Positions 1 to 48,801 of a stretch of DNA of 48,801 nt are shown piece by piece. The stretch comes from Promethearchaeota archaeon. GTDB taxonomy: Archaea; Asgardarchaeota; Lokiarchaeia; Sigyniarchaeales; SOKP01. The notes under the pieces are model-generated. The model worked only from the letters and a program-made list of their open reading frames with translations. It ran no database searches and was not told the DNA's origin. Made by a program: the position numbers and the translations under genes. How positions within the stretch are numbered: the stretch's first letter is position 1; the number at the start of each line of letters is the position of its first letter. The stretch covers positions 1-48,801 of the forward strand of contig JAHPZE010000031.1 in the NCBI GenBank assembly GCA_019058365.1, in the 5' to 3' direction.

Positions 1-193
1 TGGAACAAACTATAGTTCAAAGGGTTTTAGAGTTTAAAATCCTTTGCTACTGTTTCTATATTTTATTTCAAAGTATATAAATTTCAAATAGAAAATGGTT
101 GAATTTAATAAAACTAAAAATAACTTTTATATTTATGAAAAACTAATCTTATTTTAAGCAGTTATAGCTAGTTTTTTTCAAAGAGATAATCAA

Positions 194-748
194 ATGTCCG
201 ATTCAGAGTCAAAATTCAAATTCAAAATAACTCTAGTTGGAAATGGGTTTGTAGGAAAAACAACCCTGATTAAAAAATTTACACAAGGAGATTTTGTTGA
301 GGATTATATCAAAACGATTGGAGCTCAATTCACAATTTATGATAAAGAAATTGACGGAGATAAAATTAGATTGATGTTCTGGGATATAGCTGGTCAAGAT
401 GATTTCAATTTTGCGCGTCCCTCTTTTTTTAAAAATAGTAATGCTGCTATAATTGTGTATAGTCTCGAAGAAAATAACGTTGGTGATGAGAGCTTCAACC
501 ACATTTCATATTGGCATGAAGATATCAAACAATTCTGTGGAGATATCCCTATAGTTGTTTTTGCTAATAAAGTTGATTTAGTGGATGAATATAAACTTGA
601 TAAATCTAAAATTCAAGAAATAGTGAGTAAACGAAATTTCCTAGGGTATTCGATAATATCTGCTAAAACGGGTCATGGAGTTATTGATGCATTTAATGCC
701 ATTATTGATGAAATATATCATAAACATAAGGTAGTATCTGCAGATTAA
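194..748 (+). CDS. Rab-like small GTPase (Ras superfamily)
   Basis: G1 GNGFVGKT, G2 TIGAQF, G3 WDIAGQ, G4 NKVD, G5 SAK; no C-terminal Cys. Confidence 0.95.
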   Translation: MSDSESKFKFKITLVGNGFVGKTTLIKKFTQGDFVEDYIKTIGAQFTIYDKEIDGDKIRLMFWDIAGQDDFNFARPSFFKNSNAAIIVYSLEENNVGDESFNHISYWHEDIKQFCGDIPIVVFANKVDLVDEYKLDKSKIQEIVSKRNFLGYSIISAKTGHGVIDAFNAIIDEIYHKHKVVSAD

Positions 749-876
749 TAGGAACAAGTTAAACCTTCTTTTAAGGTGTTAAAAAATATTGAGTTAGTTC
801 AATTAGGCGTTTAATTTATAATCAACTCTCAATTATGTATATTGTTTAACTTTAAATATAAAGTGTTTATTAAGAG

Positions 877-2415
877 ATGATTAAAATTCGCACATATGAA
901 CAATATATTGAAGATTTAAAAAAGATGAAGCCTAATATCTGGATTGGAGATGAAAGAGTGGACAGAAGCGATCCACGCCTTCACGGCGGTATGCACATTA
1001 TGAAAGAAACCTTTGACCATGTTCATGAGCCCGAATGGGAAGATCTCTGTACAGCAACAAGCCATCTTACCGGTAAGAAAGTTAATCGATTTACTCATAT
1101 TCATCAAAGCAAGGATGATTTACTCAAAAAACAGTTAATGACAAGACTTCTGTGTCATCGTGTGGGTGGCTGTATTCAACGTTGTATGGGTATCGATTCA
1201 CTTAATGCGCTTTCAGTAATAACCTATGAAATGGACCAAGCCTTAGGAACAAATTATTATGAAAGATTTAAGAATTATATGATAAAATTTCAGGAGAATG
1301 ATTGGGTAGCAAGTTGTGCACAAACTGATGCAAAAGGAGATCGTTTAAAGAGACCTTATGAACAGGAGGATCCCGATCAATATCTGAGAGTAATTGAAAC
1401 CAGAGATGATGGTATTGTTGTTAGGGGTTGTAAAGTTAATATTACAAATACAGCATATGCTGATGAGATGATTGCTGTTCCAGTTCGTTATATGGGACCT
1501 GAAGATAAAGATTATGCTGTAGCTTTTGCATTACCAACTGATTGGGATGGTGTAAAATTACTTTGTCGACCTGCTAATTTTAGAAAGAGTAAAGTTTATG
1601 ACGCACCAGGATTAGAAGTGGGAGATGTTGAAACATTCATCGTTTTTGACGATGTTTTTGTACCAAATGAGCGAGTATTCTTAAATGGGCATGCAGATCC
1701 TAGACAAACTCCCTATGCTGGTTTTTTAGCACTGATGTTTGCTCATTATCACAGACATAGCTATACAGGTTGTAAACCAGCAGTATCAGAAGTGATTGCG
1801 AGTGCTGCTGCATTAGTAGCAGAGTATAATGGGATTGATAAGACTTCTCATGCAAGAGATAAATTGTCCCATATAATAGGTACTGCTGAACTCGTGTTCG
1901 CTGCTGGAGAATCAAGCGCAAAACATTCAGAAAGGGCACCTTCCGGTACTCAAGTACCTGATGAGATACTTACAAATGCAGGGAGAAGACTGGCAGGAGA
2001 GATGATTTATGAGGAATATAAAATATTAGCAGATCTTTCTGGAGGAATAATTGCCACTTTACCATATGAAGAGACTTTTTATAATGAAGAGGTTGGTGAG
2101 TTGGCAATGAAATATTTAAAACGCAATCCTCGAGTTAAGCCAGAAAACATGCTTAGATGTTTTAAGGGGATAGAGAATTTAGCAGTTTCTGATTTAGCAG
2201 GAGTGATGCAAGTAGCAGGATTACATGGAGGGGGATCGCCGCAGATGGAAACTATTACGATGATGATGCGCTATGATTTAGAAAAATTGAAAGACATAGC
2301 AAAATATCTGTTTGGTATTAAGTCGAAACTAAAAAGATATGAAAGACCAACAGTGACCCCTAGAAAAATGCTTGAAAAATTTAGAATGGCAATACAAAGG
2401 AAAAAGAACGAATAA
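877..2415 (+). CDS. abfD: 4-hydroxybutyryl-CoA dehydratase (AbfD/HpaB family, FAD and [4Fe-4S])
   Basis: CIQRCMGID and HRHSYTGCK cluster-ligand motifs, QTDAKGDR, HGGGSP. Confidence 0.88.
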   Translation: MIKIRTYEQYIEDLKKMKPNIWIGDERVDRSDPRLHGGMHIMKETFDHVHEPEWEDLCTATSHLTGKKVNRFTHIHQSKDDLLKKQLMTRLLCHRVGGCIQRCMGIDSLNALSVITYEMDQALGTNYYERFKNYMIKFQENDWVASCAQTDAKGDRLKRPYEQEDPDQYLRVIETRDDGIVVRGCKVNITNTAYADEMIAVPVRYMGPEDKDYAVAFALPTDWDGVKLLCRPANFRKSKVYDAPGLEVGDVETFIVFDDVFVPNERVFLNGHADPRQTPYAGFLALMFAHYHRHSYTGCKPAVSEVIASAAALVAEYNGIDKTSHARDKLSHIIGTAELVFAAGESSAKHSERAPSGTQVPDEILTNAGRRLAGEMIYEEYKILADLSGGIIATLPYEETFYNEEVGELAMKYLKRNPRVKPENMLRCFKGIENLAVSDLAGVMQVAGLHGGGSPQMETITMMMRYDLEKLKDIAKYLFGIKSKLKRYERPTVTPRKMLEKFRMAIQRKKNE

Positions 2416-2451
2416 TAATATTTTCTAATTTTTTATTTTATCTTTTTTTTC

Positions 2452-3417
2452 TCACATTACACATAAAACAAATAATTCTGTTTCTGAAAGTGATTTAATA
2501 TTAATTTCTGGTTGTTTAGTTATGAATTTAGTGATTGGTATACCATGATCAAAAATTTCATTAAATTTATCATAGAATATTTGGTAAATATTTTTATTCC
2601 GGGAGATATAAGTTCCGATTAGGATGTTTGTCGGATCAAAACTAGGTTGAATAAGCTCCGAATCCGAAAGAGCAAAATTGCTAAATGCTTCATCTGTAAC
2701 ATGAATCTCTATTTTATTAAACTGTATATTATATGGTTCTACATGATTAGTGAAAAGTTTAAATTCTTTACTTATTAGAAGATCTTTGGCGACTTCTGAA
2801 TTAAAGATAACTTGAACATGTAAATTTGTTAGATTGTCTTTAATTCTATTCATTCCAGCACTCATAGAAGTTTTTATATCATCAGGTATATTTTTAAAAC
2901 GTTCTTCATGGATCATTTTATTTAATGGATTATCATATCTAATCCCTATAGCAATTTTACATTCGCTTTGAGCTAAGAAATGATGATATGATTCATCAAA
3001 ATTTTTAATACTGTAGTTAATAAATTCAACGGGTTCTTGGACTACCTGCTCTTCCAGTTTGTATTTTCTAATAAATTCCTCAATAGCAGATTCACAGTTA
3101 TCTCTTTTTTCATTGAATTCATTTCTGAGGTCTTCAATTCTTTTTTGGATTATATTTTGCCACAGATTTAGTACTGGAGTTGGTGCTAAGTGTATTTTCA
3201 TAGGTCTATCAAAAATTTGAACAAGACCTAGATCACTTAAGACAGAGCAAACTTTATAGCCTCTTTTTAATGAGAGACCAAAGTGATCACATACGTCTTT
3301 CAAATTATCTATTCTTTTGTTTAATAGGAGATAATGATAAATCCTTTCAATACCTTTTTCTATAATGCCAATTGCATCAAACAGTTGATTGAGAGGTAAA
3401 AATTCAGTATCTTCCAT
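2452..3417 (-). CDS. TrmB-like transcriptional regulator (N-terminal winged HTH, C-terminal effector domain)
   Basis: N-terminal ERIYHYLL...FGLSLKRGYKVCSVLSDLGLV...P pattern resembles the TrmB HTH; followed by a coiled coil and an alpha/beta domain; SD AGGTG upstream. Confidence 0.65.
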   Translation of the reverse strand: MEDTEFLPLNQLFDAIGIIEKGIERIYHYLLLNKRIDNLKDVCDHFGLSLKRGYKVCSVLSDLGLVQIFDRPMKIHLAPTPVLNLWQNIIQKRIEDLRNEFNEKRDNCESAIEEFIRKYKLEEQVVQEPVEFINYSIKNFDESYHHFLAQSECKIAIGIRYDNPLNKMIHEERFKNIPDDIKTSMSAGMNRIKDNLTNLHVQVIFNSEVAKDLLISKEFKLFTNHVEPYNIQFNKIEIHVTDEAFSNFALSDSELIQPSFDPTNILIGTYISRNKNIYQIFYDKFNEIFDHGIPITKFITKQPEINIKSLSETELFVLCVM

Positions 3418-3421
3418 TACA

Positions 3422-3952
3422 TCACCTATTACCAGTTCGGTTTAATGTGAGTTCAGTAAGAACTTTAAACGCATCATCTACATTGGTATTATCTTTAGCT
3501 GACATTTCTGCAAAGCTAGCCATATCATTCTTTTCAGCAATTTGTATGCCATATTCTCTTTGAACTTGACGATGGGTTTCTTCAAGATCTAATTTTGAAC
3601 CAACAAGCATAATTGGGATAGATCCACCTTTTTGTCTAACAATAGTAATCCATTCTGAAATGTTATCTAATGTAGAAGGTCTAGTTATATCGTATAGTAA
3701 AAATGCAGCGTTTGCTCCTAAACAATATGTTGGCAAGAGAAATCTAAATCTTTCTTCACCTCCAACATCCCATAATTGTAATTTTATTCGCTTATTATTT
3801 AATTCGATCGTTTTCACGTGAAAATCTACGCCAATAGTTAATCTTTCACTGGGATTGAAAACGTTATAACAATAACGTTTTGTGAAAGAAGTCTTGCCAA
3901 CAGATGCATCTCCTAAAAGGAGAATCTTGAAAGTATAGTCATAGGATGCCAT
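3422..3952 (-). CDS. Rab-like small GTPase
   Basis: YDYTFK, GDASVGKT, TIGVDF, KLQLWDVGGEERFR, LLYDIT, SKLD, SAK. Confidence 0.95.
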   Translation of the reverse strand: MASYDYTFKILLLGDASVGKTSFTKRYCYNVFNPSERLTIGVDFHVKTIELNNKRIKLQLWDVGGEERFRFLLPTYCLGANAAFLLYDITRPSTLDNISEWITIVRQKGGSIPIMLVGSKLDLEETHRQVQREYGIQIAEKNDMASFAEMSAKDNTNVDDAFKVLTELTLNRTGNR

Positions 3953-4301
3953 GTTTTAATGTAAACCTCTTTTTGGGTATTTTTTTAACGCAAATCTCTT
4001 CTTAGGTAATTGATTCCGCATTGTCATTAAACCTTATAGTAATTAGGTAAATTAATCAATTTTAGTATTTATATTATTATACCTCTTACAATATTATTTA
4101 ATGAATTTCATTCTTTTTAAATTTAGGTTGATTTTTTATTGTTTTAGTATTTATAACAGACATTTACTGAAATACATATAAAAGGCGATTCTTTCTTTCC
4201 TACTTGTTAAAAGCAATTATTTTCGAAATGATTAAATTTAAAACTTTATGGGTTATTATTTATTAGGAGTTAACAATACCATACCCGATCGAAGAAATTA
4301 A

Positions 4302-5339
4302 ATGAAAGAAGAAGATATAATTTTAGGACTGTTTTATGCTAATGAAGATAATTTAGTATTTGACAGGATCAAGTTTTCTGAGAAATTTAATGATATGAAA
4401 ATTAACAACATAAAGATGCTTTCTTATAGATTTCTTGGTCCCGTCTTTTTAACAGCAGCTACAGGTCTAGGAAATAATTGGAAAATTGAATATATCGAAG
4501 CCTCACTTTCTTTGCGTGATGCGAATATTGAGGAAGTAGATGTTCTTCAATCATTTTTTACTCTCAATTCTTCAATTGAAACTCAAGAAGGGATTACAAA
4601 TCTCTTTGCATTGATTAGTACTCCATATACAGAAGATACTAAATTAATTTATGATGAACTTACAAAATATATTCATCCTAGTATTATTCAAGGTAAAATT
4701 GTAAATGAAGACCTATTAGGAGATCGATTTGATTTTAATAGATTCATAGACATTGAATTAGAACGAGGAATTAACTTCATTGAATATTCTCTAGGGGCTT
4801 CAAGGAAGTCATATTGGGAGGAAGAAGAGCAAAGATATTATTGTATTGGCTTAATTGAGAGAAAAATAGGTCAAGATCTAAGAATATCAAATCTCTACAC
4901 ATTTAATAAGGATGATCCCCAAAGAAAAGCATTTTTAGATTATATCCCATCTTATTATGTTATGGCAATTTTACCCGATTATTATGAACATCGGATAAGT
5001 GAAACTTTAGAAATTTATAACAAAAAAGGCGTTTATCCTAACATTAGAAGGATAAAATTAAACAATGGAGATAAGAAAGTAGTTTATTTAGAAGAATATA
5101 TTATAGAAAATAAGGTTTCAGATAGTTATGGTGTTATCCTTGTTCAACAGTCCGAAGAAACTGAAGAAAACAAAAAGCTCTCATATTATAAGAAAAACCT
5201 AAGACTTCTATTAGATGGAAATAGAGATATTAAAGATATTATTAATTTAATAAACCCCCATCTAAAGTTTGAACGATGGGGGGCAATTTCAAGTGAAGAT
5301 CTCGAAAAAATTGGATTAATTCTTGATAAACGTGATTAA
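4302..5339 (+). CDS. Hypothetical protein, possibly two tandem longin/uDENN-like domains
   Basis: 345-aa ORF; by-eye beta-beta-alpha-beta-beta-beta-alpha pattern appears twice; fold is inferred only. Confidence 0.6.
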   Translation: MKEEDIILGLFYANEDNLVFDRIKFSEKFNDMKINNIKMLSYRFLGPVFLTAATGLGNNWKIEYIEASLSLRDANIEEVDVLQSFFTLNSSIETQEGITNLFALISTPYTEDTKLIYDELTKYIHPSIIQGKIVNEDLLGDRFDFNRFIDIELERGINFIEYSLGASRKSYWEEEEQRYYCIGLIERKIGQDLRISNLYTFNKDDPQRKAFLDYIPSYYVMAILPDYYEHRISETLEIYNKKGVYPNIRRIKLNNGDKKVVYLEEYIIENKVSDSYGVILVQQSEETEENKKLSYYKKNLRLLLDGNRDIKDIINLINPHLKFERWGAISSEDLEKIGLILDKRD

Positions 5340-5366
5340 TTAAAATTAGAAGAGTAAAATTTCAAT

Positions 5367-6398
5367 ATGGAAGACGCAAGCATTGATGAAATTTATAAGA
5401 TTGAAAAGAATAATTTATTAAGATATTATGAAAGAATCCAAAATCAATTTAAAAATTTGGAACCAACTCAAATCATAGCAAAGTTTTTAGAGAATCAATC
5501 TATAGGAAGTAATTACTCAGACGTTTATGATACATTGCTTTACTTTAAAAATATGATAATAGAAGGAAAAGAACTTTTAGATTTAGCTTTTGAATGGATT
5601 AGAGCTCAGAAAATACGATTGGAATACAAGAAATACTTAATTAGAGCTCAATATACACATAACTATTTAAGTTTAGCAGTTGATGATTGTATTTTCCAAT
5701 TCTTTCTTGAATATGATAAATACATAAGAACGATACTTAAAAAAGATATTAAAGAGCATAATTTTAGTGCTCTATACGAGATTTTTTTCAGTCCTTATGA
5801 ATCTAAAAATCTTAATATTAAAGACATATTGGAAAGGCATATTGAGAATGTTCCTACTCATTTTGATGGAATGGAAAAAATTAATACAAACATAATAATA
5901 TTACGTTCTGGATTATCAAACATTATAGTCAAAGATTATGAGAACGTCCTGTTTGCGAGACGAGAGGAAAAAGTCAAGAAAGAGTTTAAATTCAAGAGAA
6001 AGACCACATTAGACTTTGAACCAGAAAGCACTTTTAAAGGATTATTAATAGAAAGAATGATTAAAACTTATTGTATCAGCAAGAAAGAAATTTCTGAGAA
6101 AGAAATTGAGAATTCCGTTTCTCAATTTTTAACCTCCTATTTCAAATTTGGAACACTTTATGACTTTGATGGGTTTAAAGATTTATTAGTACATAATTTA
6201 TCAGACGATATTTATTCGGGATTAACAGAAAAGCTTAAGCTTACTAACACTTTAGATAATATCAGATACCTTGTTTTAAATTTCATAACGGTTTTCAGTA
6301 AAGGGATTAAAGCGCGAAGACTAGATGGATTTGCTTGGAAAAAGGATTTAACTTCCTTATTGAAGACTTTTATTATTAAATTTATTAATAATTTATAA
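5367..6398 (+). CDS. Hypothetical protein, predominantly alpha-helical
   Basis: 343-aa ORF 27 bp downstream of the previous gene; no recognised motif. Confidence 0.7.
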   Translation: MEDASIDEIYKIEKNNLLRYYERIQNQFKNLEPTQIIAKFLENQSIGSNYSDVYDTLLYFKNMIIEGKELLDLAFEWIRAQKIRLEYKKYLIRAQYTHNYLSLAVDDCIFQFFLEYDKYIRTILKKDIKEHNFSALYEIFFSPYESKNLNIKDILERHIENVPTHFDGMEKINTNIIILRSGLSNIIVKDYENVLFARREEKVKKEFKFKRKTTLDFEPESTFKGLLIERMIKTYCISKKEISEKEIENSVSQFLTSYFKFGTLYDFDGFKDLLVHNLSDDIYSGLTEKLKLTNTLDNIRYLVLNFITVFSKGIKARRLDGFAWKKDLTSLLKTFIIKFINNL

Positions 6399-6429
6399 AA
6401 GAAAAAAAAGGATTAAAATAGAGTTTGTT

Positions 6430-7002
6430 TCATGCTTTTTTAAATAATTCTTTCATTTTATCCCTAATTACAGGATTTAATTCTTTTCCGACGTAACATT
6501 TTATTTCCTTATAAACAAGGGGATTTTTTAAAAGATGTTCATGCATATTCAAAAGTCTTATTACTGACCACCGAACAGAATCATCAGGATCATTTAATAA
6601 TGGTAGTATAAAATTTAGATAGCTTAAATCACCTGCTTCTGCAATTTTTAGTACAGTTCTAGCTCTGGTAATGAAATCAGGATGATATAATTGAGGTACT
6701 AAAACATATTTGAGAGTATTGTTTTTAACAAAATCTAAAATAAAATTGAATGTATCAACCTTACAATTATGTATTTCATGTGTTTCTTTGATAAATGAAT
6801 TAAGTACGGGTTCGATCTTCTTTCCAAGTTTTAAAAGACTTTCAAAAGATATAAAAAAGTTCTCTGATAAATCAGACGTATCTAATTTTAGATTATCGAT
6901 TAATATTTTAATAATTTTGTCGTCAACTTTCGAAATTTTTATAACATCCCAATTTATTTCGTCTTCTTCCTCCCAGATTTTATTATCCCTTAAATAACTC
7001 AC
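6430..7002 (-). CDS. HEAT-repeat protein
   Basis: LYHPDFITRARTV and LLNDPDDSVRWSVIRLL HEAT-like repeats. Confidence 0.75.
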   Translation of the reverse strand: MSYLRDNKIWEEEDEINWDVIKISKVDDKIIKILIDNLKLDTSDLSENFFISFESLLKLGKKIEPVLNSFIKETHEIHNCKVDTFNFILDFVKNNTLKYVLVPQLYHPDFITRARTVLKIAEAGDLSYLNFILPLLNDPDDSVRWSVIRLLNMHEHLLKNPLVYKEIKCYVGKELNPVIRDKMKELFKKA

Positions 7003-7284
7003 TAAATCATCTTTAGATTTTTATTATTTATTATTAAAAAAAAATAGGATTCCCCTTTTAATTGATTTATTATTAAAATACAAATAATAAAAGGATTATA
7101 ATAAATATATCTCGCAATTTAATAATAAATAAATAAAAAATTAATTCATTAATATATCCGACAATTATTAGAATTTTAAAGAGATATTGTTATTCAATAC
7201 TTAACAAATTTTAAAAAATCAAAAAAATCATGTAAAATTACATCCTATTATTCATATACAGTCTAAAGAATAATTAATTTACAA

Positions 7285-8142
7285 TTAAGACTTCAGTAAA
7301 TTAAATACATTATTGTATAAAATATCTTGTTTTATTTCTTTTGAGATCCTTGGTAAGGTAAGAATTTTAGCTATTTCAATGGCGAGAGTTGAAGTTGTAG
7401 GAGAATCGCTACCATATAGGATTTTTTTATGTCCAACTGTCTTAATCAAATTATAAATACCTAAAGAAGCAGATAATGAAGTTTCAAAAAAAACATTATC
7501 ATAATTCTTTAATGCAACACCAATTTCAATGGCATATTCCATACTATACGCAGCATGACCTACAATAAAACGTAATTCAGGAAATTTCTGTGCTACCTTT
7601 GCGATATCTTTAGGAGATATTCCTTTAAAGAGAGAAGTTTTTGGAAGGGAATGAATATACAATATGATATTCTTATCAAATTCTTGCATAAATGTTAACA
7701 ATTTTAGTATATCACGTGGAAAATTTATTAAATTAAACGCAGAATGTATTTTAACACCACAAAATCCTTTGTTAAAATGTTCTTCTAAAATTTTATAACT
7801 ATTCTCTTCTTCCTCAGATTTTAATACTGGATTAAACCAAAAAAATTTATAAATTCTTTCTGGAGCTTTTTTAGAGATATCTATGACATCTTGGTGAGAA
7901 AGTTGACTTTTTGGTTGCATATTCTTAAAATTTTCAAGAAGTTTGATCATCTTATCTTTTCCTTCTGAATCTGAAGCAATATCCTTCTGGCTTTTATGTA
8001 TTTTTGCCCTATTTATAGTAGTTAATATTGCTTTCTCGACATTATATTGGTCCATATAACTTATGATATCTTCATGAGGATCAAGGAAAATGCCGTATGT
8101 ATGAAGATGTGCATCAAAAATCTTAAAATCTTTTCTAGATAT
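7285..8142 (-). CDS. Amidohydrolase superfamily (amidohydro_2-like) protein; probable ATA/ATT start
   Basis: Frame is open upstream of ATG 8055 and encodes KIFDAHLH; also KIH, IH, GH and YGSDSP; no in-frame ATG/GTG/TTG before the upstream TAA; SD AGGTG. Confidence 0.85.
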   Translation of the reverse strand: MSRKDFKIFDAHLHTYGIFLDPHEDIISYMDQYNVEKAILTTINRAKIHKSQKDIASDSEGKDKMIKLLENFKNMQPKSQLSHQDVIDISKKAPERIYKFFWFNPVLKSEEEENSYKILEEHFNKGFCGVKIHSAFNLINFPRDILKLLTFMQEFDKNIILYIHSLPKTSLFKGISPKDIAKVAQKFPELRFIVGHAAYSMEYAIEIGVALKNYDNVFFETSLSASLGIYNLIKTVGHKKILYGSDSPTTSTLAIEIAKILTLPRISKEIKQDILYNNVFNLLKS

Positions 8143-8225
8143 TATAATACACCTATTAAATTATGAGATTTTTGAAAAAGAATTCTAAATATTAGATTGA
8201 TTTTCTTATAAAAAGAATAAAAAAC

Positions 8226-8495
8226 TTATAAATTTTTAATTTTTTCGAGTATTAATTCATGGTTTTTTTCCCAGTATCGATCTACTGCTTTCTTCACTGC
8301 TCTTTTAGCTACCTTTCTTACAACTGTTCTTTTCATAATTGCCCCGAGAACATTCATAATTTTTTCTACCATCAAGCTTTTAATTATTCCTTCTATTGAT
8401 TCGCTCTTCGCAGCTTTTTGAAGCCACTTATCAAAAATTTTTTCTACGTTAGCATTGATCTTCTGTCTTAATTCTGAAGGGACTTCTTCTTCCAT
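8226..8495 (-). CDS. Small basic helical hypothetical protein
   Basis: 89-aa ORF, co-oriented with neighbours, protein-like amphipathic composition. Confidence 0.7.
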   Translation of the reverse strand: MEEEVPSELRQKINANVEKIFDKWLQKAAKSESIEGIIKSLMVEKIMNVLGAIMKRTVVRKVAKRAVKKAVDRYWEKNHELILEKIKNL

Positions 8496-8594
8496 AAATA
8501 TTCACTTTAATAATTTTATATAACTGATAAAACTACAGTCATTTAAAATTATACAAATAACAAAAGTAGTTAAAAAAAACACAATTTTCCATTC

Positions 8595-9455
8595 TTATTT
8601 ATGTTTAATAAAGGTTCCATTTTGATATTCTTCGAAAGCTATACTCAATTCTTCATTCGTGTTCATCACAATTGGTCCACGCCACGCTACAGGTTCTTTT
8701 ATTGGTTTACCAGATATTAATAAAAAACGAACTCCATCTTCAAGTGTACTTATATTTACTGTATCTCCATCTCTGTAGATTACTAGGGTTTCTTTCCCGA
8801 CTAGTTCTTCTTTCTTATCATCGAAATATCCCTCTCCTTCAATTGTATAAGCGAAAACATTATATCCCTCATTTATCGGATGATTAAATTCCGTATGTGG
8901 AATTAGTGTAACATCTAGATATTCAGGATCAGTAATTATATCTTCCATGGGACCTTTAACTCCATTTAATTCACCTGAAACTATTTTAACTTTAACTTTA
9001 TTTTCATTCAATGAAACCTCTGGAATTTGAGAACTTTTAACATCTCGATACTTGGGATCCATCATTTTATGAGAGGCTGGTAGATTAGCCCAAAGTTGGA
9101 ATCCCCAAAGCAATGAATCATTTTTACCCTTTTTTGGCATTTCTTGATGTATGATACCAGATCCAGCCGTCATCCACTGAACATCCCCAGCTTCGATAAC
9201 TCCACCATTCCCTAAACTGTCACCGTGTTCTATTTTGCCATATAACATATATGTAATAGTTTCTATACCACGATGAGGATGCCAAGGAAATCCTGCTATA
9301 TAATCTCTAGGATCATCTGAATGAAAATCATCAAGGAGTAGAAATGGATCAAGCAACTCGTCAGCATAACCAAATGCGCGTTTTAATCGAACACCAGCAC
9401 CTTCTAAGGTTTGCCTACTTTTTAAAGTTACTTTAATTTTTCTAATTTTGTCCAT
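8595..9455 (-). CDS. Pirin family protein
   Basis: DPFLLLD, GFPWHPHRGIETITY, MTAGSGIIHQE, QLWANLP, GPIVMN; start taken at MDKIRK (track gives 9518). Confidence 0.95.
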   Translation of the reverse strand: MDKIRKIKVTLKSRQTLEGAGVRLKRAFGYADELLDPFLLLDDFHSDDPRDYIAGFPWHPHRGIETITYMLYGKIEHGDSLGNGGVIEAGDVQWMTAGSGIIHQEMPKKGKNDSLLWGFQLWANLPASHKMMDPKYRDVKSSQIPEVSLNENKVKVKIVSGELNGVKGPMEDIITDPEYLDVTLIPHTEFNHPINEGYNVFAYTIEGEGYFDDKKEELVGKETLVIYRDGDTVNISTLEDGVRFLLISGKPIKEPVAWRGPIVMNTNEELSIAFEEYQNGTFIKHK

Positions 9456-9670
9456 AGTTTTTTCAACTCTAATAATAAAATATATCTTTCCCTTATAAAA
9501 ATTAAAGGATTTGCTCATACAATAAATAATTCGTAACTCATTCTTTAATCAAAAAAAAGTTATCGTTGAAACTTGTATATTATCCCTTATTTTCTTTTAA
9601 ATATTCAAAAATAGATCTATCTGAGTAGAATAAAGATTTTGGAATAGGCAGTATTAAATATAATAATCAA

Positions 9671-10579
9671 TTAATTAATTGTTTCAAAAGAGATCTTTAC
9701 ATGATCTTTAATCCCAAACCTATTTGCCCATTTTCTTATGTATTTGATTCGACTTTCTTTTATAAGATCTAAAATAATCAACATGGGAATCGATGCAAGA
9801 GCGATAAGAAACACTAATGGAATAAGTATAAGTATATTGATAATTGCAACAATTGTATTAAAAGCTCCAGAGAGATTTGAAATTAGGGCAATAAGAAAGG
9901 GGAAAAATATTAGAAGATAGGAAATAATAACTGAAATACCTGCATAACCTTTTAGCAAATCCATATACCAGTCTCCTACAGCTCTCCCCATAATAGGTTG
10001 TTCTAACTGTTTTTCCATAACTTTTTTTTGGTTTGAATAGACGAGACCACCATCTAATACAAACCAGACGGGTGAAAATATAGCAAAAGAGGCTCCAACC
10101 GATATTGATAACATAACAAGAAAGGTAATGAGGAAATTCATTAATTCTAGCCAATCTTCACTAACACCTGGTAGTGGAAGGGGAATTTCACTTTTAAAAG
10201 GCTCTTTTGATGCAAATATCAATGAAAAATTTATTGCCATTAACGCGGGGAAAATTGCCCTAGAAAAAACTTTAAATTTTTCTGATTTAGGATTATCTTG
10301 AATTCCATAAATCATATTTCTTCCAAAAATTTTTTTTTGAACAAGAAGGTAAAGAGGTGCTAAAAGGTATCCGAATAAGACTCCACCAATTATCCCTCCG
10401 AGAGTCCAAAAACCTACAAATATAAGAAATCCTTCAATAAATCCCCTTCCAGGAATATATAGTGTTAAATCTTGACTTGCTGTGTTAGGGAATAATGCTA
10501 AAATTAAAAACATGATAACTATTACGATAACATAAATCAAGAAATTCCTCAAAGCCTTTTTATATTTTGTTATCGCCAT
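9671..10579 (-). CDS. Multi-pass membrane protein, unknown function
   Basis: About six hydrophobic segments in 302 aa. Confidence 0.75.
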   Translation of the reverse strand: MAITKYKKALRNFLIYVIVIVIMFLILALFPNTASQDLTLYIPGRGFIEGFLIFVGFWTLGGIIGGVLFGYLLAPLYLLVQKKIFGRNMIYGIQDNPKSEKFKVFSRAIFPALMAINFSLIFASKEPFKSEIPLPLPGVSEDWLELMNFLITFLVMLSISVGASFAIFSPVWFVLDGGLVYSNQKKVMEKQLEQPIMGRAVGDWYMDLLKGYAGISVIISYLLIFFPFLIALISNLSGAFNTIVAIINILILIPLVFLIALASIPMLIILDLIKESRIKYIRKWANRFGIKDHVKISFETIN

Positions 10580-10816
10580 TATAATTCAGATTTTTTACAA
10601 TTTTATAAAAAGAAAAGTAGAAAGTGAAATATATAAATTTTTCGAAATTGAAGCATTTTATTCTAAAAATTCAGTGACTAATTTACCCTTAGAATTATTA
10701 TACAAGATAAGAGAGGATTTACTAAGAATATCAGAAACAAAATATGTTTATTTTGATATTACTCCAAAACCTCCGACAATTATAGAATATATATGAATAA
10801 ATTTAATATAGCTAAT

Positions 10817-12436
10817 TTATATTCCTCCTCTTTGTTCTTTAAATAATGTAAACACTTTAAATAGTCTTTTAAAAACATTAGTTTTAATATCTCGAGAATT
10901 TGCATAATTTATACCAATAATATCGAATCTTTTTAGAAATTTGTTTAAGCGTTCTTGAAACGAGTTGAAATTTTTTTTGATTTTTGGTGTCCATCCAATC
11001 TCTGCAAAAGCGATCAAGCGTGGAAAAGTCTGCCATTCCAAACGTTTAATATTTGGTATATATTCAGACCATAAAGGTGCCTCTAAACCTAAAATTTGTT
11101 TATGATACATTTTCTCTAAATCTTTTGGAATTGGTTCAAATTTATATGCTAGTTTAAGTGGAGTAAATGTATAAGAATGGTCAAGATAAGTATATTTAAA
11201 ATTTGACATTATCAGTTCTCCACTTTTCTTCAAATACTCAAGAATATCCTTCTTCCCTCTAAGCCAATATTGGCAAATAGGTTTTTCCTCCAAATTCTTC
11301 TTTAAAGCATCATTCCATAATATAATTTTTTGCTCATGTTTACTTAAAAATCCTAATACCCTATTAGTAAAATATGTTTGAAGTTCTTTTTCACTTTCTA
11401 AACCTTCCTTTTTTATTCTTAATTGGCAATCTGGACATTCTCTCCATCTAACTTTAAGAACTTCATCACCTCCTATATGTACAATATTAGAGGGAAATAG
11501 ATCTATAATTTCTTTTAAAAGATTTTGAATAAATTCAAAAACCTCCTCCTTTCCTACACATAATACGTCCTTATGAATTCCCCAATGTGTAGAGACTCTA
11601 AAGGGGTATCCTTTACAACTTAAATTGGGAAAAGATGCTAAAACTGCCCTGGTGTGCCCAGGTAAGTCAATTTCGGGAATTATTTGAATAAATCGATCTT
11701 TGGCATAATTTATAATTTCTTTTATATCCTCTTGAGTATAATATCCTGAGTGAGGAATTCCATCCCGTTTTTTACTAAAAAAGCCACCAACTTGTGTTTC
11801 TTCCCTCTTAGAGCCGATTTCAATGAGTTTAGGATATTTCATTATTTCAATTCTCCACCCCTGATCATCTGTTAAGTGCCAATGAAATTTATTTAGTTTT
11901 AATAAAGCCATTAAATCAAGCATTTTTTTCACAATTTCTTTACCATGAAAGTGTCGAGCTTCATCAAGCATATATCCACGCCAAGAAAATCGTGGAAAAT
12001 CTTGCGATTTCAAACATGGAATCCGCCATTCTATACCTTCAACTCTAACATCATTCTCTATTTCGGGAGGAAGAAGCTGTCGTAGAGTTTGAATGCCATA
12101 AAAAATACCAGCTGGGTAAGGTGCGGTAATATTAATATCTTTAGAACTTACTTCTATACTATAACCTTCGAATCCTAATTTGTCTTTACGATCATTCAAT
12201 TTTAGATTTACTGTTGTACCATTAGTATTTTTTTCTTTTATGCTTTTTACAGCTAAATTAAAACCTGTAGCAGAGATAAGATGATTCTTTAAATAATTGC
12301 TCAGTTTGAATATTTCTTGATCCGAAAATATTATTGTTTCTTCCGTTAATATGAACTCTCCTGAAGAAAGATTTAACAATACAGGTTCAGGGATAATGTT
12401 AATATTTTGAATAATACTCACTCTCTTGATGAACAT
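10817..12436 (-). CDS. Beta-N-acetylhexosaminidase (GH20)
   Basis: DFPRFSWRGYMLDEARHF, HWHLTDDQGWR, PEIDLPGH, catalytic HIGGDE, WSE; no signal peptide. Confidence 0.95.
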   Translation of the reverse strand: MFIKRVSIIQNINIIPEPVLLNLSSGEFILTEETIIFSDQEIFKLSNYLKNHLISATGFNLAVKSIKEKNTNGTTVNLKLNDRKDKLGFEGYSIEVSSKDINITAPYPAGIFYGIQTLRQLLPPEIENDVRVEGIEWRIPCLKSQDFPRFSWRGYMLDEARHFHGKEIVKKMLDLMALLKLNKFHWHLTDDQGWRIEIMKYPKLIEIGSKREETQVGGFFSKKRDGIPHSGYYTQEDIKEIINYAKDRFIQIIPEIDLPGHTRAVLASFPNLSCKGYPFRVSTHWGIHKDVLCVGKEEVFEFIQNLLKEIIDLFPSNIVHIGGDEVLKVRWRECPDCQLRIKKEGLESEKELQTYFTNRVLGFLSKHEQKIILWNDALKKNLEEKPICQYWLRGKKDILEYLKKSGELIMSNFKYTYLDHSYTFTPLKLAYKFEPIPKDLEKMYHKQILGLEAPLWSEYIPNIKRLEWQTFPRLIAFAEIGWTPKIKKNFNSFQERLNKFLKRFDIIGINYANSRDIKTNVFKRLFKVFTLFKEQRGGI

Positions 12437-12524
12437 TAAATGCTTTAAAATTAAGAAATAAAAATGTTTATTAAAATTAATTAGAATAAGAAACTCAGAA
12501 TAAAAGTACTTTTATGTGAATATA

Positions 12525-14450
12525 ATGAAACTAAAAATACAAAATGAAAAATTTATTGACGATAAAGGCCGAACAGTATTATTGAGGGGTGTGAATCTGG
12601 GTGGAAGCTCAAAAGTCCCTTTTACTCCTAATGGAGCAACCTATATAAAAACGGATTTTAGTGATCATAAGAATGTTTCCTTTGTTGGTCGACCATTTCC
12701 GATAAAAGAAGCAGATGAACATTTTTCACGATTAAAGCACTGGGGTTTTAATTGTCTCAGGTTCTTAGTAACTTGGGAAGCAATTGAGCACAGCGGACCA
12801 AAAGAATATGATAAAGAATATTTAGATTATCTCGAGGAGATCTTAAAGATTGCTGAAAGTTATAAATTTTATACGTTCATAAATCCTCATCAAGATGTCT
12901 GGAGTAGAATGACTGGCGGGGATGGTGCACCTGGTTGGACTTTTGAAAAAGTTGGTTTAGACTTTACGAAATTTGATGAAGCAGAAGCAGCTTTAGTAAT
13001 GCAATATAGATATAATCCTAAAGTTCCAAAATCATATCCTCATCTACATTGGATATCAAACTCTTTAAGGTTTACTAATGGAACAATGTGGACTTTATTT
13101 TTTGGGGGAAGAGATTTCGCTCCCTCTTGCAAAATTGATGGAATTAATGCTCAAGAATATCTACAGAATCATTTTCTTGATGCAACAAAACAAGTGGCAT
13201 TAAGATTAACAGGAAATCCCTATATTATTGGATTCAATTCTATAAATGAACCTTACGAAGGGTGGATAGGAGAATTAGTCGATGGAAGTGATATCGAAGG
13301 TTTTTCAGAAGCTTTGGGATATGCTTTTACACCAATAGATGCGATGCTTACAGGATCTGGATATCCTAGAACAGTTCCATATAGAGAAATAAAAAGATTC
13401 GGTATAAAAAAAACAGGAGAAGATACAATGAATAAAAAGGGAATTTCATGTTGGTTAGAAGGACATGAAGATATTTGGAAAAAAGAAGGAGTGTGGGGTA
13501 TAAACAATGAAGGTGAACCAATTATTCTGAAAAATGACTATTTTAAGAATAAGGATGGAAAGAGTGTGAACTTTTTTCATGAATATTTAGCACCATTTTT
13601 CACTAATTATACAAAAATAATTAGAGATGTAATTCCCGATAGTATTCTCTTTTTTGAAGGTCCTGCGGAAAAATTGAAGACATCTGAGAAAATAGAATTT
13701 ACAGTACCAACGAATGTTGTGAATGCAGGACATTGGTATGATGATGCTACTTTAGGTACAAGAAGACCTATGATAAAAATTAACTTTAACACTTATACTA
13801 ATAAACCTGTTATAGGAAAAAAGAATGTTAAAAAAATGTTCATAAACCAATTAAGAATTATTAAGAATATCTCGAGTAAGATTCATGGGGGTATTCCCAC
13901 CTTAATTGGAGAATTTGGATTGATTTTTAATCTTAATGATGGAGAAGCGTATCAAAAATTCGAGACTGAACCGGAAATTGCTTGGAAAAGTCATATAAAA
14001 TTGCTTACTATGTACTATGATGCCCTAGATGCCAACCTACTCCATTCAACTCAATGGAATTATACTGCTGATAACACTAACCAATGGGGTGATCAATGGA
14101 ATCTTGAAGATCTTTCGATTTATAGTAAAGACCAACAATTAAATCCTTACGATATTAATAGTGGCGGAAGAGCAATTGAAGGATTTTGTCGTCCACATTT
14201 TATTCATTGCTCTGGTATACCATTAAAAATGGAGTTTATTTATAAAGAAAAAACTTTTTATTTCGAATTTGATGCTGATTCTTCAATAAGAGCGCCCACA
14301 ATTATTTATGTACCAAATATTCAATATCCAAAGGGGTATGAGATCAAAATTTCTGAGGGAGACATTGCCAAAAAAGATTCTGAACAACTTGTCTTTATAA
14401 GAACTAATAAAGATGGTGTTCATATTATTAAGATTACTAAAACTCTCTAA
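12525..14450 (+). CDS. GH5 endoglycoceramidase-related glycosidase (EGCrP / steryl- or ceramide-beta-glucosidase-like), copy A
   Basis: GVNLGGSSKVP, SFVGRPF, TWEAIEH, HQDVWSR, acid/base NEP, nucleophile IGEFG, WNY, C-terminal beta domain. Confidence 0.88.
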   Translation: MKLKIQNEKFIDDKGRTVLLRGVNLGGSSKVPFTPNGATYIKTDFSDHKNVSFVGRPFPIKEADEHFSRLKHWGFNCLRFLVTWEAIEHSGPKEYDKEYLDYLEEILKIAESYKFYTFINPHQDVWSRMTGGDGAPGWTFEKVGLDFTKFDEAEAALVMQYRYNPKVPKSYPHLHWISNSLRFTNGTMWTLFFGGRDFAPSCKIDGINAQEYLQNHFLDATKQVALRLTGNPYIIGFNSINEPYEGWIGELVDGSDIEGFSEALGYAFTPIDAMLTGSGYPRTVPYREIKRFGIKKTGEDTMNKKGISCWLEGHEDIWKKEGVWGINNEGEPIILKNDYFKNKDGKSVNFFHEYLAPFFTNYTKIIRDVIPDSILFFEGPAEKLKTSEKIEFTVPTNVVNAGHWYDDATLGTRRPMIKINFNTYTNKPVIGKKNVKKMFINQLRIIKNISSKIHGGIPTLIGEFGLIFNLNDGEAYQKFETEPEIAWKSHIKLLTMYYDALDANLLHSTQWNYTADNTNQWGDQWNLEDLSIYSKDQQLNPYDINSGGRAIEGFCRPHFIHCSGIPLKMEFIYKEKTFYFEFDADSSIRAPTIIYVPNIQYPKGYEIKISEGDIAKKDSEQLVFIRTNKDGVHIIKITKTL

Positions 14451-14584
14451 AATCCTTTTTTTAATTTGAATTGTATATAAATTTAAATAAAAAGCATAAA
14501 TAATTCAAGATATCATATAATTATATTATAAAATTTGAAAAAAACTCATTAATTTTGGAACAAAATCTTTAAAGAAGGAATCAA

Positions 14585-15622
14585 ATGATTGGAAAGGTCG
14601 TTACTTTTGGAGAAATAATGTTAAGACTTTCACCACCTAATTTTAAACGTTTTATCCAAACTCGTTCTTTTGACTTAATATATGGTGGTGGAGAAGCTAA
14701 TGTTGCTGTTTCATTAGCTAATTATGGAATTCCTGTAGATTATATAACGAAATTACCAAATAATGAAATCGGTGAAGCTTGTATTCAATTTCTAAGACAG
14801 TTCGGTGTAAATACAAATAATATTGTCAGAGGAGGAGATAGAATAGGAATATACTTTCTCGAGATGGGATCCTCTATTCGACCAAGTAAGGTTATTTATG
14901 ATAGAGCACATTCAGCTATATCTGAAGCTAATCCTATCGATTTTGATTGGAATAAAGTTTTTGATGGTGCATCCTGGTTTCATTGGACAGGGATTACACC
15001 CGCAATTTCACAGAATTTAGCAAATATTTGTCTTGAAGCTGTGAGAATCGCAAAAAAAAAAACCATTACAATATCTTGCGATTTAAATTATCGTAGCCAA
15101 TTATGGAAATATGGAAAAAAACCAAATGAAGTTATACCTGACTTACTAAAATACTCCGATATTGCAATTGGGAATGAAGAAGATGCTGAAAAAGTTCTGG
15201 ATATTAAAGCTCCCAATACAGATATAACTTCAGGAAAACTTGAAGCTGAGAATTATAGATATGTAGTAGAAGAAATAGTTAGACAATACCCTAACCTAAA
15301 AAAGGTAGCAATTACTCTAAGAGGATCACTTTCTGCGAGCCATAATACATGGTCAGCAATTCTTTATGATGGAACTAATTTATATATTGGTCCTCAATAT
15401 GAAATAACCCCTATCGTAGATAGAGTAGGTAGCGGGGATTCTTTTATGGGAGGATTAATCTATGGACTACTCACATATAAAGATAATCTCCAAATTGCAC
15501 TCAATTTTGCTGTAGCTGCCTCCTGTTTAAAGCACACAATATTGGGAGATTTTAATTTAGTTTCTATTGATGAGGTTGTAAAATTAATGGGCGGTGATGC
15601 ATCTGGCCGCGTTTCAAGATAA
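14585..15622 (+). CDS. kdgK: 2-keto-3-deoxygluconate kinase (PfkB family)
   Basis: FGEIMLRLSP, GGGEANVA, DLNYR, GNEED, DRVGSGDSF, GRVSR. Confidence 0.9.
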   Translation: MIGKVVTFGEIMLRLSPPNFKRFIQTRSFDLIYGGGEANVAVSLANYGIPVDYITKLPNNEIGEACIQFLRQFGVNTNNIVRGGDRIGIYFLEMGSSIRPSKVIYDRAHSAISEANPIDFDWNKVFDGASWFHWTGITPAISQNLANICLEAVRIAKKKTITISCDLNYRSQLWKYGKKPNEVIPDLLKYSDIAIGNEEDAEKVLDIKAPNTDITSGKLEAENYRYVVEEIVRQYPNLKKVAITLRGSLSASHNTWSAILYDGTNLYIGPQYEITPIVDRVGSGDSFMGGLIYGLLTYKDNLQIALNFAVAASCLKHTILGDFNLVSIDEVVKLMGGDASGRVSR

Positions 15623-15647
15623 TTAATTTAAGAGGTTGATAATAATA

Positions 15648-16454
15648 ATGGAAAAAAATACAAAAATTATAATAACTGCTACAACGGCTAATTCTTGGAT
15701 TTATCCTGAAGTTAAAAATTGGGCTCAAACAACTGAAGCATTAATTGAAGATATTGTACAATGTTATGAAGCTGGTGCTGCGGTTGCTCATGTTCATCTG
15801 CCTCGGGGAGAAGAAGTTGAAATTGTTAAACGAATAAGAGAAAGGTGTGATGTTATTATACAAGCAGGGATGTCAAGTGAATCAATCCCTAAAAGAAAAG
15901 GTGATTTTGATGCCAAACCAGATATGATGTCAGTTATATTAAATCACCATTCAGAACATTTTGCTGAAATTACTGTTGATGTATTGCATCCACTTACAGA
16001 ACTTGAAGAATATTGTATAAAATGTAAAGAAGCGAATATCAGACCAGAATGGGAAGTTTGGCAACATGGTTCATATTGGAACTTAAATTATTTAATAGAA
16101 AAAGGATTGTTGGACTGGGCTAAACCACATATCTTGACTTTATTTTTTGATTGGCCCGGTGGAACATGGAGTCCTGCTAATTATGAAGAATACATGCATA
16201 GGAGAAGATACTTACCTCCTAATAGCGTTCATACAGTTAGTGTAATGGGTGAGGAACAAATGAGTCTCTTGGTTTTTGTCCTTACACACGGTGGAAACAT
16301 TCGAGTGGGAACTGAAGATTGTCCATTTATTAAAAAAGGAGTAGTAGCAAAAAATAACGCTGAAATTGTTAAAAATTATGTGAGTATCTGTAAGCATGTA
16401 AATCGAGAAGTAGCTGATCCATCTGAAGCAAGAAAAATGTTAGGAATAGAATAA
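15648..16454 (+). CDS. Beta-keto acid cleavage enzyme (BKACE/DUF849 family)
   Basis: EAGAAVAHVH Zn motif, PEWEV, GGNIRVGTED, NAEIV, EARKMLG. Confidence 0.88.
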   Translation: MEKNTKIIITATTANSWIYPEVKNWAQTTEALIEDIVQCYEAGAAVAHVHLPRGEEVEIVKRIRERCDVIIQAGMSSESIPKRKGDFDAKPDMMSVILNHHSEHFAEITVDVLHPLTELEEYCIKCKEANIRPEWEVWQHGSYWNLNYLIEKGLLDWAKPHILTLFFDWPGGTWSPANYEEYMHRRRYLPPNSVHTVSVMGEEQMSLLVFVLTHGGNIRVGTEDCPFIKKGVVAKNNAEIVKNYVSICKHVNREVADPSEARKMLGIE

Positions 16455-16624
16455 AAAAGTTGTAATTCTCCCTCTATTTTAAAAATTTAGATTTAAATTA
16501 TGATACGTGAACTAATATCGATTTCTAGAAAAGTTCAATAGCTTTATATATATTTAATACAAATGTTTTATCATCATAATTTCTTCTTATGTTAAACAAA
16601 AGCTAAAAGAAGTATTGAGAAAAA

Positions 16625-17515
16625 TTGAATGGTTCTTTTTATTTAATAGGTGTTTTTCTAGCTATATTATCTGGAAGTATAAATAATGTAGGTTTAGTAT
16701 TACAAAAAAAGGTAGTTAATGAAGTACCCCCTGAAGCAAAATTTTTTAGGAGTTTAGTGAAAAATCCTATTTGGATAACAGGAATATTAATGGAGGTAGC
16801 AATAGGTTCAGTTTTTTTTATGATTGCTCAAATTTACATCGGTCCTGCGTTAATACCTGGTTTGATGGCATTCGGTTTAATTTTTCTCGCTATTGGATCT
16901 GTTAAAATTGTAGGTGAAACATTAAAAAAAGAAGAAATTATTGGAATAATTTTAATGATCACAGCAATCTTTTCATTAGGTCTTTCTGAATTGAGTGTAG
17001 ATATCACTGGTATAAATATATTAGCGCTTAATCTTGTGCTTAACATGACTATTTTTACGATTGTTTTATTTTTAGGTACATTCATATGTGAGATTTTGCA
17101 AAGAAAAATTGAAAAATTAAAAGGAATTTTATTAGCAATATCATCAGGATTCCAATTTTCTCTAACTAATTTTTGGATTGCACCATTAATGGCAGTTATC
17201 GCCCATGTTTTTGGAGGAAATGCTACTTTAGGCGAATTATTCTTATTTATAGCATGTGCAATAATTTTAATAGCAGCAAGTATCATAGGGACTATGAAAA
17301 TCCAGCAATCATTCCAAGTAGCTAATGCTAGTCGAATGATTCCCATTCAACAAGTACCTATACAAATAACACCAATAATAGTATACTTTTTTGTTTTCAC
17401 ATTGATGCCTCCAACAATCCTACCGATAATATATGTAATTATTGGTGTTTCTTTAATCCTATTAAGTTCGTTTCTGTTGGCAAAAAGACAAGCCCAATTA
17501 GAAGTTATAAAGTAA
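16625..17515 (+). CDS. DMT-superfamily transporter, NIPA-like, copy A
   Basis: About nine TM helices; LAILSG...LQKK, W..G, GPALI.GL, GETL pattern. Confidence 0.75.
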   Translation: MNGSFYLIGVFLAILSGSINNVGLVLQKKVVNEVPPEAKFFRSLVKNPIWITGILMEVAIGSVFFMIAQIYIGPALIPGLMAFGLIFLAIGSVKIVGETLKKEEIIGIILMITAIFSLGLSELSVDITGINILALNLVLNMTIFTIVLFLGTFICEILQRKIEKLKGILLAISSGFQFSLTNFWIAPLMAVIAHVFGGNATLGELFLFIACAIILIAASIIGTMKIQQSFQVANASRMIPIQQVPIQITPIIVYFFVFTLMPPTILPIIYVIIGVSLILLSSFLLAKRQAQLEVIK

Positions 17516-17525
17516 GGTTGGAAAA

Positions 17526-18344
17526 ATGATAAAAATCTTATTTTTTCAACCACATCCGGACGATTTAGAGTTAAATTGTGGTCATCTCATTCATTATCTT
17601 GCAACAAAAAGTAAAGAGAAGTATCTTATTAAGATTGCCTCTACTACAAAAGGTGAATATGGCCTTCCTGGTGCTCAATATGATAAATTTAAAGGTGATT
17701 TTCTTGCAAAAGTTAGAACTCGAGAATTATACAATGCTTTAAGCATTCATGGAATACCTCCAGAAAATGTTCACTTTTTTGGGTGTGTTGATGGTTTAGT
17801 AGAATTTAATAAAGAATTTGTAAATAAGATTGCAGAGTATTTAAATACTGAAAAGCCTGATATAATTTTCGCACCAGAAGCAATTTACACCTCTTATTAC
17901 CATAAAGATCATGTTAATACGGGTAAAGCTATATATTACTGTATTCATAATAACTTAATTGACTTTACTCCAATACTTTATTTTTACTCGACGCTAAGTC
18001 CTAATTATTTCTTCGGGTTTGCAAAGGAAGAATTTTCTTTAATCGATCAATTACTTGCTTGTCATAAAACTCAATTTTGGTTGATAAATTATGTAACATT
18101 GACATATAAACCAAAAACGATACTAGCAGGAAGGAAGTTAAAAGGTTGGAAATATGCTGAGAAATACAGAAGAATATATTTTCATAAAGAAAATAAAAGT
18201 AAGAATAATCCGTCTTTAATTGTTAAAATGCTAAGCCATTGGTTTTCAAGCATGCCCTTTTTTAAAGCTAAATACCCACAAGATGTATTAGAAGAGCTTA
18301 AAAAAAAAAAGAAAAATCTGAATATTCAAGGAGAATATGAATAA
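17526..18344 (+). CDS. PIG-L/LmbE family N-deacetylase, copy A
   Basis: PHPDDLE, TKGE.G, R.RE, HKDH, HKTQ. Confidence 0.9.
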   Translation: MIKILFFQPHPDDLELNCGHLIHYLATKSKEKYLIKIASTTKGEYGLPGAQYDKFKGDFLAKVRTRELYNALSIHGIPPENVHFFGCVDGLVEFNKEFVNKIAEYLNTEKPDIIFAPEAIYTSYYHKDHVNTGKAIYYCIHNNLIDFTPILYFYSTLSPNYFFGFAKEEFSLIDQLLACHKTQFWLINYVTLTYKPKTILAGRKLKGWKYAEKYRRIYFHKENKSKNNPSLIVKMLSHWFSSMPFFKAKYPQDVLEELKKKKKNLNIQGEYE

Positions 18345-18471
18345 TGCTTTTAGTGTAAAATATGTATAATAAAACTATATAAAGAACAAAAACAAAATAA
18401 TCTCAATATATAATAAAGAATTAATTAAAAAATTTGAAATTATAATTACTAAAAGAATCGAGGTGTATTTT

Positions 18472-18813
18472 TTGGCAACTATTGAAGAAGTTAAAGAAGC
18501 TTTAAATAAATGGGTGAAAGTATTAGACGATCCAGAGCTTGCGGATGAATTTGAAGGATTCAATAAAACCATGCAATTTGAATTTTCAGACTTAAATTAT
18601 AAAGTAAAAATGATTTTTGAAAATAAAAAAGTAAGATTAGAGGAAGGTTTTGACGAAAATGCTGAAATGGGTTTAGAAGTTAATTCTGATCTTTTTGTAG
18701 GTATTGCTACCGGCGAAGTTGATCCAATGGAAGCGTTTATGGAAGGAGAACTTAAAACTAAGGGTGATATGAACTCATTGCAGAGATTAGAAGTCTTCAT
18801 GGACATTGAATAG
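18472..18813 (+). CDS. SCP2 sterol/lipid-binding domain protein
   Basis: DLFVGIATGEVDPMEAFMEGELKTKGD; likely TTG start 6 nt after GAGGTG. Confidence 0.88.
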   Translation: MATIEEVKEALNKWVKVLDDPELADEFEGFNKTMQFEFSDLNYKVKMIFENKKVRLEEGFDENAEMGLEVNSDLFVGIATGEVDPMEAFMEGELKTKGDMNSLQRLEVFMDIE

Positions 18814-18992
18814 CGAAGTTTAGTAAAGATTTTTTTATTTTTTTCAAATACTATTTTTTTTGTTTAGGAAAATGAGAAGATTTAAAGGAGATAATGTTCA
18901 TTAATTTAAAAATTAAAAATTTAGGATTATTGAAAATAAGTATTTTCATAAGAAATATTATAATATAAAAAATTATTCTGGCTTGAGATGAA

Positions 18993-20117
18993 ATGGAACC
19001 AATTGGTTTTAATAAAGAGAGAATATGTAATGTTTTAGAAAAACACGATATAGATGTGCTAATCGCATCTACTCCGGTCAATGTTTTTTATTTATCTGGT
19101 TTACCAACATTACATGTAGCTCCAAATCCTATTTTATATGTATTATATAATCAATACCCAAGTTTATCTTTAGTTCGGAGAGACGGTGAGGAAAGTTTGA
19201 TACTGTGGATTACTTATCGTAGCGTAGATAAATTTTCATGGGTAAGTGATATTCATGGAATAGGATCTCCTAAAGGTGCTATGGTTTCAGTATCTGATAA
19301 GATTGAAGAATGGGGTTTATCAAATAAAAAGATAGGATATGAGTCACTTATGCCTTCTTATCAATCTGAATATTTAAGGGATAAATTTCCAGATGCTACT
19401 TTTATTAATGGGGATCAAGCTTTTTTAGATATGCGTTTAATTAAATCTGAAGAGGAGGTAAAACGAATAAAAAAGTCAACAGAAATTTCTGAAAAAGCTA
19501 TAATGAATATGATTGAAGCATCTTATGAAGGAATTACTGATTTAGAGTTATTACAAATAGCTCGTCGAACAATAGTTAATGCGGGTGCAGAAGGATGGGA
19601 TCATTTAACAATGAATTTGGGACCGTCTGACCCTGAAGCACCAGGAGTCGGAACTACTCTGAAATCAGGAGATCTTAATAGATTTGACATTGGAACTATT
19701 TGGAAAGGATATGTTTCAGATGTGAGTCGAGAGTTAGTGATAGGACAGATACCTCAAGGAGCTGAGGAAATTATGAATAGAGTGATAAAAGTTCAAGAAT
19801 TCTGTGAAGAGAATATTCACCCTAACTTAAATATGAAAGAATTGTATACTAATGCAATTAAATTTCACAAATCTTTAACAACGAAGGCGAGAGTCTTTAT
19901 AACGGGCCATAGTATCGGGTTAGAATGCGAAGAAACTCACTTATTTAGCCCTATAAAGAAATTAGATAAGTCATTTGAAGAAAACATGGTACTTGATATT
20001 GAGATTTGGCAGAATTTTAAAAATCAAGGAATGATGGGAATTGAAGATTGTTATAGGATTACTAATACTGGTTGTGAGAGGCTCTCAAGTTTAGATAAGA
20101 ATATTTTTATTAAATGA
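18993..20117 (+). CDS. M24 (Xaa-Pro peptidase/creatinase-fold) hydrolase, copy A
   Basis: NVFYLSG, MRLIKSEEE, D.G..WKGYVSD..R, GHSIGL, GIED. Confidence 0.88.
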   Translation: MEPIGFNKERICNVLEKHDIDVLIASTPVNVFYLSGLPTLHVAPNPILYVLYNQYPSLSLVRRDGEESLILWITYRSVDKFSWVSDIHGIGSPKGAMVSVSDKIEEWGLSNKKIGYESLMPSYQSEYLRDKFPDATFINGDQAFLDMRLIKSEEEVKRIKKSTEISEKAIMNMIEASYEGITDLELLQIARRTIVNAGAEGWDHLTMNLGPSDPEAPGVGTTLKSGDLNRFDIGTIWKGYVSDVSRELVIGQIPQGAEEIMNRVIKVQEFCEENIHPNLNMKELYTNAIKFHKSLTTKARVFITGHSIGLECEETHLFSPIKKLDKSFEENMVLDIEIWQNFKNQGMMGIEDCYRITNTGCERLSSLDKNIFIK

Positions 20118-20181
20118 AAAAAAACCTAAAAGCAATAAATTGGATTAATTAATTATTGAAAAATTATTGGAGGATAATTAA

Positions 20182-21318
20182 ATGAGTGATTTTGTAAAGT
20201 TTGGAATAATCGGAGCAGGTTCTGCTGTTTGGCGTTACCATAAGCTTGGTACCAAAAATAATCCACGAATAAAATTTGTCTCGGGCTACGATATCGACGA
20301 GAATAAATTAGCAAAAGCTGCTAAATATTCGAAGTTAGAACCTTTTTCGAAATTAGATGAATTCTTAAAAAATGATATTGATGCTGTTATGGTTTTAGTG
20401 CCACATTATCTACACAAAGATTTAGTTATTGCTGTAGCTGAGGCTGGAAAACATGTTATTTGTGAAAAACCTATGGCGACCACGCTTGAGGAATGTGATG
20501 AGATGATTACAGCAACCAAAAAAGCAGGTATTAAATTTATGATTGCAGAGAATCATCGATTCCTACCGGCTCATCAATTTATAAAAGATGTCGTTCAGCG
20601 TGGATTTATTGGAGATGTATTTCTTGGTCGAACTTATGAAGGTGCTTATGCTGCTTCACAATTTTTTAGTGCTGATGATTGGGGTTTTACATACACAAAG
20701 GGTGGTGGTGGTGTAGTTTCAGATCAAGGAGTACATAAATTCACCATGCTAAATTGGATTCTTGGCGAAGTCGATTCAGCTCAATGTTGGTTAAGTAAGA
20801 CATTGAAATCACCCCCTAATAAAGGAGAAGATACAGCCATAATTCTATTACGCTATAAATGCGGAGCTACTGTAACGGTGGATATTTCCTCTAGTACAGT
20901 ACATCCGCTTACAAATAAAACAGAATTACATGGAACAAAAGGTACGATTTTTGAAGATCACGACTGGGAGAGACCTGTTAAAATATTTTCCTCTCATCCT
21001 GAAGCTGAAGTAAAGGGAGCGTATTATAGTCCTGAAATTGAACACGGTCCTTTTCCTGATTATTATAAAATATCCATGGGGCATGAAGATGCATATTTTG
21101 CTGAATGTATTTTAGAAGATAAGAAACCAGAATTCACACCAGAAGAGGCACGACAAGGTGTTGCTGTAGTTCTCTTAGCATACCTGTCTGCTAAAAATGG
21201 AAGAATGACTTCAATGGATGAATTAATGGAAGTTTATAAAAAAGAAGGGACAAGGAGTATATTACAAGGTCTTGGAGAGGTAACACAAAAAAATTATGAA
21301 AAATTGAATTGGGATTAA
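20182..21318 (+). CDS. Gfo/Idh/MocA family oxidoreductase, copy A
   Basis: GIIGAG, PHYLH, GKHVICEKPMA, GGG..D.GVH; SD GGAGG. Confidence 0.92.
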   Translation: MSDFVKFGIIGAGSAVWRYHKLGTKNNPRIKFVSGYDIDENKLAKAAKYSKLEPFSKLDEFLKNDIDAVMVLVPHYLHKDLVIAVAEAGKHVICEKPMATTLEECDEMITATKKAGIKFMIAENHRFLPAHQFIKDVVQRGFIGDVFLGRTYEGAYAASQFFSADDWGFTYTKGGGGVVSDQGVHKFTMLNWILGEVDSAQCWLSKTLKSPPNKGEDTAIILLRYKCGATVTVDISSSTVHPLTNKTELHGTKGTIFEDHDWERPVKIFSSHPEAEVKGAYYSPEIEHGPFPDYYKISMGHEDAYFAECILEDKKPEFTPEEARQGVAVVLLAYLSAKNGRMTSMDELMEVYKKEGTRSILQGLGEVTQKNYEKLNWD

Positions 21319-21345
21319 ATGATAAATTAAATATTTAAGAGAAGT

Positions 21346-23268
21346 TCAAATTTTTCTAATTTTTACCGTATGGATTCCATTTTCTTTAATGACTATAGAT
21401 ACTAATTGATTTTTTTCATCTTTTTGTATTTCACCCTCAGATACATTTATAGTATAACCGTTTGGATAATGAATTTTTGGAATATAAATAACTGTTGAAC
21501 TATTTATGGAAGCATCACCCTCAAACTCAAAATAAAAGAATCCTTCTTTCATTTGGAAATCCATTTTTTTTGGAACGCCAGTACAACGAATGAAATGAGG
21601 ACGACAGAAACCCTTAATTGCCCTTCCACCGCTATTAATATCATTTGGATTAATCTTTTGATCTATACTAAAAATGGACAAATCTTCTAAATTCCATAAA
21701 TCCCCCCATTCGTTAGAATTATCTGGAGTATAATTCCATTGTAATGCGTGTAATAGATTAGCATCTATTGCGTTATAATAATTATTTAATGCTTTTATAT
21801 GCGTTTCCCAGGCTTCATTCGGTTCAGTTTTAAACTTCTTATAAGCTTCTTTATTATTAAGATCAAAAGGTAATCCAAATTCCTCAATTATAGTAGGAAT
21901 GCCCTTAAAAAAAGAATTTGAGTAATCTTTAATATTTTCTAATTGTGAAATGAACATTTGTTTAACATTTTTTTTACCGATGACTGGAGATCCTGTAATT
22001 AGATTATAATTAGCTTTAAGCATTGCTTTTTTTGTACCAGTTGTTGCTACATCATACCAGTGGGCAGCATGTACACTATTAAGTGGTATCTCTAATTCAA
22101 ATGCCTCTCCTTTCATTATACTTTCCATGGGGCCTGTAAGAAATATTATTGCATTTGAAAATACTGTTCGGATCGCTTCAGTATAAGCTTTTAAGAAAGG
22201 AGAAAAAATATCTCGGTAGAAATCAATTTTATCTCCATTTCTATAGAGAAAATATTCATTTTTTAAAATCTTTGGATTTCCAACCTCATCTAATCCCCAT
22301 AAACCCTCTTTTTTCCATACATCTTCAAATCCTTCTAACCAACATGAAATTTTTCCTTGATTCAACTCGTCTTTTCGCGTTTCTTTAATACCAAATCTTT
22401 TTACTTCTTGATATCCAATTGTCCTAGTATATCCTGCTCCAGTAAGTATCGCATCTATAGGAGTAAAAGTATACCCCAACACCTCAGATTTTCCTTCCCA
22501 CTCACTTCCATCCACATATTTACCAATCCAGCCTTCAGGAGGTTCATTTAATATATCAAATCCTAGTATATATGGATTATCTTTTATTCTCGATGCTACT
22601 TGTTTCATAGCATCAAAGAAATGATCCTGAAAGAAATCTTGAGCGTTTTTTCCATCAATTAAACATGAAGGGGCAAAATATTTTCCCCCAAAAAATAAAG
22701 TCCACATTGTTCCATTCGCAAATCTATAAGTATTCCCCGTCCAATGCATTGGAAGATATTTTGTAAGGTCATTAGGGTCATATCTTAGTTGCATTGTAAC
22801 TGCTGCCTCAGAGCTCTCAAATTTAGTGTAATCTAGTCCTACTTTTTCAAATGTCCAACTAGGTGCTCCATCTCCTCCAGTTATTCTACTCCAGACATCC
22901 TGATGAGAATCTATGATTGTATAAAATTTATAATTTTCAGCAATATTTAATATCTCTTCAAGATAATCCAAATATTCTTTATCGTATTTTTTTGGTCCGC
23001 TATGCTCAACTGCTTCCCAAGTTATCAAAAACCTAAGACAATTAAAACCCCAATGCTTTAATCGTGAAAAATGTTCATCTGCGTCCTTTAAAGGAAATGG
23101 ACGGCCAATAAAAGAAACGTTCCTATGATCACTAAAATCTGTTTTTATATGTGTTGCACCATCAGGAGTACAAGGGACTTTACTACTCCCCCCTAAGTTC
23201 ACTCCTCTTAGTAAGACTGTTCGGCCTTTATCGTCAATAAAATGCTCATTTTTAACTCTTAATGTCAT
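21346..23268 (-). CDS. GH5 endoglycoceramidase-related glycosidase, copy B
   Basis: Close paralog of 12525..14450; NEP and EEFG catalytic glutamates. Confidence 0.88.
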   Translation of the reverse strand: MTLRVKNEHFIDDKGRTVLLRGVNLGGSSKVPCTPDGATHIKTDFSDHRNVSFIGRPFPLKDADEHFSRLKHWGFNCLRFLITWEAVEHSGPKKYDKEYLDYLEEILNIAENYKFYTIIDSHQDVWSRITGGDGAPSWTFEKVGLDYTKFESSEAAVTMQLRYDPNDLTKYLPMHWTGNTYRFANGTMWTLFFGGKYFAPSCLIDGKNAQDFFQDHFFDAMKQVASRIKDNPYILGFDILNEPPEGWIGKYVDGSEWEGKSEVLGYTFTPIDAILTGAGYTRTIGYQEVKRFGIKETRKDELNQGKISCWLEGFEDVWKKEGLWGLDEVGNPKILKNEYFLYRNGDKIDFYRDIFSPFLKAYTEAIRTVFSNAIIFLTGPMESIMKGEAFELEIPLNSVHAAHWYDVATTGTKKAMLKANYNLITGSPVIGKKNVKQMFISQLENIKDYSNSFFKGIPTIIEEFGLPFDLNNKEAYKKFKTEPNEAWETHIKALNNYYNAIDANLLHALQWNYTPDNSNEWGDLWNLEDLSIFSIDQKINPNDINSGGRAIKGFCRPHFIRCTGVPKKMDFQMKEGFFYFEFEGDASINSSTVIYIPKIHYPNGYTINVSEGEIQKDEKNQLVSIVIKENGIHTVKIRKI

Positions 23269-23420
23269 TTTAATCAAACTTTATTAGTACATCTTATGAG
23301 TTCTTATCATTGAATTACTCTCTTTCCATTAAAGTTTTATGAAATAAAAATCAAATTTTATTTAATTTCAATAATATTAATCTATACTTATTCAAAATTT
23401 AAAGTAACAAAAATAAAAAA

Positions 23421-24170
23421 ATGAAACTAAAAGGGAAGATTGCCATTATAACGGGAGCTGGAGCAGGTATTGGTGAAGCAACCGCTCTCCTTTTTGCGAA
23501 AAAGGGTGCTAAAGTATGTTGTAACTCATTATCAGAATCCGCTAAGAATGTTGTAACAAAGATTAAATCAAATGGAGGAGATGCAATATTTGTTCAAGCA
23601 GACGTTTCTGTGGAAGAGGAAGCTAATCGAATCATTGAAAAAACCATAGAAACTTATGGCAAAATAGATATTTTGTATAATAATGCTGGAATTGTACTTG
23701 GTGGGGCAATTGATACAATATCTACAGAAGACTGGGATAAAACAATGGCTGTCAATGTACGGGGTATATATTTAGTAACAAAATATGCTATTCCCCATCT
23801 AAGAAAAACCCAGGGTGTGATTATAAATAATTCTTCTTCAGTTGCATTTAAAGGAGTGAAAGATAGAGCTGCATATACAGCTTCTAAAGGAGCAGTTTTA
23901 TCAATGACTAGAGCTATGGCTGCAGATTACATTGAAGATAAAATTAGAGTAAATGCAATATGTCCAGGAACTACTGATACTCCCTCATTAACAGAAAGGA
24001 TTAAGAGTAAGGGAGGAAATTTTGAAAAAGTAAAGCAAGATTATATCAGTCGCCAGAGATTAGGAAGGCTTGGAACATCTGAAGAAATAGCAGAGGGGGT
24101 ACTCTTCCTTGTTTTGAATGAATTCTGTACGGGTGTAAGTCTCTTAGTTGATGGAGGCATGACTATGTAA
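23421..24170 (+). CDS. Short-chain dehydrogenase/reductase
   Basis: TGAGAGIG, NNAG, YTASK, PGTTDTP. Confidence 0.93.
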   Translation: MKLKGKIAIITGAGAGIGEATALLFAKKGAKVCCNSLSESAKNVVTKIKSNGGDAIFVQADVSVEEEANRIIEKTIETYGKIDILYNNAGIVLGGAIDTISTEDWDKTMAVNVRGIYLVTKYAIPHLRKTQGVIINNSSSVAFKGVKDRAAYTASKGAVLSMTRAMAADYIEDKIRVNAICPGTTDTPSLTERIKSKGGNFEKVKQDYISRQRLGRLGTSEEIAEGVLFLVLNEFCTGVSLLVDGGMTM

Positions 24171-24208
24171 TAGCTAAACAAGTAAAATAATTTAAAAAAT
24201 CAAGAGTG

Positions 24209-24904
24209 ATGAATATGGTTAAACATATAGGAATTGTTGCTTGCAGTGCAGAAGGAGCTGCGCTTTGTTATAAAACTATTTGTATAGAAGCTCAAGAAAA
24301 GTTGTTTAAATATAGACATCCTGAAATAACAATGCATACACCACCTCTTTCTGATTATATGCAACACATATGGAATGGAAATTGGGAAGAAGTTGCAGAA
24401 TTAATGCTCAACTCTGCAAGAATTGTAGCAAAAGCAGGAGCGGAATTTGCAATTTGCCCCGATAATACACTGCATCAAGCATATAATTTAATGATATCTA
24501 AATCTCCTATCCCTTGGTTACATATCGCTGAAGTGGTAGGAAAAGAAGCAAAACAAAAAAAATTTAAGCATTTAGGAATATTAGGAACAAAGTATCTTAT
24601 GAACTCTCCAGTTTATCCCGATGCTCTTAAGAAATTCAATATAACATGTGAAATTCCAGAGGTTTCTGATCAGGATATAGTTGATAAAGTTATTTTTGAA
24701 GAATTAGTGAATGGTGTATTTAAAGAGGAATCCAGAAAAATTTTTAATAAAATAATTCAAAAATTAGCTAAAAAGAACTGTGATGCTGTTGTTCTAGGGT
24801 GTACAGAGATACCTTTACTTATAGACCCCAATGATTGTCCCTTACCTATTTTAGATTCTACTAGATTACTAGCAAGAGCAGCAATTAAAAAAGCTTTAGA
24901 ATAA
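24209..24904 (+). CDS. Asp/Glu/amino-acid racemase family protein
   Basis: ICPDNTLH, LGILGT, LGCTEIP. Confidence 0.88.
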   Translation: MNMVKHIGIVACSAEGAALCYKTICIEAQEKLFKYRHPEITMHTPPLSDYMQHIWNGNWEEVAELMLNSARIVAKAGAEFAICPDNTLHQAYNLMISKSPIPWLHIAEVVGKEAKQKKFKHLGILGTKYLMNSPVYPDALKKFNITCEIPEVSDQDIVDKVIFEELVNGVFKEESRKIFNKIIQKLAKKNCDAVVLGCTEIPLLIDPNDCPLPILDSTRLLARAAIKKALE

Positions 24905-24937
24905 ACAATTATAGAAAGAAAAAGAAAATATATACTC

Positions 24938-25714
24938 TTATTGAGTAGTCCACCCACCATCAATTCTTAGATCAGCACCCGTTATATAAGAGGATTCTTC
25001 AGTTGCTAAAAAGAGAATTCCTGTAGCAATCTCTTCTGGTGTTGCCCAACGTCCCAATACACCCTCTTTTTCAAACTCCTTTTTAACTTCCTCATAAGAA
25101 ACTCCTCTATCTCTCGCCTGTTTAGCAACATCGCTCTGTAGCATTGGTGTATCAGTAGCCCCAGGGCTTACACTATTTACACGTACATTATAAGGAGCAA
25201 GATCTAAGGCTAACGCCCTTGTATAACCTAAAACTCCTGCTTTTGTAGAGCAATAATTTGCATGAGCAACTTGACCTATATGAGCAGCGACAGAAGCTAA
25301 AGTTATAATTGAACCTGATTTTTGTTTTTTAAAATAAGGAACAGCATACTTGCATGTATAATGAGTACCTTTTAGATTCACATCTATTAAGAGATTATAA
25401 TCATCATCTGGAAAAGACTCAACTGGTCCAACTCGTACTACTCCTGCATTAACAATCAAAATATCGATTCTTCCATGCTTTTTAATAGTCGAATCGATCA
25501 TTTTTTTAACTTCTTCTGGATTTCTCACATCTACTTTCATTATTGATGTTTTATCTTTACCATCTTCAATCAATTCAAAAGTTGCTTTTAGGCCTTCTTC
25601 ATCTATATCTGAAAGAACTTGGATAGCACCTTCTTTTGCAAATAATACAGCAGTAGATCTGCCAATTCCAGAAGCTGCTCCAGTTAATACTACAATCTTA
25701 TCTTTTACTCTAAT
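24938..25714 (-). CDS. Short-chain dehydrogenase/reductase; probable ATT start
   Basis: Open frame upstream of 25573 encodes (I)RVKDKIVVLTGAASGIG; also VNAG, YCSTK and PGATDTP; no canonical start before the upstream TAA; SD AGGTG 7 nt upstream. Confidence 0.88.
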   Translation of the reverse strand: MRVKDKIVVLTGAASGIGRSTAVLFAKEGAIQVLSDIDEEGLKATFELIEDGKDKTSIMKVDVRNPEEVKKMIDSTIKKHGRIDILIVNAGVVRVGPVESFPDDDYNLLIDVNLKGTHYTCKYAVPYFKKQKSGSIITLASVAAHIGQVAHANYCSTKAGVLGYTRALALDLAPYNVRVNSVSPGATDTPMLQSDVAKQARDRGVSYEEVKKEFEKEGVLGRWATPEEIATGILFLATEESSYITGADLRIDGGWTTQ

Positions 25715-25824
25715 TTTAATACACCTGTATTTTACTAAAATTGTATTGATAAATTAATTTTACTAAGAAATTTTGATAAAAGTGAAGAACAAAATTATTT
25801 AATTTTTTCTTATTTTTCTTATTT

Positions 25825-26964
25825 ATGAATTCTGTAAAATATGGATTAGTTGGAATTGGAAATACTATCAACTCAGCTTGGCCTTATCATTATGTTGGTT
25901 GTAAAGATAATCCAAAAATAGAATTTGTTTCGGTCTATGATATTAATCAAAAGAAAGCAGCTAAACTAGCTAAGATCTTTAAACTGAAAACTTTTAATTC
26001 TTATGAAGATCTTCTGGAGAGCGATATTGATGCAGTTCTTATTATGGTTCCTCATCATGCCCATGAAGAGGTCGTAATTGAAGCAGCAAAAGCAGGAAAG
26101 CATATCTTATGTGAAAAACCTATGGCAACGACTCTTGAGGGATGTGACAAAATGATTAAAGCTACTAAGAAAGCAGGAGTTAAGTTTATGATTGCTGAAA
26201 ATCATCGCTTTTTACCTGCTCATCAAGCTATTCATAACTTTGTAAATGAAGGAACAATTGGGAACTTATTTATGATTCGTTCTTATGAAGGGGTTCCAGA
26301 GGTTCATAATGTTAATAATCCAGAATCTTGGAAAGCAGATCCTATAAAAGCAGGAGGAGGTGCTTTAATGGATATGGGAGTTCATAAATTTGCCACGTTC
26401 AATTGGATTTTAAATGATACAGTAGATTCAGCTTATTGCTGGATTACTAAGCAATTGACAAAATTACCAGAAAAAGCAGAAGATAATGCGTTCATTTTTT
26501 TGAGATATACATCTGGTGTCATTGCAGAATGTGTATTAAGTTTTACAGTTAATGCCCCTTCATCTAATCAATTAGAGGTTTATGGTACAGAGGGAACCTT
26601 AGTAGAAAATCATGATTGGGAAAATCCCATTAAAATTTATACCGCTCATAAAATAGACGCTAATAAATCGAACGGATGGTATTTCCCAAAAATAAATCAT
26701 GGTCCTTTTCCAACATATTATCACATTTCAATGGGTAATGAAGATGCCTATTTTACAGATTGCATATTAGAAGATAAAGAACCTGAATTTACACCTGAAC
26801 ATGCGAAAGAAGCTGTAGCTACAGTCCTCTTGGCTTATTTATCAGCAATTAATGGTAGAACCACATCGATGGATGAATTATTGGATGTTTATAAAACAAA
26901 AGGAACTAAAAGTATTTTAGGACAATTAAGAAAAGGAGTACAAGAGAATTATATTTTAGACTAA
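25825..26964 (+). CDS. Gfo/Idh/MocA family oxidoreductase, copy B
   Basis: Paralog of 20182..21318; GKHILCEKPMA, GGGALMDMGVH. Confidence 0.92.
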   Translation: MNSVKYGLVGIGNTINSAWPYHYVGCKDNPKIEFVSVYDINQKKAAKLAKIFKLKTFNSYEDLLESDIDAVLIMVPHHAHEEVVIEAAKAGKHILCEKPMATTLEGCDKMIKATKKAGVKFMIAENHRFLPAHQAIHNFVNEGTIGNLFMIRSYEGVPEVHNVNNPESWKADPIKAGGGALMDMGVHKFATFNWILNDTVDSAYCWITKQLTKLPEKAEDNAFIFLRYTSGVIAECVLSFTVNAPSSNQLEVYGTEGTLVENHDWENPIKIYTAHKIDANKSNGWYFPKINHGPFPTYYHISMGNEDAYFTDCILEDKEPEFTPEHAKEAVATVLLAYLSAINGRTTSMDELLDVYKTKGTKSILGQLRKGVQENYILD

Positions 26965-27000
26965 TTAAATATAAAAAATAAAATAAAATTATATTTTTAA

Positions 27001-28122
27001 TTACTTTTCAAAAATTTCTTTATCTAAACTTGAGAGCCTTTCACAACCGGTACTAGTTATTCTATAACAGTCTTCGATACCTACTAATCCCTGACCTCTA
27101 ACATTTTGCCATGCTTCTACATCTAATACCATGTTTTCCTTTATAGGTCCATCATAGTTATGCCCTGGGCCAAAAACATGTGTTTCTTCAGTTTCTAATC
27201 CTATACTGTGACCAATTATACTACAGAATCCCTTTCCTAGCTGTTTGTAATAATTATAAGCATTATTATATAGTTCTTTTGGATCAGCTCCCGGTTTAAG
27301 ATTATCTAAGCAAAATTCTTGAACTTTTATCATATTTTCCATTGCTTTCACACCTTTTTCAGGAGCCTGTCCAACAACAGCATCTCGACTAACATCTGAA
27401 ACATAACCCTTCCAAACCGCACCAAAATCAAATCTAATCATGTCACCCTGATTCACAATGGTTCCAACACCGGGTGCTTCTGGATCTGAATCCCCAATAT
27501 TCATAGTTAAATGATCCCAACCTTCAGCTCCTTCTTTAACGATTGTACTTCGTGCAATTTGAAGTAACTCATTATCTGATTTTCCTTCTTTTAAAGATTC
27601 AATGCAATTCAGAATAGCCTTTTCAGCAATTTGAGTTGACTTTCTAATTCTGTTTATTTCTTCCTCTGATTTAATTAATCGCATTTCTAAAAATGCATTA
27701 TCTCCATCAACAAAAAAAGCATCTGGAAATTCTTTTCGGAGAAATTCTGATTGATATCTAGGCATTAGAGTCTCAATGCCAATTTTTTTATTTTTTAAAC
27801 CAAAATCCTCAAGTTTTTCTCCTAATAATTTCAAGCCACCATTGGGAGAGCCAACACGTTCATAATTCTTTACCCACGAAAACTTTTCAACACTGTCATA
27901 CAAGGCCCATACTAATAAAAACACTTCTCCATCATTTGTTATTATTGAAAAACTAGGATATTGATTATACAAAACAAATAGTATTGGATTAGGGGCAACA
28001 TGAAGTGTAGGAATCCCAGTTGTATAAAAAACATTAACTGGCGTAGTAGCAATTAAAGCATCAAGATTAAACATTTCGAGAAGTTCAATCGCTCTTTTTT
28101 TATTATATCCTATTGGTTCCAT
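27001..28122 (-). CDS. M24-fold hydrolase, copy B
   Basis: Paralog of 18993..20117 (MEPIG, PTLHVAPNPIL, GAEGWDHLTMN, GHSIGLE). Confidence 0.88.
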   Translation of the reverse strand: MEPIGYNKKRAIELLEMFNLDALIATTPVNVFYTTGIPTLHVAPNPILFVLYNQYPSFSIITNDGEVFLLVWALYDSVEKFSWVKNYERVGSPNGGLKLLGEKLEDFGLKNKKIGIETLMPRYQSEFLRKEFPDAFFVDGDNAFLEMRLIKSEEEINRIRKSTQIAEKAILNCIESLKEGKSDNELLQIARSTIVKEGAEGWDHLTMNIGDSDPEAPGVGTIVNQGDMIRFDFGAVWKGYVSDVSRDAVVGQAPEKGVKAMENMIKVQEFCLDNLKPGADPKELYNNAYNYYKQLGKGFCSIIGHSIGLETEETHVFGPGHNYDGPIKENMVLDVEAWQNVRGQGLVGIEDCYRITSTGCERLSSLDKEIFEK

Positions 28123-28196
28123 TTTATATCTATTGATCTCGTTTTATATCTTTAAACAATTTAATATATCTTCGTTTTATAATATTATTTTTTTCC

Positions 28197-28985
28197 TTAA
28201 TTCTCTTTAAGCTTTAAAAGGATTTCTTGAGGATATTTTGCTTTAGTCCAAGGAAGATTAGAAAAAAAATGGGTAAAAATTCGCACGATAAGTGTTGGTT
28301 TATTCTTCTGTAAATTTTTCTCATTGAAATATACACGTCGATATGGTTCAGCATATTTCCATCCATGGAGTTTTCTTCCTGCGAACCTGTTAAATAGTCG
28401 GTATGGGAGCATAGTATACCTTAAAAGCCATTGTTGTGTTTTATGGCACTCAATCAATTTATATGTTAACGTTTTGATATCCTTTTTTTTAAAGCCAAAA
28501 AAGAAATTTGGATGCATAGAAGTATAGAAATAAAGGATTGGGGTGAAGTTAATTAATTTCTTATAGATGATATAAAATATTGCTCTTCCCGTGTTTATAT
28601 GATCCATATGATAATACCACGAATAGATTGCTTCTGGAACAATAATTATATTTGGTCTTTCTTTTTTAAGATAATCAGCAACCCTATTTACAAAATCTTT
28701 ATTGAAAGGTATAAATCCGTCAATATATCCAAAGAAATCTATATTATCAGGGGATATCCCATGAATTTTCTCTGCGTTAAATAATTCTCGCGTTCTAATT
28801 TTTGCCAACAATTCTCCTTTAAATTTATCATATTGAGGTCCTGGAAGCCCAAATTCTCCTTTTGTGATTGATGCTATTTTAATAATGTAATTTTTTTTAG
28901 TTTTAGTAGCAAGATAATGCATTAAATGTCCGCACTTGTGTTCTAAATCATCAGGATGAGCTTGAAAGAATATGATTTTGGTCAT
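28197..28985 (-). CDS. PIG-L/LmbE family N-deacetylase, copy B
   Basis: AHPDDLE, HMDH; paralog of 17526..18344. Confidence 0.9.
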   Translation of the reverse strand: MTKIIFFQAHPDDLEHKCGHLMHYLATKTKKNYIIKIASITKGEFGLPGPQYDKFKGELLAKIRTRELFNAEKIHGISPDNIDFFGYIDGFIPFNKDFVNRVADYLKKERPNIIIVPEAIYSWYYHMDHINTGRAIFYIIYKKLINFTPILYFYTSMHPNFFFGFKKKDIKTLTYKLIECHKTQQWLLRYTMLPYRLFNRFAGRKLHGWKYAEPYRRVYFNEKNLQKNKPTLIVRIFTHFFSNLPWTKAKYPQEILLKLKEN

Positions 28986-29008
28986 AATAAAATAAAAAAT
29001 TAAATAAA

Positions 29009-29899
29009 TTATTTTATCTCTTCCAATAGAGCTGATCTTTTTCCTAATAGGAAAGAACTGATTATAATTAGACTTAATCCAATAATTAAATAGTAAATAG
29101 AAAAGATACTCGGTGGTGTTAATAGAAATATTAGAAAATATATTACGATTGGGGCAATTAATGTAGGAACTTGTTGTATAGGAACCAAGTTACTTGCTTG
29201 GCCAACTGTAAATGACTTTTGAATTGTCATGACCCCTAAGACATTAGATAAAATTAGAATAATGCAAGAAATAATAAATATGAGTAATTCTCCTAAATCA
29301 AAAGTACCACTTAATATCTTAGCTATAACTCCTATAAGTGGGCTTACCCAAAAATTTGAGAGTACAAATAATAATCCAGATAATGTTGCTAATAAAATCC
29401 CCTTGAATCTTTTACTTTCCCGCTGTAAGATATAACATATAAAGGAGAATAATATAACAACTAATGTAAAAATAATAATCCTAATAAGAAATGAGATCTC
29501 CACTAAATTTGTATGTGCAATATCAATTGATAATTCACTTATTCCTAATAGAAAAAATGCTAATATCATTAGAAAAATTCCTATAAATTCTGCTTTATTT
29601 AAAGTTTCTCCCACAATCTTTAAAGAACCTATTGCTAATACAATTAACCCTGAAGCCATAAATCCAGGAATTAGTGCAGGACCAATGAATAATTGGGCTA
29701 TCATGTAAAAAATAGCTCCTAATCCGTATTGTAAAATAAGACCACTTAGCCATAATCTTTTTTTAACTAAGCTTCTAAAAAATTTTGCTTCATCGGGGAG
29801 AGCATTTATTACCTTCTTTTGGAAAACAGTGCCAAGATTATTTGATAATCCAGATGAAATTGCTAATGAAACACCTAACCAATAGAAATTAACAGCCAT
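29009..29899 (-). CDS. DMT-superfamily transporter, NIPA-like, copy B
   Basis: Paralog of 16625..17515, same length (296 aa). Confidence 0.75.
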   Translation of the reverse strand: MAVNFYWLGVSLAISSGLSNNLGTVFQKKVINALPDEAKFFRSLVKKRLWLSGLILQYGLGAIFYMIAQLFIGPALIPGFMASGLIVLAIGSLKIVGETLNKAEFIGIFLMILAFFLLGISELSIDIAHTNLVEISFLIRIIIFTLVVILFSFICYILQRESKRFKGILLATLSGLLFVLSNFWVSPLIGVIAKILSGTFDLGELLIFIISCIILILSNVLGVMTIQKSFTVGQASNLVPIQQVPTLIAPIVIYFLIFLLTPPSIFSIYYLIIGLSLIIISSFLLGKRSALLEEIK

Positions 29900-30038
29900 T
29901 TTTATTTATGTTGCTTTTCTCACCAAAAATCAATTTGAATATTTTATTTTATGTTTTTAACGTTTAAAAAATTATAAGTTTTAAATTCTTCTTTAAAAAA
30001 GATATAATTTAATATAGAATAAGATAAGGAATAAGAAT

Positions 30039-31535
30039 ATGACTTTGAATAAAATAAAAATTCAGGTTATTTTTATTGGTAAACCACAATGGGAAGCTGG
30101 ATGGCCCTATTTAGGTTATGACAACTTTAAGCTAATAGATGAGATTAAGATACGTTTAATTAAGAAGTTTCCAATTGTTGCATTTAACTGGGGAACGATG
30201 ATTACTTCATATGATAAAGTTTTAATCGATAATATTAAAGAAAATATACTAAAAGCAGATGGGATGATTATCTTTACAATAGGTCATTATGGAGATCCTG
30301 GAATAGTTCAAGCGGGAATTGAATTTATCGAATGTGAAAAACCAGTTATTCTTGCTAATTTTATTTATGGAGGAGATCATACATTCACCAAAATCTATTC
30401 GAATATTAAAGATAAAAATTATCAAGTATTTCCATTATCTTCACAAAAGATTGAAGATTTTGAAAAAGCAATTGAAATAATGATTAGTTTGCTACGTATA
30501 AGGGGAACGAGAGTTTTGGTGTATGCAAGTGATGTAATAAAAATGAATTGGGATGTAATATTAGGTCTATTTAATCCAGAACGTAAAAAAATATTAAAAG
30601 ATCATCCAGAATTTCTTGAACAAGTTGGAAAAATGAGTGGTGATAAAGAATTTGAATTTTTTACAGATACAGTTGGTGAAGATCAAGCACATCAATGGAG
30701 AATGGATGAAATAAAATATAAAGAAAATTTGAAGGAAATATTTGGTATCGATATGATAAGAGGAGATCCAGATGAGATTCTGGAGTACTATTCAAATGCA
30801 AATGAGGGAGAAGCTAAAAAGGTTGCCGATAAATGGACTAGCAATGCATTAAAAGTAGATCCTTCTGAAAAGACAATTCTGAATTCTGCAAAATTATATA
30901 TCGCTTTTAAAAAAATATTGGAAGATAAAGGTGTTGATATTTTTACTCCTGATTGTGGAACCTTCTTATTGACGGGATTATTACCTGCTTATCCGTGTAT
31001 GGCTTTTTTAGAATTAAGTAATGAAGGGAAATATGGTATATGTGAATCTGATATGGATTCAACTGTGAGTTTCCTTTTTGGTCTCTATTTAACAAATCGT
31101 CAGGGTTTTGTATCTAACCATACTTTTGATATAGCAAATCAACAAATTACATATATGCACTGTGTTGCGCCAAATAAACTTTATGGAGTTAATGGTCCAT
31201 CAACTCCTTATGAAATTGTATTTCATGGTGAAACCCATTATTTAGGTGCCTCTCCTTGTGTTAAATTTCCAATCGGTGAAAATGTTACAACTATAAAAAT
31301 AAGTGTTTTTAAGAAGAAAATATCAATTAGACAAGGAAGAATTATTGATAATGTCGTTGATGAAAAAGGATGCGTATCAAAAATGTTAGTAAAGAGCAAT
31401 GTAGAAAAAATTATGAAAAATTATGATTGGGAATCCTTCGGATGGCATAGAGTTACTTTTATTGGAGATTGGAAAGAGATTTTCATAATTGGAGCCAAAA
31501 TTTTAGGATTAGAAATTATCGAAGATGATCAATAA
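30039..31535 (+). CDS. L-fucose/L-arabinose isomerase-like sugar isomerase
   Basis: PC.AF..L..EG....CESD, YMHC, C-terminal GWHRV pattern. Confidence 0.65.
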   Translation: MTLNKIKIQVIFIGKPQWEAGWPYLGYDNFKLIDEIKIRLIKKFPIVAFNWGTMITSYDKVLIDNIKENILKADGMIIFTIGHYGDPGIVQAGIEFIECEKPVILANFIYGGDHTFTKIYSNIKDKNYQVFPLSSQKIEDFEKAIEIMISLLRIRGTRVLVYASDVIKMNWDVILGLFNPERKKILKDHPEFLEQVGKMSGDKEFEFFTDTVGEDQAHQWRMDEIKYKENLKEIFGIDMIRGDPDEILEYYSNANEGEAKKVADKWTSNALKVDPSEKTILNSAKLYIAFKKILEDKGVDIFTPDCGTFLLTGLLPAYPCMAFLELSNEGKYGICESDMDSTVSFLFGLYLTNRQGFVSNHTFDIANQQITYMHCVAPNKLYGVNGPSTPYEIVFHGETHYLGASPCVKFPIGENVTTIKISVFKKKISIRQGRIIDNVVDEKGCVSKMLVKSNVEKIMKNYDWESFGWHRVTFIGDWKEIFIIGAKILGLEIIEDDQ

Positions 31536-31646
31536 TTTTATTCAGAAGAAAATTAAATTATTTTATTTAAATAAGTTTATTAATATCTTCAAATAAATTT
31601 TAAAATAAGATTTTTATAAATTTTTTAAAATTAAAGAGGGATTAAA

Positions 31647-33023
31647 ATTAGTGAAATTAGAAAGAATAACAATGATAAAGTACATTCACTTAGAGGTCGT
31701 CTTTTATATTCTTTAGGAGCTATACCATCAGCACTTCCTTACAATATGGTTTCTGCTTTTTTTGTATTCTTTTATGTTACAGTTAGACATCTTGATTTTA
31801 CTCTTTCAGGTTGGATATGGGTAATATATGGAATTTGGAATGCAATAAATGATCCTATTATAGGCTTTTATATGGATAAAAAAAAAACTAAGTGGGGTCG
31901 TCGTGTTCCATATATAGTAATTGGAACGATTCCTTTCACGATTGGATTTATATTTCTCTGGTGGGTACCTTATTCAAGTTCAGAACAAATTTTTATATTT
32001 CTGCATGCCCTTCTTATGCTATTTCTATTCGATCTTGGATTTACGCTATGTATGACGGGGTGGTCAGCTCTATATACTGAAATGTATGAAGAACAAGGAG
32101 AAAGAGCAACTGTAGTAGCAATAAAAGATACTATCGCCTTTATTTCATCATTTATTGGAATTATAATTCCTCCAATGATTGCAAAAGCAATTGGATGGGA
32201 ATTGACAGGTCTTATATTGGGGCTCACAATTCCAGTAACAATGTTACTTTCTCTTCGCGGATCAAAAGAAAGAGAGGAATATCAAATTGACGAACCATTA
32301 CCAGTATTTACCGCTATTAAAGAGACTCTAAAAAATAAACCATTTATAATAATTACTTTAACTTACACTTTGCTTGACTTTTGTTTTGGATTAACTATAA
32401 TGGTTCTTCCATTATATGCCAAATTTATTCTTGGAGTAGATGAAGGATTAGTAGGTGTTGCTGCTGCAGGAGTAGCAATAGGAATCCTTATAAGCATACC
32501 TTTTTGGAGGTATATATATGCTAAAAAGGGACCAAAATACGGACTACTCCTTGCAATGATTATATTTTCTTTAGGAATATGGCCATTGTTTCTTATAAAT
32601 GATTTTATTATACTAATCGTTGTTACAATTTTTCCTGGATTCGGAGCTGCCGGTATGCTTATGACTGAACCTGCTATTAGTACAGCAATAGATTATGATG
32701 AATTAAAAACTAATAAAAGACGAGAAGCGTCATACAATGGAATTTTAACATTAATTGCTAGATTATCATTGGTTTTTTCAGGAATAACTTTAATAATTGT
32801 AGGACTTTTAACAGGTTTTGACTCAAACGCAGAGACCCAATCACCAACCGCACTTTTAGGTTTAAGAACATTAGTAGGATTCGTGCCTCTTCTTGGAGCG
32901 TTGTTAGGATTGTTGGTTTTTGTATTCTTCCCGATTAATCATGAAATTTTCATTGAGCAACAACAACAATTAAAAATTTTACATCAAGAGAGAATAGAGA
33001 GATTAGAAAAAGAAAAGATTTAA
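31647..33023 (+). CDS. MFS glycoside-pentoside-hexuronide (GPH) transporter; probable ATT start
   Basis: NAINDPIIG..D..KTKWGRR.PY, DYDELKT.KRRE; TM1 (RLLYSLGAIP) lies in the open frame upstream of ATG 31746; SD GAGGG. Confidence 0.88.
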   Translation: MSEIRKNNNDKVHSLRGRLLYSLGAIPSALPYNMVSAFFVFFYVTVRHLDFTLSGWIWVIYGIWNAINDPIIGFYMDKKKTKWGRRVPYIVIGTIPFTIGFIFLWWVPYSSSEQIFIFLHALLMLFLFDLGFTLCMTGWSALYTEMYEEQGERATVVAIKDTIAFISSFIGIIIPPMIAKAIGWELTGLILGLTIPVTMLLSLRGSKEREEYQIDEPLPVFTAIKETLKNKPFIIITLTYTLLDFCFGLTIMVLPLYAKFILGVDEGLVGVAAAGVAIGILISIPFWRYIYAKKGPKYGLLLAMIIFSLGIWPLFLINDFIILIVVTIFPGFGAAGMLMTEPAISTAIDYDELKTNKRREASYNGILTLIARLSLVFSGITLIIVGLLTGFDSNAETQSPTALLGLRTLVGFVPLLGALLGLLVFVFFPINHEIFIEQQQQLKILHQERIERLEKEKI

Positions 33024-33094
33024 TCTCTTACTCTAATTTTTTTTTTTAATATAAAGAGTTTTCATAATATAAACGCAATAGAAATGATTATATA

Positions 33095-33937
33095 ATGGAA
33101 TGTGATCTTGAAAATATAAAAATTTATTATGAAATTTATGGCGAAGGACATCCAATTCTTATGATTCATGGATTTTCACCGGATCACCGTCTAATGAAGG
33201 GATGTATGGAACCTATTTTTCAAAAAAGAGATTATTATAGTCGTATTTATTTTGATTTACCAGGAATGGGGAAAACTGCAGGACCAGAATGGTTAAAAAA
33301 TTCAGATCAAATGCTCAATATTGTTTTAGAATTTATTGATAAGATTATTCCTAAGCAAAAATTCATAATTGCAAGTGAATCTTATGGATGTTATTTAGCA
33401 AGAGGTCTTCTTTTAAAAAGATCTAAATTTATCGATGGTGTCTTATTTCTTTGTCCTCTTATAATACCTCAACAAAAAAGACGAGATTTACCTAAAGATT
33501 TTAACATTTTAATAAAGGATTCTGAATTAATTTCTAGTTTAAGTCCTTCTGATGCTGAAGAATTAGAAAATTCTTTAGTGATCCAGAGTAGAGATATTTG
33601 GGAGAGATATCGAGATGAAGTCCTTTCTGGTTTGAAAATTGCTGATCATAATTTTCTGGAGAAAATATTTCCAGCTAATTATGAATTTTCTTTCGAAATA
33701 GATCACCTTATACAATTATATGATAAACCAACATTATTTCTTTTGGGGAGGCAAGATGTATCCGTTGGATATCGTGATGCTTGGAGAATTATTGAAAATT
33801 ATCCAAGCGCTACTTTTGCTATTCTTGATCAAGCAGGTCATAATCTACAAATTGAAAAAGCAAATTTGTTTAACTCTTTAGTTAACGATTGGTTAGATAG
33901 AGTGGAATATCACATTTCTTTAAAGAATAGAGAATGA
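33095..33937 (+). CDS. Alpha/beta hydrolase
   Basis: HGF, DLPGMG, SESYG nucleophile elbow, GRQD, AGH. Confidence 0.9.
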   Translation: MECDLENIKIYYEIYGEGHPILMIHGFSPDHRLMKGCMEPIFQKRDYYSRIYFDLPGMGKTAGPEWLKNSDQMLNIVLEFIDKIIPKQKFIIASESYGCYLARGLLLKRSKFIDGVLFLCPLIIPQQKRRDLPKDFNILIKDSELISSLSPSDAEELENSLVIQSRDIWERYRDEVLSGLKIADHNFLEKIFPANYEFSFEIDHLIQLYDKPTLFLLGRQDVSVGYRDAWRIIENYPSATFAILDQAGHNLQIEKANLFNSLVNDWLDRVEYHISLKNRE

Positions 33938-35029
33938 AGATTTATTTCTTTCAATTTTTTTTTTAATTTCTTTAGGTTCTTCTCTTGGTAATCTTTCATT
34001 AACAGGTAAGAGTAGTTTGAATTTTTTATGCGGTTCTGTTTGATACCAGTAAGCTGTAGAAGAAAAGTCATCTGAACGTTGATTTGCATGACCATGTTCA
34101 ATTTTAACTTTAATATTTTTATGAAAATAAATTGGGTCTTCAATATGATATCGATAATAAGAAATTTTTCCACTCCAACGCTCTCCACCTGGTAAGGGGA
34201 TTCCAAAATATGGTGAACAATAATATTGCGTTGGACACCATGCTCCACAGAAATAATCTTCTGTACCAGTTCCATGAAGAATTATTTCTCCATCATCAAT
34301 TTCAATATAATCATCGCCTTCACCAGGCCAGTTAAACTTATCAGTTTCAAATAAATTATGAATATCTAAATGGCATCCAACATAGTGACCCTCACCTTTA
34401 GCATCTAGTATTAGATAATCGTCCTCATGAGTACGATTTTTTTTACTAAACATTTCTGCCTTCCAATTCATCCGTTTTAATTTGTCATAATCTTGACCAT
34501 TACAAGGATTTATTCTATTCCACGAAGAATGGAACCTTCCATAACAAGAGTCGATTTCAGGAAGTTCTTCATAATCAATGTAATAATAGCAGGTTAACTC
34601 CCAATCATTGCATTCATTTTCAATTTCAATTCTAGCTTTTTTGGAAAATGGCATTGGAAAAAAGCAGTTAAATCCTTTTCCATCTTCTGGACCCATAGAT
34701 AAGGGCAAACTCCAAAAATTTACGCTCTTACTATGACCAACTCCAAAAAAATCACCTATAGGACATTCTACTGATGGATTTTTTTCATCGTCCCACCACA
34801 TTCGAATTATTACTTTTCTCAAGTAATGAAGATCTTTTGATGCGAGAGTCATCCAAATATGTTTTATAATTCCCGCACATGATAAATTACATAGTTCAAA
34901 TCTTTCTTTAATGTTAATAATTTTAAAATCAGCATTAGCCCCTGTTTGGTCATAACTAGAGATCCTCTTTCTTTTAACATTCTTTTTAATTGTTGGTAAA
35001 TTCATTAAAGAACTAAATCCAAATTCCAT
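33920..35029 (-). CDS. DUF2961 / GH172 glycoside hydrolase
   Basis: SSYD.TG.N.D, GIIKHIWMT, PIGDFFG, PMPF, WPGEGD, GTGTEDYF, YRYH..DP, EHGH. Confidence 0.9.
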   Translation of the reverse strand: MEFGFSSLMNLPTIKKNVKRKRISSYDQTGANADFKIINIKERFELCNLSCAGIIKHIWMTLASKDLHYLRKVIIRMWWDDEKNPSVECPIGDFFGVGHSKSVNFWSLPLSMGPEDGKGFNCFFPMPFSKKARIEIENECNDWELTCYYYIDYEELPEIDSCYGRFHSSWNRINPCNGQDYDKLKRMNWKAEMFSKKNRTHEDDYLILDAKGEGHYVGCHLDIHNLFETDKFNWPGEGDDYIEIDDGEIILHGTGTEDYFCGAWCPTQYYCSPYFGIPLPGGERWSGKISYYRYHIEDPIYFHKNIKVKIEHGHANQRSDDFSSTAYWYQTEPHKKFKLLLPVNERLPREEPKEIKKKIERNKSSFSIL

Positions 35030-35107
35030 CTAAATCCCTCTATCATACTTTGTTATAGTACTGAATATTCGAAATGAAATAAGTATTATTAATAGACCAA
35101 AACTGCA

Positions 35108-35524
35108 TTATTCACCTTGGATTTGCACCATAACTCTCCTATTTCTAGGTCCATCATACTCTGCAAACATTATTCCTTGCCAAGTTCCTAACATCATTCT
35201 CTTTTCATGAATTAACACATCTACTGAATGGCCCGTTAATGTACATTTGATGTGAGCATCAGAATTTCCTTCTCCATGTTTGAAAGAATATCCTAATCCC
35301 CCACCTTTAGGAACTAATTTATTTAGATAACTACTGATATCTTTAATAACAGAAGGATCTGCGTTTTCATTAATAGTTATTCCCGCAGTTGTATGTGGGA
35401 TAAAGACTCGACATACTCCTTCTTTTATATTGCTTTCTCTAATTATATTGCTGATCTCACCTGTAATATCCAATATAACCTCTCTCTCTGGAGTTTTAAC
35501 TTTAAACTCGTTAAATATAATCAT
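35108..35524 (-). CDS. yjbQ: YjbQ/UPF0047 family protein
   Basis: PHTTAGITINENADP, H.EGNSDAHIK, LGTWQGI..EYDGPR. Confidence 0.95.
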   Translation of the reverse strand: MIIFNEFKVKTPEREVILDITGEISNIIRESNIKEGVCRVFIPHTTAGITINENADPSVIKDISSYLNKLVPKGGGLGYSFKHGEGNSDAHIKCTLTGHSVDVLIHEKRMMLGTWQGIMFAEYDGPRNRRVMVQIQGE

Positions 35525-35570
35525 ATAATCACCAAAGAATACTTAATTTGTAAATATTTATAAAAATTAT

Positions 35571-36338
35571 CTACCTATTAAAAGATCCATGTTTCCCTTT
35601 TCCTTGAGAGAATGCATTACTTCCTTTCAAATATTCTCCACTTGCGAGAGTTTTTAGTCCTAAGTCAAACTCATTAGCTAAAGCGTCTTTTAAGTTCATG
35701 CCAAACTGCTGGTAGGAAGATAATCTATCATTTCTCATGCAAGTTCGGGGAAATTCAGCGATCTTCTTAGCTAATTTTTCGGCTTTTTCTCTAGATCGCC
35801 CATGTGGAACTACTCTATTTGCCAAACCCCAAGAGAGAGCTTCTTCTGCAGTAACAGGCCGTCCAGTAAGAATCATATCTATAGCTCTGCTTAAACCAAT
35901 CAATCTTGGAAGTCTAACAGTGCCTCCATCAATAAGAGGTACCCCAAAACGTCTGGAAAATACTCCAAATACTGCACTTTCTTCCACTACTCTCATATCA
36001 CACCATAGCGCAAGCTCAAGCCCTCCCGCTACAGCATAACCTGAAACCGCCGCAATTACCGGTTTTGATAACATCATCCTTGAAGGCCCCATAGGACCAT
36101 CTCCTTTGGCATCTATTCGGTTCCCTCTTCCATTAGTGATTGCTTTTAAATTTGCTCCGGAACAAAATGTTCCATTAGCACCCCACAGTACAGCAACCAA
36201 AGCTTCACTATCATTCTCGAAATCTCTGAACGCATCTACTAATTCTTTAGCAGTTTGACCATCTACAGCATTTTTAACTTCAGGATTATCGATGATTATT
36301 GTATAAATGGGATATTTTATTTCCACCTTAATTGGCAT
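35571..36338 (-). CDS. Enoyl-CoA hydratase/crotonase family protein
   Basis: FCSGANL, KPVIAAVSGYAVAGGLELAL.CD.R, GVPLIDGGTVRLPRLIG. Confidence 0.93.
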   Translation of the reverse strand: MPIKVEIKYPIYTIIIDNPEVKNAVDGQTAKELVDAFRDFENDSEALVAVLWGANGTFCSGANLKAITNGRGNRIDAKGDGPMGPSRMMLSKPVIAAVSGYAVAGGLELALWCDMRVVEESAVFGVFSRRFGVPLIDGGTVRLPRLIGLSRAIDMILTGRPVTAEEALSWGLANRVVPHGRSREKAEKLAKKIAEFPRTCMRNDRLSSYQQFGMNLKDALANEFDLGLKTLASGEYLKGSNAFSQGKGKHGSFNR

Positions 36339-36470
36339 AAAATAAGATAATGCGGGAAATATTAAAATTCTAGCTAATTAATACCGAAATATGTTTACAC
36401 CAAATTTATAAATACTTGGTTGAAAATTAAATATTCATAACTAAAATAATAAATTTAAATTGGGTTTAAT

Positions 36471-36860
36471 ATGCCTGAAAAAATTACTGGAGAGAGTTTT
36501 AAACCAAAAGCACTAAAAGCTGCTGAGAAATATTTCAAAAATGTACATATGTCTCAAGAACAGCACATAATATTTAATGAATTTGTAAAAATTGTTCTTA
36601 AGTATATAAAAATGGATGAATTAGCCGCTAAAGGTATTGGCTGGCGATCAGTAAGTAAATGGCAACTAGATCATAAAAGAGATCTTTTAGGATTGGAACA
36701 TGAAACACCTGATGAGAGAATTAAATCGATTGATCAGTTATTAAACATAGTTAAAGATGAATTAATCAAAATTTTAGAAGATCCTAACGAGAAATCTTTA
36801 GTTGATATAGCAAAAGAGGATATTTTGGAATTTTACAGAAAAGAATTTGCTTACCGATAA
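36471..36860 (+). CDS. Hypothetical helical protein
   Basis: 129-aa ORF with protein-like composition. Confidence 0.7.
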   Translation: MPEKITGESFKPKALKAAEKYFKNVHMSQEQHIIFNEFVKIVLKYIKMDELAAKGIGWRSVSKWQLDHKRDLLGLEHETPDERIKSIDQLLNIVKDELIKILEDPNEKSLVDIAKEDILEFYRKEFAYR

Positions 36861-37043
36861 ATATAATTGGAAATGAACTATAACGGAATTTTAGAAATTC
36901 TCATAATACTTTCCATTTTGATTTCTTGAAATTGATGTTTTTCTATTATTAGAATATATTTTCTAAGTTATGTTTTAGACTTATTAAATTAAAATACTTT
37001 TTTTAATAACTCGGATTAAATCAAATACTACTCCTACTTTAAT

Positions 37044-37065
37044 TTTGAATGACTGTTCATTCAAA
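37044..37065. promoter_or_regulatory. Perfect 9-bp inverted repeat TTTGAATGA-ctgt-TCATTCAAA, candidate TetR/FadR-type operator
   Basis: Directly visible palindrome in the intergenic region upstream of the FabK-like gene. Confidence 0.55.
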
Positions 37066-37220
37066 GTTTTTAACTTATTTGATAAATTTCTTTATACCTT
37101 AACAAATCCCCATAAAAGTCAAATTGAACATACGATTTATACTAATATTGGCGAATTGGTTAAACTTATATAGGATGCTGATAATTCAACCTAATATCTA
37201 TTAAATGAAATGGATTATGC

Positions 37221-37238
37221 ATTGAATAGATGTTCAAT
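37221..37238. promoter_or_regulatory. Inverted repeat ATTGAA-n6-TTCAAT, candidate second operator
   Basis: Palindrome about 45 bp upstream of start 37283; shares the TTGAA-n6-TTCA core with the 37045 site. Confidence 0.35.
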
Positions 37239-37282
37239 TATTAAAAAATAACGAAAAATTTAATAATAAAAGGTCGGAAAAT

Positions 37283-38308
37283 ATGGTTATAAAAACAAAC
37301 ATAACTGAAATGCTTGGAATTAAACATCCTATTGTAGCGGCACCAATGGGACCTTTTTACACAACAAAACTAACAATTGCTGTCTCAGAGGCTGGTGGAT
37401 TAGGTGTTCTAAGCCACGTAACATTAAGTGAAGGAATCACCTTAAATCAAATGAAAGAAAGTATGAAAACTGTCGTTGAGTTTACTGATAAACCTTTTGG
37501 ACTAAATATTAGAACAACAGCATTGCAACCTGATGCGATAAAACTATGTAGGCAAATTCCTAGGTTTATAATGGACAATCCAAAAATTAAAGATCAATGT
37601 ACCTACTTAATTACAAGTGCGGGATCTCCAAAAATATTATATAACAAGTATTTTAAGGCACTAAAAGAAACATCAAACATCAAACATTTTCATGTTATTC
37701 CTTCTTTAAAGCTAGCTAAAAATGTAATAAAAGATGGTGTTGATGGAATAGTCGCAACAGGACACGAAGGTGGAGGGCACCAATCTTATGAAAATGCAAG
37801 TACTTTAATCCTCTTACAACAAATCAAAAAGGAATTCCCAGAAATTCCTATGATCGCTTGTGGAGGTTATGCAACTGGAGAAGGATTAGCTTCAGCTTTA
37901 GCTATGGGTGCTGGAGCAATTGCTATGGGAACAAGACTTATTGCTTCAAGAGAATGTGAGTTCCATGAAAATTATAAAAATGAGGTTAAAAATGCTAATG
38001 TGTCTGATACCAAAATGGTTACAGGAGTTTTTGGACCTGCCAGAGTATTAAATAATAATTATGCGGAAGATGCAACTACTGTCTTGAATAAAGCAGAAAA
38101 GAGAGCTGAAGAAACCTCTATATCAATAATAAGAGAAAGTGTATTAAAATTAGAGAAAGCATATAACGGAGATGTTGATAATGGTATTATTCTCTTAGGA
38201 CAAAGTTGTGGGCTGGTAAGCGAAATTGAGAGTGTATCAAACATTATCAATTCAATTGTACGTAGTGCTGAAAAATGTCTAAAGACTGCGTATTATATGG
38301 TAAATTGA
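37283..38308 (+). CDS. Nitronate monooxygenase / FabK-like flavin oxidoreductase
   Basis: LGIKHPI..APM, AVSEAGGLG, KPFG.N, EGGGH, GG..TGEG..AL.MGA....GTR. Confidence 0.9.
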   Translation: MVIKTNITEMLGIKHPIVAAPMGPFYTTKLTIAVSEAGGLGVLSHVTLSEGITLNQMKESMKTVVEFTDKPFGLNIRTTALQPDAIKLCRQIPRFIMDNPKIKDQCTYLITSAGSPKILYNKYFKALKETSNIKHFHVIPSLKLAKNVIKDGVDGIVATGHEGGGHQSYENASTLILLQQIKKEFPEIPMIACGGYATGEGLASALAMGAGAIAMGTRLIASRECEFHENYKNEVKNANVSDTKMVTGVFGPARVLNNNYAEDATTVLNKAEKRAEETSISIIRESVLKLEKAYNGDVDNGIILLGQSCGLVSEIESVSNIINSIVRSAEKCLKTAYYMVN

Positions 38309-38338
38309 GATTTGTTAAAAGTAAAGGAGAATTTAAAA

Positions 38339-38578
38339 ATGACTGAATCTATAGTAACATCAATATTCCAAATAACTAATATCGCTGAAATAAACAGTTT
38401 GAGCTTACTTGATTATGAAAATTCTATTATTAATTATTTTAATGATAATAATGGTTCAAACTTTTACCAGCGATATTTTAAATGGTTTAATCATTTTAAA
38501 TTTGAAAAAACCAATACTTCTTTCTTAAAGGATTTTGAAAAATGGTTTCATGATTTTTTTTTTAAATTTGAAATTTAA
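38339..38578 (+). CDS. Small hypothetical protein with aromatic-rich C-terminus
   Basis: ATG preceded by AAGGAG; 79 aa; no recognised family. Confidence 0.45.
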   Translation: MTESIVTSIFQITNIAEINSLSLLDYENSIINYFNDNNGSNFYQRYFKWFNHFKFEKTNTSFLKDFEKWFHDFFFKFEI

Positions 38579-38645
38579 ATCGAAAAAAGGCAGAAGTACT
38601 GAAATGTAAGAAAAAAATTGAATTATAGATTTATTTTTAGTTTTA

Positions 38646-39914
38646 TTATTTAAAATTAATTATCTTTAATTTAAGCTTGTTTACTTCATTAAGATATATA
38701 TTTGAAGCTATAAATGATGGTTCATTCTGTTCTTTTTTCTGTAAAATCTTGATTTTTAATTTATAAGCGTTAATAAGTATTTCTGAACTAATCTTTTCGG
38801 TTGCACTAATAATTACATCAAGAATATGAAGGGCAAGTTGCAGCTTTCCCTCCCCAAAGAGCTTTTTAGCTCGTATATAATATTGCTTAACATCACAAAT
38901 TTTTAAGAATTCGTTAGCTATTTCACTAGTTTTCGCCGGAAAAAGATCTGTAGGATTACCTGTATCATACCATCCATGATATAATCTATAAACTGCATGA
39001 ATAGCAAACCTATAGCATCCATACACTTGTGCTAAGATTTCATGATTAAATTTTTCTGGAAATATTTCAAGCATCTCATGATAGATCTGTTCAAACCATT
39101 TACCTTGATTTAATCGTTTTACAACTTCATCGTGAACAAAATTTAAGACTTCGGCCGTTATTGAAAGAATTTCTTTTATTTTTTCTTTACCTTCAATGAG
39201 GGGCCCTTGACCAGGAATTAAATGCTCTGGCTCTTTTTCAATCATTTTTTCTAATGCTTGAGCCCAATCTTTAGGGTATCTTTGAACTTTATAGGGATTT
39301 CCTACATTGGGGAAAACAGAGATTATGAAATCTCCCGTAAAAAGAACCTTCTCTTCAGGAACAAACATCCAAATTTGATCATCTGTTTCTCCTTTATCAT
39401 GATATAATTCAAAAGTGTATTCTCCCAATCTAAAAGTATAATTTTCATTTCCATGAAGTAGTATCGTGGGATTAAGAGTCTCTTTAGCAGAGTCATATTT
39501 TTTATTCTCACCTAATACAGAACCGAATTGTTGATCATGAAGCCAATTCAAATATTTATCTAACATGCGATACTTTTTGAAACGATCTACTAAATTCTCA
39601 TGGGCTATTACTTGGGGCACTTCCCAGCCTTTTCCTTTAATTTCCTCAAGGAAAGGAAGGTATCCAAAACAATGATCAAAATGACCATGAGAATATATTA
39701 TATATTTAATGGGTCTATCAGTAATCTCCCTAAGTGCTTTAAACACTCGTGGACCATTCAATTTTGAGGATATATCGAATAAGACTAAACCTTTGCTTGT
39801 TTCAACAACTCCCACGTTTGAGAAAGCACTAATTTTATGGAACTTGCCATTGGCAAAGGATTTAGGAGGATACAAACCAAAAAGTAACTTTCTATGTTCT
39901 TCCGTCATTTTCAT
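38646..39914 (-). CDS. Metallo-beta-lactamase fold alkyl-sulfatase-like hydrolase with dimerisation domain
   Basis: YSHGHFDH, GETDD, GDF, PNVGNP, GWY..GNP..L.P; lacks C-terminal SCP2 domain. Confidence 0.85.
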   Translation of the reverse strand: MKMTEEHRKLLFGLYPPKSFANGKFHKISAFSNVGVVETSKGLVLFDISSKLNGPRVFKALREITDRPIKYIIYSHGHFDHCFGYLPFLEEIKGKGWEVPQVIAHENLVDRFKKYRMLDKYLNWLHDQQFGSVLGENKKYDSAKETLNPTILLHGNENYTFRLGEYTFELYHDKGETDDQIWMFVPEEKVLFTGDFIISVFPNVGNPYKVQRYPKDWAQALEKMIEKEPEHLIPGQGPLIEGKEKIKEILSITAEVLNFVHDEVVKRLNQGKWFEQIYHEMLEIFPEKFNHEILAQVYGCYRFAIHAVYRLYHGWYDTGNPTDLFPAKTSEIANEFLKICDVKQYYIRAKKLFGEGKLQLALHILDVIISATEKISSEILINAYKLKIKILQKKEQNEPSFIASNIYLNEVNKLKLKIINFK

Positions 39915-39988
39915 GATAATCACTCATATCTAACTTAACAGTAGTTAATTTTATTGCTTTTTAAAAAGACATTATCAAAAATCTTAAC

Positions 39989-41098
39989 TTAATTAATAAA
40001 TTCAAGGCAAAACTTAATTGCCGGAATTATATGATATGCAATCCCTAAAATGTGTGGACTTAAGCTTATTTTAGGATTATCATAAAGTTCATATTGATGT
40101 GGTATTTTGAATTCATTTAATGTTTCATGAATTTGTTGTGTAGCAATTGCAGAACCCATTTCATCATTTCGAGCACAATTAATCATAAGATGAACTTTCT
40201 TTAATGTTTCTGAACGCTTTTTAATCAAATTACTTATATTATACCTCATCCAGTTATTTAGCGAATCTTGGTTTAAGTATATTATTTTCCCGTTTTCATC
40301 ACGCTTAATTGATGGCAACAAAGGATTTTCTTTTGAAAAAATAAGATCACACGTATCTAAAATGTCTGCCCACGTTTTCTTACCCATTCTTTTTGAGATT
40401 TTCTCACCAAAGAGTAGCTTATTTAGAGGAACAATAAGTTGCCAATCTATTAAATCGGGAACTAGATTCCCCGGACTTAGAGCCACAGCAGCAATAAACT
40501 TTTCGGGGTAAGAAAGACATAATCTCAATGCTCCAGCACCTCCCATAGAACCACCTAATACAGCACGATACTCCTTATCAGGAATCGTCCTATAAGAGGA
40601 ATCTATATATTCCAAAATGTCCCGTGCAATGTAATCTTTATAATTTCCTGAGAAGGGAGAATTAATGTAAAAACTTCCTTTTGTAGCGGGCTCACCACGC
40701 AAATTTTTAGTATTGTTGATATTAGGAATATGGAGACTTGCATCCGGTTGAACTAAAATGAACGGTTTTAATTCTCCACTTTCAATTAGGCCATCTAATT
40801 TCTCATAAGTAATCAAATTATCCAAATCAATTTTATCCAATATCTTTTTTGGAATGCGATCTAATGGAATAACTGTTTCATTCTCATTACGAGATGTGAT
40901 TGTCCAATTATGATTATTTCCACCATATCCATGTAAAAAGTAAAGTACAGGATATCTTGGATCCGTTGAATCAAAATAATTTGGGGGTAAATATATGCGC
41001 AAATCACGATTTACTGAACTATTAAGTGGATTATCTTCTAAGCTTTTTGCGCGAAAATTATCGATAATATATCTTTTATTCTGTTGTTTTATGGACAT
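39989..41098 (-). CDS. Esterase (alpha/beta hydrolase, Fes/XynC-like)
   Basis: IYLPP.Y, YPVLYFLHGYGG, GGSMGG. Confidence 0.88.
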   Translation of the reverse strand: MSIKQQNKRYIIDNFRAKSLEDNPLNSSVNRDLRIYLPPNYFDSTDPRYPVLYFLHGYGGNNHNWTITSRNENETVIPLDRIPKKILDKIDLDNLITYEKLDGLIESGELKPFILVQPDASLHIPNINNTKNLRGEPATKGSFYINSPFSGNYKDYIARDILEYIDSSYRTIPDKEYRAVLGGSMGGAGALRLCLSYPEKFIAAVALSPGNLVPDLIDWQLIVPLNKLLFGEKISKRMGKKTWADILDTCDLIFSKENPLLPSIKRDENGKIIYLNQDSLNNWMRYNISNLIKKRSETLKKVHLMINCARNDEMGSAIATQQIHETLNEFKIPHQYELYDNPKISLSPHILGIAYHIIPAIKFCLEFIN

Positions 41099-41153
41099 GG
41101 GAAATCATTATGTGATAAATCTAATTATATTAATTTTAAAATAAAATATTAAT

Positions 41154-42602
41154 TTATAATCCAATTTCCTTTAGTTCTTCTGTATTCCTAAGCGCGTTTT
41201 CTTTCTTTATAGTGTACATCAGAGTGAATATAATCATTCCTATGAGCATTATAAAGAATGGAATTAAGCTAATTTGAACTAGTAATCCTATATATGCTGT
41301 TATAGTATATGTACTCGGATCGCCAGACGCAAAACCAGTAAAGAGCGATACTATCGCAAAAATCAAGGTTTGGAGAGCATAGGAATAAGCTGTAAAAATC
41401 CTTAAGATTCCATAATAAGTACCTTCTTCTCGTTTACCCGATTTAATAACCGCATTATCAATTGCTTCAGCACCTATATAAATTCCAGTAACAATTACAC
41501 CACCATAACTAAGCCCTCCAAAGATACAAAAATAATTCAAGAAAGTAACTGGTAATATAATTATAGAGAATAGCAATAGGAAAAACAAACTAAATAAAAT
41601 TAAACTAAAAATCCCACATTTTCTAGCTCCATACTTCTTTACTAAGGGTATAAAAAGTAATGATCCCACAAAAGTCATTATTAGAACTATTAATTGCGGA
41701 AGTATTGCCTTAAAAGAATCTACTTCATAACCAAGTCCGTCAAAGAAGAAAAAGGGTAATCCGTTTAAAAAGCAGATTCCAGCGATGGAGTACAATGTGA
41801 ACATAATAACATATGCCATCCAATTTCTATCCGTGAAAATTCTAATCAGACTTTCTTTAATTGCAGAATAGCTTTTCCTTGCTTGGTCTAATTGCACTCT
41901 GAATGCTCGAATCTCTTTATTTTCATAAACACCATAAGAGAATGGAATTAACATTATGTAAAATAAAATTGTACATATTATTACGGTTCCTAAATACGCA
42001 TCGGGATCATCCAATCCACCTAATCTTCCCAAAATTATGGGAATAGTAATTGCAGGGATAATAACCTGATAAATGATGCTTATAATCTGACCTGCTCTTA
42101 TACTCTTACTGCGCTCGTTTTGAGTTCTGAATAAATCTGGAAATAGAGCAGATTGATTTATCTCAGATGTCGTTCCAAATGTCTCAAAAATGCACATCAT
42201 TACGATTAACCAAACAATTGAGAGTGTTAAATTACCTGGAGCATTTAAGACATCAGAAATTGGGATAAAGCAAAAAATCAAGAATATTGGTTGAAAAATT
42301 CGACCTAATAGTATCCAAGGAAATCGTTTTCCATATTTCTTAGTAAATCTAGTTGAGCGATCAGCAAAATAACCTATTATTGGGTCGTTAAATGCATCAA
42401 CTGTAGAATATATAAGATATATCATGAAAATTGTAATCTGAGGAATTAATAAGATATGGGCCGAAAAGTATTGTATTCTACCCCACAAGTTTGTCATTAT
42501 TAATCCAACAGGTCCTCCCAATGCCCATGCCCAATATTTTACTTCCTTATGAGGAGTTCTAAAACGTAAATTAGTATCATTCAATTTGTTAGATTGTGAC
42601 AT
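41154..42602 (-). CDS. MFS GPH-family transporter
   Basis: DAFNDPIIG..ADR, GKRFPW, SGKREEG.YYG; about twelve TM segments. Confidence 0.88.
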   Translation of the reverse strand: MSQSNKLNDTNLRFRTPHKEVKYWAWALGGPVGLIMTNLWGRIQYFSAHILLIPQITIFMIYLIYSTVDAFNDPIIGYFADRSTRFTKKYGKRFPWILLGRIFQPIFLIFCFIPISDVLNAPGNLTLSIVWLIVMMCIFETFGTTSEINQSALFPDLFRTQNERSKSIRAGQIISIIYQVIIPAITIPIILGRLGGLDDPDAYLGTVIICTILFYIMLIPFSYGVYENKEIRAFRVQLDQARKSYSAIKESLIRIFTDRNWMAYVIMFTLYSIAGICFLNGLPFFFFDGLGYEVDSFKAILPQLIVLIMTFVGSLLFIPLVKKYGARKCGIFSLILFSLFFLLLFSIIILPVTFLNYFCIFGGLSYGGVIVTGIYIGAEAIDNAVIKSGKREEGTYYGILRIFTAYSYALQTLIFAIVSLFTGFASGDPSTYTITAYIGLLVQISLIPFFIMLIGMIIFTLMYTIKKENALRNTEELKEIGL

Positions 42603-42805
42603 TTTTAATCTTTGTTTTAAATATTATAAATTTAATAAATAACTTTTAACCAAACATATATAAAAAGAATTCTAAGTTTTTACTAAATTAAATCTATAAT
42701 TAGATCCAAATTAATATATTAATCTTCTTTCTCAATCGAATTTCTGTTAAATTTTGAATCTATAACAGTTGATTAAAACATTAAAAAATGAAAGATTTAA
42801 GAAAT

Positions 42806-43894
42806 TTATTTTTGATTTTTTAAATATTCATGCATTTCAACTAATGTACTTGTTCTTATTAGAGCAGCTTTAAGAAATTGGAATCCAATATCGTAAGTTG
42901 AACCATCCCCTCCAATATGTATAACATAAGGTATTTCTCCATCAAATAAACCCTTTGCTTTAAGTATTTTATATGCAGTGCTTATTCCATCTGCCACAGT
43001 TGCACCAGATTCGAATAGATGATGAACCCATGGCACACGCCAAGAACTTACATTATCCTTTGAAGTCGATACTTCCGAGCATGATGTATTGTTTACATAA
43101 ATGATATTATCACCTGCAACATGAGTTGCTGCTGTAGCCATTTGATTTAATACCATTCCTGCTCCACATCCAGGGCAGAGTCCATGCCCCGGGGATAAGT
43201 GTGTTTGCGGTTTTAATACTTTTCGGTTTATTCGATAAATATCAATTAGTTTATCTGCCCCAAATTGCTCTATTAAACCTTTTACTTTTTTATTTCTTTG
43301 TTCTGTAAAATATAATATTTCATCAATTTCCTTTTCCATGAATTTTGGTTTGAATAAATGCCTGAATCGACCCATTGACTTCAAATATTCAACGAATTTA
43401 TCTTTATCTATATCTAATCCTCTATAATATGAGAATGTTGGCATTCCATCCTTTACACGAATAGTATATAGTGGCCAATACCCACAATCTGTTGCTAATT
43501 TCGATATTTTAACCGCATCTTCTGCTGCATGTCTCCATCCTCTCATACAATCAGAGTAAGCTTGAATAAAAGATGAACCATTACTTTTTAAAGCTTCTAT
43601 AATTTTTCCCATAAAATCATTTGGATAAGCAGGGTTTACAGTTGCTAAGAATAATGAATTTGAACCATAGAAAGCAAAAGGAGTAACTAAATCTTGTTTT
43701 ACTCCGACTTTTCCAGGTATCTTCTCTCCTGCGGGACCCGTTGTCGTGGATGCAAAAGGGGGTGTTCCTCCACTTTCTTGTATACCAGTATTCATAAATG
43801 CTTCATTATCATAATTGAAGAATAATACATTATTTTTTCCATCTCTTGCTAATAAATCCTCTAATTTTATTATATTCCTTTCTGGTTGCGACAT
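42806..43894 (-). CDS. porB: Pyruvate/2-oxoacid:ferredoxin oxidoreductase beta subunit, circularly permuted
   Basis: YDNEAFMNTGIQ, SDCMRGW and WPLY in the N-terminal half; PGHGLCPGCG, NTSC and GGDGSTYDIGFQ in the C-terminal half. Confidence 0.9.
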   Translation of the reverse strand: MSQPERNIIKLEDLLARDGKNNVLFFNYDNEAFMNTGIQESGGTPPFASTTTGPAGEKIPGKVGVKQDLVTPFAFYGSNSLFLATVNPAYPNDFMGKIIEALKSNGSSFIQAYSDCMRGWRHAAEDAVKISKLATDCGYWPLYTIRVKDGMPTFSYYRGLDIDKDKFVEYLKSMGRFRHLFKPKFMEKEIDEILYFTEQRNKKVKGLIEQFGADKLIDIYRINRKVLKPQTHLSPGHGLCPGCGAGMVLNQMATAATHVAGDNIIYVNNTSCSEVSTSKDNVSSWRVPWVHHLFESGATVADGISTAYKILKAKGLFDGEIPYVIHIGGDGSTYDIGFQFLKAALIRTSTLVEMHEYLKNQK

Positions 43895-43895
43895 T

Positions 43896-45125
43896 TTATC
43901 TATTTACCCCCAAAATTTTTTCCTTTGATTCCCTTACACCGAGATAAGAATAAAGGTCTCCTTTCATATCCGTCACAGATTCCATTTTCTTTTTTGCAAC
44001 AGTAAACTCATCTCTTGTAACATCTCGACCCCCTAAACCTACAATAAAACTTCTAAATATTGTTCCAAGGGGATATAAAGCTGAAGCGATTGTCATTGAA
44101 AATGGAGGTAATAGTCCGTTTAATGAATCTGATTTTTCAAATATAATAAGTTTCTCAATATTGTGGTCCTGTACTATTTTTTGTAATTCTTCATAAGGAA
44201 ATGGTCTATAAGCACGTATTTTTATCAAACCAACATCTTTATTTTTTGTCATCCAGCTTATTATGTTCCCACACATAGATCCCATTGTAAGAAATGCAGT
44301 TTTTGACGAATTATCAAGATTGAAAGTTTCAATTAAATCATATTCACGTCCAGTAGCGCTCGCAAAATCTTTAAAACATTTTTTCATCATTCCTAATACC
44401 GGTTTTTTATCTTCCTCCAATCTCATTCTACCCTCCATGAAATAATCAGGAGTTACGATTCCACCCCAAGTGCCTGGCTTTTCGGGCGTTATATGATGTC
44501 TTGGCTTTTTTGGAGTCAAATTTCTAACGATTTCATCCGGGATGAGAGTAAGATTCTGTACTGAATGAGAAATAATAAAACCATCATGTACAAACATTGT
44601 AGGAAAAAGAGAATCTTCTGAAATCATAACTGATATGATAGCAGCATCATAAGTTTCTTGTACGTTTTCAGATACAATACAATTCCACCCTAATTCTGAA
44701 TTTGTTTGTACAAATTCCCAACTATTCCAAATTGACAAGTTGGGAGAATTAAACGCTCTCGCTGAAATCATCATAGTTAAAGGTACTCGCCATCCTACAG
44801 CCATAGGTAATGCTTCAGTCATCAATAAATAACCCTGAGAAGCTGTAGCAGTAAAAGTTCTAGCTCCAGCTGCACAAGCTGCTGTTGAATAGCTTATTGC
44901 TGCTAATTCTGATTCAACATTTATAAATGCTGCTTTTAATCTTCCGTTATTAACTACATCAGATAATCCTTCAACTGATTGAGTTTGAGGTGTGATTGGA
45001 AATGCACAAATAACATCTGGATCTGTTTGTGTTACTCCGCCTGCTACAGCATAATTACCTATCATCGTAGTTTCAATAGGTTCTTTAATTTCCTTGAAAA
45101 AAATACGCATTGGTTCTACACTCAT
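43896..45125 (-). CDS. porA: Pyruvate/2-oxoacid:ferredoxin oxidoreductase alpha subunit
   Basis: GNYAVA, FPITPQT, VESE, TATASQG, DGF..SH, GLGGRD; start at MSVEP after SD GGAGGTGA. Confidence 0.92.
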   Translation of the reverse strand: MSVEPMRIFFKEIKEPIETTMIGNYAVAGGVTQTDPDVICAFPITPQTQSVEGLSDVVNNGRLKAAFINVESELAAISYSTAACAAGARTFTATASQGYLLMTEALPMAVGWRVPLTMMISARAFNSPNLSIWNSWEFVQTNSELGWNCIVSENVQETYDAAIISVMISEDSLFPTMFVHDGFIISHSVQNLTLIPDEIVRNLTPKKPRHHITPEKPGTWGGIVTPDYFMEGRMRLEEDKKPVLGMMKKCFKDFASATGREYDLIETFNLDNSSKTAFLTMGSMCGNIISWMTKNKDVGLIKIRAYRPFPYEELQKIVQDHNIEKLIIFEKSDSLNGLLPPFSMTIASALYPLGTIFRSFIVGLGGRDVTRDEFTVAKKKMESVTDMKGDLYSYLGVRESKEKILGVNR

Positions 45126-45129
45126 TGAA

Positions 45130-46128
45130 CTATTCACCTCCACTTTCTTCTGGTACCGCACAAGATGCGGGACTTTGTTTTAATTTCTTACTTATAGCTT
45201 CTACAGGACATATATTTATACAATTCTGACATGATTTACAATGAAAACTATCTATTCCCGCCATATGCCATAATCCATCATCTCCCTTCTCTCGAACTAT
45301 CGCGAAATCTGGGCAAATATACCAACATTGAGCACAATCAGTACATTTTTCTTTATCCCATATGATGTCCCATTCACCCCACGTTCCCGTCATTACCTGA
45401 GAACTTCCATATGGAATGATATTTTCGTCACAATACCATACTCCTGCCTTATCCATCTCTTTATATCCAGGTAATCCAGGTTTTACTTGTTGCCAGGGTA
45501 CTTTTGTATCTAAAGAAAAATCTATATCAATTCCAAGATCATACAAACAAGTCTCTTCAATAGCTTGTTTTATAGCTTGGATATTTTTCCCCGCAATTTC
45601 TCCTTTAAATCTCCTCATAATAGCATCAGATATCTCATCTAATGTAAAGAGATGGGATACTCGAATTAAAGCACCTAAAATTATAGTATTTGTTATATTT
45701 CTGCCAAAAGTCTCCAATGCGATTCTCGTTGCATCAATTGTTGCCACATTTATATCTTTTCTTCCAACCACTTCTTGGATGGATGCTTGATCCATAACAG
45801 TATTTACAATTAACCAACCTCCTTTAGGCATTCCAGCTGTTACATTAATTTCTCCTAAAAGAGATGGATCTAACACAGAAACAAAATGAGGTCCATAAAC
45901 TTGTTCATTGTTTCGCACTAAATCTTCATTTGCAGATAGTCTAACATAACTTTCCGTTGGGGAACCCATTCTTTCCGCTCCAAAAAGAGGTTGACAGACA
46001 CCATAACCATAAAAAGCTTCTACACATAAATTAGAAGCTGTAACTCCACCTTGTCCTCCTCTAGCATGAAATCTAAGATTAATTACATCATTTTTTAAAA
46101 CTTCTTTAACTTGTTCTGGAGTTAACAT
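45130..46128 (-). CDS. porC: 2-oxoacid:ferredoxin oxidoreductase fused gamma-delta subunit
   Basis: RFHARGGQGGVT, FGAERMGSP, NTIILGA, then TG.W and two CxxCxxCxxxCP ferredoxin motifs. Confidence 0.9.
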   Translation of the reverse strand: MLTPEQVKEVLKNDVINLRFHARGGQGGVTASNLCVEAFYGYGVCQPLFGAERMGSPTESYVRLSANEDLVRNNEQVYGPHFVSVLDPSLLGEINVTAGMPKGGWLIVNTVMDQASIQEVVGRKDINVATIDATRIALETFGRNITNTIILGALIRVSHLFTLDEISDAIMRRFKGEIAGKNIQAIKQAIEETCLYDLGIDIDFSLDTKVPWQQVKPGLPGYKEMDKAGVWYCDENIIPYGSSQVMTGTWGEWDIIWDKEKCTDCAQCWYICPDFAIVREKGDDGLWHMAGIDSFHCKSCQNCINICPVEAISKKLKQSPASCAVPEESGGE

Positions 46129-46274
46129 TTTGAGTAAATTTTGTAATTGTTTTCTAATTAATCAATTTCGATAAAATAAATCTTAGGATAAAATTTAAGT
46201 TATGTATAATCTTTCTTAAAACTTTCCTAGATCTTGTTTATAAAAAATAGCTCATATAAAAACAAAAAGGATTC

Positions 46275-47516
46275 TTAATTATATTCGTTTTCTAGCTTTT
46301 TTACAACATCTATACATAAAAGAAGAATGTTTTTTAATCCTTCTTTTGAAACTAAATCTATAGTATCTTTCTTAGTATGGACAAATTTCAAACCTGGTTG
46401 AGAACCAAGCCAGCACGCTTCAAAACCTTCGTGAACAATAGGCATATAATCTGACCAAGCGCCTGTAGGGGCATAAATTTCTTTTAATTTGATATTTAGT
46501 TCTTCACTACATTCCAAAAATAACTTATTTAATTTCTTAGAAGATACTTTTCTTGGAATTCCATAAGAACTTATTAATCTAATTAGTTCATATCCTCCGA
46601 TTAAATCGAAGTTAATAAAATAAGTTGATTTTTTATCAAATTTATCTTTATTTTTTTGAATAAAATTAATTGCTCCTCCTAAATTTAACTCTTCTGAACT
46701 AGTAGATAAAAATAGTAAGTCAATATTATTAATTGGATTTACTTTATAGTATCTTGCTAGTTCTATTAATGTTCCCACTGCAGCTGCATTATCAAATGCT
46801 CCAGGAGAGCTATTACCCGTTTTATTAAAATAATTAATTCCCCCAATTATGGCAATAACTATAGAGATATCCAATAAGATATTATTCAAAATTGGGATAT
46901 TAAAATTAATAAAGATTTTAAGAAGGCTTAAAATAAAATAGATAAGCATTAGAATTAAAGAACCAAAAATAGACAAAAGAAATATAGCAACTCGTATTGA
47001 TGTAGGAAATGATTGCGATTTAGAATCCCAGTGCCCCATAAAAATAATGTTAGCTTTAGGGTTCTTACTTTTCAACTTAGTATAAATATTTACTGTCTCA
47101 TAATTATAAATCTCATGTTTACTTAATTTAATACTATTAGTTCTCCCAAGTGCTTTACCTGAGACATAAATATCAAGTACAAACAAGCCTAATGTTAAAA
47201 AAGGACTTATATATATTGATAAAGCCAATAATATCAAAGCAGAGCCGGTAATTAAAAAGATGAATCTTATGAAAATCCAATTATAAAAGGATGTTATAAA
47301 TGTTTCTCGAAAAATTGGATCATACCCCGCTTCTTTAAATTCGTTTACTACAATCTCGATTGCTTTTTTCTCTCCCTCTGATCCTATTAATCTAGGGAAA
47401 GCAAGGCTTTTTGTTATCCGATATACATTATCTACATCAAATTTTGTATCAGTGTTGTTTTTATCTATTATTTTAGTATCTAATCCATCTGCCTTCATTT
47501 TTGACTCATAAATCAT
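46275..47516 (-). CDS. M28 family metallopeptidase with inserted membrane segments
   Basis: GHWDS, GAFDNAAAVG, SEE, NFD, SDY, HT..D. Confidence 0.88.
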   Translation of the reverse strand: MIYESKMKADGLDTKIIDKNNTDTKFDVDNVYRITKSLAFPRLIGSEGEKKAIEIVVNEFKEAGYDPIFRETFITSFYNWIFIRFIFLITGSALILLALSIYISPFLTLGLFVLDIYVSGKALGRTNSIKLSKHEIYNYETVNIYTKLKSKNPKANIIFMGHWDSKSQSFPTSIRVAIFLLSIFGSLILMLIYFILSLLKIFINFNIPILNNILLDISIVIAIIGGINYFNKTGNSSPGAFDNAAAVGTLIELARYYKVNPINNIDLLFLSTSSEELNLGGAINFIQKNKDKFDKKSTYFINFDLIGGYELIRLISSYGIPRKVSSKKLNKLFLECSEELNIKLKEIYAPTGAWSDYMPIVHEGFEACWLGSQPGLKFVHTKKDTIDLVSKEGLKNILLLCIDVVKKLENEYN

Positions 47517-47707
47517 ATCTTTTTGTTATTTATAAAATATTTAAACCACTCGATTGAAAGCGTTTTTTTACCTTTCCTAAAAATTTCTTTCCTAAATAGC
47601 ATACCTAAATCTGAAATAACTCCAGAAATATATTTTGCTGGTGTAATATCAAAATAATAATTATGGACCTCTAAAAAATTATTTGTTATCTCCTTATTAT
47701 TAAAAAT
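47513..47707 (-). pseudogene. 3' remnant of an eIF-2B/MtnA/R15P-isomerase family gene
   Basis: Frame reads ...FLEVHNYYFDITPAKYISGVISDLGML...KI-TGA; the TGA overlaps the M28 ATG (ATGA); no start upstream of the motif. Confidence 0.7.
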
Positions 47708-47715
47708 TCAAACAA

Positions 47716-48684
47716 TTAATAAAACCTTTTAAATATTCGACAGATTGCTAAAGCAATCCAAAGAGGAAGATCTTTATCCTTTGTTTTTAATAATTTTAAA
47801 TCCCATAATCCATTTTCTAATTGTCTTTCTCTTAAGGTTTCAAGTGCTAATTCGATTTGAGGATGAGATAAGGTGAACCTTAAGTTAGAGAGCGTATCAA
47901 GTGAAGATACAATATCTGTAAACCAGAAAGGAAATGATACTCTGAACCGATAATCTACACCTTTTCTATCTGGGTATTTATCAGGTTTAAAAAATCTTGA
48001 AGCTAAAAGCTTTCCCGCTGTTTTAGCTTCTTTTAAATTTCGAAATTAAGCATGAGCGGTAAAAGCTCTCAATACAACGCCAGTAATCATATGCGAAAAG
48101 GGTTTTCTCTTTATTGGTTGTAATGCATCTTCACCATCCACAACTTCTGACCACTTCGCGTTATGTATTCTTATGGGTGCTGCCCATCCTCCATCATCTT
48201 GTCTGACTGATAAAAGCCATTTAAATCCTTTCTTTATTTGTTGTTCATCTTCACATCCCGCTTTTACTAAGAGTTCCATTATACCAGCAGTATAATTTGG
48301 GGAATATTGATTTCCATAAATCCCTCTAAAATCTCCTTCTTTAGTTTGAAATGAAAATAAAAATTTAGCTGCTTTTTGTATTGCTAAATGTCGATTATTA
48401 AAACCATACTTTTCTATAAGGAATCCTAATTGCCTATATGTTTCTAATTGATTATAATTTTCTTGTACCTTTAAATCTCTTTTACTACTAAGATATTTCC
48501 ACGAACTGTTCTTTAGTTGTTTTTTAAGTATTTTCTCTACTTCTTGTTGTTTCCATATTATTTCAATAGATTCAACTTTTTCATTTAAAAGGTCTCTTTT
48601 AACAAAATATTTGATTATGATATTTTCAACTGAAAGGAGAATAGATAATGGATTAAATCTTAAATACTCTTTACATCTTTACAT
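47716..48684 (-). pseudogene. Prenyltransferase/squalene-cyclase-repeat (alpha/alpha barrel) protein gene with two in-frame TAA stops
   Basis: One 323-codon frame from ATG 48684 with TAA at 48679-81 and 48046-48; repeats QLKNSSW, FQTKEGDF, RQDDGGW and RQLENGLW. Confidence 0.8.
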
Positions 48685-48801
48685 AATTTGATTATATCAA
48701 ATTCTTTCTTAATTAGAGTAACTATCTATTTTTTATTTATAACAAAATAGAATATGATCATATTAATTTAGCTTGATAATTAAAGCGTTCGATTGTATGC
48801 G

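Follow-up and report, generated by a model that had tools for sequence, protein, structure and literature searches.

A putative cytoplasmic glycoconjugate-salvage island around an older Asgard module for amphipathic beta-glucosides

The analysed window, a stretch of 48,801 nucleotides from a Lokiarchaeia-type Asgard archaeon, carries at 10817-35029 an island of about 24 kb and 21 genes, which we read, at roughly even chances, as a cytoplasmic glycoconjugate-salvage island grown around an older Asgard module for amphipathic beta-glucosides. All known examples of the module are in Asgard genomes. It is older than the island around it, and its most likely role is the intracellular removal of glucose from greasy glycosides, a lipid being a plausible aglycone. 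A literature search found no paper on this gene module.

Gene content and layout

Every gene family that the first-pass annotation had named for this region was recovered, most of them by Pfam at E<0.001; both 296-aa "NIPA-like" proteins and the "sugar isomerase" had no match at this threshold and are assigned on weaker grounds. The genes are as follows.

10817..12436, - strand: cytoplasmic GH20 beta-N-acetylhexosaminidase (Pfam 363 bits; PDB 8pxu, E 1.4e-113)
12516..14450, + strand: GH5a, GH5 and GH5_C (Pfam), predicted Sgl1/EGCrP2-like retaining exo-beta-glucosidase with a C-terminal beta-sandwich
14585..15622, + strand: PfkB sugar-acid kinase, KDG-kinase-like (Pfam PfkB)
15636..16454, + strand: BKACE, beta-keto acid cleavage enzyme (Pfam 152 bits)
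16625..17515, + strand: DMT-superfamily (NIPA/EamA-like) 10-TM transporter, copy a (Atlas features, orthologues, fold match)
17526..18344, + strand: PIG-L/LmbE zinc deacetylase, copy a (Pfam 72 bits)
18463..18813, + strand: stand-alone SCP2 lipid-carrier domain protein (Pfam SCP2 54 bits)
18993..20117, + strand: M24B-fold metallohydrolase, Creatinase_N and pita-bread, copy a (Pfam)
20182..21318, + strand: Gfo/Idh/MocA NAD(P) sugar or inositol dehydrogenase, copy a (Pfam)
21346..23277, - strand: GH5b, GH5 and GH5_C (Pfam), GH5a paralogue with 64% identity
23421..24170, + strand: SDR a (Pfam; generic SDR by NCBIfam)
24206..24904, + strand: Asp/Glu-type amino-acid racemase (Pfam; TIGR00035 136 bits, above the 93-bit cut-off)
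24938..25720, - strand: SDR b (Pfam at 24938-25573), near the 3-hydroxybutyrate dehydrogenase subfamily, at 233 bits against a cut-off of 258
25825..26964, + strand: Gfo/Idh/MocA dehydrogenase, copy b (Pfam), 54% identical to copy a
27001..28122, - strand: M24B-fold metallohydrolase, copy b (Pfam M24 and Creatinase_N), 63% identical to copy a
28197..28985, - strand: PIG-L deacetylase, copy b (Pfam), 61% identical to copy a
29009..29899, - strand: DMT-superfamily transporter, copy b, 57% identical to copy a
30039..31535, + strand: FucI/AraA-like putative sugar isomerase, a weak assignment (Atlas features)
31746..33023, + strand: GPH/MFS_2 glycoside:cation symporter (Pfam MFS_2 205 bits; TIGR00792 151 bits)
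33095..33937, + strand: alpha/beta-hydrolase of esterase, lipase or aminopeptidase fold (Pfam; weak EstV lipase and proline iminopeptidase matches)
33920..35029, - strand: GH172 (DUF2961; Pfam 268 bits; PDB alphaFFase1, E 9e-71)

The layout is operon-like, with every gap at most 210 bp and a co-directional run of eight genes at 12516-21318. No compositional anomaly was found in the island and its flanks hold Asgard hallmark genes, indicating that it is native rather than contamination. The glycosidases had been described as lacking signal peptides, which holds for all four, none having room for one: homology to cytoplasmic or solved relatives begins at residues 1-13, and their N-termini show no hydrophobic segment.

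The GH5 pair

Both GH5s are of the EGCrP2/Sgl1 type as judged by sequence, active site and modelled fold, three lines that agree with the EGCrP-type identity first given to them. The pair matches Aspergillus SglA (PDB 8exd) at E 4.6e-101 (GH5a) and 1.4e-100, and Sgl1 at E 9e-93, while the AlphaFold2 model of GH5a (pLDDT 92.9) superposes on Sgl1 (7lpo) with TM 0.91-0.92 and TMq 0.90-0.92, against a TMq of just 0.52-0.56 for endoglycoceramidase. Moreover, the equivalents of Sgl1 K47, H142, D144, N269/E270, Y453, E520, W570, W584 and E587 are kept, the roles of these residues being taken from PMC8497620, and the sugar site fits glucose, not HexNAc. GH5b is the copy in the canonical position, adjoining Gfo/Idh/MocA copy a, and its orthologue in another genome (G113) is 78% identical and equally placed. 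Regarding phylogeny, a FastTree built from 145 homologues does not place the Asgard and presumed fungal clades as sisters.

GH5 also occurs solitary, without partner genes, in the Asgard family f12 (15 of 19 genomes), Theionarchaea and Chloroflexi, so the partners are not required for its basic function. One Asgard homologue adjoins a UbiA prenyltransferase, and one bacterial homologue lies within an ABC/GH42/GH31 sugar locus. In addition, the substrates of characterised GH5_12 enzymes extend to flavonoid and aryl glucosides (PMC3526467).

The fungal homologues EGCrP1 and Sgl1 work on endogenous glycolipids (PMC8497620, PMC12061408), which, together with the cytoplasmic placement of all the enzymes and the UbiA neighbour of one Asgard homologue, would suit turnover or quality control of the cell's own membrane glycolipids with no external scavenging. 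This reading is nevertheless quite unlikely, as transporters are attached (DMT; GPH in this genus) along with the catabolic BKACE and KDG-type kinase, no squalene/oxidosqualene cyclase was found in this genome, and the distribution is patchy (GH5 in 51/201 genomes, the module in 27/201), when a housekeeping lipid function should be closer to universal.

Conservation and accretion of the module

The conserved core comprises six genes (DMT transporter, PIG-L, SCP2, M24, Gfo/Idh/MocA and GH5), which adjoin one another in at least 18 of the sampled Asgard genomes, belonging to two families; families f1 and f7 and four further Promethearchaeota MAGs have the full core in one uninterrupted block. 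Among the 201 sampled Asgard genomes, GH5 is present in 51 and a PIG-L orthologue in 27, 26 of which also carry GH5, with the two genes at most 10 kb apart in 18. SCP2 is syntenic in nearly all core clusters, and the clusters of G109 and G057 lack M24. The conserved co-occurrence on which the first-pass annotation depended is therefore found for these six families together across two Asgard families, and since synteny of the same core extends over many genomes, with proteins 50-90% identical, the clustering is not due to chance.

The conserved set, with SDR a, SDR b and BKACE linked to the core in both f1 and f7, amounts to about nine of the 21 genes. The GH20, KDG-type kinase, racemase, FucI-like isomerase, GPH symporter, alpha/beta-hydrolase, GH172 and second cassette were detected solely in this genus or family and sit at a fixed chromosomal slot, so that the 24 kb are an accreted island and not the single undescribed pathway initially proposed. 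GH20, divergent from GH5a across a 79-bp gap, is limited among the sampled Asgard genomes to this genus (G000, G177, G132, L071), and the racemase turned up only in g1 and unassigned Promethearchaeota MAGs; meanwhile, G150 and L078 likewise have the alpha/beta-hydrolase next to cassette b, and GH172 directly adjoins GH5 in G104 and L072. The isomerase has a 24-bit match to sulfoquinovose isomerase (SftI model, E 1.4e-5).

Ras2/HEAT/Amidohydro_2 on one side and UPF0047/ECH/PorBA on the other delimit the slot, which contains 5-6 genes in g4 and 21 in this genus and is variable in gene order and content. This variability and the solitary GH5s of other lineages would fit a mosaic without shared substrate, where unrelated catabolic genes gather at a recombination-prone slot and only pairs such as SDR-BKACE or GH20-GH5 are functionally linked. 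Such a mosaic is improbable, because core membership, if not always order, is kept across families whose orthologues are just 50-60% identical, a constancy that would hardly be expected unless selection favoured co-inheritance or co-expression.

The partner enzymes and a peptide-containing alternative

The 296-aa transporters have about ten hydrophobic segments, and their Atlas features indicate NIPA/EamA; among 16 orthologues, Pfam assigns Mg_trans_NIPA to 3 and EamA to 5. The best folds for the AlphaFold2 model of copy a (pLDDT 86) are all DMT transporters (LicB Z 10.3, YddG Z 8.1). For Gfo/Idh/MocA copy a, the top models are both below cut-off (IolG 145 bits, UDP-GlcNAc 3-dehydrogenase 105 bits) and the PDB neighbours are sugar C1/C3 dehydrogenases. 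The island SCP2 is one of eight SCP2 loci in the genome.

The M24, PIG-L and GH20 enzymes look active from their intact motifs. The PIG-Ls possess HPDD and HxDH, the closest solved structure to copy a being diacetylchitobiose deacetylase (E 6e-9), and GH20 carries the GGDE catalytic pair at residues 322-325. M24 copy a matches Pyrococcus prolidase at E 5e-25 and resembles ectoine hydrolase DoeA_2 over its whole length (E 3e-19), and all five metal ligands of copy b align to prolidase, at positions invariant between the copies.

Many of the module's accessory, lineage-specific neighbours in relatives are peptidases and not enzymes of lipid metabolism (a S12 Pab87-like enzyme, S9, M32 and Asparaginase_2); with the racemase, they suggest substrates that contain peptides instead of being purely lipid. 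A rival reading is salvage of glycopeptides or bacterial cell-wall debris, where muropeptide-, lipoteichoic-acid- or lipopeptide-derived fragments would be processed mainly by PIG-L, M24, the S12/S9 enzymes of relatives, racemase and GH20, and GH5 would just take glucose off a hydrophobic peptide or lipid anchor. It is consistent with the nearest relatives of M24 being archaeal Xaa-Pro dipeptidases and its metal sites being intact, with a racemase above its curated cut-off, with GH20 in the island, with the S12 beta-lactamase-fold Pab87-type peptidase directly upstream of GH5 in g4 genomes, and with the prolyl oligopeptidase inside the G155 cluster, Asparaginase_2 and M32 being nearby. Even so, we consider it unlikely, as no MurNAc etherase, amidase_2/3 or NagA-type gene is found within the island, the peptidase partners vary by lineage while SCP2 and GH5 are constant, and the GH5 sugar site suits glucose rather than HexNAc.

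SDRs, BKACE and the KDG-type kinase

Against the kinase half of a KHG/KDPG aldolase-kinase fusion model the PfkB kinase scores 531 bits, its score for KDG/KDGal kinase being 216 bits, and BKACE is nearest to the Kce model (127 bits, under cut-off). SDR a is linked to BKACE in f7 and in G132. SDR b has a full Rossmann N-terminus upstream of its listed TTG start, placing the corrected start about 49 codons upstream, at a probable ATT where a congener has ATG. In G155, an aldose 1-epimerase follows BKACE. Neither a lactonase nor a gluconate dehydratase was found within the island.

The first-pass annotation had suggested that BKACE beside the kinase might replace a missing KDPG aldolase in C-C cleavage. 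The two genes do lie only 13 bp apart, a pair recurring in genera g1 and g4, and the 2-deoxy-3-keto-ribonate cleavage by BKACE with a SDR partner is a sugar-acid precedent (PMC6365646). The proposal is very improbable, however, since a KDPG/KHG aldolase is encoded elsewhere in the genome (C14, E 1.5e-70) and the BKACE of f7 joins the core without PfkB. Moreover, KDG and KDPG are alpha-keto-3-deoxy acids and not beta-keto acids as BKACE uses, and so the stated rationale fails.

Proposed mode of action

In the salvage reading, the substrates would probably be glycoconjugates from envelopes or detritus, with steryl, ceramide, diacylglycerol, archaeol and other hydrophobic beta-glucosides as candidates. 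An amphipathic glucoside would reach the cytoplasmic side through membrane partitioning or the DMT/GPH transporters, and SCP2 would hold its hydrophobic part. Then, a single beta-glucose would be removed by the capped GH5, with Glu245 as predicted acid/base and Glu466 as predicted nucleophile, Trp528 probably keeping longer glycans out. N-acetyl or other amide decorations may be hydrolysed by PIG-L and M24, and the released aldose oxidised by the Gfo/Idh/MocA enzyme; lastly, modelled on the oxidative deoxyribonate pathway, SDR and BKACE could oxidise a beta-hydroxy/beta-keto acid intermediate and cleave it with acetyl-CoA, giving acetoacetate. In this genus, the cassette would have been duplicated and GH20 added for trimming terminal HexNAc, along with the KDG-type kinase, amino-acid racemase, FucI-like isomerase, GPH symporter, esterase-fold hydrolase and GH172. 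Against this reading stand the flavonoid and aryl glucoside activity of GH5_12, the solitary GH5s, the eight SCP2 loci, the M24 gaps, the peptidase neighbours, the absence of lactonase and gluconate dehydratase genes from the island, and the derivation of a BKACE substrate from glucose, which is chemically hard to see.

Comparison with known systems

Bacterial sugar-utilisation loci and PUL-like islands also pack glycosidases, transporters and downstream sugar enzymes, whereas this island, where no binding protein, regulator or secreted enzyme was found, has a lipid carrier and two amidohydrolases instead. The SDR dehydrogenase-BKACE pairing is shared with the oxidative deoxyribose/deoxyribonate pathway of Pseudomonas and Paraburkholderia, where, downstream of an aldose dehydrogenase, the aldonate becomes a beta-keto acid that is cleaved with acetyl-CoA into acyl-CoA and acetoacetate (PMC6365646). 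The likeness is one of pairing and not a claim of orthology, the island BKACE being nearest to Kce below cut-off; lactonase and glycerate kinase are absent from the island, and its upstream dehydrogenase is a Gfo/Idh/MocA enzyme instead of a molybdoenzyme.

In the chitin pathway of Thermococcales, the PIG-L-family diacetylchitobiose deacetylase (Dac) is followed by the exo-beta-glucosaminidase GlmA, and in both systems the genes for an archaeal PIG-L deacetylase and a classical Glu/Glu retaining exo-glycosidase are neighbours. No solved structure is nearer to the island PIG-Ls than Dac, although the similarity is weak; the glycosidase is a GH5 with a glucose-type site here and a GH35 glucosaminidase there, and the island has SCP2 and lacks a chitinase.

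Rhodococcus endoglycoceramidases I/II (GH5_28/29) likewise combine a GH5 barrel with a C-terminal beta-sandwich and act on glycolipids, but these secreted enzymes have an active site open to oligosaccharide head groups and reach only TM 0.52-0.56 to the GH5 described here. The closest counterparts are the fungal GH5_12 steryl-beta-glucosidases/glucosylceramidases (Cryptococcus Sgl1/EGCrP2, PDB 7LPO; Aspergillus SglA, 8EXD; yeast Egh1; EGCrP1). These differ in length (about 800 residues, against 644 in the Asgard GH5, at about 30-33% structure-based identity), in that their genes are not in any such cluster, and in setting, as the Asgard host has no detected sterol or hopanoid cyclase. Fungal and Asgard enzymes nonetheless share the two-domain architecture with an enlarged cap (TM 0.91), the same Glu pair, the glucose-binding residues, the Trp cap that limits the site to one sugar, and an intracellular location without signal peptide.

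The module and its conservation

At the heart of the island at window positions 10817-35029 is a conserved, undescribed Asgard module whose central components are a sterylglucosidase-like GH5 and an SCP2 protein; in the host genus this module has been duplicated and enlarged into a form specific to that genus. Literature searches on Asgard steryl glucoside, SCP2 and glucosylceramidase/GH5 and on sediment steryl glucoside found no description of this cluster. The genes named by position are as follows.

Island genes named by position
12516-14450 (+): GH5a, glycoside hydrolase
16625-17515: first 296-aa putative DMT transporter
21346-23277 (-): GH5b, glycoside hydrolase
23421-24170 (+): SDRa
24938-25720 (-): SDRb
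29009-29899: second 296-aa putative DMT transporter

Conservation was followed in 201 genomes of the phylum, with synteny maps made by tblastn. GH5 occurs in 51 of them, distributed as 23/40 in f1 (the family of the host genus g1), 15/19 in f12, 6/43 in f7 and 3/7 in f14. The cluster-type PIG-L occurs in 27, in families f1, f2 and f7 only, and 26 of these also carry GH5. Both genes lie on one contig, less than 10 kb apart, in 18 genomes, and in most of the remaining genomes with both the cluster is cut by contig ends, as in G071, where it is split between the ends of contigs C7 and C85.

The contiguous core consists of the putative DMT transporter, PIG-L, SCP2, M24, Gfo/Idh/MocA (GFO) and GH5. 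It is present in genus g1 (host genome, G177, G192, G132 and G150), in genus g4 (G071, G162, G113, G174, G099, G077 and G104, with G109 and G057 lacking M24), in family f7 (G158, G116, G155 and G179) and in further Promethearchaeota MAGs, so that, within the neighbourhood whose conservation across Asgard genomes the first-pass annotation had left to be checked, the core genes are indeed kept together. Identity between the f7 core orthologues and their host counterparts is only 47-61%, yet the same genes are grouped there, in the company of SDRb, SDRa and BKACE, as in G158 (BKACE-SDRa-SDRb-M24-SCP2-DMT-PIG-L-GFO-GH5); therefore, the real unit comprises about nine genes. Even on a conservative reading, a conserved and undescribed nine-gene unit is defined.

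The GH5 enzymes

GH5a and GH5b, the sole two copies in the genome, are 64% identical to each other. Their closest solved relative is Aspergillus SglA (E 4.6e-101 and 1.4e-100), followed by Cryptococcus Sgl1 (E 9e-93), and endoglycoceramidases are much more distant (E ~1e-10). In Sgl1, catalysis depends on Glu270 and Glu520, the glucose ligands are Lys47, His142, Asp144, Asn269, Tyr453, Trp570 and Glu587, and Trp584 forms a cap excluding more than one sugar (PMC8497620). All of these residues have equivalents in both GH5a and GH5b, at positions invariant or at least 90% conserved among 40 homologues: the acid/base motif N244-E245-P246 aligns to N269/E270 of Sgl1, with E245 invariant, and the nucleophile E466, at least 90% conserved, aligns to E520. 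Both copies also match the C-terminal beta-sandwich (PF18564, Glyco_hydro_5_C), each with 54 bits.

An AlphaFold2 model of GH5a (pLDDT 92.9) gives, over the whole chain, query-normalised TM scores of 0.90-0.92 to Sgl1 (7lpo/7lpp/7lpq) and 0.89 to SglA, compared to only 0.52-0.56 to EGCase I/II. By this Sgl1-level score, the enlarged cap forming the buried aglycone pocket of Sgl1 is retained in the modelled enzyme. The earlier assignment of both proteins as EGCrP-type GH5s is thus upheld, as the acid/base and nucleophile glutamates, the C-terminal beta-sandwich/cap and the glucose-site residues of Sgl1 are all matched in sequence and model. Subfamily GH5_12 contains glucosylceramidases and a yeast flavonoid beta-glucosidase, in fungal and bacterial clades (PMC3526467). 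For the island enzymes, a hydrophobic aglycone is expected, which need not be a lipid.

Outside the Asgard archaea, the closest homologues share 41-51% identity and include Theionarchaea, Chloroflexota and one stramenopile; public records label other homologues as Lokiarchaeota or Promethearchaeota. No core partner gene was found beside the nearest non-Asgard homologues inspected (Chloroflexi, Theionarchaea and a bacterial sugar locus), the bacterial copy being surrounded by the ABC-permease, GH42 and GH31 genes of an ordinary sugar locus. The lone GH5 of family f12 is neighboured by MFS transporters, a FabH-like protein, an acyl-CoA-synthetase-like protein and an alpha/beta-hydrolase.

In a FastTree phylogeny of 145 GH5 sequences, those linked to the cluster form one strongly supported Asgard clade, nested in a larger group in which bacterial, archaeal and stramenopile sequences are mixed. 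The other major clade holds the long sequences, which are presumed to be fungal, most rows of the tree being without a taxon label. GH5a and GH5b both lie within the f1 portion of the Asgard clade, and their duplication is therefore later than the f1/f7 split. A special Asgard-to-eukaryote descent of GH5 is not indicated by these sequences. The tree moderates any claim on eukaryogenesis, as Chloroflexi, Theionarchaea and stramenopiles also carry this GH5 and the Asgard enzymes are not sister to the presumably fungal ones.

Other proteins of the island

The families listed for the island by the first-pass annotation were each recovered by Pfam, save three weaker assignments, namely both 296-aa transporters and the 498-aa isomerase-like protein. 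Its statement that the glycosidases lack signal peptides also stands, as GH20, GH5a, GH5b and GH172 all leave no room for one.

Family evidence for island proteins
SCP2, stand-alone: PF02036, 54 bits against a cut-off of 21; SCP2 fold domain present, lipid binding predicted
PIG-L, two copies: PF02585, 72 and 67 bits; zinc-binding HPDD and HxDH at residues 10-13 and 126-129
M24, copy b: all five ligands of the dinuclear metal site (D, D, H, E, E) align to Pyrococcus horikoshii prolidase; positions invariant between the copies
BKACE: PF05853 (DUF849 TIM barrel), 152 bits; 127 bits to the Kce equivalog, below its cut-off of 382
GH20: PF00728, 363 bits; GGDE motif (D-E pair); PDB match at E 1e-113
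GH172: PF11175 (DUF2961), 268 bits; resembles alphaFFase1 (7v1v, E 9e-71) and exo-alpha-D-arabinofuranosidase, putative glycosidase

Most of these proteins are placed at the level of family. The PIG-L copies score below the BshB equivalog cut-offs, and their nearest structure is an archaeal diacetylchitobiose deacetylase. M24 reaches 86 bits against the PepQ cut-off of 630, and the two Gfo/Idh/MocA proteins 145 and 163 bits against the IolG cut-off of 355, which gives family-level membership only, their best models being IolG, UDP-GlcNAc 3-dehydrogenase and xylose dehydrogenase Gfo6, all below cut-off. PfkB scores 216 bits with the haloarchaeal KDG/KDGal kinase model (cut-off 440) and 531 bits with the kinase half of an aldolase-kinase fusion model. 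The amino-acid racemase scores above its curated cut-off.

Pfam and NCBIfam gave no family assignment for the 296-aa transporters or the 498-aa protein, the latter, first called a sugar isomerase, being only FucI/AraA-like. The transporters have about ten hydrophobic segments, and Atlas features point to NIPA/EamA; among 16 orthologues, Mg_trans_NIPA is matched by three and EamA by five. The six best fold matches by VIA of an AlphaFold2 model (pLDDT 86) are all DMT transporters, including LicB (Z 10.3), YddG (8.1), PfCRT (7.9) and Vrg4 (7.8), Z scores below 13 not being decisive for helical proteins; Foldseek with the same model returned only meaningless ABC-exporter rows (TM ~0.2). A minus-strand ORF at 16834-17346 was dropped because it lies inside a transporter gene.

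SDRb, which is close to 3-hydroxybutyrate dehydrogenases, is longer than the listed ORF, since the first canonical start is preceded by further coding sequence for its Rossmann N-terminus (GAASGIG), at window 25574-25720 (-). Its probable start codon is ATT where the G177 orthologue has ATG, and the G192 orthologue likewise lacks Met; this may reflect an uncommon start codon or minor damage to the gene. The stand-alone SCP2 also matches Alkyl_sulf_C (E 5e-7). At window 38646-42602 (-), an alkyl-sulfatase-like protein with an MBL fold and Alkyl_sulf_dimr has no SCP2-like C-terminal domain; its neighbours are an esterase and another MFS_2 transporter, the second in the window.

Growth of the island at a fixed site

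The window is AT-rich (GC 0.25-0.36) with a composition unbroken at the island, and contamination or a horizontally acquired island of foreign composition is ruled out, as island GC (0.28-0.34) is the same as that of the flanks. Among the flanking genes, those for two Ras-family GTPases and a HEAT protein are Asgard hallmarks. The Ras/Rab-like genes, at window 194-748 and 3422-3952, flank genes without a Pfam match (2452-3417 and 4302-6398), and their neighbourhood is conserved together with the left flank of the island in g1 and g4 genomes. A 302-aa membrane protein at 9671-10579 had no match in Pfam or NCBIfam. Within the island, all intergenic gaps are at most 210 bp, and eight genes from GH5a to GFOa form a co-directional run; the alpha/beta-hydrolase and GH172 genes are convergent, their 3' ends overlapping by 18 bp (window 33920-33937).

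In g4, the slot bounded by Ras2/HEAT/Amidohydro_2 on one side and UPF0047/ECH/PorBA on the other is occupied by the five- to six-gene core alone, to which some genomes add GH172 beside GH5 or a Pab87-type S12 hydrolase directly upstream of it. This hydrolase combines a beta-lactamase fold with a Pab87 octamerisation domain, and only a few bases separate the end of its gene from the start of GH5 (L034:17592-18989, genome G099), with equivalent gaps in G077, G109 and G057. The same slot contains 21 genes in the host genus. The racemase, the FucI-like isomerase, the GPH symporter and the alpha/beta-hydrolase are additions there, GH20 is confined to g1-type genomes, and a PfkB-BKACE pair recurs in g1 and g4. 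DMT, PIG-L, M24 and GFO are each present twice, in inverted orientation and with 54-63% identity. Gene duplication and the accretion of further genes, always at one chromosomal site, built up the 24 kb of the island in this one genus.

Nature of the substrate

The observation behind the first-pass annotation was confirmed, and its interpretation as a glycolipid and N-acetyl-glycoside scavenging island is borne out in part. It is possible, but on balance we consider it doubtful, that the module is a dedicated Asgard cytoplasmic pathway in which SCP2 passes membrane-type glycolipids to an Sgl1-type glucosidase, the parts being eaten or recycled; candidates would be steryl, ceramide, diacylglycerol or archaeol/GDGT beta-glucosides. 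A search of the genome for a cyclase of sterols or hopanoids turned up no such enzyme, only weak partial repeat matches, so any steryl glucoside would be exogenous. A weak partial match (29 bits, squalene-hopene cyclase C-terminal repeat) lies at window 48178-48417 (-), in a 210-aa frame at the window end, and is probably prenyltransferase-like rather than a cyclase. A search for GT21 gave a single generic match.

The substrates may instead be peptide-bearing envelope debris and not simple lipids, a reading to be taken seriously because several peptidases and a racemase are met repeatedly near the core. These are M24, a core member in its own right, the Pab87-like S12 gene beside GH5 in g4, the Asparaginase_2, M32 and split prolyl oligopeptidase genes of G155, and the above-cut-off racemase in the host. 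The G155 prolyl oligopeptidase is present within the f7 cluster (L027:6435-8483) as two ORFs, propeller and catalytic domain, and this split may be either a frameshift or real.

Glycolipids are the dominant intact polar lipids of marine sediments. Should lipid glucosides prove to be its substrates, the module would provide a genetic handle on glycolipid use or recycling by sediment Asgard archaea, and would reveal metabolism aided by a soluble lipid carrier in the prokaryotic lineage closest to eukaryotes. The SCP2-to-glucosidase pathway, if true, would be the first route known in archaea for the catabolism or recycling of glycolipids, and would mean that these nearest prokaryotic relatives of eukaryotes use proteins to handle lipids inside the cell.

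Proposed pathway and comparison with known systems

The gene content, conservation, intact active sites and Sgl1-like fold of the module are demonstrated, and a course of reactions may be proposed around them. SCP2 would solubilise a hydrophobic glucoside, from which the capped GH5 would take off one beta-glucose; PIG-L, and likewise the metal-complete M24 hydrolase, would strip acetyl or other amide groups; the Gfo/Idh/MocA enzyme would then oxidise the sugar; and the SDR-BKACE pair would oxidise a beta-hydroxy acid and cleave the product with acetyl-CoA. SDRa and BKACE are adjacent in G155, G158, G132 and locus L071, with Gfo/Idh/MocA present. An aldose 1-epimerase follows BKACE in G155 and a KDG-type kinase stands beside it in the host, suggesting that the BKACE branch handles the sugar part and not the aglycone.

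It had been supposed that BKACE might replace a missing KDPG aldolase, but that absence does not hold genome-wide, as a PF01081 aldolase is encoded on contig C14 (E 1.5e-70), and ILVD/EDD and enolase-superfamily dehydratases are encoded elsewhere in the genome. The C14 genes (L069:3858-12488) form a separate catabolic cluster with the KDPG/KHG aldolase, an MFS_2 transporter, an 860-aa PFL-like glycyl-radical enzyme and a radical-SAM activase, adjoined by a further PIG-L and a SIR2 gene.

Compared to known systems, a Dac/GlmA-like logic of deacetylation followed by cleavage of GlcN was set aside because the sugar site of GH5 is glucose-type, and ectoine (DoeA/DoeB-like), N-acetyl-beta-lysine, inositol and mycothiol-like readings were set aside because the required partner genes are absent. 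For the comparison with oxidative deoxy-aldonate breakdown, no lactonase was identified in the island. The Amidohydro_2 family includes sugar lactonases, and its member at window 7285-8055 (-), which is always present on the left flank of the module in g1 and g4, could conceivably supply this activity. The closeness of SDRb to 3-hydroxybutyrate dehydrogenases fits acetoacetate as the product of the SDR-BKACE pair, and for such oxidation and cleavage the deoxyribonate pathway is a proven precedent (PMC6365646).

Follow-up and report, generated by a model that had tools for sequence, protein, structure and literature searches.

A class-wide circular permutation of PorB that divides the thiamine diphosphate-binding motif in Asgard archaea

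Gene organization at the locus

The DNA analysed, hereafter the window, is a stretch of 48,801 nucleotides (positions 1-48,801 of contig JAHPZE010000031.1, assembly GCA_019058365.1) from Promethearchaeota archaeon (Asgardarchaeota; Lokiarchaeia; Sigyniarchaeales; SOKP01). It carries a three-gene run in the order fused gamma-delta, alpha and permuted porB. The permuted porB is a single minus-strand ORF from 43894 to 42806, encoding 362 aa with zero internal stops, and its start lies 1 bp beyond the porA stop; an intact ORF 1 bp from porA, as originally predicted, was thus confirmed on the sequence. The parts of the locus are listed below.

45130..46128, minus strand: fused porC-porD (gamma-delta), a CoA-binding domain and a 2x[4Fe-4S] ferredoxin domain
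43896..45161, minus strand: porA (alpha), its start probably the ATG at 45125
42806..43894, minus strand: permuted PorB (beta, PFOR domain VI), 362 aa, from profile and pairwise matches
43838..43894, minus strand: new N-terminal segment, aa 1-19, resembling the canonical start segment (IIKLEDLL), then a conserved Arg
43262..43837, minus strand: canonical C-terminal half, aa 20-211, with DNEAFMNTG, C116 (fourth Fe-S ligand), WPLY and the old C-terminal helix
43790..43810, minus strand: D29-N35, back half of the ThDP/Mg motif, from alignment and invariance
43235..43261, minus strand: short join of the old C- and N-termini, aa ~212-220, bridged by independent contigs
42854..43234, minus strand: canonical N-terminal half, aa 221-347, with C240, C243, C272, E274, WVHHLFE, GDG and a helix ending at R347
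42902..42910, minus strand: G329-D330-G331, front half of the ThDP/Mg motif, from alignment and invariance
42806..42853, minus strand: new C-terminal tail, aa 348-362, and stop, with a dN/dS of 0.055 and a predicted alpha contact

When the protein was compared with the NCBIfam PorB model NF008819, aa 20-193 matched model positions 118-285 (E 3e-37) and aa 225-352 matched positions 6-122 (E 1e-25). The Methanosarcina acetivorans PorB (9bt4_C) gave the same picture, with aa 22-194 aligned to residues 118-283 (E 3e-26) and aa 228-347 to residues 5-115 (E 7e-21), and the halves were likewise swapped in the comparison with the beta subunit of the Moorella oxalate oxidoreductase (OOR). Together, the blocks cover the canonical subunit in swapped order, well past chance. 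Being one ORF with swapped blocks that tile the parent, the protein has the sequence layout of a natural circular permutant. The motif positions given in the original prediction were all confirmed (DNEAFMNTG at 29-37, C116 in SDCMRGW, WPLY at 140-143, C240/C243, C272 and GGDG at 328-331), as were the swap of the halves and the retention of all four [4Fe-4S] cysteine ligands (C116, C240, C243 and C272). It had also been claimed that the ThDP motif is divided between the termini, and GDG indeed lies near the C-terminus (329-331) and DNEAFMN near the N-terminus (29-35).

The permuted PorB is approximately 50-60 residues longer than that of M. acetivorans. A linker had been placed at aa 200-230. 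However, the canonical C-terminal helix extends to about position 209-211 and the canonical start segment picks up again at approximately 221, so that most of this region is old sequence and any new linker has at most about 10 residues. At the edges of the join, F211 is nearly invariant and Y220 is invariant.

A scan for promoters gave no surplus over shuffled sequence. Downstream of the operon, positions 37283-42602 hold nitronate monooxygenase-like, alkyl-sulfatase-like, esterase and MFS genes with no obvious link to it. Elsewhere in the window are an HpaB-family gene (877-2415; 4-hydroxyphenylacetate hydroxylase or 4-hydroxybutyryl-CoA dehydratase-like) and a carbohydrate degradation region (10817-23277) with a GH20 hexosaminidase and two GH5 enzymes bearing C-terminal GH5 domains.

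Distribution of the permuted gene

Every one of the 121 near homologs, which range from 55 to 100% identity, shows the same swapped order. The original prediction had proposed a search of other Asgard genomes; when 400 of them were searched in six frames, the permuted gene was recovered in 129 of the 161 genomes of the class (a hand count at a threshold of E<1e-100), covering all seven families, and in only one of the 239 genomes from other Asgard classes. This single outside copy (genome G075) sits on a 2.8-kb contig, is 76-87% identical to the window's protein and accompanies a normal PorB of that genome; it was taken as bin contamination.

Since the metagenome bin that contains the window is 6.6% contaminated, a chimeric contig had to be considered. 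However, besides the agreement of the 121 homologs, five single-contig genomes carry the gene, including that of the cultured Promethearchaeum syntrophicum MK-D1 (CP042905.2), and contigs from three other sequencing runs span positions 43200-43300, where the internal junction had been flagged for checking. Because the homologs, the single-contig genomes and the bridging contigs agree, misassembly is refuted and its probability is negligible.

Named records with the permuted gene are labelled Promethearchaeota/Lokiarchaeota and Helarchaeota, and the MK-D1 ortholog, DSAG12_00808, is labelled 'hypothetical protein' at NCBI. In a profile search of 1.84 billion protein representatives, the best 150 matches contained two permuted clusters, both of this family, and 130 sequences in normal order; no other permuted or duplicated PorB family was present among these 150.

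The enzyme is not carried by every member of the class. Three genomes of 98-99% completeness (G179, G182 and G199) contained neither the permuted beta nor its alpha, and the whole operon has probably been lost from them. The existence of near-complete genomes without the operon suggests that the permuted enzyme is dispensable in places. In another genome (G270, L216:2950-3030), gamma-delta and alpha are intact and beta ends after approximately 26 codons, followed by AT-rich DNA; the break is either a deletion or a misassembly. Extra partial 3' copies of the permuted gene were seen downstream of the operon at L187:3050-3406, L158:6114-6275 and L200:3-347 and 1063-1638, and those in L187 and L158 share 76-86% nucleotide identity with the main copy. 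An apparent alpha-beta fusion in genome G258 was explained as an N-gap artefact.

Family assignment and phylogeny

The permuted PorB scored 214 bits on NF008819, below the family cut-off of 405, and normal-order Asgard orthologs scored 329-403. Its halves scored 128 and 90 bits on the PorB model versus 119 and 63 on the VorB model. The contiguous GDG-x(24-27)-N motif and the canonical block order were absent. Since both the contiguous motif and the cut-off score were lacking, the protein was filed as a variant of PorB. It fell outside the VorB-like clade in the joint and half trees, and an assignment to oxalate oxidoreductase failed, the alpha subunit keeping the Thr and Arg of pyruvate:ferredoxin oxidoreductase (POR). 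This alpha scored 290-316 bits on PorA_Arch, compared with 460-522 for other Asgard alphas, and its ESEH is changed to ESEL.

Before the joint tree was built, the permuted halves were computationally restored to canonical order. The permuted proteins then formed one clade among PorB-type sequences (SH-aLRT 100), its stem measuring 0.89 changes per site, and each half alone recovered the same clade at 100/100, outside the VorB-like group. Support for the VorB-like clade itself was 100/98 with the Y half and weaker, 65/36, with the X half. A Jordarchaeia-like copy appeared as sister in the joint tree (SH-aLRT 90); it was absent from this position in the half trees and was not retained. The gene order gamma-delta, alpha, permuted beta held in 63 of the 63 loci showing all three genes (80 loci examined), and gamma and delta were fused in every permuted-operon locus showing both. 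In other Asgard classes, PorB has the normal order and gamma, delta, alpha and beta are four separate genes. The trees and gene orders indicate that the permutation arose once, at the base of the class, and that the gamma-delta fusion arose alongside it.

The source genome has two normal-order paralogs on another contig (C39), both of which score better on the VorB model and are placed in the VorB-like clade, and the permuted gene is its sole PorB-clade copy. Across the class, a normal-order PorB-clade gene was found in only 2 of 161 genomes, as a 500-aa fusion. Because of this rarity and the VorB-like nature of the paralogs, the permuted gene is regarded as the PorB of the class and not as a spare copy.

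Several neighbourhoods were recorded in passing. The 500-aa normal-order PorB has an N-terminal iron-sulfur extension (L217:800-3933 in G178; L218 in G235), and in G178 it lies directly upstream of the gamma-delta gene of the permuted operon. The two VorB-like operons of the source genome are L031 and L032. Beside L032 are a gene similar to phosphofructokinase and a cluster with the look of a three-gene defence or mobile locus, encoding an ATPase-like protein of 591 aa and proteins of 100 and 296 aa. In MK-D1 and G135 (L183 and L203), the permuted porB is followed downstream, at a short distance, by a histone gene.

Conserved residues, selection and expression

Among 116-147 permuted sequences, C116, C240, C243, C272, E274, G329-D330-G331, N30, A32 and N35 were invariant or nearly so. 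In the alignment with the Desulfovibrio africanus PFOR, C240, C243, C272 and C116 correspond to C812, C815, C840 and C1071, D330 to D963, and N30, A32 and N35 to T991, V993 and N996, residues which we take to be the cluster, Mg and substrate ligands. The alpha subunit retains the PITP Thr, the ESE Glu and the substrate-site Arg (FPITPQ in 35 of 35 sequences, with the SARA-type Arg kept), whose roles are presumably those of T31, E64 and R114 in the D. africanus enzyme.

The dN/dS values, calculated from 20 disjoint pairs, were 0.051 for the front block and 0.048 for the back block, 0.10 for the old C-helix with the join, 0.055 for the new tail and 0.15 for the new start. The permuted PorB is under strong purifying selection. 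Canonical PorB has 102 conserved positions; at 40 of these, many of them near the cut, the permuted form differs or is variable, with S>K342, E>I346, R>E40 and K>Q67 among the substitutions.

In MK-D1, where the three genes are DSAG12_00808-00810, the RPKM values were 286 for the permuted beta, 372 for alpha and 314 for gamma-delta. As the neighbouring genes reach 150-200 RPKM, the operon is only modestly higher, and expression lends modest support. A contig from an RNA run extends across alpha and beta; it is approximately 89% identical, comes from a relative and is no proof of transcription. The MK-D1 authors list the three genes as PFOR EC 1.2.7.1, with the order unremarked (PMC7015854 Suppl. 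Tables).

Predicted structure and function

An AlphaFold2 model of the permuted PorB built from 116 sequences reached a pLDDT of 86.8 and a pTM of 0.90, replacing a poorer one from 28 sequences (pLDDT 74.7). In the model, the site of the cut falls between helix 336-354, which follows GDG, and the strand at 23-29 leading into DNEA. Structural matches to PFOR and OOR beta gave Z 12.6-14.4 and rmsd 2.6-3.7 A over 173-189 residues, where the aligners follow chain order and thus match one half at a time; in such single-half alignments of models, the X half reached a Z of up to 14.4 and the Y half an rmsd of 2.1 A over 121 columns. The permuted chain is predicted to fold into a normal domain VI.

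The alpha-beta complex was modelled with a score of 0.83 versus 0.00 for the best control, at least 95% contact agreement between runs and a partner pLDDT of at least 89, although this score may reflect likeness to solved PFORs, alpha-beta being a textbook pair. The mark applied was reached by 58 of 80 solved pairs and 2 of 110 mismatched pairs. In the modelled interface, the ESE loop of alpha faces beta 339-347, and the new tail (355-358) also touches alpha. The change of beta E346 to I/V and that of alpha ESEH to ESEL fall in the same patch and may be compensating.

With the cut in the loop between the post-GDG helix and the DNEA..N strand, both halves of the motif would meet at Mg and the diphosphate, and C240, C243 and C272 together with C116 would bind the proximal [4Fe-4S] cluster. 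The usual PFOR cycle would then follow, with a ThDP ylide, decarboxylation and a radical, electrons passing to ferredoxin through three clusters and the acyl group being transferred to CoA. We consider it likely that the protein is functional, as the beta subunit of a 2-oxoacid:ferredoxin oxidoreductase that has three chains, belongs to the archaeal POR clade and acts most likely on pyruvate and perhaps on other small 2-oxoacids. That the enzyme is active is very likely, and that it is of the pyruvate type is probable. The earlier claim of a functional-looking gene accords with the conserved ligands, the dN/dS of approximately 0.05 and the partner subunits.

It is highly improbable that the protein is a conserved relic that has lost catalysis or serves a non-enzymatic role, such as a scaffold or sensor. 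A universal motif is split, invariant canonical residues close to the cut are missing and the whole operon is absent from some near-complete genomes, all of which might be expected of a relic; against this, every cofactor ligand is invariant though its neighbours changed, dN/dS is approximately 0.05, and the set of partner subunits is complete with intact Fe-S motifs. The active permuted enzyme might instead differ from POR in substrate range or direction (e.g., 2-oxobutyrate, broader 2-oxoacids or mainly CO2 fixation), a property gained during fast evolution on the stem. The long class stem and the 40 of 102 changed positions in beta mean that the substrate range could have shifted, and the ESEL change and low PorA_Arch score of alpha, as well as the emergence of the gamma-delta fusion together with the permutation, point the same way. 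Nevertheless, the known pyruvate-site residues (alpha Thr and Arg; beta N35) are retained, PorB is the best model for both halves, and almost all genomes of the class have no other PorB-clade copy, so that we regard this shift as unlikely. More tentatively, the permutation, the gamma-delta fusion and a co-evolved alpha-beta interface could together have changed how the enzyme behaves (in substrate range, direction, assembly or oxygen sensitivity) beyond neutral re-wiring, in what would be the first natural permutation through a ThDP-binding motif; we hold this possible but rather doubtful.

Origin of the permutation

The permutation could have arisen through a tandem duplication of porB, a read-through fusion of the old C-terminus to the old N-terminus, an in-frame deletion inside copy 1 that retained its start segment, and the loss from copy 2 of everything beyond the GDG helix. 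When windows of the protein were ranked with a profile of the canonical start segment, the new N-terminus (IIKLEDLL) was first of 351 at +4.8 bits and position 221 was fourth, by a profile that was designed after inspection of the sequence and whose first version gave a three-way tie. In both models, residues 8-9 of the permuted PorB are aligned to positions 2-3 of OOR beta. With a profile built on the ALERG junction, the new C-terminus came first and the new N-terminus fifth of 351, at -14.6 bits. The echo of ALERG that had been proposed for the new N-terminus is therefore weak, and the canonical start segment fits better. This greater resemblance to the old start suggests duplication with an internal deletion; of the proposed duplication followed by trimming, the duplication stands as part of the likeliest origin, and simple trimming of the ends gives way to a deletion inside the gene that spared the old start.

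Fission of the gene followed by refusion, or a cut-and-paste move of its N-half, would account for the lack of a duplicated intermediate among the best 150 of the 1.84 billion protein representatives, and the kept start also fits an excision of the N-half with reinsertion at the 3' end. However, a motif like the start segment is present at two places, position 8 (rank 1 of 351) and position 221 (rank 4), the old termini are joined almost seamlessly, and no confirmed split-gene relatives were found, although half-length matches occur in the profile search. We judge these routes possible but less probable, and slightly favour the origin by duplication, fusion, internal deletion and truncation of copy 2.

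Comparison with known systems

The circular permutation through the ThDP motif is real, ancient and class-wide, and it is apparently undescribed so far. The original prediction knew of no described permuted PorB, and our searches likewise found none in the literature covered, which leaves out most subscription journals. The known diversity of OFOR and PFOR enzymes concerns subunit number, domain order and fusion (PMC13768988, section 3), and the same 2026 PFOR review makes no mention of permutation, Asgard or Loki and describes no internal rearrangement of domain VI (PMC13768988).

For ThDP enzymes, GDG...N serves as the textbook signature and is regarded as one contiguous motif. The class-wide permutant indicates that its halves can occupy opposite chain ends, and provides a ready test of how motif connectivity relates to cofactor loading and radical chemistry. 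Annotation is also affected: NCBI labels the gene 'hypothetical' in MK-D1 and in other genomes, its scores fall under family cut-offs, and a genome scan with Pfam TPP_enzyme_C missed it. These archaea, to which 2-oxoacid oxidation is central (PMC7015854), probably have the permuted form as their main POR-clade enzyme. As a rare genomic change found in each of the seven families of the class, genomes labelled Helarchaeota among them, the permutation can serve as a phylogenetic marker.

M. acetivorans PorB (9bt4 chain C, NF008819) is the best sequence match for both halves (structural Z 12.8) and has the same four Cys, GDG and DNEA..NTG, in the gene order gamma, delta, alpha, beta. In contrast, the permuted form has swapped halves, a cut inside the ThDP motif and fused gamma and delta, and the SGAxERGH of M. 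acetivorans is replaced by KAAxxR and the new tail. The nearest relatives in the tree are normal-order PorBs of approximately 310-335 aa from other Asgard classes, Bathyarchaeia and Thermoprotei, which share the operon position and the RHLFKP C-terminal region, but have separate gamma and delta genes and 37-46% identity per half. The Moorella thermoacetica oxalate oxidoreductase (5c4i/5exd/5exe) also has three chains with a fused gamma-delta (beta Z 12.6-12.8), whereas its beta is in normal order and the enzyme is CoA-independent; the active site of its alpha has Arg and Asp where POR has Thr and Arg. The top structural matches are domain VI of the single-chain PFORs (D. africanus 1b0p and Moorella 6cin, Z 13.8-14.4), and the ligand positions of the D. 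africanus domain align one to one with those of the permuted PorB.
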